Positions 1-64,000 of a stretch of 64,000 nucleotides of DNA are shown here, in pieces. The first letter of the stretch is position 1. The number at the start of each line of letters is the position of its first letter. This stretch comes from an uncultured Chloroflexia bacterium. Its GTDB lineage: Bacteria > Chloroflexota > Limnocylindria > Limnocylindrales > CSP1-4. The position numbers and the translations under genes were made by a program. Under the pieces are notes generated by a model. The model worked only from the letters and a program-made list of their open reading frames with translations. It made no database searches and was not told where the DNA came from. The DNA lies in contig CAVVJT010000010.1 in assembly GCA_963748625.1 (NCBI GenBank), positions 800,001 through 864,000 on the forward strand. Reading direction: 5' to 3'.

Positions 1-1607
1 CGCGACGGGGGCGACGGGGCGCTCGTGCACATCGGCCGGACGGTCCCGGCACGCGAATGGCCGGACGCCGTGACCGATCTCGTCGCCTGGATCCGGCGGC
101 TCCGGGCCGACCATGACGAGCACCCCGGACCGGTGCAGGTCCATCGCGGCACCGATGCCGGGCGATGGGTGGCCACGTGGCCCTGGGCCGGCGCGGGGCG
201 TGCCCGCGAGATCGCCGAGGCGGCGGTGGACCTCGCCGGGCGCCCGGTCTCGCCGGCCAGGAAGGTCCGCCTGACAGGCACGCAGGCGCGCCTGGTTGCG
301 GGGTGGCAGGAGCGGATCGCGGCGGCGTCCACCGTGCCGCCGTCCTGGATCCGGGACGAGGAGCGCCGCCAGCCGGTGGTCAGCATCACCGGCACCAACG
401 GCAAGTCGACCGTGACCCGGCTGATCACGCACATCCTCCTGGGCGCCGGGCACCACGTCGGCACCACCACCTCGGACGGGATCCTCGTGGACGAGCGGAT
501 GGTGGAGGCGGGCGACTGGACCGGACCCGGCGGAGCCGTCGCGATCCTGCTCCGCGACGACGTGGACATCGCCGTGCTCGAGACCGCGCGCGGCGGACTG
601 GTCCTGCGCGGCATGGGGTACGAATCCAACGACGCGAGCGTGTTCACCAACCTCTCCTCGGACCACCTGGACCTGCAGGGCATCCACACGCTCCCCCAGC
701 TGGCCGAAGTCAAGGCGACGGTCTGCCGCATCACGCGCCCGGACGGCGCGACGGTGCTCAACGCCGATGATCCGCTCGTCGCCGGGGTCGCGCGCCGGGT
801 TCGCTGCACGGTGGGCTACTTCAGCATGGCGCCCGACGGGTCCCGCCTGCTCGCCCGGCACCGGCGGAGCGGCGGCCGCGCGTGGGTGCTCCGCGACGAG
901 ACCCTGTGGGAGTGGGACGGACCCGCCGAGCCACCGGCTCCTGGCGGTGGCCGACCTGCCCGTGGCGCTCGACGGTCTGGCCCGCCACAACATCGCGAAC
1001 GCGCTCGCTGCGGCCGGAGGCGCCCGAGCCCTGGGCGCGACGCGCGAGCAGGTGGTCGAGGGCCTGCGTGCCTTCCGCCCCTCAGCCGAGCTGTCCCCTG
1101 GGCGCTGCAACCTGTTCCGGCTCGGGCAGCAGATCGTGATCGTGGACTTCGCCCACAACGAGGCGGGCACCGAGGCGATCCTGGACGTGGCCCGCGGGAT
1201 CTCGCGGCGCGAGGTGGCGCCGGCGGTGCACCGTCAGGCAAGCCCCCCGCCCGTCACGGCCATCATCGGCACGGCCGGCGACCGCCCGGACGAGACCATC
1301 AGCGGGGTGGGCAGGATCGCGGCCACCCTGGCCGACCGGATCGTGATCAAGGAGACGCCGCACTACACCCGGGGCCGGACCCGCGAGGAGGTGGTGGAGC
1401 TCCTGCGGGCGGGCATCGCGGAGGGCGGGGCCGATCCTGCAGCGGCGGCCGTCCACCCGTCCGAGACGCTCGCGCTGGCCGCGGTCCTCGACGCCACCGA
1501 CGAGACCCGGCGTCGTCGTCCTGTTCTGCCACGAGGAGCGTGACGCCGTGTTCGCGTTGCTCGAGCAGCGCGGGGCCGTCGCGCTCGATCTCACCGCCGA
1601 GGGCTGA
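1..1607 (+). CDS. Cyanophycin synthetase paralogue (Mur-ligase M domain, apparently no ATP-grasp domain); 5'-partial, two apparent frameshifts (~920, ~1510)
   Basis: PVVSITGTNGKST P-loop, AVLETARGGL, DHLDLQGI, LNADDP; next frame gives HNIANALAA, PGRCN, DFAHN, GDR, all collinear with the M domain of the neighbouring CphA. Frame open from base 1; likely stop TGA 1605-1607. Confidence 0.75.
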
Positions 1608-1705
1608 CGAGCCCAGGCTCCGGGGGTGAAGGCGCGCCAGACCTGGCCACAGCCGAAGGCGTCGCCGGGCACCGGGGTTCGCCCCGGGTCGGCCGAGGGG
1701 CCTCG

Positions 1706-4591
1706 TCAGCCCTCGGGAGCCTCCCACTCACCCGGGTCCGCGAACGCGGTGCCGCCCTGGCTGCCGGCGCCGAGCGCCATGGCCTCCCGGTAGACGTTGA
1801 AGGCGTCGTCGGCGCACACGACAACCAGATCACCGGGTGACGCGCGCCGGAGCGCAAGCCGGACCGCCGCCTCCTCCTCGAGCACCTTGTCGACCTTGTG
1901 CACGCGGCCGGTGCCATCGCCCTTGGCCGCCCTCGCGCCTGCGGCGACGTTGGCCGCCGACTCGCCGGGAGGCCGCCCGCGCAGGTGCTTGTCCTCGCGG
2001 ATCACGATCTCGTCGAAGGCGCTCGCTGCCAGATAGCCGTAGTCGTGCTGGTCCTGGTCGCGCCGGTCACCGGGGATCCCGATGACGCCGATCGCGCGAC
2101 CCGTGCGCGGCCGGGTTGCCGGCCCGTGACCGCCGCCGAGGATGCCTGGCCGGGTCACCGGCTCCGTCATCATGCGGTTCACGAAGTCGGCAAGATTGCG
2201 CATTCCGTCCACGTTGTGGCAGTAGTCGATGACCACGCGCGTGCCTGCGACCTCGACCAGGTTCAGGCGGCCCGGCGCCTGGAAGAAGGACGTCGTGAAC
2301 GTCCGCAGGCCCTGGCGGATGTCGTGGAGGTGGGCTCCCGCTGCCCACGCGGCGGCGGCCGCGGCGAGCGCGTTGGCGACGTTCATCCGGGCCCGGCCCT
2401 GGAACGTGGACGGCATGAGGTGCGTGTACAGGACCGGCATCTTGCGCGGCCCGTGCTTGAGCACGATCAGCTCACCCTGCGGGGTGTCCTCCAGGCAGAA
2501 CGCGGCGTTGCCGCGGTTCGTATGCCCGTCCACCCGGTCGTAGCCGTCCTCGCCCTTGTGCTTGGCCATCGTGAACAGCACGACGCGCCCGGCGCAGTGG
2601 CGGCCCATGCGGTACACGTGCGGGTCGTCCGCGTTGAGCACGGCCGTCCCCGAGCGCGGGACCGCCTCCACCAGGACGCCCTTGACGCCCGCCAGCTGGC
2701 CGAGGGTGTCGATGCCGCCGAGCCCGAGGTGGTCGCCGGTCACGTTGGTGACCACGGCGACGTCGTTGCGGTCGTAGCCGAGGCCCTCGCGCAGGATGCC
2801 GCCACGCGCGACCTCGAACACGGCGGTGTCCACGGTGGGGTTCTGGAGCACCATCTGCGCCGACTTGGGGCCGCTCATGTCGCCGCGCTTCATGAGGCGG
2901 CCGTCGATCACGATGCCGTCGGTCGAGGTCATCCCGATCCGCCGGCCCATGAGCTTGAGGATGTGGGCGATCATCCGGACGGTGGTCGTCTTGCCGTTCG
3001 TGCCGGTGACCGCGATGATCGGGATCCGGGCAGGGGCGCCGGCCGGGAACAGCAGGTCGATCACCGGCTTGGCCACGTACTGGGGCTCACCCTCGGTGGG
3101 GTGCGTGTGCATCCGGAACCCGGGTGCTGCGTTCACCTCGACGATGCCGCCGCCGGTCTCGCGGACGGGCTCGGTGATGTCGGGGCAGATGAAGTCGATG
3201 CCCGCGATGTCGAGACCGACCATTCGCGCCGCGGTCTCCGCGATCTCAACGTTGTCGGGGTGGGCCTCGAACGTGCGGTCGATCGAGGTGCCGCCGGTGC
3301 TCATGTTGCCGGTCAGCGCCAGCTTCACGAACGCACCTTCGTCCGGGATGCTGTCGGGCGTGTAGCCCTGGCCCGCCAGGACCTCGTCGGCGGTGGCGTC
3401 GAGGCGGATCCGGGTCAGGACCTTCTCGTGGCCGATGCCGCGGCGCGGATCCTGGTTCGTCTCCTCGACGAGGTCGCGCACGGTCCTGCGCCCGTCGCCG
3501 GTGACGCTGGCCGGGACGCGCTCGGCGATGGCCGCGACCTGACCACCGATCACCAGGCAGCGATAGTCGCGACCGGTGAGGTACGTCTCCACCACGACGT
3601 CGCCGCGGCGGCTCTGCCGCACGGTCTCCGGCCAGGCCGCGCGGACGGCAGCCTCGTCCTTGAGGTCCAGGGCGACGCCGCGACCGTGATTGCCGTCGAG
3701 CGGCTTGATGACGCACGGGAAACCGAGGCGGCGGGCGGCCCGGGCGGCGTCGTCCTCCGTGTCCACCACCTCGCTGCGGGGCACGGGGAGCCCGGCCGAG
3801 TCGAGCAGGCGGTTGGTCAGCTTCTTGTCGGACGCGATGTCCACCGCGATCCCGCTCGTGCGGCTGGTCATCGTGGCCCGGATGCGCTGCTGGTGGACAC
3901 CCTGGCCCAGCTGGACGAGGCTGTAGCGGTCCAGGCGCATGAAGGGGATGTCGCGGATGGCGGCCTCGTCGAGGAGCGCCTGGGTGGACGGGCCGAAGGC
4001 GAGCCGCTCCGCCTGGCGGATGAGGTCCTCGAGCTCGGCCTGGTAGTCGAAGGCGTGCGCGGGATCGTCGGGGGCGACGAGGTGGTTGACGAGCCGGACG
4101 GCCTTGTTGCCCGCCTCGATGCCGATGTGCTCCTCGCGGTACTCGAAGATCACGTGGTAGCGGCCGTGCTCCCCGGTGCCGCGGGTCTTGCCATGGCGGA
4201 CAAGGGTCCCGGCGAGGTTCTGCAGCTCGAGTGCGACGTGCTCGGCCACGTGGCCCACCCAAGTGCCGTCGCGCAGCCTGCTGATGAAGCCGCCGCGGCG
4301 GCCCAGGGAACACGCGTGATCGTCGAGGCTGGGGATCAGCGCGATGAGCGAGTCGGCGAAGCCCGGCAGCGTGGCGGTGTTCCACGCCTCGAGCACGCCG
4401 AGGTCCACGGTCATCTTGATCGACGGCTCCTTGGCCCAGTAGTTGGGACCGCGGAGGACGCGGGTCTCGAGGATGCGCAGCTCCGGCGCGGGGGCGGGGG
4501 GCGCCGGATCGGCGATGGGGGCAGGGCTCACCGCCGGTGCCGCCTTGTCCTTGCGCGGCCGCTTCGGAGAAGCGGGATCCTTCTGCGCCAC
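1706..4591 (-). CDS. cphA: Cyanophycin synthetase CphA1
   Basis: LRGPNYW start region, Cx19HxxEH (HAC..GHVAEH), ATP-grasp (VIKPLDGNHGRGV, EVNAAPGFRMH), Mur domain (VTGTNGKTT, DYCHN). GTG start at 4591 preceded by GAGGAGGG. Confidence 0.95.
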   Translation of the reverse strand: MAQKDPASPKRPRKDKAAPAVSPAPIADPAPPAPAPELRILETRVLRGPNYWAKEPSIKMTVDLGVLEAWNTATLPGFADSLIALIPSLDDHACSLGRRGGFISRLRDGTWVGHVAEHVALELQNLAGTLVRHGKTRGTGEHGRYHVIFEYREEHIGIEAGNKAVRLVNHLVAPDDPAHAFDYQAELEDLIRQAERLAFGPSTQALLDEAAIRDIPFMRLDRYSLVQLGQGVHQQRIRATMTSRTSGIAVDIASDKKLTNRLLDSAGLPVPRSEVVDTEDDAARAARRLGFPCVIKPLDGNHGRGVALDLKDEAAVRAAWPETVRQSRRGDVVVETYLTGRDYRCLVIGGQVAAIAERVPASVTGDGRRTVRDLVEETNQDPRRGIGHEKVLTRIRLDATADEVLAGQGYTPDSIPDEGAFVKLALTGNMSTGGTSIDRTFEAHPDNVEIAETAARMVGLDIAGIDFICPDITEPVRETGGGIVEVNAAPGFRMHTHPTEGEPQYVAKPVIDLLFPAGAPARIPIIAVTGTNGKTTTVRMIAHILKLMGRRIGMTSTDGIVIDGRLMKRGDMSGPKSAQMVLQNPTVDTAVFEVARGGILREGLGYDRNDVAVVTNVTGDHLGLGGIDTLGQLAGVKGVLVEAVPRSGTAVLNADDPHVYRMGRHCAGRVVLFTMAKHKGEDGYDRVDGHTNRGNAAFCLEDTPQGELIVLKHGPRKMPVLYTHLMPSTFQGRARMNVANALAAAAAAWAAGAHLHDIRQGLRTFTTSFFQAPGRLNLVEVAGTRVVIDYCHNVDGMRNLADFVNRMMTEPVTRPGILGGGHGPATRPRTGRAIGVIGIPGDRRDQDQHDYGYLAASAFDEIVIREDKHLRGRPPGESAANVAAGARAAKGDGTGRVHKVDKVLEEEAAVRLALRRASPGDLVVVCADDAFNVYREAMALGAGSQGGTAFADPGEWEAPEG

Positions 4592-4805
4592 GGGCTCCCT
4601 CCTCGATATGCGTGGGACCGGAGTGTAGGGTCTGGCGGGTCGTGCGGCTACGCGATTCCCGGCGCGGCCCGGCCGCTCCCCCCAACGATGTGGCGTCCGG
4701 GCCGCGTCCGTGCAGGGCTCGACCACCCGTCTGTCGATCCGGAGGTCGAACCTCGAGGGCCTGCCGGCCAAGCGCCCCATGTCTGGGGAAATCTCTTGCC
4801 GAGGG

Positions 4806-5636
4806 TCAGACAGCCGCGTCGCCCAGGGCGTCGGTCACCGTACTGTCGGCCACGCGCGTGCGGCGCCGGAGGTCGAAGCGGTAGCCCGCGGGCAGGCTGT
4901 GGAGCACCACGCCGCTGATCATCAGCGGGCGGTGGCCGCGGATCTCCCAGGCGTCGGTCTCGGAGGCCGCTCCGTCGACAACAGTGATCGAGCCGCGCCC
5001 GATGACCTCCATCACCTGGTCCGGGCCCACGACGCCGGCCGTGTCCTCGTCCACGCCGAGACCCAGCAGGCTGGGGTTCTGGGCGATCAGGCTCAGGAGC
5101 CGGCCGAGGCGGTTCCGCTGCTGGAAGTGCTGGTCCACGATGACACCTGGCAGCAGGCCGAGTCCGGCGGCGATCTGGGCCATCCGGTGCTTGGGCGTGG
5201 CCCCCGACGCGCCGAAGGCGATCATGTGGCTGGACACGGCGCTCGCGCCCGCGGAGGTTCCGGCCACAACGGCTCCCCTGCGGAAGCTCTCCACCATGGC
5301 ACCGGCTACCCGCGTGCCGCCGAGCATGGACGAGAGCCGCAACTGGTTGCCGCCCGTCATGAAGACGCCGCTGCTCTCGGCGATGACCTTGGCTGCATGC
5401 TCGTCGTTGGCCTGCGCCCGGGTGGTGGTGTTCAGCGGGGTCACGCTGGCCGCGCCGAGCTCGGTGAAGATCGCCTTGTACCGCTCCCCGGCCTCAAGAC
5501 CGAAGGAGCTGGCCGTGGCGATCACGGCGATCCGGGCATCCGGACCACCGGCGAGCTGCGCGAAGCGGGCGAGGATGACGCGGTCGCGGACCTTGTCCTC
5601 CGCCCCGCCAATGACAATCACGGTTCCGTGCGGCAT
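4806..5636 (-). CDS. cphB: Cyanophycinase (peptidase S51)
   Basis: IIGGAEDK, GGNQ, GTSAGA nucleophile motif, DQHFQQRNRLGRL, GVDEDT; directly upstream of cphA. Confidence 0.95.
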   Translation of the reverse strand: MPHGTVIVIGGAEDKVRDRVILARFAQLAGGPDARIAVIATASSFGLEAGERYKAIFTELGAASVTPLNTTTRAQANDEHAAKVIAESSGVFMTGGNQLRLSSMLGGTRVAGAMVESFRRGAVVAGTSAGASAVSSHMIAFGASGATPKHRMAQIAAGLGLLPGVIVDQHFQQRNRLGRLLSLIAQNPSLLGLGVDEDTAGVVGPDQVMEVIGRGSITVVDGAASETDAWEIRGHRPLMISGVVLHSLPAGYRFDLRRRTRVADSTVTDALGDAAV

Positions 5637-5650
5637 GGTCGCAGGAGTCT

Positions 5651-5694
5651 ACCAGCGGTCCTGTTCGGCACCAGCGGTCCTCTTCGGCACCAGC
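5651..5694. repeat. 19-bp tandem repeat (about 2.3 copies) immediately upstream of cphB
   Basis: accagcggtcctgttcggc / accagcggtcctcttcggc / accagc, adjacent to the -10-like TAGACT of cphB. Confidence 0.8.
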
Positions 5695-5911
5695 ACCGTG
5701 GCCCACTCCGTGGTTGCATCCTGCCCCTTGTGTGGGGCATTTCGGCGGGTCGTGAGCGTGCCGTGGGAGCGAACGTCGAGGTTTCCGACGCAGACCGTGC
5801 GTGCGAGGAGCGGAATCGCCCCCCTGGTGGGGCGCGGCGCAGGCATTGGCCCGCTCGGGCGCAGTCGCCGCGACGCCACGTGTACCCCTTCACGAGCGAG
5901 AATGCACGTGC

Positions 5912-6916
5912 ATGGACGTGAACGCCGCTCCCCGGGCGCGCCCCGCCCGCAGGGCAGGGGTGGTCCGGCGCGCGCTCCGCCGTGAGACCGTCCGCATCCG
6001 GTCGCCCCAGCGCGCGCTGGCCATGGTGCTGCTCGCGGCCTGGTTCGGCTTCGTGCTCGCCGGGATGATCGCCCGCGGCGACAATGCGGCCGCCGACGCC
6101 CAAGCCTATTGGGCGGCCGTGAGGATCTGGCTGGAGGGCGGCGACCCGTACCACCCCACGGGGCCGTTCCTGCCCTACGTCTACGCCCCCTGGATGCTGC
6201 CCCTGTTCGCGCCGTGGGCGATGCTCCCGTGGAACGTCGCGTGGTTCGTGTGGCGGGGCGCCTCGCTGCTGCTCTGGCTCTGGACGGTGCGCTGGGCGTA
6301 CGCACGCCGGCCGCTGGCCACCGCGATCCTGGTCTGGCTGCTGCTCATCCCGATGCTCAGCAGCATCGACACCGGGAACATCAACCTCCTGCTCGCGCTG
6401 GCGCTGTTCGGCGCGCACTTCATGGGGCCGCGGGCGGGCGGCCTGATCTGGGGTCTCGCGACGTGGATGAAGTGGGTACCCGCCGTCATCTGGTTCTTCC
6501 TCCCGCCGCGGACCCGGTCCTGGGGCCTCATCTTCCTCGCGCTCTCGGGCGTGCTGTCGCTCCTGATGCTGCCGCTGACCATCGTCCAGCTCCAGGCGCT
6601 GTTCGGCTTCGGGACGCGGCCGTTCCGCGCGGACTTCTTCGTGTTCGTCTGGGCGGTGGTGCCATGGTGGTGGCAGCTGCATCACCCGTTCGCGTTCCTC
6701 CAGCCGCGGGCCTGGCGGGCAGCAATCGCGAAGCAGTGGGCGCGGGTCCGCCGCTGGGCAACGGGCTTCCGGACCCGGCCGCGGGCGACCGCTGAGCTCG
6801 CACGGATCAAGACCAGGGCGTTCCTGCGCGCCTACCTGGGGCTGGACCGGCAAGCTCCGTCCAGGCGGGCGCGCAAGGTCGAGGTCGTGCACGTGGCCGC
6901 CGACATCGGCGACTGA
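5912..6916 (+). CDS. GT87/DUF2029-like membrane glycosyltransferase
   Basis: DAQAYW..GGDPY, PYVYAPW, GNINLLL, KWVP motifs with multiple hydrophobic helices. Confidence 0.7.
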   Translation: MDVNAAPRARPARRAGVVRRALRRETVRIRSPQRALAMVLLAAWFGFVLAGMIARGDNAAADAQAYWAAVRIWLEGGDPYHPTGPFLPYVYAPWMLPLFAPWAMLPWNVAWFVWRGASLLLWLWTVRWAYARRPLATAILVWLLLIPMLSSIDTGNINLLLALALFGAHFMGPRAGGLIWGLATWMKWVPAVIWFFLPPRTRSWGLIFLALSGVLSLLMLPLTIVQLQALFGFGTRPFRADFFVFVWAVVPWWWQLHHPFAFLQPRAWRAAIAKQWARVRRWATGFRTRPRATAELARIKTRAFLRAYLGLDRQAPSRRARKVEVVHVAADIGD

Positions 6917-7026
6917 CGGCAGGTCCATGGGCCCCGGCCGTGGTCCCGGGTCAGCCGGGGAGACCGCGGGAATCGGAAGGCCCGGCCGAAGGGCGACCGG
7001 GCCTTGTCGAACCAGGAGCGGACCGG

Positions 7027-8385
7027 TCAGGCTGCGGCTGCCCCCACCGCCGGAATGCGGCTGCGACGCGGCTCCACCACCGGCCGCAGGGTGACGGCGG
7101 CGAGGGCGAACCCCGCGACCGCGAGCATGAACACGACACGCGGGCTGAGGGGCTCATAGCCGGCACCGGTAACCATGTCCAGCACGAGACCGCCGATCGC
7201 GATCGACAGCGGCGCCGCCGACCCCGTCGCGACGTTGCTCATGCCCATGTACCGGCCCGCCGAAGCCCGCGGGATGATGTCCGTCATGAGCGCCCAGTCC
7301 ACGGCGAGGAACGTCCCGTTGGCGGCCCCGAACAGGGCGGCGCCTGCGATCGCCAGCGGGATCGACGGCGTCAGCGCGATGATCCCGGACCCGATGGCAC
7401 CGAAGGCGCAGGCGCCGAAGATGACCGCCTTGCGTCCGATCCGGTCGGACAGCTTGGAGGCCGGCAGGATGGCGATCGCGCTGGCGAGGATCACGGCGAC
7501 CAGGATCACGACGTACATCCCGTTCGCCTCGACCTTGTCCATGCTGAACGCCCGGCTCAGGTAGATCACGACGAAGTTCACGAGCAGCGAGCCCGCGGTC
7601 AGGAACAGCAGCCGGGAGAACAGCAGCCAGACATAGGAGCGCTCGTGCAGGATGTCGGTCGCCCACGCCTCGCGGGCGATCCGCGGCCAGGAGCGGCCCT
7701 CGCGGTCCTTGGGCGGCATCCCCTTGCCCACCTTGAGCACCACCGAGAGCATGGTGACCAGCTCCACGATGGCGATCGCGACAAGCGACAGGTGCATCGC
7801 CCCGAAGGCGACCGACAGCGAGACCAGCAGGAACCCGGTCACGTTGCCGGCGACCTGCATCAGGCCGACCATGCCGCTGGCCATGCCCACCTGGGGTTCG
7901 GCGACGAGGTCCGGCACGTAGCCCTGGAACGGGCCGCGCGCGATGTTGGTGCTGACCGAGAGCAGCAGCATGAACACGGCAAGCGAGAGCACCGTGTTGC
8001 CGTTGGCGATCGCCAGCAGGAAGACGACGTCCAGCAGCGAGCCGAACACGATGTACGGCTTGCGGCGGCCCCAGCGGCTCACGGTGAAGTCGCTGATGTA
8101 GCCGACCGTCGGCTGGATCAGGATGCCGATGATGGCGGCGAAGATGCCGATGAAGAACATCGACTGGCCGACGCGTTCGACAGGAACCAGCCCGTCGAAC
8201 TCGAGACGGTTGGTGATGAACAGGCCGACGGCGGCATCGATGGCGGTCAGGCCCAGCCAGTAGGCGGAGATCCTGAGCAGCTGGGTCAGCGGCAGCAGCG
8301 CCGTGGGGCGTGCGCCCTCCTCGGCTGGGTCGCCGGTCGCGATGGTGGCGGTGGTGGCGGTGTCGTCCACGGTCCGAGCTCCCAT
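7027..8385 (-). CDS. MFS transporter (sucrose/GPH-like)
   Basis: About 12 hydrophobic segments, QPTVGYISD..WGRRKPY, KLSDRIGRK. Confidence 0.9.
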   Translation of the reverse strand: MGARTVDDTATTATIATGDPAEEGARPTALLPLTQLLRISAYWLGLTAIDAAVGLFITNRLEFDGLVPVERVGQSMFFIGIFAAIIGILIQPTVGYISDFTVSRWGRRKPYIVFGSLLDVVFLLAIANGNTVLSLAVFMLLLSVSTNIARGPFQGYVPDLVAEPQVGMASGMVGLMQVAGNVTGFLLVSLSVAFGAMHLSLVAIAIVELVTMLSVVLKVGKGMPPKDREGRSWPRIAREAWATDILHERSYVWLLFSRLLFLTAGSLLVNFVVIYLSRAFSMDKVEANGMYVVILVAVILASAIAILPASKLSDRIGRKAVIFGACAFGAIGSGIIALTPSIPLAIAGAALFGAANGTFLAVDWALMTDIIPRASAGRYMGMSNVATGSAAPLSIAIGGLVLDMVTGAGYEPLSPRVVFMLAVAGFALAAVTLRPVVEPRRSRIPAVGAAAA

Positions 8386-8420
8386 CCCGCTTGGAACCCC
8401 TCGGGTTCGGTTCCGCCGGT

Positions 8421-9140
8421 CTAGGCTGTGCCGGCGTCCTTGGGCTGGCCGCGCTCATCGAGCGCGATCGTGTGGTGGAGACGCACGAGATGCCGGTCCG
8501 TTGCGCCCTCCGCCGCGAAGCGGAAGAGCGAGCGGTCGATCGAGTACAGGGCGGTCGAGGCGAGGCCGATCGACCCCAGCCGGTAGGCGAACACCGGGTT
8601 CTCCGGGTTGCCGGCGTAGTGGTGCGACGAGCCGCCGGCCGCAAGCGTGGCGAGATTGGCGACGCCGCCGAACTGCGCGTGGAGGCCCGCGAGGAGGGCC
8701 GGGGCCTCGCCGTCCGCCCAGGCGTCCTCCAGCCAGCGCGCGCCCGCCTCGGTGTCGGCACGGCCGTGGATGCGGCCCTGGTCCTGGTAGCGGCTGCGCG
8801 CCGCCTGGTAGTCCGCGAGCTCGCCGTTGTGGCAGAACGCGAAGCGTCCCGCCGGGTCCGCGAAGGGCTGGGTGTCGGCCAGCTGGATCGTTGAGAGCTT
8901 CGAGGGGCGGCGCAGGTGGACGAGCAGGCTCGTGGTCTCGGTCGCGCCGACCACGTCCCGTGCCGGGTCGTCGCGGAAGGCGGCGGTGGTCCGGTGGGTC
9001 TCGAGGGTTCCCGCGGGCGTCACCCAGGCCGCGCCCCAGCCGAAGCCGGCGAGACCCCAGCGCTCCATCCGCTCCACGAGGTCCCACAGGGCATCCAGGC
9101 GGAACGGGGAGGCGGCACGGGCAACGAGCTGCTCACACAT
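8421..9140 (-). CDS. Class II glutamine amidotransferase-like Ntn hydrolase (EgtC/YafJ-like)
   Basis: Met-Cys N-terminus, GWG, HLRR, DTQPF, FCHNG, DTE motifs. Confidence 0.8.
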   Translation of the reverse strand: MCEQLVARAASPFRLDALWDLVERMERWGLAGFGWGAAWVTPAGTLETHRTTAAFRDDPARDVVGATETTSLLVHLRRPSKLSTIQLADTQPFADPAGRFAFCHNGELADYQAARSRYQDQGRIHGRADTEAGARWLEDAWADGEAPALLAGLHAQFGGVANLATLAAGGSSHHYAGNPENPVFAYRLGSIGLASTALYSIDRSLFRFAAEGATDRHLVRLHHTIALDERGQPKDAGTA

Positions 9141-9161
9141 CCGGCCGGATCATAGGCGTCC

Positions 9162-9548
9162 GGGCGTACCCTCGTGAACGATTCGTGCCCTCCGGTCCTG
9201 CGGCGCGCCCGTCGGGCCTGGTGAGGTTCGAGCTCCCGCCTGGCGGGCCGTGCGTGCAGAACTTGGCACGTCCGTGCCGCTCCGGGGGCAGGAACCCGCC
9301 CTTGCGGTGGTTCCGGGGCCGATCCTCCCGCCCGGCGGGCCATCTGCGCTGAAGCCTGCACGTAGGGCCCGCCCAGCGGGAGGCATTCGCCCGGTGCGCG
9401 GTCGCGGCCTGGTGCGTGGTCGCGGCCCGGTGCGTGGTCGCGGCCCGGTGCGTGGTCGCGGCCCGGTGCGTGGTCGCGGCCCGGTGCGTGGTCGCGGCCC
9501 GTCCAGTTCGACCGTGGGCGTACGCTCGTGAACGATTCGTGCCCTCCG
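9162..9548. repeat. 33-bp direct repeat pair (9162-9194, 9516-9548) flanking an intergenic insert
   Basis: gggcgtac(c/g)ctcgtgaacgattcgtgccctccg occurs twice with one mismatch. Confidence 0.9.
9391..9498. repeat. 18-bp tandem repeat, 6 copies
   Basis: Unit ccggtgcgtggtcgcggc; copies 1-2 carry one mismatch each; no spacers. Confidence 0.95.
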
Positions 9549-9555
9549 CGACGTC
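9530..9555 (+). promoter_or_regulatory. Putative ECF sigma autoregulatory promoter
   Basis: GAACGA-N16-CGTC about 24 nt upstream of the sigma ATG, with GGAGGGA RBS in between; fits the general ECF AAC/CGT consensus. Confidence 0.55.
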
Positions 9556-9578
9556 AGGTCGGATGAACGGAGGGACGC

Positions 9579-10148
9579 ATGCTGGGGAGCCTCGTGGGGG
9601 AGCCGACGCGGGAACGGGACGGACGAGCGTCCCTGCGCGTCCTCGACGAGCGGGAGGCGGCGTTCCGGCACCTCTGCGACCGCAACCTGGACGGCGCCTA
9701 CCGGCTGGCTGGGGTGATCCTCGGCGACCGCGTGGAGGCGGAGGATGCGGTCCACGACGCGGCTGTCGCGGCCTGGCGGTCCTTCGCAAGCCTGCGCGAC
9801 CTCGAACGGTTCGAGCCGTGGTTTCGGCGCATCGTGGTGAACGGCTGCCGGGACCGGTTGCGGGCGCGGGCGCGCCATCGCGTGGTCGATCTCGGCCGGG
9901 AGCTTGCCGAACGGGAGCACCCCGTGGTGTCCGATGCCTCCGCCGCCGCCGCGGACCGGCTTGCCGTCGAGGACGCCCTCGACGCGCTCGATCCCGATCA
10001 CCGGATCGTCGTTGTGCTCCGGTTCCATACCGACCTCACCGTTCCGGCGATCGCCGCGACCCTCGGCATCCCCGAGGGGACGGTGAAGTCGCGGCTGCAC
10101 CACGCGCTCGGCCGCCTCCGCGCGGCGATGGAGGAGGCGGACCGATGA
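9579..10148 (+). CDS. ECF RNA polymerase sigma factor
   Basis: EAEDAVHDA, FEPWFRRIVVN (region 2), IAATLGIPEGTVKSRLH (region 4 HTH). Confidence 0.95.
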   Translation: MLGSLVGEPTRERDGRASLRVLDEREAAFRHLCDRNLDGAYRLAGVILGDRVEAEDAVHDAAVAAWRSFASLRDLERFEPWFRRIVVNGCRDRLRARARHRVVDLGRELAEREHPVVSDASAAAADRLAVEDALDALDPDHRIVVVLRFHTDLTVPAIAATLGIPEGTVKSRLHHALGRLRAAMEEADR

Positions 10149-12704
10149 GCGGACGCCACGACGACGACATGAACGACCTCGATCCGCGCCTGGAGCGTGC
10201 GCTGCACGACGTGCTCGGCGCCCGCGACCCCGGGTCCGCGTCGCGGACGCTGCGCGAGCGGGTGGACCGGGTCCCGGAGCAGGACGCAGCCGGACGTGAG
10301 CGGCGGTCCCGGGCGAACTCCGCGCTGCTGGCCGTCGTAGGACTGGCCGCCACGCTCCTGCTGGTGGCCGTGCTCGGCCCGATGCTCGCGGCACGGCCAC
10401 AGGGCCCGGCGACGAGCGCGGACCCGTCGGGCGTGATCGGGACGCCGCTCCCGACCACCCCGCCCGACGTCCCGTACGACTACCCGGAGATGGCGCCCTA
10501 CGTCATCGACTCCGGCGGGCCCTCCCCGCTGATCGACCCCGTGCTCGCGCTGCCCGTGGTCCTGGTCGGTGCGGCAGCAATCGTGCTCGCCGTTGCCACC
10601 GGGCGGCGGATCCGGCGGCGGCGCTCCGGGTCCATCGAGAACCGGCACGGCCGCCTCGCCCGCCTCTCGGACCGCCAGCTCGGTCTCGCCTGGGTCGGCG
10701 TCATCGTCGCCGCCGTTGTGCTGGTCGCCGTTCCGCAGCCGTTGACCGCGTCCGTCAACGGGACTGGCGGCCCGTTCCTGGTGACCGTCGAGGGCATCAC
10801 CCCCAGTGACGTCTTCGAAGGCCAGACGACCGCACCCCACCCGGGCCAGGTCAGCTTCCAGGAGCTCACGATCACGAACCGCGGCCTGCTTCCGGCGACG
10901 GTTGGGCAACCGCAGCCCTGGAGCCTCGACGGCCTGCCGATCCAGCCCGGGCGCTTTGCCACCGTCCGCCTGACCTACGAGGAGGCGCTGGCGATCCCCG
11001 AGCCCGAGCCCGTGCTGCTGTGGCCGGGCCAGTCCACCTACGTCCGCCTCCTCTATTCGCACCTCCCCTGCGAGGCCTGGGGAGTCCCGGCCAGCCCGAC
11101 CAGCACCCCGTGGCCGACGTTCCGCCCTGACGGGGAGGCGCCGGTCGTGCCGCCGGACACGGAGGTCGTGGTGCGGACCGACCTCCCGGTGGCAGGCTCG
11201 GTGCTCGGCCTGCCGCGGACGCTCGTCGTGGACACCGGCTATCCCTTCGGCATGGTGGTGCCAACTGCCTGCCCGCCCAGCGAACCGATTGCGGTCGCCG
11301 ACCCCTCGCGTGTGCCGGCCGACCTCGCGATGGGCAACGGAGCGGGCGTCTACACGCCAGGAGACGGCGCCCGGAACGGGCCAGACGTGGATCATCCTGG
11401 TGGACGTCGCGCTCATCGTGACGGCTGTCGGCATCGCGTGGGCCCTGCGCCGGCGCCGGGCCCTGGCGGTGCTCGTGGTCGGCCTGGCGCTCGCGACGGC
11501 CTGGTGGACGGTCCAGCCGGCGTCGCTCTCCTCCGACCCGACGGACCTCGTGGGGCAGGGGCAGGTGTCGGGCGGCGAGGAGGGTGTCCCGACCACGTTC
11601 GACGTCGGCAGCGGCGGCGTGCTGACCTTCGGCTTCACGCTGCACAACGACGACCCGGTCCCGGTCACCCTGCTCGGTGTCGAAGTCGGCAGCCGGCCAA
11701 CTGCGGCTCACCGGGCTCGGGCGGCCCTGGGGGACGCCGTCGGCGATGCCGTCGGACAACGCTGCCTTCTTCGTGCCGGTGCAGCGTCGACGGCGGCGCG
11801 ACGCTCCAGGTGCTCGGCCAGGCCACGGCCGGCTCCTGCGCACGCACGCTTGCGCAGCCGCACGACGCCTGGATCCACCTGCGCGCGATCCCGTTCACCT
11901 ATGAACGGCTGGGTTTGCGCCAGACGACCCTGGTGCCGCTGGCGAGCTCGATCCGGGTACCCGGCGACGCCGCGTGCCTGGCGTCGGCGGCAGTGGCCCC
12001 CGACGGACGCGAGGCATGGTTCCCGGTTCGGGCGCCGGTCGCCGCCGACCCCGTGTTCCTCGGCGGCATCGCGGCATGGCTGCTGGCCGGGATGGCCGTC
12101 CTGGTGACGGTCGCGTTCTTCCGCCGACGCGACCGGCGGAGGGCCGCGGTCGCGCTGGCGGCGCCGTCCTTCTTGGTGGCTGGTTCGCATTCGGCTACCT
12201 GGTGCCGGTCGAACTGGTCGTGTACGGCACCCAAGCGGACATCGGCACCGTGGACAACCCGAACGACAACGAGACGAACAGCCTCTTCGTGAACGCAGCT
12301 CCGGGGGAGGCAGTTCGCCTTCGGGATTGTGCCGAGCGGAGACCGCGTGATCCCGGTCACGATCACGGGCCTCGCAGCCGGCGAGGGGCAGGGACCATGG
12401 ACGAGTCTCTGGTCCAGCACGGCCGTGTCCGATGACGCCTGGACGCGCCCAACCAGCCGGTCGGCCCGGACGCGGCTGCCCGCTGGTCCGAGCTCGGGCT
12501 CTGGGTCACGGCGAACCGCCGACGAGTGCGCCGTTCCGAGGCCCGACCCGGCGCAGCCACCTCCGTTGGCCTCGACTACGTGCAGTTGCGGGTGACGGTG
12601 AGGATCGAGGTGCTCGGCATCCCGCGGACGGTGGAGCTCGACGAGATGGCGTGGCCCCTGGCGCCGCTCTCCGGCCGACGTGTCTCCAGGCGGGCGGCGG
12701 CTAG
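10145..12704 (+). CDS. Putative membrane anti-sigma factor with three repeated TM + extracytoplasmic modules; several apparent frameshifts
   Basis: ATGA overlap with the sigma gene; N-terminal DPRLERALHDVL..LRERV anti-sigma-like helix then TM; coding-like text continues through several frames. 3' end uncertain (12704 or 12747). Confidence 0.6.
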
Positions 12705-12707
12705 GCG

Positions 12708-12998
12708 TCAGCCACGGCGGATCGTCGTCTCGTACTCGGGGAAGTAGCGGCCGATCACGGGCAGGTCGAACCGGCGCAGGATCGACTCCTTCGGCTCACG
12801 CCGCAGCAGGAACGCGAACGAGCGCTCGACGAGGTCGTCGGGCTGGTCGGCGCCCGGGGCGAAGCGGGCCAGGTCCTCGCGCGACACCGCCACCTCGTGC
12901 TCGGTCTGGCGGCCGCTGGCCGGGTCGCCCACCGTGACGCGGCAGGTCCAGCCGGCGGGACCGGGCTCGCAGGTGACGGCGACGGGCTCAGGGCTCAT
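12708..12998 (-). CDS. Conserved-looking hypothetical protein (96 aa)
   Basis: LVERSFAFLLRREPKESILRRFDLPVIGRYFPEYE reads as globular protein; ATGA-coupled to nei. Confidence 0.7.
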   Translation of the reverse strand: MSPEPVAVTCEPGPAGWTCRVTVGDPASGRQTEHEVAVSREDLARFAPGADQPDDLVERSFAFLLRREPKESILRRFDLPVIGRYFPEYETTIRRG

Positions 12999-13779
12999 GG
13001 GGCACTCCGGGGATCGGGCTGGCAGGTAGGGCACCAGAAGGTCAGCCTCGGCAGGTCGATGCCCTGGTGCTCGACCGCGGATGATCGCACCGCAGCGGGG
13101 ACACGGCCGGGCGGCCCGCCGGTAGACGTGGCGGGGCCGACGGCCGGTGGCCACGCCCTCACGGAGGACCACGATCGCGCGGTCGACCAGGTCGCGCAGG
13201 AGCAGCGTCGTCCACGTCGGCGACCCGGCGCCACGGCGACACGCCCGCCTGCCAGAGCACCTCGTTCTTGACCTCGTTGCCGATGCCCGCGAGCGCGCGC
13301 TGGTCCAGCAGCGCGGGCCCGATCTCAATCGCCGCCCGCGACGGCTCCCGCAGGCGGCGGATCGCCTCGTCCACGTCCACCGGCGGCTTGAGCAGGTCCG
13401 GCCCGAGGCGGGAGAGCGACGGGTGCAACGCCTCGGCCCGCTGCTCGAACAGCTCGACCACGGGCGCGTCGAAGCACACGCAGACCGACCCGGGCACCTC
13501 CAGCACGAGGCAGGCCCGAGACGGGGCCAGGCGCCACCGCTCGCCCGGCCGGTACCGGTGCCAGGAGCCGTGCATTCGCAGGTGCGTCCTGATCTCCAGC
13601 CCGTTCGAGAACCGGATCAGCAGGTTCTTGCCCTGCGCCTCGACCACGGTCACCTCCGCGCCGACAGCCTTCTCGACGCGCGGACCCGGCTGGCGCGCGC
13701 TCGCGGCGGTCACCACCTGCCCCACGAGCCAGGGCCGCAGGCCGTTCGCCGTGCGGACGAGGGTGTCGCCCTCGGGCAC
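12995..13779 (-). CDS. nei: Fpg/Nei family DNA glycosylase/AP lyase (Nei2-like), two apparent frameshifts
   Basis: MPEGDT N-terminus, GKNL, HLRMHGSW, LLDQRALAGIGN (H2TH); zinc finger CPRCG..WCPTCQ in shifted frames. Confidence 0.88.
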
Positions 13780-13941
13780 CTACCCAGCCTCGGGCACGGC
13801 GAGCGGATCGTCGCCGTCGGGAACCAGGACTGCGGACTGCTGGGCCACCTCCGAACGATAGCCGAGGCCAATCCCACCGCGGCTCTGGTGCGAAGAGAGA
13901 GGTACCGGCCGCACCGAGTGGGCCGGACCGACGAGGGAGTC

Positions 13942-14967
13942 ATGCTCGAGCACGCCATCATCGCCGAAGGCCTTCGCAAGTCGTACCGGGACGTCCACGC
14001 TCTCCGTGGGGTCGACCTGCTGGTGCCCTCGGGCACGATCCTCGGCCTCCTTGGCCCCAACGGGGCCGGCAAGACGACCGCCGTGCGCATCCTCTCCACG
14101 CTGCTCCGTCCCGATGAAGGACGGGCGACGGTGGCAGGCCACGACGTCGTCCGCGAGCCCGATGCCGTGCGGGCCTCGATCGGCCTGACCGGCCAGTACG
14201 CGGCCGTCGACGAGAACCTCACCGGACGCGAGAACCTGGAGCTGGTAGGACGGCTGCTGCACATCGGACGGCCTGCGGCACGCACCCGGGCCGACGAACT
14301 GCTCGAGACGTTCGACCTGACCAACGCCGGCGGCCGCCCCGCCCGCACCTATTCCGGTGGCATGCGCCGCCGCCTCGACCTCGCGGCGAGCCTCGTGGGC
14401 AGGCCGTCGGTCCTCTTCCTCGACGAGCCGACCACTGGTCTCGACCCTGCCAGCCGCCTCGGGCTCTGGGAGGTCATCGAAGGCCTCGTGGCCGACGGGA
14501 CGACCATCCTGCTGACGACCCAGTACCTCGACGAGGCCGATCGACTCGCCGACCGGATCGCTGTCATCGACGGCGGCCTGGTGATCGCGGAGGGGACCGC
14601 CGGAGAGCTCAAGGACCGCCTCGGCGAGGACGTCGTCGACCTCCGGGTCGCGGTCGCCACCCGCACGGCCGAGGCCGGCGAGCTGCTCCGTCCGCTCGCC
14701 GCGGCGGAGCCGCGCATCGACGTCGAGACCGGGCGGATCAGCCTGCCCGTGCACCACGGGGCGGGCACGCTCCCCGAAGTCGTCCGCCGCATCGACGGCG
14801 CGGGAATCGAGGTGGCCGAGCTCTCGCTCCACCGGCCGAGCCTGGACGACGTCTTCCTGGCCCTCACCGGCCGTCGCGCCGAGGAGGGCGACAGCGACCG
14901 GGAGGCCACCGAAACCCCCACTCCCCGGCGCCGCTTCGGCCGCCCGGCCCGGAGGAATGCCGCATGA
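13942..14967 (+). CDS. ABC exporter ATP-binding protein (DrrA-like)
   Basis: GPNGAGKTT, YSGGMRRRLD, FLDEPTTGLD, LTTQYLDEAD, PSLDDVFL. Confidence 0.92.
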   Translation: MLEHAIIAEGLRKSYRDVHALRGVDLLVPSGTILGLLGPNGAGKTTAVRILSTLLRPDEGRATVAGHDVVREPDAVRASIGLTGQYAAVDENLTGRENLELVGRLLHIGRPAARTRADELLETFDLTNAGGRPARTYSGGMRRRLDLAASLVGRPSVLFLDEPTTGLDPASRLGLWEVIEGLVADGTTILLTTQYLDEADRLADRIAVIDGGLVIAEGTAGELKDRLGEDVVDLRVAVATRTAEAGELLRPLAAAEPRIDVETGRISLPVHHGAGTLPEVVRRIDGAGIEVAELSLHRPSLDDVFLALTGRRAEEGDSDREATETPTPRRRFGRPARRNAA

Positions 14968-15789
14968 CCGCTGTCAGCACGACCACCACCGCCGCCGCGA
15001 GCCGGCCGCCGTGGCCACATCCACCGTTCGCCGTGGTGGATCGTCACCGACTCGGTCACGATCGCCTGGCGCAACATGCTGGCCGTCGTCCGGAACCCGC
15101 AGCTCCTCGTCGTGGACACGATCACACCGATCATGTTCGTGCTGCTGTTCGCGGTCGTGTTCGGCGGCGCCATCAACACACCAGGCCTCGACTACATCAC
15201 GTTCCTGATGCCCGGCATCTTCGTCCAGACGGTTGTCTTCGGCGGGACCGGCACCGCGGTGGGCCTCTCCGAGGACCTCCAGAAGGGAATCATCGACCGC
15301 TTCCGCTCCCTCCCGATGGCCCCCTCGGCGGTGCTGATCGGCAAGACGTTCGCCGACCTGCTCCGCAACGCGTACACCGTCGTGGTGATGACGGCTGTCG
15401 GCTTCCTCATCGGCTTCCGCTTCACCGGCTCGGTGGCCGAGTTCCTCCTGGCGCTCGTGATCATCACGCTCTTCGGGTACGCGATCAGCTGGCTCTCGGC
15501 GAACATCGGCCTCCGTGCCAAGTCGTCACAGGCGGCGCAGGGGGCGATCTTCATCGCCGTCTTCCCCCTCACCTTCCTGTCGTCCGCCTTCGTCCCGGTG
15601 GCAACGATGCCGGAGTGGCTCCAGCCGATCGCGGAAGCGAACCCGGTGACGGTGGTGGTGAACGCGGCGCGCGGCCTGATCATCGGGCTGCCGCAGACCG
15701 ACACCATCCTGCTGGCCGGCGCCTGGATCGTCGGGATGGTCGCGGTCTTCGCCCCGATGGCGGTCTGGAGCTATCGCCGCCGCGGGTAG
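14964..15789 (+). CDS. ABC-2 type permease (DrrB-like), apparent frameshift near the 5' end
   Basis: DLQKGIIDRFRSLP, SSAFVPVATMPEWLQ, NPVT; about six TM helices; ATGA overlap with the ATPase. Confidence 0.88.
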
Positions 15790-15813
15790 CGTCGAGGCCC
15801 AGCAGCAGCGGAT

Positions 15814-18800
15814 CTATCTCGACGGACGAACAGGTCGCGGCCGTGGGTACGTCCGCTCGGTGCGACGCGGCGGGCCCGGCCCGCAGCGCGTACCCCCGGT
15901 AGCCGGCCACGAATCCGGCGGCCAGCAGCGCGTCCTTGAACGGCGACGAGCCCGACCGCCTCGCCATCCACCTTGCCGATCACCAATTCGCGCACACGCC
16001 CGTCGGCCACGAGATCGCCCAAGGCCCGCAGCGCCGCCGCCGAGCACGGCGGGCGCATCGGCAGCCGCCAGCACCTGGAGCGACGACCCGCCGCGGTCCA
16101 CGTACAGCGCCGCGGCCCCGTCCACCAGCACCACGTAGGCCCCGGCGGCCCGCTGGAAGACCCGCTTGTCACCCTCGCCCCGGCGCGGCCAGGGCAGCGC
16201 GGCCCCGTACGGGTTCGCAGGATCGGCGGCGGCCAGCAGGTGCACCACATGGCCGTGCTCACCCGCCACCTCGCCCGGCAGGTCCCGCATCGCCCGGAGC
16301 CTGTCAACGGCCCCCGGGAGCGCGAACTGCGCCGCGCCCAGCCCGTCCACGAAGTAGCCGCGCCGGATCCGACCGCCCTCCTCGAGCAGCTTGAACACGG
16401 GGTACACGGCGCTGAACCCACCGTCCACGGCCTCGCTGCCCACCGCCTCACGGGTGACCACGCCGTGGCGTTCGAGCAGCACCATGGCCTGCGCATGGAG
16501 GCGCTCGGTGCGCGAGGGCCCAGACGAGCCGCCCGCATCGTCGTCCCCTGGATCCCAGGCCAGCGACCAGCGGCCCGCGGCCTCCGGCGGCCCCAGCGAT
16601 GTCAGCCGGCCAGGTCGCGGCCGGTGGTCCTTCGCCGGCCGCTTCCAGCGCAATGCCCGGAGCGGCGCGAAGGTGTCGTTGGTGACCTCGCCCGCCCAGA
16701 CGAGGTCCCAGAGCACGTCGAGCACCTCCCGGTCCGACCGCGCGCCCGATGCCGTGAACAGCTCCCGGTAGAAGCAGGCACCGCGACGGCGAAGGTGGGC
16801 TCGCAGCCGCTCGTGGATGTCGCTCGACGGGCGCTCGACGCCGTCGGGCGGGCCGACCGGGCGCAGCACCTCGCGGCCGGGCCGGTACAGCACGATACGC
16901 CCGTCGTCGCGCCCGAGGCTCCCCCGCCCCACCCAGGCGACCTCGCCCATCGCACCCAGCTCGTCGAGGAGACGCGGCTGGTAGCCGGGGACACGTGCCG
17001 GGAGCACGTCCCGTTCCAGGACCGACGCCGGGATCGGGAGGCCCGCGAGCTGGTCCACGGCCTGGGCGAGGCGCTCGAGCGCCGCATCGCCCCGGAGCGG
17101 ATGCACGACAGCGCCCGACGCGGCGGCCCCTGCCGACGGCGACGGGGCCACCCCCTGCCATGCCGCCAGGAAGCGCGCAAGCACGACGGGATCCACCGGC
17201 TCCACCTCGCGGCGCAGCCGTGCGAGCGAGCGTCGGCGAAGCAGTCGCAGCACCTCGGGATCGCAGTACTCGCGCTCGGCGCCACCCGGCCGGAACTCAC
17301 CGGCCAGCAGCGTCCCGGCGGCGACCAGGCGGTGCAGCGCGTCCTCGACGACCCCGGCGGGAAGCCCCCAGCGTCGCGCGGGCCCGGCGCCGGTGAATGG
17401 ACCGTGGCTCCGGGCGTACCGGGCGAGCAGGCCGTCGAGGGCGCCGACGACCGGCGCGAGGAACGCGGCCGGCACGCCGGGCGGCGCGGCCACCCCCACC
17501 CCGTCCCGGTACCTCGCCACGTCCTCCATCGCGATCCAGCGCTCCTCGCCGGCGATCCGGGCCCGGACCGCACGCCGGGTGGACGCCAGCTCCGCGAGGT
17601 GCAGCAGCGCCTCGACCCTCCCGCCGGCCGTCCGTGCCCCCGCCTCGTCCGGGGAGAGATCGCCCAGGCGCCTGAGCTGGTCGTGGACCTGGTCCGCGGT
17701 CCTCGCCAGGCGATCGTCCGAGAGGGCCTGCAGGCTCAGCTCCAGGTCCGCGAGGGCGTCGGGATCGAGGAGCTCGCGCAGCTCCTCCTGGCCGAGCAGC
17801 TCGCGGAGGAGGTCCCGGTCCAGGGTGAGTGCCTGGGCGCGGCGCTCGGCGAGCGGCGCGTCGCCCTCGTACATGTACGCCGCGACGTAGTCGAACAGGA
17901 GCGACGAGGCGAACGGGGAGGCGGAAGCGGTCTCCACGCCGTGGACGAGAATCTCCCGGCGCTGCACGCCGCCGAGGAGGTCGCGGAGCGCCGGGAGGTC
18001 GAACACGTCGGCCAGGCACTCGCGATACGTCTCCACGAGGATCGGGAACGAGCCGTAGCGCGAGGCGACTGCGAGCAGGTCGGCGGCCCGCTGGCGCTGC
18101 TGCCAGAGCGGTGTGCGGGTTCCGGGCCGCCGCCTCGGCAGCAGCAGGGCGCGCGCAGCGTTCTCACGGAACCGTGAGGCGAAGAGGGACGACTGACCGA
18201 CCCTCCCGACGACCAGGTCCTCGACCTCGTCCGGGTCCGGGAACAGCAGCTCCTCCACCCCGTCGAGCGTGCCGTCGCTCTCCGGCAGCCGGATCGCGAT
18301 GCCGTCGTCGGAGTAGATCGTCTGCACCTCGAGGCCCAGGCGCTCCTGCAGCCGCGCCTCGATGGCCAGCGTCCACGGCGCGTGCACCCGGCCACCGAAC
18401 GGGGTCAGGATCACGAGGCGCCAGTCGCCCAGCTCGTCGCGGAAGCGCTCGATGACGATCCGCCGGTCGGTGGGCAGGACGCCGGTCGCCGCCCGCTCGT
18501 CGTCGAGGTAGGCAAGCAGGTTCTCGGCCGCGAGCTCGTCGAGGTCGTGATCGCGCTGGAGGCGATCGGCGGCCCGCGCCCGGCCCTTCGATCCCTTGGC
18601 GAGATCGGCCTCCGTCTCGCGCACGAAGGCGCCGATCTCCCGCCCCAGCTCCACCGGCCGCCCGACCGCGTCCCCGTGCCAGAACGGCAGCTTGCCCGGG
18701 ATCCCTGGGGCGGGCAGCACCGTGACCCGGTTGGGCGAGATGTCCATCACCCGCCAGGAGGACGCTCCAAGCACCACGACATCGCCGTGCATGCCCGCGC

Positions 18801-20469
18801 GCAGCTCGTAGACCATCTCCTCGTCGAGCTCGCCGACGCGCCGCCCGGGCTGACCCGCCTCGCCCTCCATGAACACCGGGTACAGGCCGCGGTCCGGGAT
18901 CGTGCCACCACTGGTAACGGCGACCACCCGTGCATCCCTGCGCCCCTCCACCACGTCGGTGAGGCGATCCCAGGTGACGCGCGGCTTGAGCTCCGCGAAC
19001 TCGTCCGACGGGTAGGCCCCGGAGAGCATGCCGAGCACGCCCTCGAGCGCCTCGCGCGTGAGCGTCTCGAACGGCGCGGCGCGGCGGACCGCCTCGAGCA
19101 GCGCGTCCACCGTGAACGGCTCGGCCAGCGTCATCGCGACGATCTGCTGCGCGAGCACGTCGAGCGGGTTGCGCGGGATCACGGTGGGCTCGATGCGGCC
19201 CAGGTGCATGCCCCGGACTACGACTGCCGTCTCGAGCAGGTCGCCGCGGTACTTCGGGAAGATGACGCCCTTCGACGGCTCGCCGACCTGGTGGCCGGCG
19301 CGGCCAACGCGCTGGAGTCCGCGCGAGACCGATGTCGGGCTCTCGACCTGGATGACGAGATCGACGGCGCCCATGTCGATGCCGAGCTCCAGGGAACTCG
19401 TGGCCACCAGCGCGGGCAGGCGTCCGGCCTTGAGCTCCTCCTCGATCTGCAGGCGCTGCTCACGGGCGATCGATCCGTGGTGGGCGCGGACCAGCTCCTC
19501 GCCTGCGAGCTCGTTGAGGCGTTGGGCCAGGCGCTCGGCGAGGCGGCGGCTGTTCGTGAAGACGATGGTGGAGCGATGCTCGCGGATGAGCTCCAGGATC
19601 CGCGGGTGGATGGCCGGCCAGATCGAGCTCCTCGTCTCGCCACCGAGCACCGGGCCGCCAGGCTGCTCGTCCATCGGCAGGACCTCGCCCAGGCGGGCCA
19701 TGTCCTCAACGGGGACGATCACCTGCAGCTCGAGGTTCTTGCGCGTGCCCGCGTCCACGATCGCCACCTCGCGGCCGTCGCCGGCCCCGCCGAGGTAGCG
19801 CGCGATCGTCTCCAGCGGGCGCTGGGTGGCCGACAGGCCGATGCGCTGGACGGGTGTTGCGTCCGCCGGCCGCAGCCGCTCAAGACGCTCCAGGCTCAGG
19901 GCGAGGTGCGCGCCCCGCTTGGTCCCGGCGATCGCGTGGATCTCGTCAACGATGACGTGCTCGACGCCCCGGAGGATCTCCCGCGCCTGGCTTGTAAGCA
20001 ACAGGTAGAGGCTCTCGGGCGTGGTCACGAGGATGTCCGGCGGCCGGCGGACGAGGTTGCGGCGCTCGTCGGCGGGTGTGTCGCCGGTTCGCGAGGAGAT
20101 GGAGATGCGCGGTGGCTCGAGGCCGAGGCGTTGCGCGGCGAGCGCGATGCCCGCGAGCGGTGCCCGCAGGTTCCGCTCCACGTCGTAGGCCAGCGCCTTC
20201 AACGGCGACACGTAGAGCACGCGCACCGTTCCCGGCTGCGTGCGCGTGGGTGGCGGGCTGGGGCGCTCCACCAGCCGGTCGAGACACCACAGGAACGCGG
20301 CCAGGGTCTTGCCACTGCCGGTGGGGGCGTGGATCAGGGTGTGGCGACCCTCGCTGATCGCCCGCCAGCCATCGGCCTGCGCCGGCGTGGGGGCCTCGAA
20401 CGTCGCCTCGAACCAGGCCCGGACGGCGGGCCCGAAGGGTGCCAGGGGATCACGGATCGGCGTGGCCAC
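15814..20469 (-). CDS. lhr: Lhr ATP-dependent DNA helicase (long form); C-terminus blurred by apparent frameshifts
   Basis: APTGSGKT, DEIH, LSAT, HHGS, ATSSLELGID, QRVGRAGH; C-terminal DPANPYGAALPWP. Confidence 0.92.
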   Translation of the reverse strand: MATPIRDPLAPFGPAVRAWFEATFEAPTPAQADGWRAISEGRHTLIHAPTGSGKTLAAFLWCLDRLVERPSPPPTRTQPGTVRVLYVSPLKALAYDVERNLRAPLAGIALAAQRLGLEPPRISISSRTGDTPADERRNLVRRPPDILVTTPESLYLLLTSQAREILRGVEHVIVDEIHAIAGTKRGAHLALSLERLERLRPADATPVQRIGLSATQRPLETIARYLGGAGDGREVAIVDAGTRKNLELQVIVPVEDMARLGEVLPMDEQPGGPVLGGETRSSIWPAIHPRILELIREHRSTIVFTNSRRLAERLAQRLNELAGEELVRAHHGSIAREQRLQIEEELKAGRLPALVATSSLELGIDMGAVDLVIQVESPTSVSRGLQRVGRAGHQVGEPSKGVIFPKYRGDLLETAVVVRGMHLGRIEPTVIPRNPLDVLAQQIVAMTLAEPFTVDALLEAVRRAAPFETLTREALEGVLGMLSGAYPSDEFAELKPRVTWDRLTDVVEGRRDARVVAVTSGGTIPDRGLYPVFMEGEAGQPGRRVGELDEEMVYELRAGMHGDVVVLGASSWRVMDISPNRVTVLPAPGIPGKLPFWHGDAVGRPVELGREIGAFVRETEADLAKGSKGRARAADRLQRDHDLDELAAENLLAYLDDERAATGVLPTDRRIVIERFRDELGDWRLVILTPFGGRVHAPWTLAIEARLQERLGLEVQTIYSDDGIAIRLPESDGTLDGVEELLFPDPDEVEDLVVGRVGQSSLFASRFRENAARALLLPRRRPGTRTPLWQQRQRAADLLAVASRYGSFPILVETYRECLADVFDLPALRDLLGGVQRREILVHGVETASASPFASSLLFDYVAAYMYEGDAPLAERRAQALTLDRDLLRELLGQEELRELLDPDALADLELSLQALSDDRLARTADQVHDQLRRLGDLSPDEAGARTAGGRVEALLHLAELASTRRAVRARIAGEERWIAMEDVARYRDGVGVAAPPGVPAAFLAPVVGALDGLLARYARSHGPFTGAGPARRWGLPAGVVEDALHRLVAAGTLLAGEFRPGGAEREYCDPEVLRLLRRRSLARLRREVEPVDPVVLARFLAAWQGVAPSPSAGAAASGAVVHPLRGDAALERLAQAVDQLAGLPIPASVLERDVLPARVPGYQPRLLDELGAMGEVAWVGRGSLGRDDGRIVLYRPGREVLRPVGPPDGVERPSSDIHERLRAHLRRRGACFYRELFTASGARSDREVLDVLWDLVWAGEVTNDTFAPLRALRWKRPAKDHRPRPGRLTSLGPPEAAGRWSLAWDPGDDDAGGSSGPSRTERLHAQAMVLLERHGVVTREAVGSEAVDGGFSAVYPVFKLLEEGGRIRRGYFVDGLGAAQFALPGAVDRLRAMRDLPGEVAGEHGHVVHLLAAADPANPYGAALPWPRRGEGDKRVFQRAAGAYVVLVDGAAALYVDRGGSSLQVLAAADAPAVLGGGAAGLGRSRGRRACARIGDRQGGWRGGRARRRSRTRCWPPDSWPATGGTRCGPGPPRRTERTYPRPRPVRPSR

Positions 20470-20478
20470 GGGATCGCG

Positions 20479-20515
20479 AGTATAGGCCCGGTCCTGCGAT
20501 TGGTACAGATGTTCT
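20479..20515 (-). promoter_or_regulatory. lhr promoter with putative LexA (SOS) box
   Basis: Minus strand AGAACatctGTACC (20502-20515), one mismatch from the GAAC-N4-GTTC core, over the -35 position of a TATACT -10 (20479-20484). Confidence 0.6.
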
Positions 20516-20516
20516 A

Positions 20517-20662
20517 GATCGCCCAGCCGGGGGCGATCCTGCCCGATCCCCCAGCCGGGGGGCGAGTCTGCAGCCTGTGTTCGTGGCTCAACCGCCGAAT
20601 CGCCCAGCCGGGCGCCCGATCCCTGCAGGCCAGGCCCCAGATGCCCCCCTGGCTGGGCGATG
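20517..20662. repeat. REP-like cluster of imperfect direct and inverted cccagccggg(g) units
   Basis: gatcgcccagccgggggcgatc, atcccccagccggggggcga, atcgcccagccgggcg and inverted gcccccctggctgggcgat. Confidence 0.6.
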
Positions 20663-20962
20663 GCCGGGAGCCGGGGATGGCCGGCGCGCCTCCGGAATCA
20701 GAACGACGGGCCCGAAGGCCCGCCGTCCCAAGTCCTGTCGATCACGCGGTGGAGGGGGAGGAGGGTTCCGCGCGACCGGCTGTGTGTCGTTTCCTGGAGC
20801 GGTCCCGGCCCTCCCGAGCGCCGCTGCCGAGAGGAATCCTCGCCGATGGACCTGTCGGAGCGCCGGTGCCGGGCGGCCCGTCAATCCGGGACGGTGTGGG
20901 ACCAGTGGCACGGGACCCAGGGGGTGAACGTCCCGGTTCGTCCGGCTCCCCGGTTCGGGACC

Positions 20963-22741
20963 TCAGCGTCCGGGAAGGCGCGCGACAACCGTCGACGGAT
21001 CATCACGGACAACATCGGGGCCGGCAGGCCGCAGCTCGAAGCCAGCGCCGGCCAGCAGCCTGCGGGCGACCTCGAGGCGCCGGTCGATGGGCCCCGGATC
21101 GACGACGTCCCGCTCTGCGGCGCCCACGCGGGCCTCCATCGGGGTTCGCGCCGGTCGGCCGTCCGCGAGCGCCCGGAGCAGGGCGCCGCCGAGCCCGCGA
21201 CCACGGAACGCCGGAGCGACGCCCACGACGAGCAGGGACTCCACCGCCGCCTCGGTCATCGACGGCGCCGCGACCGCGACCCCCACGAGCACGCCATCCG
21301 ACACCGCACCGACGGCGCGCGCGTCATCGACCAGCGCAGCAACCAGGAGCGCGCGCGCATCCTCCGTGTCGAAGGGCGCAATGGTGCGCGGGGCAAGCGC
21401 GAGCGCGGTCACCCCGGCCGCCGTGAGAGGGTGCAGGGTCGGCTCGAGGGCGGCCTCCGCAACAGGCACACGCCCGGCGTCGTGGGACGCGAGCGGCGGT
21501 GCGGCGACGCCAGCCAGCACCGGCAGCCCCGCCCACGCCAGCGACGGCCGCCACCAGCCGCGGTCCTCGGCCTCGCGCACCAGGCGCGGCAGGGCGACGG
21601 CACGCACGCGGGCGAGGGTCGCAAGCGAGGTCTGCTCCGCCCCCTCCTGGGTCCCGCTCACCGGGCGCCCCGCGTTGGGCGGGTCGAGGAACACGTCGGG
21701 CATGCCCGGGGTGCCGAAGGCCGCCGCATCGAGCGCCCACCGGTCGCGCCACGCCGGCGGCGTCGCCGCCTCCGGCGCACGGTGGGCGCCGGCGAGCCAG
21801 GTCAAGGCCCAGGCCCTCGGTACAACCCGGTACGCGTCGTACCCGCCCCCGCCGGTGGCCAGCCAGCGCCCGCCGGCCCAGCGGTGCGCGACCGCATCGA
21901 CCAGTCGTGCCGCCTCGGCCATGCCGGTCGTGGTCACGCGCAGGTGCGCGAGGGGGTCCAGCACGTGTGCGTCGGCCCCGTGCTGGCTGACGATCACGTC
22001 GGGTCCGAAGACCGCCGCCAGCGCCGGCAGCAGGGCGCGCACAGCCGGGAGCCACGCGGTGTCGCCCGTGAAGGGCTCGAAGGGCATGTTGACCGAGCTC
22101 CCGGCTCCCTCCCCCTCCCCCAGCTCGTCGGGGAAGCCGGTCTCCGGGAACAGGTACCGGCCGCTCTCGTGGAACGAAAGGGTCAGCACGCCCGGATCGC
22201 CGTAGGTCATCGCCTGCACCCCGTCGCCGTGGTGCACGTCCAGGTCCACGTAGAGCACGCGGTGCCCCTCGGCCCGGGCCCGGACCACCGCAAGGGCCGG
22301 GTCGTTGTAGACGCAGAAGCCCCAGGCCTTCGCCGGCATCGCGTGGTGCAGGCCGCCACCCGGATGGAAGGCGTGCTCCACGCGCCCCGCCAGCACGCCT
22401 CGATCGCCCCGACCGCCCCGCCGACGATCGCCGCAGACGCCTCGTGCATACCTGAGAACGCCGGGTTGTCGGACAGGCCGATGCCCAGCTCGCCGCGCAA
22501 GGTGCGGGTCCGCAGAGAACCGGCGCACGGCCGCCAGGTACTCGGGCAGGTGGACGCGCAGCAGGACCTCGTCGTCCACGGGCTCCGGGGCCAGCCCGGG
22601 TTCGGCGCCCACGTGGTGCAGCAGGTCGATGCCGGGCCCGAAGCGCAATGGCGTCAGCGGGTGCTGGGACCCGAAGTCATATGCCAGCGAGCGGGGTCCG
22701 AAGACGAGGAGCGGGCCGTCGATCGTGGACACGCCCGTCAC
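20963..22741 (-). CDS. AcuC/histone-deacetylase family protein fused to a C-terminal GNAT-like domain
   Basis: HPLTPLR, GGLHHA, GFCVYND, DLDVHHGDG, SQHGADAH, GGGGY; C-terminal VGVAPAFRGRGLGGALL. Compensating frameshift pair around 22400-22500. Confidence 0.85.
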   Translation of the reverse strand: MTGVSTIDGPLLVFGPRSLAYDFGSQHPLTPLRFGPGIDLLHHVGAEPGLAPEPVDDEVLLRVHLPEYLAAVRRFSADPHLARRAGHRPVRQPGVLRYARGVCGDRRRGGRGDRGVLAGRVEHAFHPGGGLHHAMPAKAWGFCVYNDPALAVVRARAEGHRVLYVDLDVHHGDGVQAMTYGDPGVLTLSFHESGRYLFPETGFPDELGEGEGAGSSVNMPFEPFTGDTAWLPAVRALLPALAAVFGPDVIVSQHGADAHVLDPLAHLRVTTTGMAEAARLVDAVAHRWAGGRWLATGGGGYDAYRVVPRAWALTWLAGAHRAPEAATPPAWRDRWALDAAAFGTPGMPDVFLDPPNAGRPVSGTQEGAEQTSLATLARVRAVALPRLVREAEDRGWWRPSLAWAGLPVLAGVAAPPLASHDAGRVPVAEAALEPTLHPLTAAGVTALALAPRTIAPFDTEDARALLVAALVDDARAVGAVSDGVLVGVAVAAPSMTEAAVESLLVVGVAPAFRGRGLGGALLRALADGRPARTPMEARVGAAERDVVDPGPIDRRLEVARRLLAGAGFELRPAGPDVVRDDPSTVVARLPGR

Positions 22742-22792
22742 CTTATCGCGCAGGTGGCGTCACGGCGCGTGTCCGCTGCTACCATCCGCGCC

Positions 22793-22966
22793 ATGGACAT
22801 CCTGATCGTCCTCGTCATCGTCCTGGTCATCGTGCTGATGTGGCGCGGCCCCAAGACCCTGCCCCTGATCGGCAAGGCCTTCGGCCAGGGCGTCAAGGAA
22901 GCACGCAAGGAGATCGACGACATCAAGTCCGACGTCTCCTCGAAGGACGACACGCCGCCCTCCTGA
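22793..22966 (+). CDS. tatA: Twin-arginine translocase TatA/TatE subunit
   Basis: 57 aa: N-terminal TM, GPKTLPLIGKAFGQGVKEARK amphipathic helix, acidic tail. Confidence 0.85.
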   Translation: MDILIVLVIVLVIVLMWRGPKTLPLIGKAFGQGVKEARKEIDDIKSDVSSKDDTPPS

Positions 22967-23011
22967 GCGTGAGCCGGCCGCAGCCGAACGGGACCTCGCC
23001 GGGGGACCGCG

Positions 23012-25115
23012 TCATCCGCCGGCCAGCAGCGCCTCGAGGGCCTCGGGCTCGGTCACCGGCTGTCGGCAGGCGAAGTCGCGGCAGACGTACGCGGTCGCCC
23101 GTCCCTGCAACCGGAACCGGTGCGGCAGCAGCGGGATCGCACTCGCGTCAGGGTCGGCGGCCAGCGCCCTGACCGCGAACGGCCGGTACACGGCGTCGAT
23201 CGTGCGGATGAGCGCGGCCGTATCGGCAGCACCCAGGTCAGCCGCCATGGCGACCTCGAGGTAGCCCGCGTGGGCGGCCTCGAGTGCAGCCAGCCACTGC
23301 GCGAAGGCGTTGGGGTACCGCGCAAGGAACGGGCCGACCGTGGCCAGCGCCTCCTCGGCGGCGGACCGGTAGCGATCCTCGCCGGTGAGGGCGGCGAGGC
23401 GCAGCAGCACGGTGACCGCCATCGCGCCACCGGACGGCGTGGCGTTGTCCTGCTGGCTGCGGGGCCGCACGACGAGGGCCTCGCCGTCATCGGGCGTGTC
23501 GAAGAAGGCGCCGGCCGGGTCGGCGAAGTGGTCCAGCATCCGGTCCGCGAGACCCCTGGCGGTGGCGAACCAGCGCTCGTCGAAGGTGGCCTCGTAGAGG
23601 GCGAGCAGACCCTCGGCAAGGTCCGCGTAGTCCTCGAGCGTGCCGTCAGCTGTCGCGCGCCCGTCCTTCCATGATCGGCGCAGGCGGCCGTCCGGAGCGA
23701 GGAGGCCCGTGACGACGACGTCGGCAGCCTCGACGGCCGCACTGCGGTAGCGAGCTGCGTCGGTCGAGGGTCCAGGCCCGGGGCCGGCCACGTCGAGGGC
23801 GCGGGCAGCGTCGGCCAGCGCGGCGATCGCGAGGCCGTTCCAGGCCGCGAGCACCTTGTCGTCGCGGGCGGGCTGGGGTCGCTGCGCACGCCGGACGAGC
23901 AGGGTGCTCCGGGCATGGGCCAGGCGGTCCGCCACGACGCCCTGCGCCAGCCCAAACCGCTCGCCAAGCTCCGCGTCGCCGCGGACGCGGGAGAGGATCG
24001 TGCGCCCCTCCCAGTTCCCGGCGTCGGTGACGCCGTAGGCCGCAGCGAACAGGGGCGCATCGTCGCCCAGGATCTCGCGCACCTCCGCCGCCGACCACGT
24101 GAACGTGGCGCCCTCGACGCCGTCCGTGTCGGCGTCCTGGCTTGCCGCGAACCCGCCCCCGTCCACGCGCAGCTCCCGCAGCAGGTAGTCGAGCGTGGCG
24201 GTGGCAACGTCCCGGTAGGCGGGGTCGCCCGTGAGCTGCCACGCGTGCACGTAGACCCGCGCAAGCTGGGCGTTGTCGTAGAGCATCTGCTCGAAATGCG
24301 GCACCAGCCAGTGCGCATCGGTGCTGTAGCGATGGAACCCGCCGCCCAGCTGGTCCCGCACGCCACCGGCCGCCATGGCGTCCAGGCTCCTGCACGCCGT
24401 CGCCAGCCAGCGGGGGTCACCAGTCACGACGTGATGCCGGAGCAGCAGCTCGATCGCCATCGGCTGGGGGAACTTGGGGGCCTGGCCCCAGCCGCCGTGC
24501 TCCCGGTCGAACGCGGCCTCGAGCGCCGCTGCGGCCTCGGCAAGCACCGCTCGGGGTGGCAGCCCCGGAGGACGGCGACGCCGACCGCTGCTGCTCGGCG
24601 ATAGCGCGGACCAGCGTGTCGGCCGCCTCACCGAGCCCGGCACGCTGCGAGTCCCAGGCCAGTCGCACGCCCTCGAGCACCTGGCGGAACGAGGGCATGC
24701 CGTGGCGCGGGGTGTCCGGGTAGTACGTGCCGCCGAAGAACGGGCGGCCGGCGGTGTCCAGGAACACGCTCATCGGCCAGCCGCCGCCACCGGTGAGCGC
24801 CTGGACCGCGCCCATGTACAGGGCGTCGATGTCGGGGCGCTCCTCGCGGTCGACCTTGATCGCGACGTAGTGCTCGTTGAGCAGGGCCGCGGTCCGCTCG
24901 TCCTCGAACGACTCACGCTCCATGACGTGGCACCAGTGGCAGGCCGCATAGCCGATGGAGAGGAAGACCGGCCGGTCGAGGGCGCGCGCGCGCTCGAGGG
25001 CCTCGGCGCCCCACGGGTACCAGTCCACCGGGTTGTGGGCGTGCTGGAGCAGATACGGGCTGGTCTCGCCGGCGAGCCGGTTCGCGGGCCGCCGGGCCGG
25101 ATCGACATCAGGCAT
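23012..25115 (-). CDS. Thioredoxin domain-containing protein (YyaL/DUF255, SPATA20-like), apparent frameshift ~24570
   Basis: [57 protein letters not shown]. Confidence 0.92.
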
Positions 25116-25302
25116 GGCCACGATGGTACGCGGCACGGCCCATCCCCCACCGGCAGGCACCGGTCCTGCAGGGTGGCGTCCCGATGATTCGTGCCGAACG
25201 GCCTGTCACCAAAATGTCCGCCACCCCTCTAGCACTGATGGCCCGACAGTCGTAGGCTACGCACAGCGCCGAATCGTACCGTGCCTCGTCCCAGGAGCTG
25301 GA

Positions 25303-27157
25303 TTGCTGAACCGCATCCCGCGCGCACTGATCCTCGCTATAACGATCACCGCCCTCGCCGCGACGGCGCTTGCCGCGCCTGCCGCGGCAGCGTCGCGCGT
25401 CGCGCGAGTCGCGCTGATCGTGGGCCCGGCGGGCGACGTCACCGCGCGCTACCGGGCGCTCGCGGAAGACGCGGCGGACGTCGCGCGCAAGGCCGGCGCC
25501 CAGGTTGTCACCGTGTACTCGCCCGATGCCACCTGGCCCGCCGTGAAGCGCGCCGTGGAGGGCGCCTCCATCGTCGTCTACCTCGGCCACGGCAACGGCT
25601 GGCCGTCCCCGTACCGGGACTCGCTGTACCCCCGCTCCCAGAACGGGTTCGGGCTCAATCCCGTCGCCGGCCGCAACGATCGTGACCACCAGTACTTCGG
25701 TGAGGCGTCGATCGAGAACCTCCAGCTCGCGTCCAACGCGGTCGTGGTGTTCAGCCACCTCTGCTACGCCAGCGGCAACTCGGAGCCGGGCATCGCGGAG
25801 GGCTCAGTTGACGACGCCGTCCAGCGCGTGGACAACTACGCGTCGGGCTTCATCCGGGCAGGTGCCCGTGCCGTGGTCGCCGAGGCGTACCTTGGTCCCG
25901 CCTACTACGTGAACGCGATCCTCAAGGGCCGAGGCACCATCGAGGCCATCTGGGATGGCGCGCCCACGGCCAACGGCCACACGTTCGCTGTCGCGAGCAC
26001 CCGGACACCCGGCTACGCACTCCAGCTTGATCCCAACCGCCGTTCCAGCGGCTTCGTCCGCTCACTGGTCTCCCGTGGGGTCACGGCGGCCCAGGTGCGG
26101 GCCGGTGCGGCCGGCATCCCGGGCATCTCGGGGCCGCCGCCGCTGCCCTCCCTGACGAAGCAGGGGATCCGCTTCAGCGAGGCGGCGTTCGCCGCGCTGC
26201 CGATCGCCACCACGACGACCACCCTCACGCTCCCGGTCAGCAAAGGGTCGCGTGGACCGCATCCCTGCCGGCACGGAGGTCAGCGTCCGCTGGGATCCGA
26301 TCGTCCTCGACACGCCCGAGCCCACCGCGACGCCGGCGCCCGAGCCGACAAAGGGTCCGGTCTCGAACTGGGCGATCGCCACGCCCACGCCGCTGCCGGC
26401 GGCTCCCGAGGTGGACCTCGTCGTGCCCGAGGCCGCCGGGTCCGTGGTGGAGCCCGTCGCGGTCATCAGGGATGCGGCCGGCCTGCGACTCACGGTCAGC
26501 TACCCCAAGGCGCCCGGGCTCTACCGCCTGACGGCGATGCTCCACACGGCCGAGGGCGTCGCGTACGACACAGAGACCCAGTCGCTGCTGACACCGGTCC
26601 TTGTGAAGGTGGGCGGGGCCATCGCCGCCGCCTACGGCGTGCCATCCTCGCTCGATCTGGAGGCTGGCGACAGCGTGAAGCTCCCGGTCCGGGTGATGAA
26701 CGCGGGCTCCCAGCGCTGGGATCTCGAGACCACGGCACCCCGGACCATGGTTGCGGGCGAGCCGCAGCTGCCCGGTCGTGTCAGCACCGTCCCGGCCAGG
26801 CTCGTCGCAACATGGGTCTCAACGTCGGGTCACCCGGTCCCGGCGCCTGCGACCGTCCCGCTCGCGAACGCCGTTGCCACCCCTGGCGGGGTGGCCGAGG
26901 CGGAGATCGCGCTGACGGTGCCCGCTGAGGCCGGCGACTACCTGCTGCTGCTCGACGTGGTCTCGCCTGCGAGTGGATCCCTCTCCGCGCTGGGGTCGGA
27001 GCCGGCCATCGTGCGCGTGACGGTCACCGGCAGCCTCGTGGTCGCGGCACCGTCGCCGGCCGTCCCCGCGTCGCCGGCCGTCCCCGCGTCCCCTGCGGTT
27101 CCCGCGTCCCCTGCGGTTCCCGTTTCGGCGGACCCGTCCGCGGCACCGGGCTCCTGA
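25303..27157 (+). CDS. Secreted hypothetical protein with a possible clan CD (His-Gly/Cys) peptidase-like N-terminal domain; apparent frameshift ~26255
   Basis: TTG start after AGGAG, signal peptide, VVYLGHGNG and VVFSHLCYASG, Pro/Thr linker, beta-rich C-terminus, (SPAVPA)n tail. Confidence 0.6.
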
Positions 27158-27213
27158 CCGCGGCCAGCACGCCGCCGGACGACGTTCCTGCCCGAGGCAT
27201 CCGCGCCGGAACG

Positions 27214-27912
27214 GTGCCGGCCTTCCTGCCCTCCGTCCACGGGCTCCACTTCGCCAACCGGTTCCCGCCGGGCCCCACCCTGACCCTCGGCCCGTTCGAC
27301 CCGCGCATGGTGGGCTTCGGGGATGCGTCGACGGGCCTGTGCGGGGGCATGGCCCTCACGGCCCGGGATCTCTGGGAGGCTGGCGTCCCTGCACCCCTCG
27401 ACACGGCACCTCCGGACAACGGGAGCCGCCGCTTCCGCTCCCTGGTCCGTCGCCAGGTCGAGTCACTCGACTGGCTGCGCGTCCCCCTGCGCTACTTCGA
27501 CCTGCAGGCCATGCGTCCGGACCCGCCGACGCTGCTGTCAAGCGCGGTGGGGCGTCTGCCCGCCCGTGTGCCTGCCATCCGCGACGAGTGGCCCCACATC
27601 CGGCGCGGGCTGGCGGCAGGACATCCGGTGGTCGTCGGCCTGGTCCGCGCGGCAGGATCCTCACCCTGGCGGCTGACGCAGAACCACCAGGTTCTCGCGT
27701 GGGCGTGGGAGGAGACCCCGGTGTCGATCACCATCCGCATCTACGACCCCAACCACCCGTGCCGGGACGACGTGGTGCTCCTGGTGGACATCGAGCCCGG
27801 ACCAGGGCTGTGGCACGAGCGGCTCAGCCTCAGCCAGTCCACCGGCGAGCCGCTGCTTGGCTTCTTCCGCCAGCCCTACCCCGGACCGCGACCGGTGCGC
27901 GCCTGGCGGTGA
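27214..27912 (+). CDS. Hypothetical protein with papain-like Cys-His-Asp motif order
   Basis: GLCGGM, NHQVLAW, IYDPN. Confidence 0.6.
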   Translation: MPAFLPSVHGLHFANRFPPGPTLTLGPFDPRMVGFGDASTGLCGGMALTARDLWEAGVPAPLDTAPPDNGSRRFRSLVRRQVESLDWLRVPLRYFDLQAMRPDPPTLLSSAVGRLPARVPAIRDEWPHIRRGLAAGHPVVVGLVRAAGSSPWRLTQNHQVLAWAWEETPVSITIRIYDPNHPCRDDVVLLVDIEPGPGLWHERLSLSQSTGEPLLGFFRQPYPGPRPVRAWR

Positions 27913-27961
27913 TCCAGGCGACGGACGGGCGCCGCCTGACCCACCAGGGCCTGTCGGGCGC

Positions 27962-30700
27962 TCAGAGAGCCGGCAGGGACTGCGCGTCGTCCGGCAGGCG
28001 GGCCCACGGGTCGCCGATGGCCGCGGCACGTGTCGGGAGGGAGCGCACCGTCCACCGGTCGGGGGCCAGCGAGGGATCGTCGAGCTCGTCCCAGGTGATG
28101 GGCGCGGATACCGGTGCCCCGGGCCGCGGACGGACCGCGTAGGGGGCGACCAGCGTCTTGATCGGCTGGTTCTGGGTGTAGTCGAGCCGCGCACGTCCAG
28201 CCCGGTCGGCCTTGGCCCACTCCCAGGAGACGAGATCGGGCACGGTTGCGCCGACCGCCCTCGACAGGCGCTCCACCCAGGCCGACGTCTCGTCGAAGCT
28301 GTACCGGCCACGCTCGAGCGGGATCCAGGCCTGGATGCCGCGGCTGCCCGTCAGCTTGGGGTAGGCGCGGACGCCCAGGTGCTCGAGCGCAGTGCGGAAG
28401 AGGCGCGCGAGGAGCAGCGTCTGCTCCCACGTGGTGGCGGTCCCGGGGTCGATGTCGATGAGGGCGTACGTCGGGCGCCACGGATCGTCCATGGTGGACG
28501 TCCAGGCGTGGAACTCGAAGGCCGCCTGGTTGCCCAGCCAGCACAGGGCCGCGACGGAGTCGGCCACGAGATGGTCATTAGCGGCCCGGTCCTCGCGCTC
28601 GCGGAAGCCCTGCTCATGCCAGATCGTCAGCCAGCGGGGCGCACTTGCCGGGATGTCCTTCTGCCAGAACCCGGGCGCTGCCGCCCCGTTGGGGAAACGG
28701 TGCAGGTTGAGCGGGCGGCGCGAGAGATGGGGCAGCACGAGCGGCGCGACGCGGGCGAGGTAGCCGATGAGGTCACGCTTGGTCACCGGCTGCTCATCGA
28801 CGCCGTCACGGGGGACGAAGAGGACCTTGTCCAGGTTCGTGAGCTTGAGATCCCGTCCGCCGACGCTCCAGACGGCATCGCCCCCGAGTGCCACGAGCGC
28901 GTCGAGTTCGGCATCGGTGGCGACGGCAAACGCGACCGGGGTGGCGCCGGGGGCCGGGGCGGGGGCGGCGGCTGGAGCGGGGGCGGCGGCCTCGGTGGCC
29001 ACCTCGCGCTCGGCACGGACAGGATCCACCGGCTGCTCGCGCACCACCTCGCGCGGGTCCCGCCTGGGCTCGATCCCCTTGTAGGACGCCTGGCGGATGT
29101 GGCCGTCCCGTGACCACCCGCCCAGCTCCACCCGCACGACCAGCTCCGGGCGGACCCAGCGGACCCCGGCGAGATCGCCGCCCCAGCGTCCCTTGTAGTC
29201 GGGCGGAGGGGCGGGATCGAACGCCGGCGCCTCGATCTCGAGTCCACCGAGGCGGGCGAGGAGGTCGGCGCGCGTCCGTGCGGTGAACCCGGAGCCGACC
29301 TTGCCCACGAACTGGAGCGTCTCGCCCTCGTACACCCCCAGCACCAGCGCTCCGAGATCCTTCGCGCTCCCCTCCCCCGGCGTCCAACCGCCGACGACCA
29401 CCTCCTGCTCGGGACGGACCTTGAGCTTGAGCCACGCCGGCGAACGGCGGCCGGGCTCATACCGGGAGCGGCGCTGCTTGGCCACGACACCCTCGAGGCC
29501 CTGGGCGGCGGCGGCCTCGAAGAAGGCGATGCCCTCGGTCGCGATGTGCTTCGCGTACTGGACCCGGGGTGTCGGGCGCAGCACCAGCTCCAGCAGGCGC
29601 TTGCGCTCCTCGAGCGGCACGTCGAGCAACGAGCGCCCGTCGAGGTGCAGCAGGTCGAACGCCTGGAAGACAAGACCCGATGGTGTCCCGGCCCGCGCCG
29701 CCGAGATGCGCTCCTGGAGCAGCGAGAAGTCCGGGCGGCCGTGCTCGTCGAGCGCGACAACCTCCCCGTCCACGATGGCCTCGCGGGCGGCGATCCACCC
29801 GGGCGGCTCCAGCAGGCGGCCGAAGTAGCCGGCCGCGTCGTGGCCGTTGCGGGTGTAGAGGCGGACGGCGCCGGCCTCCACGACCGCTTCGACCCGATAC
29901 CCGTCCCACTTGATCTCGAACAGCCAGTCCTCGTCGCTGAACGGGCGGCTCGCCAGCGTCGCCCGCATGGGCTCGAGGTAGCGCGGCATCGGCGCCGGTC
30001 GTGCAGCGGAGAGGTCGATGCGGGCCGTCGCAGCGGGCATCTCGGACACCCAGATCACCGGTGCGTCTGTCTTCACCTGGTCGTTGGTGCGGCCGGACTT
30101 CACGCTTTGCGGGTGATCCTCCGCGTCCCAGCCGGCGACCGCGTGCTCGTCGCGCTTCTTGATCAGCAGCCACTGCTCGCCCTCGTCGTCCTCGAAGGCG
30201 GTCCGGGGCACCGCACCCGGCCGACGGCTGGTGCGGACGATGGTGAACCGGCCGACCAGCTTCTCGCCGCGGGCGCGGAACTTGAGCTCGCCATCCACGA
30301 TGGCCTGCACCGGATCGGGGGTCTCGGGCTCCGGCTCCCAGGTGCCCCAGTCCCACACGATGACGTCGCCGGCGCCGTACTGCCTGGGCGGGATGACCCC
30401 TTCGAAGTCGAAGTACTCGACCGGATGGTCCTCCACGTGGACCGCCATGCGCCGGGCGTCGGGGTCCAGCGTGGGGCCCTTGGGGACGGCCCACGACACG
30501 AGGACGCCGTCGATCTCGAGCCGCACGTCGTAGTGGAGGCGCGACGCGCGGTGGCGCTGGACCACGAAGCGGCCGCGAACCGGGAGTCCGTCGGCCGACG
30601 CTGCGCGTGCCGAGGCGACCGGTGCCGGGGCGACCGGTCCCGGGGCGGGCTCGGGCGTCTTCGCGAAGTCGCGCTTGCGCCGGTAGTCGTCGAGCGGCAT
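27962..30700 (-). CDS. ligD: NHEJ DNA ligase D (phosphoesterase-ligase-polymerase order)
   Basis: YRRKRDF..FVVQRH..HYDVRLE (PE), EIKWDGYR, EGVVAK, WLKLK (ligase), LTNLDK, DIDP, LTGSRG, RLDYTQN (polymerase). Confidence 0.95.
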   Translation of the reverse strand: MPLDDYRRKRDFAKTPEPAPGPVAPAPVASARAASADGLPVRGRFVVQRHRASRLHYDVRLEIDGVLVSWAVPKGPTLDPDARRMAVHVEDHPVEYFDFEGVIPPRQYGAGDVIVWDWGTWEPEPETPDPVQAIVDGELKFRARGEKLVGRFTIVRTSRRPGAVPRTAFEDDEGEQWLLIKKRDEHAVAGWDAEDHPQSVKSGRTNDQVKTDAPVIWVSEMPAATARIDLSAARPAPMPRYLEPMRATLASRPFSDEDWLFEIKWDGYRVEAVVEAGAVRLYTRNGHDAAGYFGRLLEPPGWIAAREAIVDGEVVALDEHGRPDFSLLQERISAARAGTPSGLVFQAFDLLHLDGRSLLDVPLEERKRLLELVLRPTPRVQYAKHIATEGIAFFEAAAAQGLEGVVAKQRRSRYEPGRRSPAWLKLKVRPEQEVVVGGWTPGEGSAKDLGALVLGVYEGETLQFVGKVGSGFTARTRADLLARLGGLEIEAPAFDPAPPPDYKGRWGGDLAGVRWVRPELVVRVELGGWSRDGHIRQASYKGIEPRRDPREVVREQPVDPVRAEREVATEAAAPAPAAAPAPAPGATPVAFAVATDAELDALVALGGDAVWSVGGRDLKLTNLDKVLFVPRDGVDEQPVTKRDLIGYLARVAPLVLPHLSRRPLNLHRFPNGAAAPGFWQKDIPASAPRWLTIWHEQGFREREDRAANDHLVADSVAALCWLGNQAAFEFHAWTSTMDDPWRPTYALIDIDPGTATTWEQTLLLARLFRTALEHLGVRAYPKLTGSRGIQAWIPLERGRYSFDETSAWVERLSRAVGATVPDLVSWEWAKADRAGRARLDYTQNQPIKTLVAPYAVRPRPGAPVSAPITWDELDDPSLAPDRWTVRSLPTRAAAIGDPWARLPDDAQSLPAL

Positions 30701-30709
30701 TCGCCCTGG

Positions 30710-31678
30710 CTACGCGCTCTTGCGCCGACGGGCGGGACGGACCGCCTCGGAACCGGCGTCGGCATCCGCGTCGGCCGTCGTCTCGGGCTCTGCCGCGGTC
30801 GCGGCAGCCGCCTTCGGCGCGGACTTGCGGCTCGAGCGCTGCTCCTTGGCCTCGTCGACGGACACCGGGGCCACCGACGCCTTCGCGCGCGTGTCGGCCG
30901 CGGCCTTCACGCTGGCCTCGAGCAGCTTCATGAGATCAACGATATTGGAGGTCTCCTCGACGGGCTCGGGCTGGGCGACCTCGACGCCCTCGATCTTGGC
31001 CTCGATGACCTTGAGCAACGCCTCGCGGTACTCGTCCTTGTACCGGGCGGGGTCGAACTCCTCGGTCATCGCCTCCACGAGCTGCTCGGCCATCCTGATC
31101 TCGGCGGGCTTGAACTCCTGCTCCTCGGCGGGCAGGTCCAGCTCCTTGCTGGACCGGATCTCATCAGGCCAGTGGAGCGTGGTGAGGAGCATCGTGTCCT
31201 CGTAGGGGTCGATGACGGCCAGCGCCTCGCGATCCCGGATGACGACCTTGCAGATGGCCGTGAGGTCCTTCGCCGCCAGGACGGAGCGCAGCAGGTAGAA
31301 GGCCTTGCGCCCGATCTTGTCGGGCTCGATCAGGTAGGCCTGCTTGGTGAAGCGGGCGTGCTCCTCGACGGTCTTCGCGCGGGGGGCGAACTGCTCGATC
31401 TCGATGGCGCGAACCGTCTTGAGCGGGACCTTGTCGAGGTCCTCGTCGGTGATGACCACGTACTGGTCCGGGGCGTACTCGTACCCCTTGACCGTGTCGG
31501 AGCGGGAGATGACCTCCTCGTCCGTGGGACACCAGACCTTCATCTGGATGCGGGTGTTGTCCTTCGCGTGGAGCATGTTGAAGCGGATGGCGTAGTCGGA
31601 CTCGGTGGCGGTGTAGAGCTTGACCGGGATGGTCACCAGCCCGAACTGGATGGCGCCCTTCCACATCGAGCGAGGCAC
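30710..31678 (-). CDS. ku: NHEJ protein Ku
   Basis: MPRSMWKGAIQFGLVTIPVKLY, VKGYEY, YKDEYRE, VDLMKLLEASV, basic tail; 9 nt upstream of ligD. Confidence 0.96.
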   Translation of the reverse strand: MPRSMWKGAIQFGLVTIPVKLYTATESDYAIRFNMLHAKDNTRIQMKVWCPTDEEVISRSDTVKGYEYAPDQYVVITDEDLDKVPLKTVRAIEIEQFAPRAKTVEEHARFTKQAYLIEPDKIGRKAFYLLRSVLAAKDLTAICKVVIRDREALAVIDPYEDTMLLTTLHWPDEIRSSKELDLPAEEQEFKPAEIRMAEQLVEAMTEEFDPARYKDEYREALLKVIEAKIEGVEVAQPEPVEETSNIVDLMKLLEASVKAAADTRAKASVAPVSVDEAKEQRSSRKSAPKAAAATAAEPETTADADADAGSEAVRPARRRKSA

Positions 31679-31799
31679 GGTGCCGTCACGTCCTCCCGCG
31701 CCCGGTCCTGCGGGCGGCTCCCGGCGCCGCCCGGCCCTGCCGGGACGCAGACTCTACCACCGCGAGGCAAGGACGATGCCCGTGGGGACGGGACGCTGG

Positions 31800-34148
31800 C
31801 TAACGGATGACGACGAAGGCGTCGAGGTCCACGCGCGGGTGCCCGTCCGTGCCCGCGACCACGATCTTGATCATGTGCGGGCCGGCCGAGGCCCAGGTCT
31901 TGGTGAACAGCACGCGGCGCGACGTGAGGGTCTTGGCATAGAGGCCGACGCTGCCCACACGGGTCCCGTCGATCCAGATCGCGGCCCTGCCGCGGCCCGG
32001 CCCGGTGGCCGCGACGAAGGCGATGCCCCGCCCGGTGAACGTCCGGCTGACCGATGCCCCCTTCGCCCGGCTGTAGAGCGCGGTGCCGCCTGACCAGATC
32101 GAGCGCTCGGACCGCCGCCAGGTGCCGGACCGCGTGATCGTGCTGCTGGTGTCCTGGACCACGGCCGGGTCAAGCGTTCCGCCGCCGGTCCAAGGGCTCC
32201 AGTTGCCGGCGCGCATCGCGGGCGCGTACCTCGAGCTTGTACGTGTGGCCGGTGGTCACCGTGCGCGACGCCGAGCGTGCCGTGGCGGAGGTGCTCGACG
32301 CGGCGCCCGCGACGCCGTCCACGACCCAGCGGGCCTGGTAGCCCGTGATCCCGCCGACCGCATCCGTCCCGGCCGCCCACGCCTGGCGGATGCCGATCGA
32401 AGACCCGGACAGGCGGCTCGACGTGATCGCGAGGGCGGCGGGCGCAGTGGCGACCGGGACCACGCTGTCGACGTGCACCGTGTACGACCGACGTCCGGAT
32501 GCGACTGGCGTCCGCGACGTCGCTGGCCGTGACCGTCACCTCGTAGTCGCCGCTGGGTGTCTCGGGGGGACGGTGACCGCCATGGTCGTGCTGGTCACCT
32601 CGAGCCCCGTGAGGCTGCCGTGACCGCCAAGGCCACCCCGAGCGGGGCGTCGGCGGCGACCGCGAGGGCGACGGCTCCCGGGAACCCCTCACCCCGGTAC
32701 AGCTTCACGGGCAGGGTCAGGCTGGCCCCTACGCGCCCGACGAGGGCGTCACGCGACCGGTCAGGGGTGGCATCGACCATGAAGTCGTCCACGTCCACGA
32801 TGTGCGAGACGTCCAGCAGGGGCTCGTGGTATGCGTCTGGATCAGTGGTGGTGTCCCAGTCGGAGGTCCCTGCGGCCACCAGCGCGGACTTGACCTGCGC
32901 AGGAGTCGCGGTGGGGCGCGACGCCCGGTACAGCGCGATGGCACCCGTGACATGGGGGGTGGCCATCGAGGTGCCGGAGATCACGCCATACCGGCCATGC
33001 GGCTCGGACGTGGTCGGCGGCAGCGTGGACAGCGTGCACTTGCCCGGGGCGATCAGGTCCACGTCCCGCCCGTAGTTGGAGAAGTCGGCGAAGGTGTCGT
33101 CGTTGTCCCAGCTGTCCCACGAGTAGCACAGGTCACCCCCCAGGCCGCCCGGCTTGCCGTCCATATCAGCCAGCGCGGACACCGTGATGACCTCGTTGTA
33201 GCTCGCCGGACGGAGCTTGCTGGCGTTGAACGAGTTGTTGCCCGCCGCGACCGCAACCGGGATACCGGCGGCGACGACACGGCAGATGGCCTGGTGCATG
33301 ACGTCATTGTTGGTGAGGCCACAGTTGCCATCGTCCGCGCCGGGCTTGGCCACGGACATGTTGACCGCCTCGAACAGCGGCCTCGCAGGGTCCACGGGAT
33401 CCCGCTGCGCGACGATCCAGTCAAGGCCGCAGACGTACCACGACAGGAGCCCGTCGCCCGCGGAGTTGAGGATCCGCACCGCCCAGAGGCGTGCGCCGGG
33501 CGCCACACCCACCACGCCCACGCCGTTGTCGAGCGCGGCGACGGTGCCCGCCACATGGGTGCCGTGGCCGTTGGGATCACCCCACGCCGCGGGGTCGTCG
33601 GTGGAGCAGTTGACGCCCCCTGCGATGTTCAGGTCCTCGTGGGTCCCGTACGTGGCCTTGATGGGGCTTCCAATACCCGTATCGACGATCGCGACATCGG
33701 CATCGACGCGCACATCGTTGCCGTCGATTCCCGCGACGAGGCTCTCGCGGCCGCCGATCCGCTTCACACCCCGGGGCACGCTCTGGCCGGCAATGGTGAT
33801 GACCTCGTCGGGGATGACCTGCTCGACGGCCGGATCCACTCGCAGCTGGGCCACCTGGCCGTTGCTGAGCCTGGCCGCGTAGCCGCGGACGGACCGGAAG
33901 GTCCGGTCAACGGTGATCCCACGCGCCCGGGCCCGGCCCGCCTCGCGACTGGTCGAGGTCCCGTTGTTGAGGATGACGATCCAGCGCCCTTCCGCACTCA
34001 GCGGCCGATCGGTGCCTGCCGCACCCTCCGGGAGCCCCGCGGCACCTGCGTCCCCAGTGCCAGCGGGTGCGGCGGACCTCGCCGATGCAGCAGGCGCCAG
34101 GCCGAGGACGAGGGCAAGTGCGATGGCCAGGGCTGCGGCTCGTCGCAT
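31800..34148 (-). CDS. Secreted S8 subtilisin-like protease with propeptide and C-terminal FN3/beta-sandwich domains; several apparent frameshifts after ~32620
   Basis: Signal peptide, VAIVDTG, GHGTHVAG, AAGN, SGTSMATPH; downstream frames give ITGYQARW, YKLEVRARD, GNWSPW, RVDLDAFVV. Confidence 0.88.
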
Positions 34149-34293
34149 GGTGCCTCCAGGTGCGCGGTGGCGGTCGCGTGCCGGCGGCGCGTGACGCACT
34201 TCGGCGGTCAGGCCACCCCGCGGACCTGGCGAGTATCGCCTATCGACAGGCACCCGCCAACCCCGACCTTCGGGGAAGCCCGTTGCTCGAACG

Positions 34294-35595
34294 TCAGGCG
34301 GCTGCGTCCCGGGCCGCCCGGAGCTCCGCCTCGGCCTCGGTGACGCGGGCAAGGATGCCCGTCCGCATGGCGTCCAGCCCCTCGGTCACAGCCTTGGTCA
34401 CGGTCGTGATGGACGTCAGCTGCGTCTTGAGGTTGCGCACCTGCTCCAACTGCTCGCGGACCCCGTTGAGCGCTTTCGCGATGGCCTGGGCGTCCACGTC
34501 GACGGCGCGCTCCGCGAGCTTCGCGAGGGCCATGATGCGGGCCAGGCGGACGGCAGCCTCCAGGTACGCAGGGTCCGGCGCGTCCGGGTCCACCGCCACG
34601 TGGACATCCTCGCCGATCACCAGGAAGGGGGCGACCCCCTGCGGGGCGTGCTGGGTGCTCCACACCGCGACCGCGACAAGCGCGTCACGATTGCGGCAGG
34701 CCTCGCGCAGCTCCTTGCGCATGTCCGGCCCGGACATGTGGCGGTCCTTCGCCTCGAGCACCACGCGGACGTCCGCGCCGTGGGTGGAGCGGGGGTCCAG
34801 CGTGATGACGAAGTCGCCCTTCTTCGAGTTGGCGACCGCGCCATGCTCGGTCCCGGTCCGCTCCACCATGTCGCTGCTGCCGCGGACGATGTCCCCGAGC
34901 AGGCGGTGGAGCAGCCCCTCGAAGTCCCCGCCCTTGGCGGTGCCCTTCGCGCGCTCGCCGGCTCGAGCGGAGCTGGCCGCCTCGAGTGCGACGAGCTTCT
35001 CGTTCAGCACCTTGAACCCGTCCGCCACCTCCTGGCGGAACTGGTGGAGCGGCGAGCCGAGGCGCGTGGGGTCCAGGAGTACCGCGAGCCTGGACTGGTC
35101 GCCATCGAAGTAGCGGCCGAGGAGCGTGCCGATGCGCCCGATCGCCGAGTCCCGCTTCGTCTCGTCGAACAGGTCCTTGACGAAGACCTGGAGCGCGCCC
35201 TTGTCACCCAGGAACTTCTCCAGCGTGCGTGGCAGGCGGCCGTCGCCGTCCCCGAAGTTCAGACGCAGCAGCGTCTCCACCTCGCGCGCGGCATCCTCGT
35301 TGGCCTGCGCGGTCTGGGTGACCAGCTTCTCAAACTCGCGCCGGACGACGTCCACGTCCATCGAGGTGGCTGCGTCCTGGAGCGCCAGCAGGCCGATGCG
35401 CAGGGCACGCTCGACGACCGCGGGGCGGTCTGCCTCGTCACGCTCGGCGAGGGAGGCCGCGAGCGCGCCGTCTCGCAGGACAAGCCGCTCGACCACGATC
35501 CGATCGCCATCGATGCGCACAGTGGCGCCGATGCCGGCAGGCGTGAGGCTGACCGGGGGGACGTGGGTGGTGAGCGGGAGGATGCGGGCTTCCAT
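34294..35595 (-). CDS. Coiled-coil protein with PD-(D/E)xK nuclease-like domain (DUF2130/RmuC-like)
   Basis: KGGDFE, KGDFV, VVLEAK flanked by predicted coiled coils. Confidence 0.6.
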   Translation of the reverse strand: MEARILPLTTHVPPVSLTPAGIGATVRIDGDRIVVERLVLRDGALAASLAERDEADRPAVVERALRIGLLALQDAATSMDVDVVRREFEKLVTQTAQANEDAAREVETLLRLNFGDGDGRLPRTLEKFLGDKGALQVFVKDLFDETKRDSAIGRIGTLLGRYFDGDQSRLAVLLDPTRLGSPLHQFRQEVADGFKVLNEKLVALEAASSARAGERAKGTAKGGDFEGLLHRLLGDIVRGSSDMVERTGTEHGAVANSKKGDFVITLDPRSTHGADVRVVLEAKDRHMSGPDMRKELREACRNRDALVAVAVWSTQHAPQGVAPFLVIGEDVHVAVDPDAPDPAYLEAAVRLARIMALAKLAERAVDVDAQAIAKALNGVREQLEQVRNLKTQLTSITTVTKAVTEGLDAMRTGILARVTEAEAELRAARDAAA

Positions 35596-35620
35596 AGCGC
35601 AACCATGGGCCCCGGTTGTG

Positions 35621-36223
35621 TCAGCTGTGTGTCACAGCCTCACGCGAGCCCGCGCTGCGACCGGCGACTGCCCGTCCAGCGGGCTGGCGGACAGACCCGT
35701 CAGGCTCCATGGCCGGCGTCTGGCGGGCGGCCCGCGACGGCGGTGCCAGCTCCTCGCCGATCTCGGCCGCCCAGGCCCGCACCCGCGCGATGTCCACGGG
35801 ACCCAGCCGCTCGACGAGATCCGCGCCGGCGTCCACCGCCCTCGGCCCGAACACGGCCCAGCCGCGTGCGCCAACGTCCGTGGCGACCGATGCGACGCTG
35901 CAGTCATCGGATCCGCCGTCATGGGTCCCGCCGGCACAGCGCCGACGGCCGATCGGGCCTGCGCAGAACAGCCAGACCTTGCGCGTCGTGAGGTCGTTCG
36001 TATGGCGCGCGAGGAAGCCGCCGCCATCCGCGTGCCGGCTGGGCACGTACATGCCGCTGCCCAGGATGACGGCCGCGTACGGCGTGACATCGGTGACATC
36101 GCGGGCGGCGCGCGCCTCGACCTCCAGGCCGTAGCGGCGCAGGACGCCGCCGATGGCTTCGGCGATGCTCGCCGTCGACCCCGCCTGGCTGGCGAAGGCG
36201 ATGAGGACGCGGTCTGCAGCCAA
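35621..36223 (-). CDS. Flavodoxin domain protein (HemG-like)
   Basis: VLIAFASQAGSTASIAEAI, YAAVILGSGMY, VWLFCAGP; TTG start after AAGGGAG. Confidence 0.75.
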   Translation of the reverse strand: MAADRVLIAFASQAGSTASIAEAIGGVLRRYGLEVEARAARDVTDVTPYAAVILGSGMYVPSRHADGGGFLARHTNDLTTRKVWLFCAGPIGRRRCAGGTHDGGSDDCSVASVATDVGARGWAVFGPRAVDAGADLVERLGPVDIARVRAWAAEIGEELAPPSRAARQTPAMEPDGSVRQPAGRAVAGRSAGSREAVTHS

Positions 36224-36712
36224 CGTGGACTCCCTTGCGGTGTGACGGGATCGTCGGCTGTCACGGTGGCGATCGGGAGGGTCCAACCGCCCCCAATCAC
36301 AGGTGCCCTGCACCACAACGATCCGGGCACCTCGGCTCGGGCCACCCGGCACGGCCGAACGGCCCCCAACCGGATGTCCGGCCTGTCCACCCGGGCGGGC
36401 TCGGCCCCGGCCGTCGCACCCCGGTCCCTGGGGTCCGGCGCCCGACCCTCGCGCCCGATGCCGGATCTCATCCGCACAAGGATGGTTTGGCGGACCTATC
36501 CCCGCAGGGATCGAATCGAGGCGGTTCGTGCAGGGCTCGGGGTCCGGACCCGGGGTTCGGTGCGCGACCCCTGCACGGCCTGGACGGATCTCAGCACGGG
36601 GAATGTTGGCCGATTCGATCCGCAGAGGAATGAAGCGGGCGAGCGAGCCGGGGGCGGGCCTGACGGGAGCCTGGGCCCCCCGCGTCGCGCGGGCGGGTCT
36701 CGGCCCTGGGGC

Positions 36713-38122
36713 TCAGGCGGGCGGCAGCATCCGTCCGGGGTTCAGCAGGTCCCGGGGATCGAGTGCCACCTTGATCGCACGCATCACCGCGACGGCGTCC
36801 GCGCCGCGCTGCGGGACCAGCCATTCCCGCCTCGCCGCCCCGATCCCGTGCTCCCCGGTCACCGTCCCGCCCAGCGCCAGCGCCGCCTCGTAGAGCTCCC
36901 GGCGCGCGGCCTCGAGCCGGACCACGGCCGCATCACCCTCGTCCCGATCGAGCAGGAAGGTGGGGTGCAGGTTGCCGTCGCCCGCATGGCCGAAGGTCCC
37001 GATCGCGATCGCGTTGCGCTCGGCGATGCCCTCGATCTCGCGCAGCAGCGCCGGGATGCGGCTCCGCGGGACCCCGACATCCTCCATCCGGGCCACGGCG
37101 ACGTGCTCGAGCGCGCGATACGCCAGCCGGCGGCCCGCGCGGAGCCAGTCGGCCTCCTGCGCGCCGCGCGCAAGGACCACCTGCGTCGCTCCCGCCGCTT
37201 CGCATACCGGTACCGCGGCCTCCATCTCCGTCGCCGCGCCGGCGCCGGGCAGGTCGGATTCGACCATCAGCATGGCTGCCGCATCGCGATCGAGGCCCAG
37301 CTGGTGGACGTCGTCCACGGCCCGGATCGTGGTGCGATCCATCAGCTCGAGCGTCACGGGTGAAAGGCCGGCCGCCGCGATCCCGGCCACCGCGGCACCC
37401 GCCGCGTCGAGGGTCGGGAAGAAGGCGATCAGCGTGGAGCGCGGCGGTGGCGCCGGCCGGAGACGCAGGATCGCCTCGGTGACCAGGCCGAGGGTCCCCT
37501 CGCTGCCGACGAGCAGCGGGATCAGCCCATACCCGGCCACGTCCTTCACGTTCCTGCCGCCGAGGCGCAGCACCGTCGCATCGGCCATGACCACCTCGAG
37601 GCCGAGGACCGCGTCGCGGGTGACCCCGTACTTGAGGCAGCACAGGCCACCGGCGTTGGTGCCCAGGTTCCCGCCGATCGTGCAGGTCTCGAACGAGGCC
37701 GGGTCGGGGGCGTAGAAGAGGCCTCGGGCCGCCACGGCCGCCTTGAGGTCGGCGTTCACCACGCCCGGCTGGGTGGTCACCGTGAGGTCGACCTCGTCGA
37801 TGTCGAGCACCCGGTCCATGCGCGTGAAGGCGATGGTGAGGGCGCCCTCGATCCCGGCCGCAGCGCCGGACAGGCCCGTGCCTGCGCCGCGGGCCACGAT
37901 CGGCACATCGTGCAGGCCGCACAGCCGGACCAGCGCCGCCACCTCGGCCGTTGTCTCCGGCAGGGCAACCGCGACCGGCAAGCCGGTCGGCAGGTACGCC
38001 GTCTCATCGCGCCGGTACGACTCCCGGTCGAGCGCGTCCGTGAGCAGGCGCACGTCGGGCAGCTCCGCCCGGATCGCCCGCACCAGACCGTCGCCGTCGC
38101 CCCTGGCCACGTCCGCCTCCAT
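36713..38122 (-). CDS. FAD-linked oxidase, GlcD/D-2-hydroxyacid dehydrogenase family
   Basis: RGAGTGLSG, YAPDPAS, TIGGN, GSEGTLG, GHAGDGNLH, GEHGIG, LNPG. Confidence 0.92.
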   Translation of the reverse strand: MEADVARGDGDGLVRAIRAELPDVRLLTDALDRESYRRDETAYLPTGLPVAVALPETTAEVAALVRLCGLHDVPIVARGAGTGLSGAAAGIEGALTIAFTRMDRVLDIDEVDLTVTTQPGVVNADLKAAVAARGLFYAPDPASFETCTIGGNLGTNAGGLCCLKYGVTRDAVLGLEVVMADATVLRLGGRNVKDVAGYGLIPLLVGSEGTLGLVTEAILRLRPAPPPRSTLIAFFPTLDAAGAAVAGIAAAGLSPVTLELMDRTTIRAVDDVHQLGLDRDAAAMLMVESDLPGAGAATEMEAAVPVCEAAGATQVVLARGAQEADWLRAGRRLAYRALEHVAVARMEDVGVPRSRIPALLREIEGIAERNAIAIGTFGHAGDGNLHPTFLLDRDEGDAAVVRLEAARRELYEAALALGGTVTGEHGIGAARREWLVPQRGADAVAVMRAIKVALDPRDLLNPGRMLPPA

Positions 38123-38174
38123 GCTCACGCTGGGATGTCGCGGAGTATGGCGTATGCCGGAGTACGATCGGGGA

Positions 38175-39566
38175 ATGTCGGGCGTCGGGCGCACCCTGTT
38201 CCGTGCCGCGGTCGCCACCGTGCTCGCGGTGGCCGTGCTGCTGCCGGGCTTCGCGGTGCCTGGTGCGCAGGCAGCGGGCCCCGTCGCGCAGGCAGCGGGC
38301 CCCGTCGCGCAGGCAGCGACGTCGGCGATCGTGCCCGGCACGGTCAACCGCTCCTCGATCCGGATGCTGGCGACCTACGCGGTCTCGGTGCGGATCGGCT
38401 GGGCCGCGCGAACCGTACGCGGCAACGTGGTGATCACCGCCCGGAACGATGCCGGAGTGGGCGTCGATCGCGTGCGGCTCAACACCGTGATGGGGCCGCT
38501 CGGCGGGCTGCGCCTGGGCGACGTGACCGTGGACGGGACCATCCGGGCCGCCATCCTGGTCGACCAGACCATCACGGTCCCGCTGGGCGGCGTCCTCCCG
38601 GCCGGTGCGACGACCGTCATCCGCGTCCCGTTCCGGGCGACCATGCGCGCCACGACCGGCGGCTCATCGTGGCTGTTCACCCGCGCCAACGGCGTGGCGA
38701 ACCTCTATCGCTGGGTGCCCTGGATCAGCCGGTCGACGCCCTTCACCCGAGCCAATCATGGGGACCCCTTTGTCACCCCGTCCAGCCCCCTGGTCACGCT
38801 CCGCGTCACGACCGACGTGCCCCTGGCGGTGACCGCCAACGGGATCCGAACGAGCCGGACGGCCGACGGCCTCGTCACCACGTGGGAGGCGAACAACGTG
38901 CGTGACCTCGTGCTCAACGCGTCGCGCGGAGCCGACCGCCGTTCCGCGGTGGTCAACAGGACCAGCATCCGCGTGGTCACCAGGCCCGGCGGTCCATCGG
39001 CGGCCCTGCTGCGCGCCGCAACGCGCGCCCTGCCGCTGCTGGAAGCCCGCCTGGGGCCCGCCCCGTGGCCGGTGCTGCGCGTGGTGGAGTCGGCCGGCGG
39101 TTTCGCCATGGAGGGTCCGGGCGTGGTCTGGATCCCGGCCGGCACCGAGGCGTGGCGGTACGAGTACCTCGTCACCCACGAGCTGGCACACCAGTGGTTC
39201 TTCGGCATGGTCGGCAGCGACCAGGCGCGCCAGCCGTTCGCCGATGAGGCGATGGCGGACATGGTCACGCGCTACGTCCTGGGCAGCCGGCGCGGCTCGA
39301 CCTGTGCCCGATCGACCCTCGACCGCACCATCTACCGCTACTCCGAGGCGTGCTACTACGAGGTCGTGTACATCCAGGGCGGGAACCTCCTCGACGACGC
39401 GCGCAAGGCGATGGGCACCAGGGTCTACTTCAGCGCCGTTCGCAGGTACCTCGCCGACAACCGGTGGGGCCTCGCAGGCACTCGGGCACTACTGGACACC
39501 CTCGATGCCGCCACGCCCCTGGACATGGCCGCGCGCTGGCGTGCACGCTTCCCGACGTTGTACTGA
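38175..39566 (+). CDS. Secreted M1-family zinc aminopeptidase-like protein
   Basis: Signal peptide, FAMEGP, THELAHQWF, downstream DEAMA, VYIQG. Confidence 0.8.
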   Translation: MSGVGRTLFRAAVATVLAVAVLLPGFAVPGAQAAGPVAQAAGPVAQAATSAIVPGTVNRSSIRMLATYAVSVRIGWAARTVRGNVVITARNDAGVGVDRVRLNTVMGPLGGLRLGDVTVDGTIRAAILVDQTITVPLGGVLPAGATTVIRVPFRATMRATTGGSSWLFTRANGVANLYRWVPWISRSTPFTRANHGDPFVTPSSPLVTLRVTTDVPLAVTANGIRTSRTADGLVTTWEANNVRDLVLNASRGADRRSAVVNRTSIRVVTRPGGPSAALLRAATRALPLLEARLGPAPWPVLRVVESAGGFAMEGPGVVWIPAGTEAWRYEYLVTHELAHQWFFGMVGSDQARQPFADEAMADMVTRYVLGSRRGSTCARSTLDRTIYRYSEACYYEVVYIQGGNLLDDARKAMGTRVYFSAVRRYLADNRWGLAGTRALLDTLDAATPLDMAARWRARFPTLY

Positions 39567-39576
39567 TGAGGTGCTG

Positions 39577-40161
39577 ATGCGCGCCGCGATCCTCCTGCGC
39601 CTCGCGACGCCGGCCGACGGGGCAGCCGTGGCCGCGATCTATGCCCCGTACGTGACGGACGCGGTGATCTCGTTCGAGGCAGAGCCGCCCGATGCCGCGG
39701 AGATGGCCACACGAATCGAGCGGACGATCGCGCGCACGCCGTGGGTGGTGGCCGAGGTGGACGGCGTCGTGCGCGCCTACGCCTACGGGTCACGCCACCG
39801 CGAGCGCGCCGCCTACGACTGGACCGTGGAGACGACGGTCTACGTGGACCGGGCCCACACGGGCGAGGGCCTTGGGCGGGCGACGATGGAGGCGGTGCTC
39901 CGGATCCTGCGCCTGCAGGGCGCGCACCTCGTGGTGGCGGGCGTCACCCCGCCGAACCCGGCCTCCGTCGGGCTCCACCTCTCGCTTGGCTTCGAGCGTG
40001 TCGGGGTGTTCGAGGCGATCGGCTACAAGTTCGGAGCGTGGCACGGCGTCGAATGGTTCGCGATGGAGCTGGGACCGCGCCCGAACGTGCCGGCGCCACT
40101 GGTGCCCTTGCCCGAGCTGCTGGGGAGCGAGGCTCTCGCGGCCGCGCTCAGGGGTGCCTGA
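39577..40161 (+). CDS. GNAT N-acetyltransferase (phosphinothricin/MddA-like)
   Basis: IYAPYV..ISFE, RERAAYDWTVETTVYV, NPASVGLH, GYKFGAWH. Confidence 0.9.
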   Translation: MRAAILLRLATPADGAAVAAIYAPYVTDAVISFEAEPPDAAEMATRIERTIARTPWVVAEVDGVVRAYAYGSRHRERAAYDWTVETTVYVDRAHTGEGLGRATMEAVLRILRLQGAHLVVAGVTPPNPASVGLHLSLGFERVGVFEAIGYKFGAWHGVEWFAMELGPRPNVPAPLVPLPELLGSEALAAALRGA

Positions 40162-40311
40162 GTCCTGGAGGTCGCCCCCATGGACATCGGCGTGGCAGCC
40201 TACTCCCGCGAGGATAGGAATGGCCGATCATCCCCGTGGGGATGAATGTCTCCGCGCAGGAATGAAATCGGCTGCCGCTACCGGCACATGAGCAGCGGCA
40301 GGAGAACGGAT

Positions 40312-40956
40312 CTAGCGGTCGGACGGGCGCCGGCCGACCACGCCCCAGGCCACCGGGAACGCGACCGCGGCCGCGACCAGCTTGACGGCATCCACGATGA
40401 GGAACGGCACCAGGCCCACCGCGATCGCCTGCCCGAGGTCCATCCCGGTGGTGAACGCGAGCCACGGCACGCCGAGCGCGTAGATCACGGCCGTGCCCGC
40501 CAAGTTCATCCCGAGCGAGCCGCCGATGTGGCGGTCCCAGCCCAGCTCCGCGAGGCGGCCGACGACCAGCGCCGCGACGACAAAGCCGACGAGGTATCCA
40601 CCAGTGGCACCCCAGATGACCTCGAGGCCGCCCCTGCCCTCGGCGAAGAACGGCAGGCCGACGAGGCCCAGGGCGACGTAGAGCGCGGCGGCGAGCCCGC
40701 CCCGGCGCAGGCCGAGCGCTCCGCCCACGATGAGGATCCCGAACGTCTGGAGGGTGTACGGCACGGGATTGCCCGGCACCGCGAATGCGATCTTGCTGGT
40801 GAGGAAGATGAACATCACGCCCGCGGCGACCAGCAGGGCGTTGCGGAGCCGCGGCGAGGTGTGCTCACCCACCCGCACCGGGACGAGAAAGTCGGCGATG
40901 GTGATGCCCTTCTCGGCCGCCGGGATGCGGGTCAGCGACGGGATCGCGTAGCTCAT
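40312..40956 (-). CDS. bioY: Biotin transporter BioY
   Basis: PVPYTLQT, GLPFFA, TGGYLVGF, PFLIVDAVK. Confidence 0.92.
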   Translation of the reverse strand: MSYAIPSLTRIPAAEKGITIADFLVPVRVGEHTSPRLRNALLVAAGVMFIFLTSKIAFAVPGNPVPYTLQTFGILIVGGALGLRRGGLAAALYVALGLVGLPFFAEGRGGLEVIWGATGGYLVGFVVAALVVGRLAELGWDRHIGGSLGMNLAGTAVIYALGVPWLAFTTGMDLGQAIAVGLVPFLIVDAVKLVAAAVAFPVAWGVVGRRPSDR

Positions 40957-41054
40957 TGGCTCCCTCTGGGCCGCGCCTGACGGCGAGGTGTTGCGCGGAG
41001 TCTAGCAACCGGGCCGGTGGGCCACCAGCCGGGGTGGGTCGCACGCGGGAAGGC

Positions 41055-41136
41055 CACGCTGCCGGGAGCGGCGGTCACTCGGCCAGGACGGCGGTCACGC
41101 TGCCGGGAGCGGTGGTCACTCGGCCAGGACGGCGGT
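41055..41136. repeat. 41-bp tandem duplication spanning the stop codon of the ABC permease
   Basis: cacgctgccgggagcgg(c/t)ggtcactcggccaggacggcggt twice. Confidence 0.85.
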
Positions 41137-43677
41137 CGCGATCGGCTGCCTGCCGGCGATCCGTGCAGGCTGCGCCGCGGCAAGCATGGCGAGCGCCACC
41201 CCGAGGACCAGGGCGAGCCCGATCGTCGCGAACGGGATCTGGATGCCGCCGTCCGTCCTGCCCCCCGACGTCACCACCAGCAGGATCCCCAGGCCGATTC
41301 CCGCAAGCGAGCCCATCAGCGCTCCGATCGCGCCCAGGATGCCGGCCTCCACCAGCACGCTGCGCCACACCTGGCGACGGCTCATGCCGACCGCCCGCAG
41401 CACGCCCAGCTCGCGCGCGCGCTCGAACGTGTCCATCGAGAGCGTGTTCACGATACCGAGGGCGGCGATCACGACGGCCGCCATCGCGATGAGATCCAGC
41501 AGCCCGAAGACCCGGTCGAGCGCGTCCGACACGGCGCCCTCGATCTCGGTGACGGGCGCCACCGTCAGCGCGTACTCCGTGGCCAGCGCCGCCACCGCGG
41601 CCCCTGCATCGCCGTTCCCGGGCAAGGTGTCCCCGTACCGGACCGCGAACGAGTCCGCGCCGACCACGCCGAACGCCGTCTCGGCATCGGGCCAGCCCAC
41701 CAGCACCGTGTCGCCCGAGCGACCTGGGAATGAGCGGTCCACGAGACCCACGACCCGCAGCTCCACGAGGCCCTCGGCGGTGGAGATCGCCAGCAAATCA
41801 TCAAGCCCCACCCCCAGCTCCTGCGCCCGCGCCTGCGGCAGGATCATCGCGCCGCCCTGGTCAAGCGCCGCGAAGGCTGCGGAACGATCGCCGGCCAGGA
41901 AGCGCAACCGCCCGTCGGCCTCGAAATCGGCGCCCACGATGGCCGTCGCCTCGAGCCTGGTGCCGTCGTAGGCAAGATCGAAGGCCGCGAGCGGCGTCGC
42001 CGAGCCGACCCCATCGATGGCCGCCAGCTGCTCCTCCACCCCGCCCTCGCCCACCGGCGCCGGGGCGATCGCGGTCAGCACCTCGTCGCCGGGCACCACG
42101 TCGTACAGCCACGCGGTCGCCGTCACACGGGCGTTCGCCTGGACGGAGCCCAAGGCCACCACCATCGCGAGGCCCACCACGAGCGTGCCCACGGTCAGCG
42201 TGGTCCGGCTCGGGTCACGGGCGATGGCAGCACGGGCAAGCCGCTCCTCGAGGCGCAGCACGAGCGCGAACGGCGCCCCTGCGATCCGCCCGAGCGGTCT
42301 GAGCAGGACCGGCGTCAGCAGGACGGCGCCCAGGAGGACGCCATAGACCAGGACAGTGCGGGCCAGGCCCAGCGGTGACCCCTCCCCCACCGGCAGCAGG
42401 AGCAGCGCCACCAGGCCCATCGCGCCGATCACCACGATCAGCCAGCTGATGTGGGCGCGGGCCGCAGCCCCCGGATCGGAGCGGGCGCGCAGGGCGATGA
42501 CCGGCGCCACCGAGGCGGCCCGGCGAGCGGGCTCGGCGGCGGCGACCAGGGTCAGGACCAGCCCCACCACGAGGCCGGTCAGGAAGATCTCCGGCGAGAG
42601 GCGCGGCGCCTGGAGGTTGATGTTCCCGGACTGCCGCAGCCACCACGTCACCAGCTGCGCCAGGAGCACGCCGAACGCCAGGCCGGTGATGGAGCCGGCG
42701 ACACCGAGGACGAGTGCCTGGACCACGACCACGCGGACGATCTGGCCCCGGGCGGCGCCTGCGGCCCGCAGCAGGGCGAGCTCGCGGATGCGCTCCACCA
42801 CGGTCATTGCGAGCGTGTTGAGGATCATGAACGCGGCCGCGAACAGCGTGATCGAGGCCAGCAGGGCCATGGTGCCCCGGATGTCGGCGGTGGAGGCCCG
42901 CATGGCCGCGGCGAGGTCCCGCGGGACGCTGAGGACGTACGGCTCCACATCGAGCGCGTCGGAGAGAGCGGCCGTCACCTGGTCGAGGTCGGCGCCCTTG
43001 GCCAGCACAGCGTCGATCCGGGCCACGCCCGCGAGCGTGCCCTGGGGTGGTGGCGGGTCGCCGTCGAACAGCGCGAGCCGCATGGCCGTCTCGATCGGCA
43101 GGATCACCGTCCGCCCCGCGGCGTCGGCCACCGGCCCGTCGCCCGGGACGATCCCCACCACGCGCACCGACAGTGGCCGGCCGGCGCCCAGGATCGCAAT
43201 CCGCGAGGCGATGGTCAGGCCCTCCTCGGCGGCGAGGCGCTCCGTGATGAGGGCGGCCTCCTCGTCGGGCTCCTGGAGCGGCACCCCGGCCACGAGGGCG
43301 AGGTCGCGCACCTTGGGCTCGGCCGCCGGATCGATGCCCAGCACCGTGACCGGGTCGGTGATGACGGGCGTGCCGGGCTCGGACTCCAGGAACGCGCGGC
43401 GCTCGATGACCGGCGCGACCACCGCGATGCCGGGCACGGCGGCCAGGCGGTCCACGGTGGCGTCGGACAGGCCACCTTCCGCGAAGGCGGCGACGCGCAG
43501 GTCCGCGCGACCCACGATCGAGGCCACGGTCCGGTCGATCGCATCGTCCATGCCCGCGTCCACCGCGAGCGCCGCAACCAGCACGGCGACGCCGATGGCG
43601 ATGCCGAACACGGTCAGCAGGCTCCGCGCGGGCCTCGCGACGAGGCTCCGCCACGCGTACGGGAGGAGGCCGCGCAT
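41116..43677 (-). CDS. FtsX/MacB-like ABC permease (duplicated domain)
   Basis: Two NTLxMxxxERxRELxxLRA motifs, multiple TM helices, two large extracytoplasmic loops. Confidence 0.9.
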   Translation of the reverse strand: MRGLLPYAWRSLVARPARSLLTVFGIAIGVAVLVAALAVDAGMDDAIDRTVASIVGRADLRVAAFAEGGLSDATVDRLAAVPGIAVVAPVIERRAFLESEPGTPVITDPVTVLGIDPAAEPKVRDLALVAGVPLQEPDEEAALITERLAAEEGLTIASRIAILGAGRPLSVRVVGIVPGDGPVADAAGRTVILPIETAMRLALFDGDPPPPQGTLAGVARIDAVLAKGADLDQVTAALSDALDVEPYVLSVPRDLAAAMRASTADIRGTMALLASITLFAAAFMILNTLAMTVVERIRELALLRAAGAARGQIVRVVVVQALVLGVAGSITGLAFGVLLAQLVTWWLRQSGNINLQAPRLSPEIFLTGLVVGLVLTLVAAAEPARRAASVAPVIALRARSDPGAAARAHISWLIVVIGAMGLVALLLLPVGEGSPLGLARTVLVYGVLLGAVLLTPVLLRPLGRIAGAPFALVLRLEERLARAAIARDPSRTTLTVGTLVVGLAMVVALGSVQANARVTATAWLYDVVPGDEVLTAIAPAPVGEGGVEEQLAAIDGVGSATPLAAFDLAYDGTRLEATAIVGADFEADGRLRFLAGDRSAAFAALDQGGAMILPQARAQELGVGLDDLLAISTAEGLVELRVVGLVDRSFPGRSGDTVLVGWPDAETAFGVVGADSFAVRYGDTLPGNGDAGAAVAALATEYALTVAPVTEIEGAVSDALDRVFGLLDLIAMAAVVIAALGIVNTLSMDTFERARELGVLRAVGMSRRQVWRSVLVEAGILGAIGALMGSLAGIGLGILLVVTSGGRTDGGIQIPFATIGLALVLGVALAMLAAAQPARIAGRQPIATAVLAE

Positions 43678-43686
43678 CCCGGACGC

Positions 43687-44481
43687 CTACAGGCCCAGGA
43701 CGGCCAGGCGGGTGATCAGCGGGCCCGCGGCATGGTCCTCGCGGCGGCCCAGGACGATCTCGTCCTGGATCGTGCCGTCGCCCACCACGAGCACCCTGTC
43801 GGCGTAGGCGGCGGTCTTCGCGTCGTGGGTCACGAGCACCACCGTCTGGCCACGCTCCACGCACGTGCGCCAGAGCGCATCGAGCAGGTCCAGGCCCGTC
43901 TTGAAGTCCAGGTTGCCGGTGGGCTCGTCGGCGAACAGCAGGGCGGGGCGGGTGACGATCGCCCGCGCCACGGCGACGCGCTGCCGCTCGCCCGCGGAGA
44001 GCTCGTCTGGCTTGTGGCGCTCCTTGCCGGTGAGCTCCACGATCTCGATGGCCTCGCGCACGCGCCCCGCCAGCTCACCCTTGGAGGGGTCCTGGCCCGC
44101 GATCGTGAACGGCAGGCCGACGTTCTCCACCACGTTGAGCAGCGGCACCAGGTTGAACGACTGGAACACGAAGCCGGTTCGCTCGCGCCGCAGGCGGGTG
44201 GCCTGCTCGTCGTTGAGGTGGCTGATGGACTCGCCCTGGAGCAGGACCTCGCCCGACGTGGGGCGGTCGAGCCCGCCCAGGAGCTGGAGCAGCGTGCTCT
44301 TGCCCGAACCGGACGGACCCATGAGCGCCACGAACTCCCCGGCCATCACCTGCAGCGAGACGCCGCGGACCGCCTGGACCACCTCGCCCGGCATCGGGTA
44401 CTGGCGGGTGACGTTGCGCGCCTCCAGTATCGGCCGGTCTTCGGGCCGCGCGGCGGTCGCACCTGCGTCGGCGGCGGTCAT
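43687..44481 (-). CDS. ABC ATP-binding protein (LolD/MacB-like)
   Basis: GPSGSGKST, LSAGERQR, ADEPTGNLD, VTHD. Confidence 0.93.
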   Translation of the reverse strand: MTAADAGATAARPEDRPILEARNVTRQYPMPGEVVQAVRGVSLQVMAGEFVALMGPSGSGKSTLLQLLGGLDRPTSGEVLLQGESISHLNDEQATRLRRERTGFVFQSFNLVPLLNVVENVGLPFTIAGQDPSKGELAGRVREAIEIVELTGKERHKPDELSAGERQRVAVARAIVTRPALLFADEPTGNLDFKTGLDLLDALWRTCVERGQTVVLVTHDAKTAAYADRVLVVGDGTIQDEIVLGRREDHAAGPLITRLAVLGL

Positions 44482-44516
44482 GCGGTCTCCCGTCGAGTGC
44501 GGATCACGGCGGCTCC

Positions 44517-45503
44517 CTAGCGTCCGAAGTACTGCGCGGCGATGGCGTTGAGGATCGAGTCCACGAGGCCCACCTCAACGGGCCGGTCCACGATCGCAAA
44601 GGTCGTCCAGCCGGAGCCGGGCTCCTCGGTGGGGATCGGCACGGGCGTGGGCTCCTCGGACGGGCTCGCACTGGGCGTGGCGGCGGCCGGCGTGGAGATG
44701 GCGGACGCGGTGGGCGCGGCCGTCGCGAGCGGGACTGAGGGGCTGGGCGACGAGGTCGGCTTCTTCGTGGGCTTCGGGGTCCGCCTCGGCTTCGGGGTCG
44801 GCTTCGGCGTCGGTTTGGCGGTCCGTTGGGCTGTCGGCTTCGGCGTCGGCCGCTTCGTGGGCTTGGGCGTGGGCTTCGGGGTCGGCTTCGCCGTCGGTTT
44901 GGGGGTGGCGCCGCCCGATCCGCACTTGTCGGCGAAGAGGACGGTCCAGACGTACTTGTCCTCCGTCCAGCGGATGGCCCCCACGCCCACGACGTCCCAG
45001 GCCTTGCCCATGATGTTGGCGCGGTGACCCTTCGACTTCATCCACTCGTTGAACACGTACGTGGTGACGTCCGACTCCGAGGCGCCGGGCCATGTCACGG
45101 TCCCGATGTTCTCGCCCGCCACCTTGAAGCAGTAGTCGTACTTGTACTGCATGTACCAGAAGACTTCGTGGCTCGTGCCCTTGACCGTGTGCGAGAGGTA
45201 GTTGCGGTCCGCCATGTCCTCGCTGCGCCAGCGCGCGATGGAGCGGAGGGTGCTGTCGAGCTTGAGCGTGCGCAGGCCGGCCGATGCGCGGGCCTGGTTC
45301 TGCAGCGAGATCACCAGGCTCTCGGAGTCGCTGCTGTAGTTGCCCTCGGCCCAGGCGCGTGCAGGACCCGCGACGACCGCAAGGCTGGAGATTGCGAATG
45401 CGAGCGCAGTGACCAGCGCAACCCAGCGGCTGGTCAGCAGGCGGGCGATCCGCGGGCGAGCGGGCGACGGGCGGGCGATCGACGGGGCATGAGCGGGCGT
45501 CAT
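44517..45503 (-). CDS. CAP/SCP domain protein with (KPTP)n linker
   Basis: [29 protein letters not shown]; TM/signal at the N-terminus. Confidence 0.85.
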
Positions 45504-45590
45504 CGCCGTCCAGTGTCGCGCATGGCAGGCCCGGTGCGCACTCCACCGTTGAGGTCGCGGGAGGATGGGCGTCCGGACTACGCTGGGCCG

Positions 45591-46743
45591 ATGCACGTCG
45601 TGGTGATCGGGGGCGGGATCACGGGCACGGCCACGGCCGCGTTCCTGGCGCGGGCGGGCGCGCGGGTGACGCTCGTGGAGCAGGCGGGCCTCGCGTCGGG
45701 AGCGTCGGGTGCGAACTCGGGCGTGGTGTACCACCCGTTCGACGCGGTGCTCACCGCGCTGTACCACCCGACGGTCGCCCTGTACCGGGAACTGCAGGCG
45801 GAGGACGCCGGTTTCACCCTTGGCGTGGAGCCTGCCGGCGTGCTCTACGTGTCCCGCGATGGCGACGTGGTGCGCCTCGTGGCGTCGCGGATCCGGGCGT
45901 TGTTCCCCGCGCTGGCGGTGGACGAGGTCGAGGGTGGCGGCCTGCGCGCACTCGAACCCGCCGTCGCGCCGGATCTGCTCGCCTGTCGGGCTGGGATCGG
46001 GTTCCCCGTGGCTCCCGGGTCCGCGACCTACGCCTATGCCACCGTCGCGGAACGGGCCGGGGCGGTGGTGCGGGCCGGACGCACGGCGGCGCTGGCGGAG
46101 GTGGATGCGGCAGAGCCAGGCCGGAGGCCGTGTGGAGGGCGTCGTCGTCGATGGCGTCCTCGTCGAAGCCGATGCCGTGGTCGTTGCCGCGGGCCCGTGG
46201 ACGCCCGAGGTGCTGGACCCGGGCGGCACCTGGTCGCCGATCGTGCGCCGCTGGGGCGTGGTGGTGGAGGCGTTCCTGGGCGACGGGCCGCGACACGTGC
46301 TGGAGGAGGCCGAGGGCGAGGTGGACGTGGGTGCGGTGGAGCTCGTCGAGCCCGGCCTGCCTGAGCCTGTCGACCCCGGGTTCAGCCTCGTGCCCACGCC
46401 GGGCACGGCGTCGATCGGGTCCACGTGGCTTGCCGCGGAGCCTGACCCTGACGCCTGGACGGAGCGAATCCTCGAGCGGGCCGTGGCGTACGTCCCGTCC
46501 GTGCTGGACGCCCCGATCCGCGGCACCCGCTGCTGTGCCCGCCCGGTCAGCGTGGACGGCCGGCCGCTGGTCGGGCGGGTTCCGGGTCGCGAGAACGTGT
46601 ACGTGTGCTCGGGGCACGGACCGTGGGGGATCTCCACGGGGCCCGCATCGGCACGGCTGGTGGCGGACCTGGTGCTGGGCGGTTCGCCGCTCATCGATCC
46701 CGCACTGGATCCGGCGCGGTTCGGCGTGCCCGGCGGGAGCTGA
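45591..46743 (+). CDS. FAD-dependent oxidoreductase (DAO/glycine oxidase family), apparent frameshift ~46105
   Basis: [44 protein letters not shown]. Confidence 0.88.
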
Positions 46744-46852
46744 GACAGGCTGGAGGACTCCGGGCCGCAACCCGCGTCCGGCGCAGCGTCCCGTATACTG
46801 CGCCGGTCCCCGGATGCAGGGCCCTCGTGGTCGGTGCGCCCGGAGCGGGCAT

Positions 46853-46928
46853 GGTGGCCTTAGCTCAATGGCAGAGCATCGGATTGTGGCTCCGAAGGTT
46901 ACGGGTTCGAGCCCCGTAGGCCACCCCA
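46853..46928 (+). tRNA. tRNA-His (GTG)
   Basis: Acceptor GTGGCCT/AGGCCAC with G-1:C73, anticodon arm tcgga-TTGTGGC-tccga, GGTTCGA T loop, encoded CCA; TATACT upstream. Confidence 0.97.
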
Positions 46929-47094
46929 CCATCTCGGACGATCCGTGCGTGCGCGGGGCGCCCTACGTCGCGGTTGCACGTCCCGGCCCACGTGGGGGGC
47001 GAATCCGCACCTCCCACGCACGAGGTGCGCGTGAAACCCGACCTTTCGAACCTGGACCCTGCGTGAACCGGGCCGGAACGCCCCCCACGTGGGG

Positions 47095-47273
47095 CGCGGT
47101 GCGGGTCGTGAGCGCGGAGCGCCTGGATACCGGGCACTCGCGAGGATGACGTCGACCCCGGCATCCGCAACACGACGAACGGCCTCGCGCACGGCGGGAC
47201 GGATCCGATGGCCGGGGTCCAGCAGGGTGCCGTCAACGTCGATGGCGAGGGCCGCGATCACGTGGTCGTTCAT
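47095..47273 (-). pseudogene. Truncated Cof-type HAD hydrolase
   Basis: ALAIDVDGTLL..VILASAR (motifs I and II) then loses similarity and runs into an inverted repeat and the tRNA. Confidence 0.7.
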
Positions 47274-47306
47274 GGGCGAGGAAGGCTGGCAGCGCACCTG
47301 CCGGGA

Positions 47307-47978
47307 TTACGGAAGCTTGGTGGTGCCGAAGGTCTCGTACCAGTCGGCGGCGAAGGCGTTCACCGCCTGGGTGACATCAGGTGCCCCGAGAGCGGCGCGG
47401 AGCAGCGCCGGGGGCAGCGTGACGGCCGTGGCGCCCGCCTCGAAGGCCGCGCTCACCTGGGCCACGTTCTTGAAGCTGGCGGCCATGATCTTGCACGCCG
47501 CGCCGTGCCGGTCGATGAACTTGGCAAGGGACTTGATGGTGGCGCTGGTGTCGATGTCCAGGCTCTCCATCCGGTTGAAATAGGGCGCGATGTAGTCGGC
47601 GCCGGCCGCGATCGCGAGCATGCCCTGGGTCTTGGAGTAGATGGCGGTGGCGGTCACCCCGATGCCCTCGTCCTTGAGCAGCCGCATCGCGTGGATGCCC
47701 TGCTCCGTGGTCGGGATCTTCGCGTACACCTTGCCGTCGACCTGGTCGAGCAGGCGGTGGGCGTCGGCGACGATGCCGGCGGCGTCCTGCGCCAGCACCT
47801 GGATGTGCAGCGTCCGATCCGGGCCGATGATCTCGCGGATGCGGCGGAAGTGGTTGTAGAAGTCGATCCGGCCCTCGGCCTTGATGATCGTGGGGTTCGT
47901 CGTCACGCCTGCGACCGGGTAGAGCGGCGTCATCTCCTCGATGTCGCGCAGGTTGGCAGTATCGAACAGGATCTCCAC
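47307..47978 (-). CDS. fsa: Fructose-6-phosphate aldolase (transaldolase family)
   Basis: FDTAN, GVTTNPT, KIP Schiff-base Lys, HIQV (Gln) and IAPYFNR (Tyr), AASFKN. Confidence 0.85.
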   Translation of the reverse strand: MEILFDTANLRDIEEMTPLYPVAGVTTNPTIIKAEGRIDFYNHFRRIREIIGPDRTLHIQVLAQDAAGIVADAHRLLDQVDGKVYAKIPTTEQGIHAMRLLKDEGIGVTATAIYSKTQGMLAIAAGADYIAPYFNRMESLDIDTSATIKSLAKFIDRHGAACKIMAASFKNVAQVSAAFEAGATAVTLPPALLRAALGAPDVTQAVNAFAADWYETFGTTKLP

Positions 47979-48006
47979 TCGGTTCCTCGCTTCAGCAGCC
48001 CGGCCG

Positions 48007-48052
48007 AGCCGGGATGGACCAATCAACGCAGCCGGGATGGACCAATCAACGC
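48007..48052. repeat. 23-bp perfect tandem duplication spanning the stop codon of the HAD phosphatase
   Basis: agccgggatggaccaatcaacgc twice. Confidence 0.9.
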
Positions 48053-48720
48053 AGCAGGCGAAGCCGGCCTTCCCACACCACCTGCCGGAGGTCGGGAACC
48101 ACTGCCGCCTCATGAGCGACCGGCGCACCCGACCCGACGCGGACGATGCAGGCCACGCCGGCAGCGTGCGCCGCGGCGATCCCCGGCGTGGTGTCCTCGA
48201 AGACCGCGGCTCGCCCTCCACCGACCCCAAGCTGTCGGAGCGCGGACGCGTAGCCCTCCGGGTGCGGCTTGCCGCGAACGACATCGTCGGCGGTGATCAC
48301 GACCCGGGGCCTCGGAAGGCCGGCAGCGCGGATACGGGCATCGAAGAGCGCCGGGCTGGCCGACGTCACGACGGCCCAGCGGTCCGCAGGGAGGCGCGTG
48401 AGGAGCTCCAGGGCTCCTGGGATCATCCGGACGGTGTCGGCGTCCGCTATCTCGATCTCCTCGATGAGGTCGCAGCCCTCAGCCACGAGGTCACCGGGCA
48501 GCCAGGTCGCCACGGTGTCGGGCGATGTCCGTCCATTTGAAGCGGCGAGCACGGTGGCGCCGTCCAGGCCGAAGCGTTCTGCCCAGCGCCCCCACGACCG
48601 GTCCACGCTGGCAGCCGAGTCGACCAGGACGCCATCGCAGTCGAAGATGATCGCCTCGACGCCGGCGAGCAGGGCCTCGCCGGGAGAGGCAGGATCCGCG
48701 CCTGCCACCGACTCAGCCAC
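48046..48720 (-). CDS. HAD-IA sugar phosphatase (YfbT-like)
   Basis: IFDCDGVLVDS, WAVVTSA, GKPHPEGY, FED. Confidence 0.88.
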   Translation of the reverse strand: MAESVAGADPASPGEALLAGVEAIIFDCDGVLVDSAASVDRSWGRWAERFGLDGATVLAASNGRTSPDTVATWLPGDLVAEGCDLIEEIEIADADTVRMIPGALELLTRLPADRWAVVTSASPALFDARIRAAGLPRPRVVITADDVVRGKPHPEGYASALRQLGVGGGRAAVFEDTTPGIAAAHAAGVACIVRVGSGAPVAHEAAVVPDLRQVVWEGRLRLLR

Positions 48721-48782
48721 GGGGCGTGAGGAGCGGCTCGAGGCGGACGACCGGGTGTGCGCCCGCAAGCCCCGGAGCGGGC

Positions 48783-49922
48783 CTAGAACGTCGAGGCCAC
48801 ATCGATGACCCTGCCCTCGCGAGCGGACTGCTGTGCGGCAAGCATCACCTCGAGCACGTGCCGCGCGTGACGCCCACTCGCGATCGGCTGCACGCCATCG
48901 CGGACGCAGTCCGCAAGGTGCTCAATCAGGGACCCGCGCTGCAGCTCGGCGAACCGGTCGGATCCCACCGGGAAGATGTCGTAGCTCTGCGGCGTGATCC
49001 AGCCGCCAAGGCCGGGCGCTGCGTCAAGCCGGTACACCTCGACGGGCGGCGCTGCGACATCACCGCGGTTGACGAGGAGCGTGCCCTCAAGGCCGAACAC
49101 CTCCATGCGCGGGCTCCGCGAGGCGACCACGTTGTAGGTCCCGTCGATGACGGCGAATGTCGCCTCGCCGAAATCCAGGAGGAGCAGGTTGTTGTCGGGC
49201 GCCGTCACGGGAATGGTCACACCGTCGTACGGGCCGCCACGTGCAATCCGCGTCGGGACCGTGATCCCGGACATGGCCGACACCCGCTTGGCCGCACCAA
49301 GGACGCCTGTGGCCTGGGTGATGCCGTACACCGCCATGTCCAGGAGCGCACCGACGCCGTCCTTGTAGAACTGCGACGGATCGACCGGCCAGGAGAGTCC
49401 GGCGGCCCCGGCGTGCGAGGACTGCACCCGCGCGAAGGCGACCTTGCCGATCGCCCCCCGGGCGACAAGATCCCGTGCGCGCGCCCACTCGGACGCGAGC
49501 ATGTCGGCGGGCGCTGCCACGACGTAGAGGTTCCGGCGATCCGCCAGGTCGAGGAGCTCGTCGGCCTCGGCAAGCGTGGTCGTGATCGGCTTCTCCGTGA
49601 TGAGGTGGCGCCCGGCGTCGAGGATCTGCTTCGAGGCGGTGAAGTGCGCGGGGCCTGGCAGCAGGTTGACCACGGCGTCCAGGTCGAGCGCAAGCAGATC
49701 GTCCAGCGATTCGACCGCCCGGCCGATGTCGTGCGCCTCGGCGACGGCCCGCGCCTGGTCGATGCGCAGGTCGGCGATGGCGATCAGCTCTACCCGGTCC
49801 CGGATCTTGCCCAGGTGCGGCAGGTAGCCATAGCCGATGGTCGCGATCATGCCGGCGCCCAGGACGCCCACCCGCATGCGGGACCCGGCGGCAGGCTGGG
49901 CGGAAGGCATGTCTGCTGTCAT
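48783..49922 (-). CDS. Gfo/Idh/MocA oxidoreductase
   Basis: VGVLGAGMIA, TEKP, GALLDMAVY. Confidence 0.9.
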   Translation of the reverse strand: MTADMPSAQPAAGSRMRVGVLGAGMIATIGYGYLPHLGKIRDRVELIAIADLRIDQARAVAEAHDIGRAVESLDDLLALDLDAVVNLLPGPAHFTASKQILDAGRHLITEKPITTTLAEADELLDLADRRNLYVVAAPADMLASEWARARDLVARGAIGKVAFARVQSSHAGAAGLSWPVDPSQFYKDGVGALLDMAVYGITQATGVLGAAKRVSAMSGITVPTRIARGGPYDGVTIPVTAPDNNLLLLDFGEATFAVIDGTYNVVASRSPRMEVFGLEGTLLVNRGDVAAPPVEVYRLDAAPGLGGWITPQSYDIFPVGSDRFAELQRGSLIEHLADCVRDGVQPIASGRHARHVLEVMLAAQQSAREGRVIDVASTF

Positions 49923-51796
49923 GACCCGACTCCTTCGGCTGCGGGCGCCGCGTGCGCCATGCGTCCTCGCTCATCGGCGGCCCAGTTGCGCCGGTAGTTC
50001 GCGTAGTGGATGGCGCCGATCGCCTGGGCGAACTGGGCGACCGTGTAGGTCTCGCTGTCGCGCAGCTGGCGCATGAGGTCCGTGTTGGCCATCTCATCGT
50101 CGGCTACGGCAAGCCAGAGGGTGGGCGCGATGAACCGAGCCCCGCCGACCATCAGGTCGAAGCACGCCCGACGCTTCACGAGCCGGCCGAACAGGATCCG
50201 CTTCTGGACGGCCGGGTCCAGGAGCCACGCGGATTCGTGCCAGGCGACGGCCATGAATTCCCCGATCTCCCAGAAGATCCGGTCAACCGCCGGGTGACCC
50301 CCCTCCTCTGCCGCGGCCATCAGGAACTCGAGCAGCGGCTTGCGCATGTCCTTGGGCTCGGTCGGGACGAACACGCCGTCCTCGGAGACCGTGAGCAGGC
50401 CCCGCTCCAGGAGCTCGGCGAAGAGCGCCGGGTCCTCCTCGGGCAGGTACTTGGCCGCCAGCCGGAAGACGCCGCTCTGGCTCGTGTACTTCTGGAGCGT
50501 GCCGGCGAGCCGCGTGTTGAAGTTGTTGACGCTCCGGACGTCATCGGGGGCGTACTGGCGCTCGGGGTAGCTGCCGAGGTCGATGATGCAGTTGTAGATC
50601 TCGAGGGGGATGTCAGGAATGGTGCCGGCCTCCGTCACCCACCCGGTCCCGAGCTCCGTTCCGAGGGTGTGCGCGAAGACGCCATCGGCGATCGCCGCGG
50701 GGTCAACCACCCCGAGCTCCACAGCGGCGGTGAAGGCCGCCATCGGGCCGTCGTTGACCATGCCGACCACGCCGCCGGGCTTCACGAACGCCCGAAGCGC
50801 CTCGTCGAGGGTCGAGAGCCGCCGGAACTCGGCCTCGTAGGCGGGACCGAGGTGTTCCCGCATGCCGCGGGTCTTGTAGACCTCGCCACCCACGATCTTG
50901 TCGCGTACGACGACGTCCGGGAAGCAGACACCGATGGCATCAAGCCCGAATGGGGCGGACTGCAGCGCCTCCCCAGCGAGCACCGAGGCCTCGATCGTCG
51001 GGAGCAGGGCACCGCGGGCGAACGCCGGGGCGAGCACCTCCGCCATCGCCTCTGGGTCACAGGCACCCCTGACCCTCGCCCCATCGAGTCGCATCAGGCG
51101 GACGAGCAGCAGGATCGGGTCGATGATCTGGTCGATCTCGGTGAAGGCGGCCGGGAACCAGTCGTACTCCAGGAAGCGGGCGACCTGGCCATCGACGGCC
51201 AGGCAGAGCTTGATGTCGGTGCCGCCGATGTCCATGCCGCAGATCGCGGTCCCGTCCATGCCGCTGGTCGCCAGTGTTCCCAGCTCGTGGATCCGGGAGG
51301 CGGGAGCTGTCGCCTGGGCCGCGTCGGCCGGCGCGGCGTCGAGCATCCGGAAGCGGCCGCGGGACGGGCTGCCCGGTTCCGAGATGGCCTCGTCCATGCG
51401 CTCGGAGACATTGACGGCACGGCCGTAGCCGGGGCGCTCGAGCCGCGTTGCCTCGAGGCCGAAGGCCCGCTCGAATGCCGCAGCCAGCTCGGCCCCCTCG
51501 CCATCGTCGCCCTCCGCCTGGAGCGCGATGCCGCGGCCGCCGAGCGTGGAGATGATGTTGTAGCAACCTGCCAGGACGTACTCCGTGACCATCGCCCGCT
51601 CGTCATCTGCCAGCGCCGCGAACCTCGGCAGGCGGAAGAAGAAGGCCTTGCCAGCCTCGTCGAAGCCGTCGAGCGAGGCCGTCAGGACGAACGAGTCCGA
51701 GGGCGGCAGCGCATCGAACCGCTCACGCACGGAGCTGATGTACACGGGTCGGCCCGCTGCGGCGGTGTCGACCAGATCCCGGATGACCTGGCTCAT
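49919..51796 (-). CDS. Long ROK/ASKHA-like putative sugar kinase
   Basis: GMDIGGTDIK, GVCFP, VNDGPMAA, TLGTELGTG; about 625 aa with an N-terminal extension. Confidence 0.7.
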   Translation of the reverse strand: MSQVIRDLVDTAAAGRPVYISSVRERFDALPPSDSFVLTASLDGFDEAGKAFFFRLPRFAALADDERAMVTEYVLAGCYNIISTLGGRGIALQAEGDDGEGAELAAAFERAFGLEATRLERPGYGRAVNVSERMDEAISEPGSPSRGRFRMLDAAPADAAQATAPASRIHELGTLATSGMDGTAICGMDIGGTDIKLCLAVDGQVARFLEYDWFPAAFTEIDQIIDPILLLVRLMRLDGARVRGACDPEAMAEVLAPAFARGALLPTIEASVLAGEALQSAPFGLDAIGVCFPDVVVRDKIVGGEVYKTRGMREHLGPAYEAEFRRLSTLDEALRAFVKPGGVVGMVNDGPMAAFTAAVELGVVDPAAIADGVFAHTLGTELGTGWVTEAGTIPDIPLEIYNCIIDLGSYPERQYAPDDVRSVNNFNTRLAGTLQKYTSQSGVFRLAAKYLPEEDPALFAELLERGLLTVSEDGVFVPTEPKDMRKPLLEFLMAAAEEGGHPAVDRIFWEIGEFMAVAWHESAWLLDPAVQKRILFGRLVKRRACFDLMVGGARFIAPTLWLAVADDEMANTDLMRQLRDSETYTVAQFAQAIGAIHYANYRRNWAADERGRMAHAAPAAEGVGS

Positions 51797-51827
51797 CAAG
51801 AAGCTCCGAAGGGCCGCCGGGGCGACC

Positions 51828-52736
51828 TCACCGTACGGCGAGACCCCGTTCGGCAAACAGGGAACGAAATGCGTTCATCTCGGCCGGCGAGTACGAGGTC
51901 GTGACATCGGCGAACTCGTGGGGCATCCCCATGCGCCGGTACTTCGCGCTCGCGAGCGGGTTGAAGTTGATGAGCTCGACCGGCAGGGCAGGGTCGATCT
52001 CCGCCACGAGGTCGGCGATCGCGCCGAGGTTCTCCGGCGTGGCCGTGTAGCCGGGGACGAGCGGCACCCGCACGAGGATCCGTCCCGTGTCCTGGAGCGC
52101 CGCGGCGAGGCGGCGCAGATTGCCGAGGATGAGCTCGTTCGAGACACCCGTCGCGACCCTGTGCGCTTCGGGATCCGCGACCTTCACATCCACGATGAAC
52201 AGGTCGATCACGGGCAGGAGCGGCTCGATCGAGGACCACGGTGCGTGGAACGATGATTCGAGCGTCGTGGGCAGACCCTGTTCCTTGAGGGCGGCCGCCG
52301 TCTCGAGCACGAACGCGGCCTGGGCAAGCGGCTCGCCGCCCGAGAACGTCACGCCGCCCCCGGAGACCTCGTGGAAGATCGCGTCGCGCCCGACCTCGGC
52401 CACCACCTCGTCCGTCGTGATGTCGCGGCCGTCCAGCGCGAGCGCGTTGCGGGGGCACGCCTCCACGCAGTCGCCGCACTGGGTGCAGGCGGCATGGTTG
52501 ATGTCGACGCCGGTCGGCGTCAGCGTGATCGCCTTGGTGGGGCAGACCTCGGCGCAGCGGCCGGAGTGGCCGCACAGGTTCTCGAAGTGCCACAGCGAGA
52601 TGCTGCGATCGAGCCCTTCGGGGTTCTGGCACCACCGGCACCGGAGGGGACAGCCCTTCAGGAAGACGGTGGTGCGGATCCCGGGCCCGTCATGGACGGA
52701 GAACCGCTGGAGGTCGAAGATCCGGGCCGAGCTCAC
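51828..52736 (-). CDS. Glycyl-radical enzyme activating enzyme (radical SAM, ferredoxin-like insert)
   Basis: HDGPGIRTTVFLKGCPLRCRWCQNPE, CTQCGDCVEACP, GGVTFSGGEP. Confidence 0.95.
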   Translation of the reverse strand: MSSARIFDLQRFSVHDGPGIRTTVFLKGCPLRCRWCQNPEGLDRSISLWHFENLCGHSGRCAEVCPTKAITLTPTGVDINHAACTQCGDCVEACPRNALALDGRDITTDEVVAEVGRDAIFHEVSGGGVTFSGGEPLAQAAFVLETAAALKEQGLPTTLESSFHAPWSSIEPLLPVIDLFIVDVKVADPEAHRVATGVSNELILGNLRRLAAALQDTGRILVRVPLVPGYTATPENLGAIADLVAEIDPALPVELINFNPLASAKYRRMGMPHEFADVTTSYSPAEMNAFRSLFAERGLAVR

Positions 52737-55106
52737 GAGTCTTCGTAGCTGGTCCGCGCGATGATCTCGTTCTGGAGATCCTCGGCAAGCTCGGTGAAGT
52801 AGGCCGTGTAGCCGGCGACGCGGATCGTCAGGTTCCGGTACTTGTCCGGATCCTTCTGGGCGGCGATCAGGTCATCGCGGGTGACCACGTTGAACTGGAC
52901 ATGGTTGATGCGAAGCCGGACGAACCCGCGCAGCATCGAGGAGAAGGCGGCGGCCCCCTCCTCGGACTTGAAGAGGCGCGGCAGGAACTTCATGTTGAGC
53001 AGCGTGCCGTTGCTGCCCAGGTAGGAGTCCACGCGCGCCACGGACGAGAGCAGCGCGGTCGGGCCGCGGTGATCGCGTCCGTAGACGGCGGACATGCCGC
53101 CATCGGCAAGCGGGCGCCTTGGCGGGGCGGCCGTCAGGCGTCGCGCCGACGTTTGCGCCCATCGGGACGTGGGCGCTCACGGTGTAGAGGCCCGTGTGGT
53201 ACCGGCCACCGCGATAGTTCGTGCGGCCCTCGAACTTGGCAGCGAAGTAGTGGACCCACGTGTTGCCGATCTCGTCCACCCACTCGACGTCGTTGCCGTA
53301 CTTGGGCGCCTTGTTGATGAGGATGTGCTGGAGCTCCTCGTCCTGCGCGTAGTTGGTCTGCAGCGCCGCGACCAGGCGGGCCTTGTCGACGGTGCCCTCG
53401 TCGAAGACGAGCTTCTTGACCGCCGCGAGGCTGTCCGCGACGTTGGCCACCTGGATGACCTGGATGCCGGACAGGTTGTAGTGCGCGCCGCCGCGCGTGA
53501 CGTCGAGGCCGCGGTCGAGGCAGTCGTCGATGACCGAGGACAGGAGGGCAGACGGGAGGAGGCGCTGGTGCATCTCCTCGACCTTCTCGCACGCCTCGAT
53601 CATCTTCTCGAAGAAGTAGTCGATCTGGACGGCAAAGGCCTGCTCGAGGTCCTCGTAGGTCGCGAAGTCGGTGAGATAGCCGGTCTGCGGGCCGAGCTGC
53701 GCACCCGTGAGGAGGCACTTGCCATCGTTCATGGCGAGCTCGAGCGCCTTGACGAGGTTGAACATCGCCGCGTCCGACCACCCGAGGGTGTTGCCGTGGG
53801 TGGTGAGCTCGACGCAGCCGACGATCGCGTAGTTCACGGCGTCGGCCGGCGCGATGCCCTGGGCCTCGAGGGCCGGGATGATGGACTCGTCGTTGAAGAC
53901 CTGCGGCATGCCGGAACCCAGGCCGATCACGCGCGTGCACTCGTCGAGGAGCGCGTCAGGCGTGTGCTCGTGGAGCCGGGCGGAGAGGTTGGGCTGCGGC
54001 AGGAGGATGTGGGCCTGCGCCTCGAGGAACAGGTACGAGAGGTCGTTCGACTCGTCCCGGCCCTGCTCGTCACGGCCGCCGAGGGCGACATTGAAGCCGA
54101 TCGGGAAGCCCGCGAAGAACGATGCGCTGTGCGAGTTGCGCAGGTACACGATCTGGTTGAACTTCAGCCAGAGCGCCTCGATCAGCTCGAGGGCGCCTGC
54201 CCGGTCCAGCCGGCCGGCGTCGACGTCCGAGCGGTAGTAGGGGTAGAGGTACTGGTCCGCGCGACCCGGCGAGAACGACGAGGCGTTGCTCTCCATGTGG
54301 AGCAGGGTGAACAGGAACCAGAGTGACTGGACCGCCTCGTGGAAGGTCTCGGCGCCGCCGACGGTGAGCTTGGTGCAGATCCGGGCAACCTCGCGCAGGT
54401 TGGCCGCTCGCTCGGGCGTCTCGGCCGTCGCCGCCATCGCGTTCGCGAGCTCGGCATACCGGCCCATGAAGTCGATCGATGCATCGAGGACGACCAGCAC
54501 GGAGTCGTAGAACTCACGCTGGTCGGGCGCGGCGCTCGCGGCCCGGGCCGCCGCCTCCGCGCGGAGGCCGGCCGGACCAAGGCGGATCCACTTGGCCGTG
54601 TCCGGGCAGATGTGGCCCTGGGCGTGGTCCTTCTGGTTGATCTTGACGACTTTGGCGATCGCGTCGAGAAGCGGGCCATCCTCGGCCCGAAGGGTGTCCT
54701 CGAGCGTCTTGCCCTGCCAGTACGGGAGGATCCGCTCACGGAAGGTGGCGGCATCCTCGGGGTGGACGTTGAACTTGTCCTGGGGCCGCGTCGCCATCGT
54801 GTCGAGCTCGCGGTCGATCCAGCTGATCCCGGCCTCCGGGAAGACAACCCCACCGCGGACACCGGTCGTGCGGTTGCCGACGATGAGCTCGTCCGGGTCG
54901 ATGTGGATCTCGAGCCTGCGCATCGATTCGGCGAGCGACAGGGCGCGCTTGAGGGCTGCGCTGGCGCCCTCATGCGACTGGTAGACGTCCGTGATGATGA
55001 GCGCCTGCTCAATCGACAGGTAGCGCGGCTCGTCGAGCATGCGCTCCTTCAGATCGACGATGCGCTGTGTCAGTCCAGCCTGCGTGGGGTGCTCTGCCAG
55101 GGTCAT
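52733..55106 (-). CDS. pflD: Glycyl radical enzyme, PflD-like; one apparent frameshift ~53110
   Basis: ELIVGNRT, TRPQDKF, INQKDHAQGHI, ESNASSFSPGR, GCVEL Cys loop, YTVSAHVP, and RVAGY glycyl loop in the shifted frame. Confidence 0.85.
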
Positions 55107-55313
55107 CCGTACTCTCCTCGACTCAGGCGCAACCTTATCTGTCCCGTCTCCTCCCGTGAAGTCACATACCTTGCCGATTGGTGGAGGAAAGTGCCCTCCC
55201 TCCGGGCGGAACTCCGCGGCTGCCCCGGCGGGCGGGCCCGCGTCAACACGTGGATCGGGCGTGCGCCGGGGTGGAGATAACTGACGCGTTCCGCAGCGTT
55301 CCGGACTGGATGA

Positions 55314-56192
55314 TCAGTCAGCGAGACGGGCCCGACGGAAGGCGCTCGGCGTCGTCCCCGCGAGGTCCCGGAAGACGCGGGCGAAGTACTTCGGATCATC
55401 GAACCCGACCCGCTCGGCAACGTCGTCCACGGTCAGGCGCTGGTCCGCAAGGAGCAGCTTCGCCTTGTCGATGCGGACGATGTTGCGGTAGTGCATCGGC
55501 GTCACGTCCATCTTCTTCTTGAACAGCCGGAACAGGTAGCTCGGGCTCACCGCGACCTGGGAGGCGAGCTCGTCGATGTCGAAGTCGCCCGCGTAGTTCT
55601 CGTGGATGTAGCCGAGACACCGCTCCACCAGCATGTTCGACTCGCGCGCCGGCTCCGAGAAGTGCTGGCGCACCTGGAGGAAGATCGCCTTGAGGTAGGC
55701 GGAGATCAGGTCCTCGGAGCAGGGCCGGTTCGCCGTGAACTCCGCATACACCATCTCGAACAGCGACCGCAGGTTCCCGCGCTCGTCCATGAGCTTGATC
55801 GCGTGCCCGAACGTCTCCGTGGGCCCGGTGTCGGCCCACAGGCAGATGATCTCCTGGCGATGTCGCAGATCGAGGTGCTCCGCGTGCTCGAGCTCGGGCG
55901 GATAGATCACGACGTCAAATCCGAGGACGTCGACCGACTCGTCGCCGGCGTCGATGTTGGCCTTCCCCTCGAGGAAGAAGATCAGCTCGAAGAACCGGTG
56001 CGAGTGCTTGCTGAAGTTCCAGATGCGGCTCTGCTCGTCGAAGCGCTCGCAGAACTGCAGCGTCGCATGCTCGATGTTCGTGCCCGCCAGGTACTGGCAG
56101 ATCGACTCGCGCTCGACCGGCTCGGCCCTGGCATGCGTTGCGTCGGAACTGGAAGCCCCTGCTCGACCCCGCGTCCGGGCCTCCGCCGCCAT
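55314..56192 (-). CDS. AraC family transcriptional regulator
   Basis: Cupin HSH..E N-domain; SPSYLFRLFK, VAERVGFDDPKYFARVF..GTTPSAFR. Confidence 0.93.
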   Translation of the reverse strand: MAAEARTRGRAGASSSDATHARAEPVERESICQYLAGTNIEHATLQFCERFDEQSRIWNFSKHSHRFFELIFFLEGKANIDAGDESVDVLGFDVVIYPPELEHAEHLDLRHRQEIICLWADTGPTETFGHAIKLMDERGNLRSLFEMVYAEFTANRPCSEDLISAYLKAIFLQVRQHFSEPARESNMLVERCLGYIHENYAGDFDIDELASQVAVSPSYLFRLFKKKMDVTPMHYRNIVRIDKAKLLLADQRLTVDDVAERVGFDDPKYFARVFRDLAGTTPSAFRRARLAD

Positions 56193-56194
56193 CG

Positions 56195-57193
56195 TCAGAG
56201 CTCGACCCGGGTACCGGTCTCGGCCGCCTCGCGGACGGCGAGCGCGACCTGCGCGGCCTGCAGCCCCTCGAGGCCCGTGACGACCGGCCGCGCTGCCTCG
56301 CCGTGGACGGCGGCAGCGAACCCGCTCACGTTGATGTCGTAGAGGTCGCGGCGGTTGGGGATGTCGACCTCCCGCTCGCCGGATGCATCACGCACCACCA
56401 CGGTTCCGATCGGCTCCTGCGTCATGACGTTGGTCGCGAGGATCGCGCCGTCCTCGCCGATGACGTGGATCCCGGTCGGAGCATAGGCGACGGTGAAGGC
56501 ATCGTGCGTCTGCACGAGGACCCCGTTGGCGTAGCGCATCGTCGCCATGAGCGCGTCCTCGGCAGCCGACTCCCAGGAGCCCTGCTTGGTCGAGAGCGCG
56601 ACCACATCGACCGGCAGCTCGCCGACAAGTGGGTTGATGACCGCGGCATCGTGGCACGTCACGTCCAGGGCGACGCCGCCGCCGGCCTTGCTGGCAAGAC
56701 GCCAGCCCTGGAGCCGCGGCGGGAGCATGACCGCATGGAACACGCGGATCGCGAGCAGCCGGCCGATGGCCCCCGCCTGCACCAGCTCCCGGATCGTCCG
56801 GTGCGTGTCGCAGCCAGGGAGATGATGGTTCGTGCCCAGGATCACGCCTGCCGCCTCGGCCGCGGCCAGCATCGCCTGGCCGTCCTCGACGGACAGGGCG
56901 AGCGGCTTCTCGGCGAGGACGTGTTTGCCGGCCCGGGCCGCGAGGATGGCGTGGTCGCGGTGGAACTCGTTCTTGGTGCTGATGTAGACCGCATCCACGT
57001 CGTCGCGCGCAACGAGGTCCTCAACGGTGCAGCCCACGGGGATCCCGTTGCGGTCCGCGTAGGTGGCGGCCCAGTCCGCGGTGGGATCGCCGACGGCCGT
57101 CACCTCGTGGCCCATCCGGCGCATGGCCGGGATCATGCGGGTGGCGGCGACGTCGCTGGCGCCGATCAAGCCCCAGCGCAGTGTTGCAGGCAT
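56195..57193 (-). CDS. afr: 1,5-anhydro-D-fructose reductase-like Gfo/Idh/MocA enzyme
   Basis: RWGLIGAS, EKPLA, LGTNHHL, RVFHAVMLPPRLQGWRL, GGGVALDVTCHD, HDAFT, NVMTQEP; matches my recall of Ensifer/Sinorhizobium Afr motifs. Confidence 0.82.
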   Translation of the reverse strand: MPATLRWGLIGASDVAATRMIPAMRRMGHEVTAVGDPTADWAATYADRNGIPVGCTVEDLVARDDVDAVYISTKNEFHRDHAILAARAGKHVLAEKPLALSVEDGQAMLAAAEAAGVILGTNHHLPGCDTHRTIRELVQAGAIGRLLAIRVFHAVMLPPRLQGWRLASKAGGGVALDVTCHDAAVINPLVGELPVDVVALSTKQGSWESAAEDALMATMRYANGVLVQTHDAFTVAYAPTGIHVIGEDGAILATNVMTQEPIGTVVVRDASGEREVDIPNRRDLYDINVSGFAAAVHGEAARPVVTGLEGLQAAQVALAVREAAETGTRVEL

Positions 57194-57221
57194 GGCGTTC
57201 GCTCCTCGTGGCGTGGGCGGC

Positions 57222-58820
57222 TCAGACGACCTTGCCCGCACGCATGATGGCCGCACCCTTCTCGCCGACCATGATCGACGGGGCCTGGGTGTTGCCGCTG
57301 ATCAGGGTGGGCATGATCGAGGCGTCGATGACGCGCAGCCCGCCGAGTCCGTGGACCTTGAGCTGCGTGTCGACCACCGCCATCGGGTCAGAGCCCATCT
57401 TGCAGGACCCGACCGGGTGGTAGTCGGTCTTGGACCACTCCTTGATGTACTCGCGGACGGCCTTCTCCGACTTCACGTCCTTGCCGGGCAGGCGCTCCCT
57501 CCGGATCAGACCCTTGAACGCCGGGGCGTTGATGATCTCGCGCCCGCGCTCGAAACCCTCCATGGAGATCTTCCAGTCGTAGGGGTCCTGGAGGAAGGCG
57601 GGGTCGATCGCCGGCTCCACCGTGGGATCCGCCGACCGGAGCGTCACCGAGCCGATGCTCTTCGGGCGCAGGTTGCAGGTGTTGATGGTGACGCCGTGGC
57701 CCTTGATCCGCATGCGGCCGTGGTCCACGACGTACGCCGGCAGGCAGTGGATCTGGATGTCGGGCGAGCGGACGTCGCTGCTCGACCGCAGGAACGCGCC
57801 GGCCTCGGCGACGCAGGCGGTCACCGGCCCCGTCTTGTAGAGGAGGTACTGGATGCCATGGCGGGCGGCCTTGTCCCACCGGTCCTCGCCGTTGTAGCTC
57901 ACCGGCGCGGTCTCGGCCGTCAGGTACACGTCCATGTGGTCCTGGAAGTTCTTGCCGACGCCCGGCAGGTCGTGCACCACATCGACGCCGAGCGCGCGCA
58001 GCTCGTCCGCCGGGCCGATGCCCGACAGGAGCAGCAGGCGGGGCGAGTTGACAGCGCCTCCCGAGAGGACCACCTCGCCGCCTGCCTGGATCCTGGCCTC
58101 GGCGGGCTTGCCGCTGTGCAGGTACTGGACCCCGACGGCCCTGCCGCCCTCCGTGAGGACCTTGGTGGCCGTTGCGTGGGTCTCGATGACGAGGTTCTTG
58201 CGGCCCTTGGCCGGACGGAGGAACGCCGTCGCCGCGCTCTCGCGGCGGACGTTGCGCTGCGTGACGTCGTAGTAGCCCACGCCGTCCTGCTCGGCGCCAT
58301 TGAAGTCATGGCTGAACGGGATGCCGAGCGTCTGCACGGAGCGCACGAACCCCTTGGAGATGGGGTTGTGCGAGACCTGTTCGGTGACGTTGAGCGGGCC
58401 GCCGGTGCCGTGGAACTCGTTGGCGAGACGCTCGTTGTTCTCGGACTTCGTGAAGTACGGCAGGACGCCGTCGTAGCCCCACCCCTCGTTGCCGAGGTCG
58501 CGCCACTCGTCGTAGTCGAGCCGGTGGCCGCGGATGTAGATCATCGCGTTGATCGAGGTGCTGCCCCCCAGGGTCCGGCCCTGCGGGTAGTGCATCCGGC
58601 GATCGTTGAGCTGCGGCTGCGGCACCGTGCTGAAACCCCAGTTCACGTCCGGGCTCGTCAGCTTGGTGAAGCCGGCCGGCATGTGGATGAGCGGATTGTT
58701 GTCGGGTCCGCCGGCCTCGAGGAGCAGGACGCGATTGGCGGGCTCCTCGCTCAGGCGGGCGGCGACGACGCAACCCGCCGCACCGGCCCCGACAACGATG
58801 TGGGTGTAGCGCTGGCTCAT
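57222..58820 (-). CDS. GMC oxidoreductase (choline/alcohol dehydrogenase-like)
   Basis: VGAGAAG, GRTLGGSTSINAMIY, GKNFQDH, YHPVGSCKMG, GNTQAP. Confidence 0.93.
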   Translation of the reverse strand: MSQRYTHIVVGAGAAGCVVAARLSEEPANRVLLLEAGGPDNNPLIHMPAGFTKLTSPDVNWGFSTVPQPQLNDRRMHYPQGRTLGGSTSINAMIYIRGHRLDYDEWRDLGNEGWGYDGVLPYFTKSENNERLANEFHGTGGPLNVTEQVSHNPISKGFVRSVQTLGIPFSHDFNGAEQDGVGYYDVTQRNVRRESAATAFLRPAKGRKNLVIETHATATKVLTEGGRAVGVQYLHSGKPAEARIQAGGEVVLSGGAVNSPRLLLLSGIGPADELRALGVDVVHDLPGVGKNFQDHMDVYLTAETAPVSYNGEDRWDKAARHGIQYLLYKTGPVTACVAEAGAFLRSSSDVRSPDIQIHCLPAYVVDHGRMRIKGHGVTINTCNLRPKSIGSVTLRSADPTVEPAIDPAFLQDPYDWKISMEGFERGREIINAPAFKGLIRRERLPGKDVKSEKAVREYIKEWSKTDYHPVGSCKMGSDPMAVVDTQLKVHGLGGLRVIDASIMPTLISGNTQAPSIMVGEKGAAIMRAGKVV

Positions 58821-58845
58821 CTGGATCTCCGGAACGCAGGTGGGA

Positions 58846-60366
58846 TCAGGCGATGCCGGCCTTGTCCGCGACGCGCAGGGCCTGCGCGGCCACGGTCAGC
58901 GCCGGATTCTGGGCTGCCGACGACGGGAGGAACGAGGCGTCCATCACGTACAGGTTCGAGATGTCGTGCGAGCGGCAGAGCGGGTCGAGCACCGACGTGG
59001 CCGGGTCGTCACCGAACCGCAGGGTCCCGCACTGGTGCGCGATCGCATCGATGCCGAACCGCCGGGTCTGGATGACGGGATAGCCGGCGCGCTGCATCGC
59101 GCGCGACATCGCCTTGACGAGACGCTTGTGCGCTCCGACGTTGTTCGGCTTCCAGGCCATGATCGTGCGGCCCGAGGCGTCGAGGGCGATGCGGTTGTCC
59201 GGGTGCGGCAGGTCCTCGGTCATGAGGTACCAGTCCACGCTACGCCCGGAGATCTCCTTGAGCGCAGCCTTCGGCATCCAGGAGATGGACGCCGCGAGCA
59301 TGCCCGGCTGCAGCTTGCCCAGGAGCTGCGCATTGCCCATCGGCAGCCGCGACGAGTCGTCGCCGAAATACCAGTCGTTGACCGCGAGGGTCTTCTGGAA
59401 GACCGTCGTGTTCTGCTGGGGCCGCACGGCCAGCATGCCCGAGTTGACGTGCATCATGAACCCGCGCCCGACGAGGTCGGACGAGTTCGAGAGGCCGTTG
59501 GGGTGCGTGTCAGAGGCGGATCGCAGCAGCATCGCCGCCGAGTTGATCGCACTCATCGCGACCACGTAGGTCTTGGCGATCACCCGCTTGCGCTCACCGT
59601 TGTGGTCGATCTCCACGCTTGAGATCTGGCGGCCGGACGGATCCGTGCGCAGGACGACGGCGCGGGCGCCCGTCATCATGTCCACATCGGGCGACTCGAG
59701 GGCAGGCCGGACAACGCACGTCTCAGCGTCGCTCTTTGCGAGCACCTGGCATGGGAAACCGTCACAGGTCTTGCAGCGGATGCAGGTCCCGCCTTCCTGG
59801 ATGTCGATGCCCAGCTGCAGCGGGTACGGCCTCAGTCCCTGGTCGCGAAACTTCTCCGCAAGCTCGGCGATGACCGGCTCGTGCGCCACGGCGGGGAACG
59901 GATAGGGGCCGGAGCGCGGCGGCTCGATGGGGTCGGCGCCCATCTCCCCATGGACCTTGAAGATGCGCTCGGCCTCGGCGTAGTACGGCTCAAGCTCCTC
60001 GTATGTGATCGGCCACGCGGGCGAGACGCCGTCCTCGGTCTCAAGCACCCCGAAGTCCTCGCGGCGGAGGCGGGGCAGCGCGGCGCCGTACACCTTGGTG
60101 TTGCCACCGACGCCATACCAGAAGGCGGGCCGGAACAGCTTGCCGTCGCGGTCGAGAAACTGCTCGGTCGTGCGGTAGCGCTTGTTCTTGAAGACGGCCG
60201 TCGGGCTCCAGTTCTCGGGCTCGCGTGGAAGGATGCCGCCGCGCTCGAGGATGAGCACCTTGGCGCCCTTGTTGCGGAGCGCGTAGGCGAGGGTGCCACC
60301 ACCCATCCCACTGCCGATGATGACGATGTCGGCAGTGATGGTGGGTCCGTCCGTCTGCGAGGTCAT
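58846..60366 (-). CDS. GMC oxidoreductase with Cys cluster (sugar dehydrogenase flavoprotein-like)
   Basis: IGSGMGG, VGGNTKVYG, CIRCKTCDGFPC, AHQCGT, NPALT. Confidence 0.9.
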   Translation of the reverse strand: MTSQTDGPTITADIVIIGSGMGGGTLAYALRNKGAKVLILERGGILPREPENWSPTAVFKNKRYRTTEQFLDRDGKLFRPAFWYGVGGNTKVYGAALPRLRREDFGVLETEDGVSPAWPITYEELEPYYAEAERIFKVHGEMGADPIEPPRSGPYPFPAVAHEPVIAELAEKFRDQGLRPYPLQLGIDIQEGGTCIRCKTCDGFPCQVLAKSDAETCVVRPALESPDVDMMTGARAVVLRTDPSGRQISSVEIDHNGERKRVIAKTYVVAMSAINSAAMLLRSASDTHPNGLSNSSDLVGRGFMMHVNSGMLAVRPQQNTTVFQKTLAVNDWYFGDDSSRLPMGNAQLLGKLQPGMLAASISWMPKAALKEISGRSVDWYLMTEDLPHPDNRIALDASGRTIMAWKPNNVGAHKRLVKAMSRAMQRAGYPVIQTRRFGIDAIAHQCGTLRFGDDPATSVLDPLCRSHDISNLYVMDASFLPSSAAQNPALTVAAQALRVADKAGIA

Positions 60367-60783
60367 GTCGCGTCAGCCTTTCACCGAGCCCTGTCGGTCC
60401 GCGGATTGGCAGCGGCCGAGGTTCAGAGAGATGTGGTCACGGGCGACCCCGCGATCTGGTTGGCGGCCATCACGGCGACCTGCGGGCGCGGGGTGCGCGA
60501 GAGGGCGCCAGGGCGACGGTGACTGGCTGGTGCGTGCCGCGCGTGCGGCATCGGTCATGATCCAGCCGCTCTGTCGCGTTGTCTGGAGTCATGCGGCACT
60601 CATTGCGACATGGTGCTGACCGTAGTCGGCGCGGTCGCTTGTGCCTACCCTCGCTTGTCGCAGATAGGTGGACAGGAATGACCTAACCGAGACCAGATCG
60701 CAACAATCGCGGATCAGCCCGGCGCAGCCTGCCGAGGCTGGCACCGAATGGCGCCAGCCTCGCCGCGCGGGACGACGCGCGGG

Positions 60784-61782
60784 TCAGACGGTTTCCCGGC
60801 GCCGCTTCCGGCTGAAGCTGTCGAGCCACAGGATCGCCACGATGATGAAGCCGAGGAAGAGGGTCGAGAGGTAGGACACCATCGAGTCGATGCGCAGCAT
60901 GTTGAACGAGTTCGTCAGCAGGCCGAGCAGGAGCAGCCCGATGGTGGACTTGATGGCCCCGCCGATGCCGCCCGCAACCGATGTGCCGCCGACGACGACG
61001 GCGCAGACGACGTACAGCGCCGTGCTGTCGCCCGCGATCGAGGACGCCGAGTTGAGCTGTGAGGCCAGCATGACGCCGCCGAGGGCCGCGGTCAGCCCGC
61101 AGATCAAGAAGGTCGCCGCCTTGGTCCGGCGGACGTTGATGCCCGAGTACTTCGCGACCTCGGGGTCGCCGCCGACCGCGTACACGTTGCGGCCGAAGGA
61201 GGTGCTCCGCAGCATCAGGTAGATGACGGCCAGCACGGCCAGCATCACGATGACCAGGAGCGGCACGGGTCCGAGGACCTTGAGGTTGGCGATGTCCGCG
61301 AACGCCGGGATCTGGCTCGCCACGGGCCGCGCGTTGGTCAGCTGCTGCCCGGCGCCGGTCAGGACGATGCCCATCCCCAGGGTGATGATGAAGGGCTCCG
61401 CCCGCTGGTAGACCGAGATGAGCGCGTTGACCGCCCCCACGGCGACGCCGATGAGGAGGGCGATCACGATGGCCACCGGGATCGGCACGCCCGCATTGAG
61501 CATCAGGACCACCGTCACGCCCGAGAACGCCATCATGGCGCCGATCGAGAGGTCGACGCCGCCGGCGATCAGCACGACCGTCTCGCCCATCGCGAGGATC
61601 AGGAAGATCGACGCGGACTTGAGGACATTGATGAAGTTGGCCTCGGAGAAGAAGTTGGTCTTCGTCTCCGGGTTCAGGTTGGCCAGGGCCATCACGAGGA
61701 TGACGAGCAGGATCGCCAGGAACGCCTTCTGGACGCCCAGGCCCTTCCTCGCGGCTCCGTAGATCCGTGTGTTCGCGCTCAT
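60784..61782 (-). CDS. Sugar ABC permease (RbsC-like)
   Basis: GGVDLSIG, FIITLG, FGRNVYAVGGDPEVAKYSGI, VVVGGTSVAGGIG. Confidence 0.93.
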   Translation of the reverse strand: MSANTRIYGAARKGLGVQKAFLAILLVILVMALANLNPETKTNFFSEANFINVLKSASIFLILAMGETVVLIAGGVDLSIGAMMAFSGVTVVLMLNAGVPIPVAIVIALLIGVAVGAVNALISVYQRAEPFIITLGMGIVLTGAGQQLTNARPVASQIPAFADIANLKVLGPVPLLVIVMLAVLAVIYLMLRSTSFGRNVYAVGGDPEVAKYSGINVRRTKAATFLICGLTAALGGVMLASQLNSASSIAGDSTALYVVCAVVVGGTSVAGGIGGAIKSTIGLLLLGLLTNSFNMLRIDSMVSYLSTLFLGFIIVAILWLDSFSRKRRRETV

Positions 61783-61785
61783 CGG

Positions 61786-62790
61786 CTAGCCCCTCACTCG
61801 CGCTTGCTTCACGGTGTCGAGCCAGATCACGACGATCAGGATGATCCCCCAGATCATGAACTGGATGTAGGACGAGACGCCAAGCAGGTTGAGACAGTTG
61901 TTCAGGAGCACCAGCAGGAAGACCCCGACGACCGTCCACAGGACGCTGCCGCGGCCCCCGGCCAGCGCCGTGCCGCCCACGACGACCGCGAGGATCGCCT
62001 GTGTCATGTACGGCGTTCCCATCGTGGGATCGGCCAGCGTGACTCGCGAGACGAGGACCACGGCGCCGATCGCCGACAGGAGGCCCGAGATCGCGTAGAT
62101 CATCACGATCGTCTTGCTGATGGGAACGCCGGCCAGGCGGGCCGCCGTCTTGTTGCCGCCCGTGAGGACGACCGCGCGTCCCATGTACATCCGTCTCTCG
62201 ATGACCAGGAGGATCGCGCCGCAGACGATGGCGATGGCGGTGAAGACCGACACGGGCCCGATGGTGCCCGAGTTGATCGCGTTGAAGATCGAGATGTCGG
62301 TCTGGGAGTACGTCAGGAACTGCGTGACGCCCTGGACGTACATCAGCGCCACGGCGCCGTAGACCAGGCTCATGCCGTAGGTGATGAACAGCGCCTCCGC
62401 CTGGGTCAGCGCACCGCTCGAGAGGATCAGCCCGCTGTTGACGAGGCCGCACAGCAGGCCGACGCCCACGCCGATGAGGATGGCCGGGCCCTGGCCCACC
62501 TTGTCGATCATGGTGACCGTCACCACGGCCACGAGCGAGATGATCCCGCCGATCGAGAGGTCGATGAACCCGGCCATGATCACGAAGGTCATGCCGAGGG
62601 CGGCGAAGATGAGCGTCCCGGACGACAGGATGATGTTGTTGAAGTTCGACGCGGTCAGGAACTTGGGTTCGACGATCGAGGTGACCACCACGAGGCCCAC
62701 GATCGCCACGTAGATGGGGTTGTCCCGCAGGAAGTTGACGATCGTGTGGGGGATGGACCGGCGTGCGACGGGTTGTGTCGTTGCGCTCAT
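61786..62790 (-). CDS. Sugar ABC permease (RbsC-like)
   Basis: GFIDLSIG, GGNKTAARLAG, VVVGGTALAGGRG. Confidence 0.92.
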   Translation of the reverse strand: MSATTQPVARRSIPHTIVNFLRDNPIYVAIVGLVVVTSIVEPKFLTASNFNNIILSSGTLIFAALGMTFVIMAGFIDLSIGGIISLVAVVTVTMIDKVGQGPAILIGVGVGLLCGLVNSGLILSSGALTQAEALFITYGMSLVYGAVALMYVQGVTQFLTYSQTDISIFNAINSGTIGPVSVFTAIAIVCGAILLVIERRMYMGRAVVLTGGNKTAARLAGVPISKTIVMIYAISGLLSAIGAVVLVSRVTLADPTMGTPYMTQAILAVVVGGTALAGGRGSVLWTVVGVFLLVLLNNCLNLLGVSSYIQFMIWGIILIVVIWLDTVKQARVRG

Positions 62791-64000
62791 GCGAACTCGA
62801 AGGCCTTCGCCATGATCTCGTCGGCCGAGGCGACCGCGGGGTCGAACTCGCCGTTGACCCGGCCATCACAGATCGTGTTGACCCGGTTGCTCATGTGGAG
62901 CACCTCCGGCAGCTCCGAGGAGATCAGGATGATCGACCCTCCGTCCTCGACGATCTTCTTCATCAGCATGTAGATCTCGTACTTCGCCCCGACGTCGATA
63001 CCCCTGGTGGGCTCGTCGAGGATCAGGATGCGGGGCTTCATCTCGAGCCAGCGGCCAAGGATCGCCTTCTGCTGGTTGCCGCCCGAGAGCGTCCTGATCC
63101 TGGTCTTGCCCGACGGCGTCTTGACGTTGAGGGCCTTGATCTGGCGGTCGCTGACCTCGCCCTCCGCATTGGAATCGATGAAGCCGCCCCGCGTGAGATG
63201 GCGCAGGACTGCCAGCGAGATGTTCTGCTCCACGGAGAACCCGAGCAGCAGGCCCTGGAGCTTGCGGTCCTCCGGGACCATCGCGAGGCCCAGGTTGATG
63301 GCGTCGATGGGGTTGTGGATCTGGACCGGCTTGCCGTCGAGGTAGACGCTCTTCTTGCGGACCTTGTCAGCGCCGAACAGGGCCCGCACGAGCTCCGTCC
63401 GCCCGGAGCCCACGAGACCCACCAGACCCAGGATCTCGCCCTTCCGCAAGGTGAGCTGGACGTCCTTCAGCTTCCGGGTGCTGATGTTCTTGATCTCGAG
63501 GATCGGCTCGCCCGCGCTCTCCGGCCGCGGCGGGTACTCGTTCTCGATGGTCCGCCCGACCATCATCGCGATCATCTCGTTGCGGGTCAGCTCGCTCACG
63601 GGCTTGGTGTCGATGACGCGTCCGTCGCGCATGACGGTGACCTTGTCGCAGAAGCCGAAGATCTCGTCGAGCTTGTGGCTGATGTAGATGATCGCGATGC
63701 CCTTGGCCTTGAGGTCCGCGATGATCTTGACGAGCTTGTCCATCTCGTCCTGGGTGAGGCTGGAGCTGGGCTCGTCCATGATGATGAGCTTCGAGTCGAA
63801 CGAGAGCGCCTTCGCGATCTCGACCATCTGCTTGTCCGAGACGCTGAGCTCCGAGACCATCTTGTGGGTGCTGACCTTGCACCCGATGCTGTCCAGCAGG
63901 TTGCGTGCCTTGGCGTGCACGCCGCGCCGTCCGCCCGACTCGCTGAACCGGCCGAGGAAGACGTTCTCGCCGACCGTCATCGTGTTCACCAGGTTCAGCT
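62787..64000 (-). CDS. Sugar ABC ATP-binding protein (RbsA-like, two NBDs), 5'-partial
   Basis: IMDEPSS, YISHKL, GLVGSGRTE, VPEDRK, LSGGNQQK, DEPTRGIDVGAK; frame open to the window edge. Confidence 0.93.
   Translation of the reverse strand, partial: LNLVNTMTVGENVFLGRFSESGGRRGVHAKARNLLDSIGCKVSTHKMVSELSVSDKQMVEIAKALSFDSKLIIMDEPSSSLTQDEMDKLVKIIADLKAKGIAIIYISHKLDEIFGFCDKVTVMRDGRVIDTKPVSELTRNEMIAMMVGRTIENEYPPRPESAGEPILEIKNISTRKLKDVQLTLRKGEILGLVGLVGSGRTELVRALFGADKVRKKSVYLDGKPVQIHNPIDAINLGLAMVPEDRKLQGLLLGFSVEQNISLAVLRHLTRGGFIDSNAEGEVSDRQIKALNVKTPSGKTRIRTLSGGNQQKAILGRWLEMKPRILILDEPTRGIDVGAKYEIYMLMKKIVEDGGSIILISSELPEVLHMSNRVNTICDGRVNGEFDPAVASADEIMAKAFEFA

Follow-up and report, generated by a model that had tools for sequence, protein, structure and literature searches.

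A gene cluster of an uncultured Chloroflexia bacterium is best read, with a probability of about 60%, as radical "anhydroglycolysis" in a PTS-independent form. The window (the whole analysed stretch of 64,000 nucleotides) carries this cluster at positions 47307–64000. Coding frames were set by GC3, and families were assigned by Pfam and NCBIfam. All the genes listed in the initial annotation (ABC transporter, two GMC oxidoreductases, Afr, AraC, glycyl radical enzyme (GRE), activase, kinase, Gfo, HAD, FSA) are present and co-oriented, as follows.

64371–65459 (window-equivalent, outside the window), minus strand: CUT2-type sugar-binding protein, Peripla_BP_4 (Pfam)
62787..64000, gene end at 64319 outside the window, minus strand: ABC transporter ATPase with two ABC_tran domains (Pfam)
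61786..62790, minus strand: ABC permease 1 (Pfam BPD_transp_2, 7.9e-29)
60784..61782, minus strand: ABC permease 2 (Pfam BPD_transp_2, 1e-40)
58846..60366, minus strand: GMC1, FAD-dependent dehydrogenase (Pfam GMC_oxred_N/C)
57222..58820, minus strand: GMC2, choline-dehydrogenase-like flavoenzyme (NCBIfam NF002550, 604.8 at a cut-off of 605)
56195..57193, minus strand: 1,5-anhydro-D-fructose reductase (AFR) homologue, Gfo/Idh/MocA no. 1 (PDB 4koa, 2glx)
55314..56192, minus strand: AraC-family regulator (Pfam HTH_18, HTH_AraC, AraC_binding)
53113..55106, minus strand: GRE, PFL-like part (Pfam PFL-like, 1.7e-202; Cys loop VGCVE)
53113..53115 (about), minus strand: frameshift by a surplus C within a C run, coding-strand GCGCCCG (alignment of relatives)
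52733..53113, minus strand: GRE, Gly_radical part, motif RVAGYT (Pfam Gly_radical, 2.5e-28), in the -1 frame relative to the first part
51828..52736, minus strand: GRE-activating radical SAM enzyme (NCBIfam TIGR02494, 302.8 at a cut-off of 174)
49919..51796, minus strand: 625-aa ROK-like ASKHA protein, predicted anhydrohexitol kinase (DxGGT motif; fold)
48783..49922, minus strand: Gfo/Idh/MocA oxidoreductase no. 2 (Pfam)
48046..48768, true start probably downstream of 48768, minus strand: HAD-IA sugar phosphatase (Pfam HAD_2)
47307..47978, minus strand: fructose-6-phosphate aldolase, FSA (NCBIfam NF009299, 283.5 at a cut-off of 214)

According to the review PMC13450708 and to PMC12441222, YbiW and PflD convert AG6P and AM6P to DF6P, which is cleaved by FSA, with uptake through the PTS; the E. 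coli background given in the initial annotation agrees with these texts. For the Chloroflexota cluster, we infer the substrates, the order of the kinase and GRE steps, and the roles of GMC1, GMC2, Gfo no. 2 and the HAD protein. The ribose-type (CUT2) ABC transporter would bring in a 1,5-anhydro-sugar, and the AFR homologue would reduce 1,5-anhydro-D-fructose to 1,5-anhydro-D-mannitol. The 625-aa ROK-like ATPase would phosphorylate the anhydrohexitol, a step performed by the PTS in E. coli and Firmicutes. The GRE, activated by the radical SAM enzyme, would abstract hydrogen from C2 and cleave C1–O5, opening the ring to give 1-deoxyfructose-6-phosphate, which FSA would split into hydroxyacetone and glyceraldehyde-3-phosphate. 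The HAD phosphatase might be a safety valve limiting the build-up of the phosphorylated anhydro-sugar, and the AraC protein would regulate the operon.

The host is a soil or freshwater Chloroflexota MAG (completeness 98.3%, contamination 7.74%), unlike the gut anaerobes of E. coli-type anhydroglycolysis. The gene order is identical in six Chloroflexota MAG loci and the core recurs in several phyla, hence the arrangement is more than chance. No orthologue was found in 24 searched genomes of the same genus, and thus the island is accessory.

The GRE retains both the VGCVE Cys loop and the RVAGYT motif, and its activase has the CX3CX2C motif; in E. coli, too, the GRE is of the PFL2 type, has a CxE Cys loop and is paired with a dedicated activase. 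The identity is 39% to E. coli PflD and 35% to YbiW. The best PDB matches are 8id0, an AM6P-bound PflD-type chain (481 bits), and 8yjo, E. coli PflD (476 bits), with the B12-independent glycerol dehydratase 1r8w (459.5 bits) and the unnamed GRE 9rco (457.7 bits) barely below. The two parts score 575.5 and 142.3 bits against the NCBIfam PflD equivalog, whose cut-off of 1109 is not reached. In the IQ-TREE phylogeny of 43 GREs, the 25 rows of the window's clade (support 100) are sister to the three rows of the PflD clade at an SH-aLRT of 98, while the YbiW-like enzymes (8 rows), CutC, HPAD and four further GREs of the PFL2 type lie apart; the same join is seen in the FastTree phylogeny of 109 rows (support 89), the named glycerol, propanediol and hydroxyproline dehydratases being left out of both trees. 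A comparison of GRE residues, suggested in the initial annotation, yielded nine alignment columns, including two arginines and the NQxD motif, common only to these two clades. Judged by its sequence, the GRE is a member of a large distinct clade, sister to the PflD clade. The earlier description of the enzyme as PflD-like is correct in that it groups with PflD and not with YbiW, but the separate sister clade, the 39% identity and the score below the equivalog cut-off rule out a PflD orthologue.

Linkage was counted in 80 loci retrieved by the GRE and, reciprocally, in 80 metagenome loci retrieved by the kinase, which is the neighbourhood survey proposed in the initial annotation; all co-occurrence counts are over related, not independent, genomes. 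The kinase gene is present in 50 of the 80 GRE-retrieved loci. Conversely, 50 of the metagenome loci retrieved by the kinase extend 3.5 kb or more upstream, and of these 46 contain the GRE and 48 the activase. The GRE, activase and kinase genes form a rigid triad. The 50 kinase-type loci contain at least two ABC components in 33 cases, and PTS and FSA genes in none; PTS genes are also absent from all 80 kinase-retrieved metagenome loci. The 30 kinase-less loci with a GRE of the same clade feature Frw-type PTS genes (7 loci) and FSA (12 loci), similar to the E. coli arrangement frwCB-pflDC-frwD/fsaB. The kinase and PTS genes are mutually exclusive across the relatives (0/50). A homologue of GldA was found in none of the 80 related loci, which is a difference from E. 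coli.

These data bear on another reading, which we consider unlikely: the substrate of the GRE clade may be another one. It could be a third phosphorylated anhydro- or deoxy-sugar, or else a polyol without phosphate that the enzyme dehydrates in the manner of glycerol dehydratase; the AFR and FSA neighbourhood in the window would then be a general sugar island and not a single pathway. The low identity to PflD is compatible with it, as are the scores of 1r8w and 9rco, so close to those of the PflD-type chains. Moreover, in two loci (L033 and L047) a PflD-like GRE is situated beside a GRE of the window's clade, which suggests that the two are non-redundant and that their substrates may differ. 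The patchy occurrence of FSA and AFR, described below, points in the same direction. However, the sister relation to PflD and the nine shared columns argue against it, and FSA directly follows the GRE and activase in the 12 PTS-type or kinase-less loci, in three metagenome kinase-type loci and in the window. A YbiW-like GRE (41–66% identity to E. coli YbiW) is present in 15 of the 80 loci. Finally, the GRE is accompanied by the sugar-kinase-like protein (50/80) or by the PTS (7/30 kinase-less loci), which points to a phosphorylated sugar. The likeness to glycerol dehydratase, with a CxE Cys loop in common, is one of PDB score. In the window, the GRE stands beside a kinase, an aldolase and genes for sugar transport.

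The absence of a linked PTS, noted initially for the window, extends to the 16 kb beyond it, which contain genes for a CoA-transferase, an aldehyde dehydrogenase, an MFS transporter, a chromate transporter and an SDR. The whole-genome search found neither PTS_EIIC nor PTS_EIIA_2; the PTS-type genes seen genome-wide are one EI-like gene on another contig and one HPr gene 200 kb off. The sugar-binding protein was expected upstream of the window and is indeed located there; its top PDB matches are ribose-binding proteins (about 80 bits). Permease 2 and GMC1 are separated by a gap of 417 nucleotides.

The 625-aa protein matches no Pfam or NCBIfam family, Pfam ROK included. Its AF2 model (pLDDT 93.4, pTM 0.93) has as top Foldseek matches exclusively ROK/glucokinase sugar kinases, among them ManNAc kinases (TM-score of about 0.7 on the target, E from 3e-10 to 1e-8). 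The DxGGT, NDG and GTxxGxG phosphate motifs of ASKHA proteins are invariant in 44 sequences, in which a single cysteine is invariant. The protein thus shares the two-domain ASKHA fold with ROK sugar kinases (2qm1, 3vgk, 6jdb), but is about twice as long, with insertions and, at the N-terminus, an additional domain of some 170 residues, lacks the ROK zinc motif, as follows from the single invariant cysteine, and is encoded after a GRE activase. Hence the initial assignment as a ROK-like kinase is upheld by the fold and the motifs, and not by family membership. The protein is probably a previously unnamed kinase of anhydrohexitols.

An alternative that we regard as very unlikely is that this protein is not the substrate kinase, and either phosphorylates the ring-opened product after the GRE step or assists the GRE or its activase in an ATP-dependent manner. 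It would account for the rigid GRE–activase–ASKHA order, in which the distances upstream of the ASKHA gene are about 0.94 kb for the activase and about 3.3 kb for the GRE. It would also account for the fusion of activase and kinase in P0118 and P0121, two of at least 1235 homologues of the kinase; such fusions are not explained by an ordinary metabolic kinase. An ordinary ROK kinase is also present in 13 of the 80 loci, the N-terminal domain has no assigned role, and the protein has no Pfam family. However, if the GRE depended on such a helper, the gene would be expected in PTS-type loci too, and it is missing from every PTS-using locus of the same GRE clade; the top fold matches, all of them sugar kinases, also speak against this role. 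The single invariant cysteine makes an Fe-S activator of the "archerase" type unlikely.

The AFR homologue, recognised as such from the start, aligns end to end with the AFRs of Sinorhizobium meliloti and S. morelense (4koa, 6.1e-90, 304.7 bits; 2glx, 2.1e-88, 299.6 bits), the next PDB match scoring 92.5 bits. The nucleotide-binding and catalytic stretches (GLIGAS, EKP, LDxTxHD) are conserved. Its orthologues adjoin the GRE in the Chloroflexota group only. In the rhizobial route, AF is reduced to 1,5-anhydromannitol, which is then hydroxylated to mannose (PMC12441222, section 5.1). Unlike that route with its oxygen-dependent step, the AFR gene here is followed by the GRE, kinase and aldolase genes, and so the fate of anhydromannitol would be radical ring opening, not mannose.

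GMC1 best matches the large subunits of fructose dehydrogenase and glucose dehydrogenase (126–142 bits), and by eye its N-terminus goes directly into the FAD-binding motif. It is present in 11 of the 80 related loci, from three phyla. By conjecture, GMC1 may oxidise 1,5-anhydroglucitol to 1,5-anhydrofructose, feeding the same pool. GMC2 matches PDB 9lq0 with 413 bits and is limited, among the related loci, to six Chloroflexota relatives. A flavin dehydrogenase or oxidase next to an oxygen-sensitive GRE is awkward for the pathway. Gfo no. 2 is 78–86% identical in five Chloroflexota relatives, its best PDB match being DgpA1 (62 bits). The AraC gene, separated from the GRE by 207 nucleotides, occurs in 31 of the 80 loci. 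E. coli likewise has an AraC-type gene, yijO, beside frwD, and the likeness of the two regulators is confined to the HTH region.

Along its whole length the FSA protein shares 35% identity with E. coli FsaA; its gene is the sole FSA-type gene found in the genome and the sole strong TIGR00875 match. An FSA aldolase in the operon is another trait shared with E. coli. However, FSA adjoins a kinase-type locus only in the window and in three of the 80 metagenome loci, and no FSA-type aldolase was found in four of the five genomes with such a locus, including a chromosome-level close Chloroflexota relative. FSA as the end of the route, as proposed initially, agrees with its presence here above the equivalog cut-off, and less well with those four genomes. 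The HAD protein scores 122.9 against NCBIfam NF008610 "sugar phosphatase", under the cut-off of 282; among the relatives, only L002 has this gene. A HAD sugar phosphatase gene, ybiV, is also situated beside ybiW in E. coli.

The frameshift in the GRE gene had been viewed with doubt beforehand. The extra C is truly in the assembly, where it could reflect either faulty assembly or a genuine mutation; in the latter case the broken frame may have left this strain without an active pathway. All 46 aligned relatives are one base shorter at this site, as are all environmental contigs spanning it among the matches listed. The indexed runs contained no source reads (the best run held 0.26 of the sampled words). 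It is possible, if somewhat doubtful, that the cluster, as an island gained by horizontal transfer, is decaying in this strain, with the GRE a true pseudogene and the radical step not operating. Such an origin would agree with the unparalleled base, with the 24 same-genus genomes lacking an orthologue, and with the G+C content, 0.64–0.70 over 50–64 kb versus 0.70–0.76 in the rest of the window. On the other hand, both halves of the GRE are otherwise undamaged, with all motifs kept (92% identity to L002, and 98% in the Gly_radical part), and none of the 13 neighbouring genes is interrupted. The extra base lies in a C run, and a conserved ptsI-like gene of the same MAG is also split over two frames, as expected from assembly indel errors.

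To return to the pathway reading, in place of the PTS of E. coli anhydroglycolysis the window contains a CUT2 ABC transporter and a Pfam-less ROK-like ATPase. Hence the cluster looks like a transporter-plus-kinase form of a pathway whose descriptions to date all involve a PTS.

The cluster at 47307–64000 on the minus strand of the window is, with a probability of about 0.6, a PTS-independent variant of anhydroglycolysis, for which we infer all substrates and whose glycyl radical enzyme (GRE) gene is interrupted in the assembly. Radical anhydroglycolysis was reportedly described in 2024, in gut bacteria with PTS-mediated uptake of anhydro-sugars. From 64000 to 47307 the coding GC3 signal lies in minus-strand frames throughout, and the genes, as assigned with Pfam and NCBIfam, have the following order.

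L001:2371-3459 (L001 is the retrieved locus of the window itself), immediately outside the window: sugar-binding protein, Peripla_BP_4, ribose-binding type
From 64000, minus strand: ABC ATPase and two permeases
After a 417-nt gap, minus strand: GMC1, GMC2, Gfo/Idh/MocA-1 (Gfo-1), AraC
After a 207-nt gap, minus strand: GRE (in two frames), activase
49919–51796, minus strand: 625-aa protein with a ROK-like (ASKHA) fold, candidate anhydrohexitol kinase
Then, minus strand: Gfo/Idh/MocA-2 (Gfo-2), HAD phosphatase, fructose-6-phosphate aldolase (FSA)

Given this order and the binding protein outside the window, every item in the gene inventory of the initial annotation is right.

In the known pathway, as outlined in PMC13450708 and PMC12441222 (section 5.1), the PTS is followed by YbiW or PflD, which yields 1-deoxyfructose-6-phosphate (DF6P), and then by FSA. 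The E. coli loci agree with this layout. The window cluster keeps the GRE, the activase, FSA, a nearby HAD phosphatase and an AraC-type regulator, whereas an ABC transporter and a new kinase-like family stand in place of the PTS, the GRE comes from a sister clade, and a 1,5-anhydro-D-fructose reductase (AFR) is added. No description of the ABC-plus-kinase variant was found in the literature on anhydroglycolysis, anhydromannitol/anhydrofructose, glycyl radical or DF6P/FSA; the primary report, Ma et al. 2024, may contain one.

The claim that no PTS is linked to the cluster, be it inside or just outside the window, is borne out: the cluster flanks contain no PTS genes, and a whole-genome search of the window's MAG gave no match to PTS_EIIC and none to EIIA-2. 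The PTS-related genes found in this genome are one HPr 200 kb away and one EI-like gene on another contig. A sugar PTS of the fructose/mannitol type is apparently missing from this organism, in contrast to E. coli anhydroglycolysis, in which the PTS is responsible for both uptake and phosphorylation.

The GRE has the PFL-like (PF02901, 1.7e-202) and Gly_radical (PF01228, 2.5e-28) domains. Its glycine motif, RVAGYT, is of the RVxG form, and the catalytic cysteine loop, which has the GCxE form of eliminases and isomerases, is VGCVE and lies at residue 430 in the N-terminal part. The adjacent radical SAM protein is the activase (TIGR02494, 302.8 against a cut-off of 174), with CX3CX2C present. 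In PDB the GRE scores highest against 8id0 (481 bits), then against E. coli PflD 8yjo (476 bits), glycerol dehydratase (460 bits), the unnamed 9rco (458) and YbiW (370); it shares 39% identity with E. coli PflD and 35% with YbiW. According to a review, 8id0 is the complex of PflD with 1,5-anhydromannitol-6-phosphate, AM6P (PMC13450708). At the same time, both parts of the GRE score below the cut-off of the PflD equivalog NF007437 (1109 bits; 575.5 for the N part and 142.3 for the C part).

Relatives were collected by scanning one genome per species, and the best 80 of 567 were used. Among these 80, the nearest are from Chloroflexota MAGs (87–92% identity), and the others (58–79%) come from the Myxococcota, Actinomycetota, Planctomycetota, Spirochaetota, Bacillota, Kiritimatiellota and Bacteroidota. 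To these we added PflD and YbiW of E. coli, further GRE copies present in the loci, and the GRE paralogues of five genomes (by NCBIfam, two CutC, one HPAD and others without a name). In the FastTree tree of 109 rows, the clade of the window's GRE (83 rows, support 100) and the PflD clade are joined with support 89. In the IQ-TREE mixture-model tree of 43 rows, obtained after dropping the long-branch unnamed GREs L097 and L103 and 64 near-redundant rows, the node uniting the window's clade (25 rows, support 100) with PflD (3 rows, support 99) has an SH-aLRT of 98. Hence, as judged from sequence, the window's clade is the sister of the PflD clade and does not lie inside it, a relation limited to the sampled rows, among which named dehydratases of glycerol, propanediol or hydroxyproline are not represented. 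The expected affinity to PflD is thus seen in both trees, but at the level of a sister clade and below the equivalog threshold. Nine alignment columns are exclusive to the window's clade and the PflD clade; an NQxD motif and two arginines are among them. A common sugar-phosphate signature of the three isomerase clades was also sought, but only a single column is shared by all three and absent from the seven outgroups, and no signature could be derived.

The frame of the GRE gene is broken by one extra C at about 53113–53115, where the coding strand reads GCGCCCG. This base is lacking in all 46 of the aligned relatives and in all listed environmental contigs spanning the site, the latter coming from relatives, that is, other strains; the environmental contigs from four runs are 88–99% alike to the window. 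The initial annotation had set a genuine frameshift against the proposed route. The interruption is indeed present in the assembly, and both halves are otherwise undamaged, being 92% and 98% identical to L002, a close Chloroflexota relative with an intact GRE. A search for the source reads among indexed sequencing runs yielded a best run matching only 0.26 of the sampled words. Outside the window, the PTS enzyme-I-like (ptsI-like) gene G000:C7:474641-476246 has family matches in two frames (model positions 2–207 and 216–539); this further case of a split conserved gene in the MAG is relevant to the question of an assembly error in the GRE. We put a real, recent mutation, as opposed to an assembly indel, at somewhat less than even odds.

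The 625-aa protein has no match in Pfam, even at E = 10, or in NCBIfam, and the same holds for two distant relatives. It has at least 1235 homologues, and among the matches listed all named ones are called "hypothetical protein". The motifs DxGGT, NDG and GTxxGxG are invariant in a 44-member alignment of the family. The AlphaFold model (pLDDT 93.4, pTM 0.93) retrieves only ROK kinases, glucokinases or ROK repressors among the top 30 Foldseek hits; the matches include N-acetylmannosamine/N-acetylglucosamine kinases and hexokinases, with TM of about 0.7 to the target, and cover about the last 430–450 residues, so that about 170 N-terminal residues are extra. In the ESM Atlas, the nearest named cluster is ROK (score 0.93). 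Compared with the ROK sugar kinases (PF00480), the protein has the same ROK/ASKHA fold and phosphate motifs, whereas the profile match is missing and so is the Cys-rich zinc motif, which we take to be a feature of ROK kinases: the sole invariant cysteine in the 44 sequences is C545. The label "ROK-like kinase" is therefore reasonable as regards the fold and the invariant motifs, but it does not extend to membership in the Pfam ROK family.

In two proteins, P0118 (890 aa) and P0121 (854 aa), a GRE activase (about 240 N-terminal aa) is fused to a 625-aa-type protein. They may be genuine or artefacts of gene calling, and we count them against the proposed role of the kinase in the pathway. In another Chloroflexota relative, the orthologue at L005:13224-15217 is apparently split into frames of 523 and 130 aa.

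For the survey across genomes, the ORFs of 80 GRE loci were clustered, representatives were scanned, and gene presence was tabulated per locus. The 625-aa protein is present in 50 of the 80 loci; two or more ABC components occur in 33 of these kinase-type loci, and a PTS component or FSA in none of the 50. Among the 30 loci lacking this protein, many of which are short contigs, Frw-like PTS genes (IIA, IIC, IIB, PRD regulator) occur in seven and ABC genes in two, and FSA directly follows the GRE and activase in 12. In the reciprocal test, 80 metagenome loci were retrieved with the kinase alignment, 50 of them with at least 3.5 kb of upstream sequence. The GRE was found in 46 of these 50, usually about 3.3 kb upstream, and the activase in 48, about 0.94 kb upstream; PTS genes were found in none of the 80, and FSA downstream in three. 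GRE, activase and kinase form a fixed triad, and the kinase and the PTS are mutually exclusive across loci, with the counts coming from related genomes and not from independent events. Such exclusion is the pattern expected if the kinase performs the phosphorylation otherwise done by the PTS.

Other genes recurrent in the 80 loci, with the window excluded, are AraC (31), DeoR (31), an AroE-like dehydrogenase (15), an ordinary ROK kinase (13) and GMC1 (11, in the Chloroflexota, Anaeromyxobacter and spirochaetes). The AroE-like (shikimate-dehydrogenase-like) gene lies beside the GRE in ABC-type loci without AFR, e.g. L031:8940-9818, and could encode an alternative anhydrofructose reductase. A second GRE is YbiW-like in 15 of the 80 loci and PflD-like in two. 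Three GREs share the locus L033, from a Eubacteriales MAG: a PflD-like one (47% identity to E. coli PflD), a YbiW-like one (53%) and a member of the window's clade (62%). The 625-aa protein, an AroE-like dehydrogenase, a ROK kinase and an ABC transporter are encoded there too. The co-occurrence suggests that the three GREs differ in specificity and are not redundant.

Gfo-1 aligns end to end with two solved AFRs (304.7 and 299.6 bits), the next match being at 92.5. The EKP and LDxTxHD stretches of 4koa/2glx are conserved in the alignment, and their Lys, Asp and His are presumably the catalytic residues of AFR. GMC1 most resembles catalytic subunits of FAD fructose/glucose dehydrogenases (∼140 bits), and its assignment to the pyranose 2-oxidase family was rejected, as the matches are weak and C-terminal (TIGR02462, 45 bits; 9fl2, 36 bits). 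That GMC1 converts 1,5-anhydroglucitol to 1,5-anhydrofructose is a guess. GMC2 is choline-dehydrogenase-like, and Gfo-2 has no informative PDB match. The similarity of the AraC protein to E. coli YijO is confined to the HTH region and gives no sign of orthology. In six Chloroflexota MAG loci the order GMC1-GMC2-AFR-AraC-GRE-activase-kinase-Gfo2 is conserved.

FSA is in the same operon as the GRE (NF009299, 283.5 against a cut-off of 214) and aligns over the full length with FsaA. Its KIP and APYFNR correspond to KVP and APYVNR of FsaA, which we assume to carry the Schiff-base Lys and the active-site Tyr. It is the only FSA-type gene found in the genome, and a kinase-type locus is accompanied by FSA only in the window and in the three metagenome loci. 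Searched with TIGR00875, four of five genomes with kinase-type loci gave no FSA-type gene, including a chromosome-level close relative. A second aldolase was sought downstream in close relatives but not found; the ORFs in that region proved to encode a HAD, an aldo-keto reductase and a P-loop kinase-like protein, besides unrelated genes. The rarity of FSA beside the kinase counts against the proposed pathway.

Next to the binding protein, at L001:4474-7655 (window-equivalent 66474–69655), are CoA-transferase and aldehyde dehydrogenase genes. These are also upstream of the cluster in L002 (L002:2-4792), where the next gene is an enoyl-CoA hydratase with a weak GH88-like C-terminal match. This group may act on the C3 product of the pathway, which would be hydroxyacetone or lactaldehyde. 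Downstream of the cluster, the region 40312–46694 contains a 725-aa ORF matching the CAP (cysteine-rich secretory protein) domain, the two genes of a MacB/FtsX-type ABC exporter, and BioY, a biotin transporter; these appear unrelated to the cluster.

The window's MAG (4.6 Mb, 71% G+C, 98.3% complete, 7.74% contamination; the window is G000:C10:800001-864000) carries the cluster as an accessory island, probably acquired, since a search of 24 genomes of the same genus gave no GRE orthologue and the G+C content at 50000–64000 is 0.64–0.70 against 0.70–0.76 over the remaining window.

The observation made in the initial annotation is confirmed, and its interpretation is supported in part: gene content, AFR, the absence of the PTS and the ROK-like fold speak for it; the GRE gene is interrupted in the assembly, and all substrates are predictions. 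A broader reading, which we hold tentatively and at slightly less than even odds, is that a third widespread clade of ring-opening sugar-phosphate GREs, a dedicated ROK-like kinase family of about 620 aa and an ABC transporter constitute PTS-free anhydro-sugar glycolysis, in the Chloroflexota joined to a rhizobial-type AFR; the pathway would then occur in at least six phyla, mostly in environmental bacteria. The substrate of this GRE clade may be other than 1,5-anhydroglucitol-6-phosphate or AM6P, because single loci also hold YbiW-like and PflD-like GREs. In the Chloroflexota, the AFR step and the module would make a full oxygen-independent route from 1,5-anhydrofructose to hydroxyacetone and G3P, taking the place of the oxygen-dependent hydroxylase of the aerobic AFR route, an enzyme that, to our knowledge, is still not identified.

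If this is true, the same radical chemistry would operate in many environmental bacteria lacking a sugar PTS, and the "hypothetical proteins" of the 625-aa family would gain a testable function as the pathway kinase. The uncharacterised sister clade of PflD would gain a candidate substrate, and there would be an anaerobic answer to the fate of 1,5-anhydromannitol made by AFR. The predicted enzymes might then convert starch-derived anhydrofructose to hydroxyacetone or 1,2-propanediol without PTS engineering.

Follow-up and report, generated by a model that had tools for sequence, protein, structure and literature searches.

Results

The X gene and its operon

The window, by which we mean the whole 64,000-nt stretch of DNA that was analysed, carries an operon containing a gene at 49919..51796 (minus strand), here called X. 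Its open reading frame, its homologues and an AlphaFold (AF2) model indicate a 625-aa protein of predicted ROK fold from an unannotated family, a candidate anhydro-sugar kinase. All features described below also lie on the minus strand. The first-pass annotation had given the coordinates of X exactly; the plus-strand translation of the same span is full of stops, so the frame has to be read on the minus strand. The expected length of about 625 aa is likewise borne out, as the ATG at 51796 yields 625 aa (MSQVIRDLV...). This start agrees with that of the 622-626-aa homologues and has a GGAG 7 nt upstream. We rejected an alternative TTG start at 51856 (645 aa), which overlaps the activase gene and is unsupported by the homologues.

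X directly follows the gene for a 302-aa glycyl-radical enzyme activase (51828..52736; 302.8 bits to TIGR02494 against a cut-off of 174, with Radical_SAM and Fer4 domains), as had been noted before; a gap of 31 nt separates the activase stop at 51828 from the X start at 51796. Ahead of the activase lies a PflD-like glycyl-radical enzyme (GRE) in two frames (52733..55106), with a PFL-like match of 675 bits and the Gly_radical domain in another frame. In the present sequence this gene reads as split by one extra base at about 53111-53115, an insertion seen relative to the loci L002, L004 and L005 and also relative to relatives' contigs in four of four sequencing runs. At its other end, X overlaps by its stop (ATGA) the start of a Gfo/Idh/MocA oxidoreductase gene (48783..49922, Pfam), a gene type that is found directly downstream of X in Chloroflexota loci. 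It is followed by a HAD-family hydrolase (48046..48768; PF00702, PF13419) and a fructose-6-phosphate aldolase (FSA; 47307..47978; 283.5 bits to NF009299 against a cut-off of 214), the latter sharing 39% identity with E. coli FsaB over 47313-47978. Together, the FSA and the HAD hydrolase point to phosphorylated intermediates. On the far side of the GRE, Pfam matches identify an AraC-family regulator (55314..56192), a second Gfo/Idh/MocA oxidoreductase (56195..57256), two GMC oxidoreductases (57222..60366, at 57222-58820 and 58846-60366) and parts of a sugar ABC importer (60784..63989), namely two BPD_transp_2 permeases and an ABC ATPase running towards the window end.

X represents an unannotated protein family

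X matched no Pfam family even at E≤10 and no NCBIfam model, yet it has at least 1235 homologues, named 'hypothetical protein' by every source that gives a name; the earlier claim of a new family therefore stands in the sense that X lies outside these curated sequence models. A total of 391 representative clusters (50% identity) match X at E≤0.001. These numbers, with the AF2 model of the protein (pLDDT 88.8, pTM 0.89), confirm that the observation of X as a real gene is far more than chance. The proteins occur in Chloroflexota, Spirochaetota, Clostridia, Planctomycetota, Anaeromyxobacter and Propionivibrio. Shorter family members of about 435-441 aa also exist, which lack the N-terminal domain described below. 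A metagenome scan with one of them, P0212, found no relative, and its scan of 401 genomes in the phylum of genome G403 recovered only the ordinary X of G403. The source strain was present in none of the sequencing runs searched (largest share of words 0.22), and the runs therefore say nothing on habitat or expression.

We aligned 26 sequences of the family with 48-92% identity. The ROK/ASKHA phosphate-binding motifs noticed in the first-pass annotation are present and invariant in this alignment, which spans Chloroflexota to Spirochaetota and Bacillota. The invariant stretches are D189-I-G-G-T-D-I-K196, N348-D-G-x-M-A-A-F355 and T377-L-G-T-E-L-G-x-G-W386, and their order and spacing fit ROK. 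The PHOSPHATE-1 motif DIGGTDIK (residues 189-196, 51209..51232) was the sole stretch of X aligned to the ROK glucokinase 2qm1 in a PDB profile search. NDGPMAAF (residues 348-355, 50732..50755) is the equivalent of the ROK 'ND...A..E' motif with the catalytic Asp; residues N348, D349, G350, M352, A353, A354, F355 and E360 are all invariant, and hhalign sets this stretch, non-significantly, on NDA..ALGE of the ROK proteins of the same genome. The invariant PHOSPHATE-2 motif TLGTELGTGW (residues 377-386, 50639..50668) is aligned by hhalign to the ROK LGTGxGG. Mapped by eye from the motif order, the invariant FGRLVK (residues 536-541, 50174..50191) occupies the place of the ROK adenosine motif GGGV, where the divergent fused relative P0200 reads SGGII. 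Neither an ExGH motif nor a CxCGxxGC(x)E zinc motif is found in the alignment, as the initial reading had it, and C545 is the only invariant cysteine, indicating that no Fe-S or zinc site is present.

Predicted ROK-like core and N-terminal domain

Structure prediction and Foldseek, the check suggested at first pass, assign to X a predicted ROK-like ASKHA sugar-kinase fold. By structural superposition, the modelled core is complete at residues 183-604 (49985..51250) and contains about 137 residues of insertions. VIA placed this range on the ManNAc kinase 6jdb with a Z score of 24.0 and an rmsd of 2.8 over 285 of 290 residues, and the best 47 structural matches were all sugar kinases or ROK repressors. 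The best Foldseek match was 3vgk (E 4.7e-10, probability 1.00). In the Atlas, ROK family clusters rank right after the unnamed clusters of X itself, with a score of 0.93. X had been described as a double-length ROK protein. We found no duplication; the surplus consists of a new N-terminal domain and the insertions in a single ROK core.

A PDB sequence-profile search with the family alignment returned nothing significant (best E 0.46), and a PF00480 scan of the whole genome found four other ROK genes, X not being among them. Comparison of X with these ROK proteins by hhalign gave an E value of 0.084 with the right motifs aligned, against a shallow ROK profile of three sequences. Unlike X, the ROK proteins of this genome carry both the ExGH and the zinc motifs. 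An Fe-S 'archerase'-type activator (HgdC-like) was also considered, given an ASKHA fold beside a radical enzyme, and was rejected because X has one invariant cysteine and sugar kinases are its top structural matches; in the PDB profile search, 1hux came up at no better than E 2.1.

Residues 1-178 (51263..51796) form an N-terminal domain whose fold has no known relative; modelled alone, it reached a pLDDT of 89.3. It contains the conserved motif R121-x-G-Y-G-R-x-x-N129-V-x-x-R133. Compared with 48161 chains (VIA wide), its best Z score was 4.3, with none at Z≥5, the best Foldseek E value was 0.15, and named Atlas clusters gave no usable match. The N-terminal region of about 180 aa had been noted for its lack of an obvious helix-turn-helix (HTH), and the model agrees, giving a separate, confidently folded domain with no HTH-like or other significant structural match. 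We also tried the domain as a degenerate ASKHA half and rejected this, the matches to ParM, Ta0583 and 2yhw (Z 3.3-4.0) being too weak.

Conservation of the gene neighbourhood

To the window we added 80 other X loci, 81 in total. A PflD-like GRE is encoded in all 59 loci with at least 3.5 kb of upstream sequence, in keeping with the co-occurrence that had been predicted, and 52 of these 59 show the fixed order GRE-activase-X, which is kept across at least five phyla. In 64 of the 70 loci that extend 1 kb or more upstream, the activase immediately precedes X. The expectation that such loci lack a phosphotransferase system (PTS) also held: a search for ptsA, frwC, frwB and frwD at E≤1e-5 had no match in any of the 81 loci. 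Of the 45 loci of 15 kb or more, 37 contain ABC importer parts. With the window counted in, 34 of 46 loci of this size have an AraC regulator, and matches resembling E. coli YijO are present in 37 of all 81. The commonest neighbour is a shikimate-dehydrogenase-like gene (26/45 loci of at least 15 kb). Another kinase-like gene occurs in only two of nine Pfam-annotated loci, a PfkB in L074 and a BcrAD_BadFG protein in L035; among the 45 loci of 15 kb or more, two hold PfkB.

The postulated link to FSA is not general, since FSA is encoded in 1 of 81 loci, that of the window. TIGR00875 (FSA) scored above its cut-off in none of five other X-holding genomes, two of which were without any match. The fate of 1-deoxyfructose-6-phosphate in those organisms is thus unexplained by the pathway proposed below.

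The X-linked GRE forms a clade of its own, with 39-46% identity to E. coli PflD and 33-39% to YbiW. The intact GRE of L002 scored 631 bits to 8id0, 592 to E. coli PflD (8yjo) and 581 to glycerol dehydratase. In locus L070, X is clustered with an ABC importer and a GRE that is 68.5% identical to E. coli PflD, and a GMC gene sits between the activase and X. A YbiW-like GRE, 50-59% identical to E. coli YbiW, is found in 19 of 80 loci. E. coli PflD and YbiW are both reported to act on 6-phosphates (PMC13450708, PMC12441222). The substrate of the X-linked GRE can be suggested by analogy only, and the same then applies to the substrate of X and to the 6-position.

Discussion

We consider it probable that X typifies an unannotated ROK-fold sugar-kinase family and is the dedicated sugar kinase of a PTS-free pathway of the 'anhydroglycolysis' type that feeds PflD-like and YbiW-like GREs. 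From the fold, the conserved motifs, the synteny and the lack of PTS genes, we infer the kinase activity, its phosphoryl donor, substrate and position, and a kinase step before the GRE. In the scheme that we propose, the ABC importer would bring in a sugar or an anhydroalditol unphosphorylated, and dehydrogenases encoded nearby (GMC, Gfo/Idh/MocA or shikimate-dehydrogenase-like) may convert related forms into one another. X would then phosphorylate the compound, with ATP the likeliest donor and O6 the likeliest acceptor, after which the PflD-like GRE isomerase, with the YbiW-like enzyme where present, would open the ring. In the window, FSA could cleave the GRE product. Speaking for the kinase reading as a whole, X is the only kinase-like gene in most of the nine Pfam-annotated loci. 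Several features count against it: X is recognised as a kinase by no sequence model, the ExGH and zinc motifs are missing, FGRLVK replaces GGG, the invariant polar motif of the N-terminal domain is left unexplained, and the X-linked GRE clade stands apart from PflD and YbiW.

Radical 'anhydroglycolysis' is a route reported from E. coli, in which the phosphorylated sugar comes from a PTS (PMC13450708, PMC12441222). The window cluster resembles this type in its PflD/YbiW-type GRE and activase, in the AraC-type regulator nearby and, in the window, in the FSA nearby; the PTS is absent. In the E. coli cluster (frwCB-pflDC-frwD / ptsA / fsaB), frwD, encoding a PTS IIB component, lies right behind pflC, in the same place as X. 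The Frw PTS and X would have the same proposed role, delivery of a phosphorylated anhydro-sugar to a PflD-type GRE. The proteins are nevertheless unrelated, with PEP-driven group translocation on one side and a proposed ABC import plus soluble kinase on the other. The first-pass suggestion that X supplies the 6-phosphorylation performed by the PTS is partly supported: the X loci look like a PTS-free counterpart of the frw-pflDC cluster, and the link to FSA applies to the window only.

X can also be compared with established ROK proteins. Its core superposes on the ROK sugar kinases NanK (6jdb/2yhy), Streptomyces griseus glucokinase 3vgk and Enterococcus glucokinase 2qm1 with Z scores of 22.6-24.0 and rmsd values of 2.8-3.7 over 285-304 residues, and DxGGT, the catalytic ND...E and the phosphate-2 LGTG come in the same order. 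X differs from these kinases in its low identity (13-19%), in escaping PF00480, in lacking ExGH and the Cys4-type zinc motif, in its insertions, in having FGRLVK for GGGV and in adding a 178-aa N-terminal domain of no known fold. AnmK and levoglucosan kinase are ASKHA-fold kinases whose substrates, 1,6-anhydro sugars, undergo ring opening during phosphorylation. Both are absent among the structural matches listed for X, which is no proof of distance, and X has no Pfam AnmK match.

Three other explanations were weighed. X could be a kinase of the same pathway acting at another step or on another sugar, such as 1-deoxyfructose after GRE action on the free anhydroalditol, 1,5-anhydrofructose, or some unrelated polyol or cyclitol that the ABC system takes up. 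The low identity of the X-linked GRE to PflD and YbiW allows for a substrate other than a phosphate ester, the ROK fructokinases 3lm9 and 1xc3 are among the structural matches (Z 21.3-21.6), the shikimate-dehydrogenase-like gene is the commonest neighbour, and most loci and genomes lack FSA. However, X also accompanies a close PflD orthologue and YbiW-like GREs, whose E. coli counterparts take 6-phosphates, and no kinase-like gene other than X was seen at those loci; we regard this alternative as unlikely. A non-catalytic ROK sugar sensor or regulator, similar to Mlc or NagC without the HTH and with the AraC regulator or transport as its target, appears very improbable. In the structural comparison, repressors of the ROK family match X as well as the kinases do (5f7r, Z 23.9; 1z6r, Z 19.3), and Mlc, NagC and Lmo0178 share with X an additional region before the ROK core (Z 19.3-23.9). 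In the repressors, however, a winged HTH of some 80 aa makes up this region, and the N-terminal domain of X has no match to it; most of the larger clusters already hold an AraC regulator, and all phosphoryl-transfer motifs of X are invariant.

The remaining alternative is that X is a ROK-like sugar- or ATP-sensing partner of the activase and GRE, docked via its N-terminal domain, that gates, assists or repairs radical installation. Fusions of the activase with X are known from three protein clusters (P0117, P0120 and P0200). Those of P0117 and P0200 share only 30% identity in their X parts and differ in the ferredoxin insert of their activases, and in the fusion the activase C-terminus meets the N-terminal domain of X almost without a linker. 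A pure pathway-kinase reading does not predict such fusions; like the rigid GRE-activase-X order, which is kept in five or more phyla, they suggest that X is bound up with the activase more closely than a kinase of the pathway would have to be. No fused forms of at least 1095 aa were found, which is weak evidence, and a complex prediction for activase and X gave a score of 0.00, which counts neither for nor against binding. Against a partner role, E. coli PflD and YbiW function without any X, the GMC gene intervenes between activase and X in L070, the forms of about 435-441 aa dispense with the N-terminal domain, and the kinase catalytic motifs are invariant. By the account in PMC13450708, the accessory subunits known for GREs (HPAD gamma, BSS beta/gamma, MASS delta) are small and of the Fe-S or rubredoxin-like type, with conserved Cys ligands, whereas X has 625 aa and a single invariant cysteine, hence no Fe-S or zinc site. 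We think such a role quite unlikely. That X, beyond acting as a pathway kinase, docks on the activase through its N-terminal domain and couples ATP or substrate availability to glycyl-radical installation is a similarly long shot, perhaps slightly longer. If so, GRE, activase and X would be a three-part machine, and X would be the first accessory protein of a glycyl-radical system not to be of the Fe-S kind.

Neither 'anhydroglucitol kinase' nor 'anhydromannitol kinase' occurs as a phrase in the searched literature; the primary paper (Ma et al.), which lay outside the search, may discuss such clusters. A 2026 GRE review contains the word 'kinase' once, inside a reference title. If the preferred reading as a dedicated sugar kinase is true, X would be a ROK-fold kinase without the zinc and ExGH motifs and with a domain of no known fold, and its family would mark a third GRE clade related to PflD. 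Naming the family would permit the annotation of at least 1235 proteins, and the family would represent the missing phosphorylation step in PTS-free anaerobes.

Gene structure and surroundings of X in the window

The gene for X runs on the minus strand from an ATG at 51796 to a stop at 49919 and encodes 625 amino acids. The coordinates 49919–51796 given in the first-pass annotation were exact; read on the plus strand, this interval is interrupted by many stops, and the long ORF at 49952–51904 on that strand is a shadow ORF of the kind usual at a G+C content of ~69%. A GGAG lies 7 nt 5′ of the ATG. The activase gene (51828–52736) ends 31 nt upstream, so that X does adjoin it as first described, and an ATGA is shared between the end of X and the beginning of the next gene downstream, which encodes a Gfo/Idh/MocA oxidoreductase (48783–49922). 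A longer version of X starting at TTG 51856 is unsupported because its homologues, 622–626 amino acids long, begin at the Met encoded by ATG 51796.

All features of the surrounding cluster lie on the minus strand. They comprise an ABC ATPase with two permeases (60784–63989), two GMC oxidoreductases (57222–60366), a second Gfo/Idh/MocA oxidoreductase (56195–57256), an AraC regulator (55314–56192), the PflD-like glycyl-radical enzyme (GRE; 52733–55106), the activase, X and its downstream oxidoreductase, a HAD hydrolase (48046–48768), and a fructose-6-phosphate aldolase (FSA; 47307–47978) scoring 283.5 bits against NF009299 (cut-off 214). The GRE occupies two frames, a PFL-like ORF (52872–55106) and a Gly_radical ORF (52733–53095). 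At 53111–53115 it contains one extra C in a C-run, absent from the related loci L002, L004, and L005 and from the contigs of relatives in 4/4 metagenome runs. None of the runs contained this strain itself, and the base reflects an error in the assembly or else a frameshift specific to the strain. The FSA ORF as listed (47307–48284, 325 amino acids from ATG 48284) has an N-terminal extension of ~100 residues overlapping the HAD hydrolase ORF, and its true start is probably at 47978 because the match to Escherichia coli FsaB begins there. Downstream, also on the minus strand, a 725-amino acid protein with a CAP (cysteine-rich secretory protein) domain (44517–46694) and a MacB-like ABC exporter pair (FtsX/MacB_PCD, 41116–43677; ABC_tran, 43687–44481) appear unrelated to the sugar cluster.

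X is an orphan by sequence with a predicted ROK fold

X matched no Pfam family at E ≤ 0.01 or at E ≤ 10 and no NCBIfam model at E ≤ 1. A word-indexed protein search with 8000 candidates scored returned at least 1235 proteins with E ≤ 0.001; of the top 120, 118 had no Pfam domain, and every source name in this set was "hypothetical protein." Searched by profile, a set of 1.84 billion representatives yielded 391 clusters with E ≤ 0.001, of which 163 reached E ≤ 1e-30. The same type of search against PDB sequences found nothing significant (best E 0.46), with the ROK glucokinase 2qm1 at E 0.51 over the DxGGT stretch only, and hhalign of X against three ROK proteins of its own genome gave E 0.084.

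The AlphaFold2 model, built from a 26-sequence alignment, reached pLDDT 88.8 and pTM 0.89. In the Foldseek comparison with the PDB, which the first-pass annotation had proposed together with structure prediction, ROK glucokinases, N-acetylmannosamine kinases, and ROK repressors took the top ranks (3vgk, E 4.7e-10, TM 0.68 on target). In the Atlas, ROK family clusters ranked straight after the unnamed clusters of X itself (score 0.93). VIA-align superposed residues 183–604 on the ManNAc kinase 6jdb with Z 24.0 and rmsd 2.8 Å, aligning 285/290 residues, which indicates that the modeled ROK core is complete, with ~137 residues of insertions. X thus appears, from its model, to be a ROK kinase by fold while being an orphan by sequence.

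The ROK/ASKHA phosphate motifs first noticed in X were borne out. Invariant across the 26 sequences (48–92% identity) were the phosphate 1 motif D189-IGGTDIK, FPDVV (residues 292–296), VGGE.YKTRG (302–311), N348-DG.MAAF...E360 (the counterpart of ROK "ND...E", which holds the catalytic Asp), the phosphate 2 motif T377-LGTELG.GW, FGR.VK (536–541) at the position of the ROK GGGV adenosine motif, and AQFAQA.G (587–594). The motifs were matched to their ROK equivalents by eye, guided by order and spacing, and hhalign concurs for ND and LGTG. Whereas the ordinary ROK proteins of the same genome carry both ExGH and the CxCGxxGC zinc motif, neither is present in the alignment of X, confirming their reported absence; C545 is the sole invariant Cys.

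The N-terminal domain and activase fusions

Residues 1–178 modeled alone gave a confident separate fold (pLDDT 89.3) with no apparent HTH, in agreement with the first reading. This domain had no match at Z 5 among 48161 PDB representatives (best 4.3), a best Foldseek E of 0.15, and no usable match among named Atlas clusters. It contains the invariant polar motif R121.GYG...N129-V..R133. In 76/80 related loci the match to X starts at query residue 12 or earlier, and therefore nearly all members have the domain; three family proteins of 435–441 amino acids (P0151, P0154, and P0212) lack it and begin a few residues before DxGGT. The models thus point to a ROK-fold kinase family that is invisible to sequence models and carries a putative novel domain.

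In three protein clusters X is fused to the activase with almost no linker before the N-terminal domain. The activase lacks the ferredoxin insert in P0117 (890 amino acids) and P0120 (854 amino acids) and has it in P0200 (901 amino acids), a distant relative with the more canonical ROK motifs LNDGNAAAY and SGGII. This difference, and the mere 30% identity between P0200 and P0117, suggest that the fusion is old or has arisen repeatedly. No fusion of at least 1095 amino acids was found in the search.

X loci in other genomes

Scanning one genome per species, we found at least 357 stretches encoding X relatives among at least 598 pattern matches and kept the best 80. By record title, these fall into Bacillota/Clostridia (30), Spirochaetota (29), Chloroflexota (10), Planctomycetota (3), Propionivibrio (3), Anaeromyxobacter (2), unclassified (2), and a Gemmatimonadetes contig (1). 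Neighbors were identified by tblastn with the window's proteins. Of 70 loci whose sequence extends at least 1 kb upstream of X, 64 had the activase as the immediate upstream neighbor. Where at least 3.5 kb was available, the GRE was present in 59/59 loci and the strict order GRE-activase-X in 52. The seven exceptions are L013 (split gene) and L056 (1–2-nt overlap), which miss this order by criterion only; L029 and L042, with GRE and activase on the opposite strand to X; L043 and L047, with the GRE just 3′ of X and no activase match; and L070, with a GMC gene between activase and X.

Among the 45 loci of at least 15 kb, 37 contained ABC importer parts (Peripla_BP_4/BPD_transp_2/ABC_tran), 37 at least one of shikimate-DH-like, GMC, Gfo, or Zn-ADH genes, two a PfkB kinase, and none FSA. 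With the window included, AraC occurred in 34, GMC in 13, and Gfo in 8 of 46 loci. The shikimate-DH-like gene (as at L010, 11944–12888; L062, 11803–12663; L070, 11834–12697; L074, 4581–5441) was the commonest triad neighbor (26/45), often immediately 3′ of X and in some loci followed by an HbpS-like gene. A second kinase-like gene was seen in two of nine Pfam-annotated loci, PfkB in L074 and BcrAD_BadFG in L035.

X was detected in 1/401 sampled genomes of the window's phylum, the window's own; it was not found in the three same-genus genomes among them. When the divergent P0212 was the query against 401 genomes of the phylum of G403, another X-holding genome, the center genome alone scored. 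Such a rare and patchy occurrence of the family is what one would expect from a transferable catabolic module. The G+C content of the window's cluster is 0.65–0.70 versus 0.72–0.75 a few kilobases off, and the cluster may be horizontally acquired.

Comparison with the E. coli GRE pathways

The E. coli K-12 record shows the arrangements gldA-fsaB-ptsA/frwC-frwB-pflD-pflC-frwD/yijO (AraC) and ybiY-ybiW-ybiV (sugar phosphatase)/fsaA. According to a review (PMC13450708), YbiW and PflD cleave a C–O bond in 1,5-anhydroglucitol-6-P and 1,5-anhydromannitol-6-P to yield 1-deoxyfructose-6-P, which aldolases then split; PMC12441222 gives PTS phosphorylation as the first step of both pathways. In E. coli, frwD lies directly behind pflC, and X occupies the equivalent place behind the activase. 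By tblastn with E. coli proteins, pflD matched 71, pflC 70, and yijO 37 of the 81 loci (the 80 and the window); ptsA, frwC, frwB, and frwD matched none, and fsaB the window only (1/81). The first-pass annotation had suggested checking whether X co-occurs with PflD-like GREs at loci lacking the PTS, and these data show such co-occurrence; of its proposed GRE/FSA linkage, the GRE half held throughout the testable loci and the FSA half did not. The FSA model TIGR00875 was over cut-off in none of five other X-holding genomes (G401–G405, of L004, L017, L035, L049, and L062), with 154-bit matches in one and no match in two, and nothing in these genomes obviously corresponds to the E. coli aldolase step.

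The GREs adjacent to X form a clade of their own, with 59–92% identity to the L002 GRE within the clade versus 39–46% to E. coli PflD and 33–39% to YbiW. The intact L002 GRE scored 631 bits against the PflD-type 8id0, compared with 592 bits against E. coli PflD and 581 bits against glycerol dehydratase. X is tied to this third PflD-related GRE clade. In Propionivibrio L070, the GRE clustered with X shares 68.5% identity with E. coli PflD along the entire protein; this cluster also has a PflC-like activase and an ABC importer, as well as GMC, shikimate-DH-like, and HbpS-like genes. The L070 activase matches PflC in two frames (residues 1–89 at 7263–7523 and 84–292 at 7507–8133) and is probably frameshifted in this MAG (7263–8133). 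A second GRE, 50–59% identical to E. coli YbiW, lies within 10 kb in 19/80 loci (L017, L019, L022, L025, L031, L038, L042, L045, L048, L051, L056, L057, L059, L061, L062, L063, L065, L071, and L072), 17 of them among the 45 long ones, and is often beside a DeoR regulator. Therefore, X accompanies close relatives of PflD and of YbiW, both known to require 6-phosphates, in ABC-importing clusters without the PTS.

Proposed role of X

The most economical reading, which we consider fairly probable, is that X is a dedicated sugar kinase replacing the PTS. We base it on the fold and motifs of X, on synteny, and on the lack of both PTS genes and other kinases. The first-pass annotation had likewise proposed an anhydroalditol kinase performing the 6-phosphorylation that the PTS carries out in enterobacteria; the ROK fold, the motifs, the GRE synteny, and the lack of PTS genes in all 81 loci argue for such a kinase, but the FSA link holds in the window alone. 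This confinement of FSA, the activase-X fusions in three clusters (P0117, P0120, and P0200), the rigid GRE-activase-X order across phyla, and an N-terminal domain without a known role keep alive two alternatives: that X is an accessory protein, which we regard as quite improbable, or a kinase acting at another step of the pathway, which seems unlikely.

For the dedicated kinase, we infer the activity itself, its donor and substrate, the O6 position, and action before the GRE. The enzyme 1,5-anhydrofructose reductase belongs to the Gfo/Idh/MocA family. According to PMC12441222, an enzyme of this reductase type yields anhydromannitol. The dehydrogenases adjoining X could interconvert 1,5-anhydroglucitol, 1,5-anhydrofructose, and 1,5-anhydromannitol, and X would phosphorylate the sugar at O6 ahead of the GRE step, in place of the PTS.
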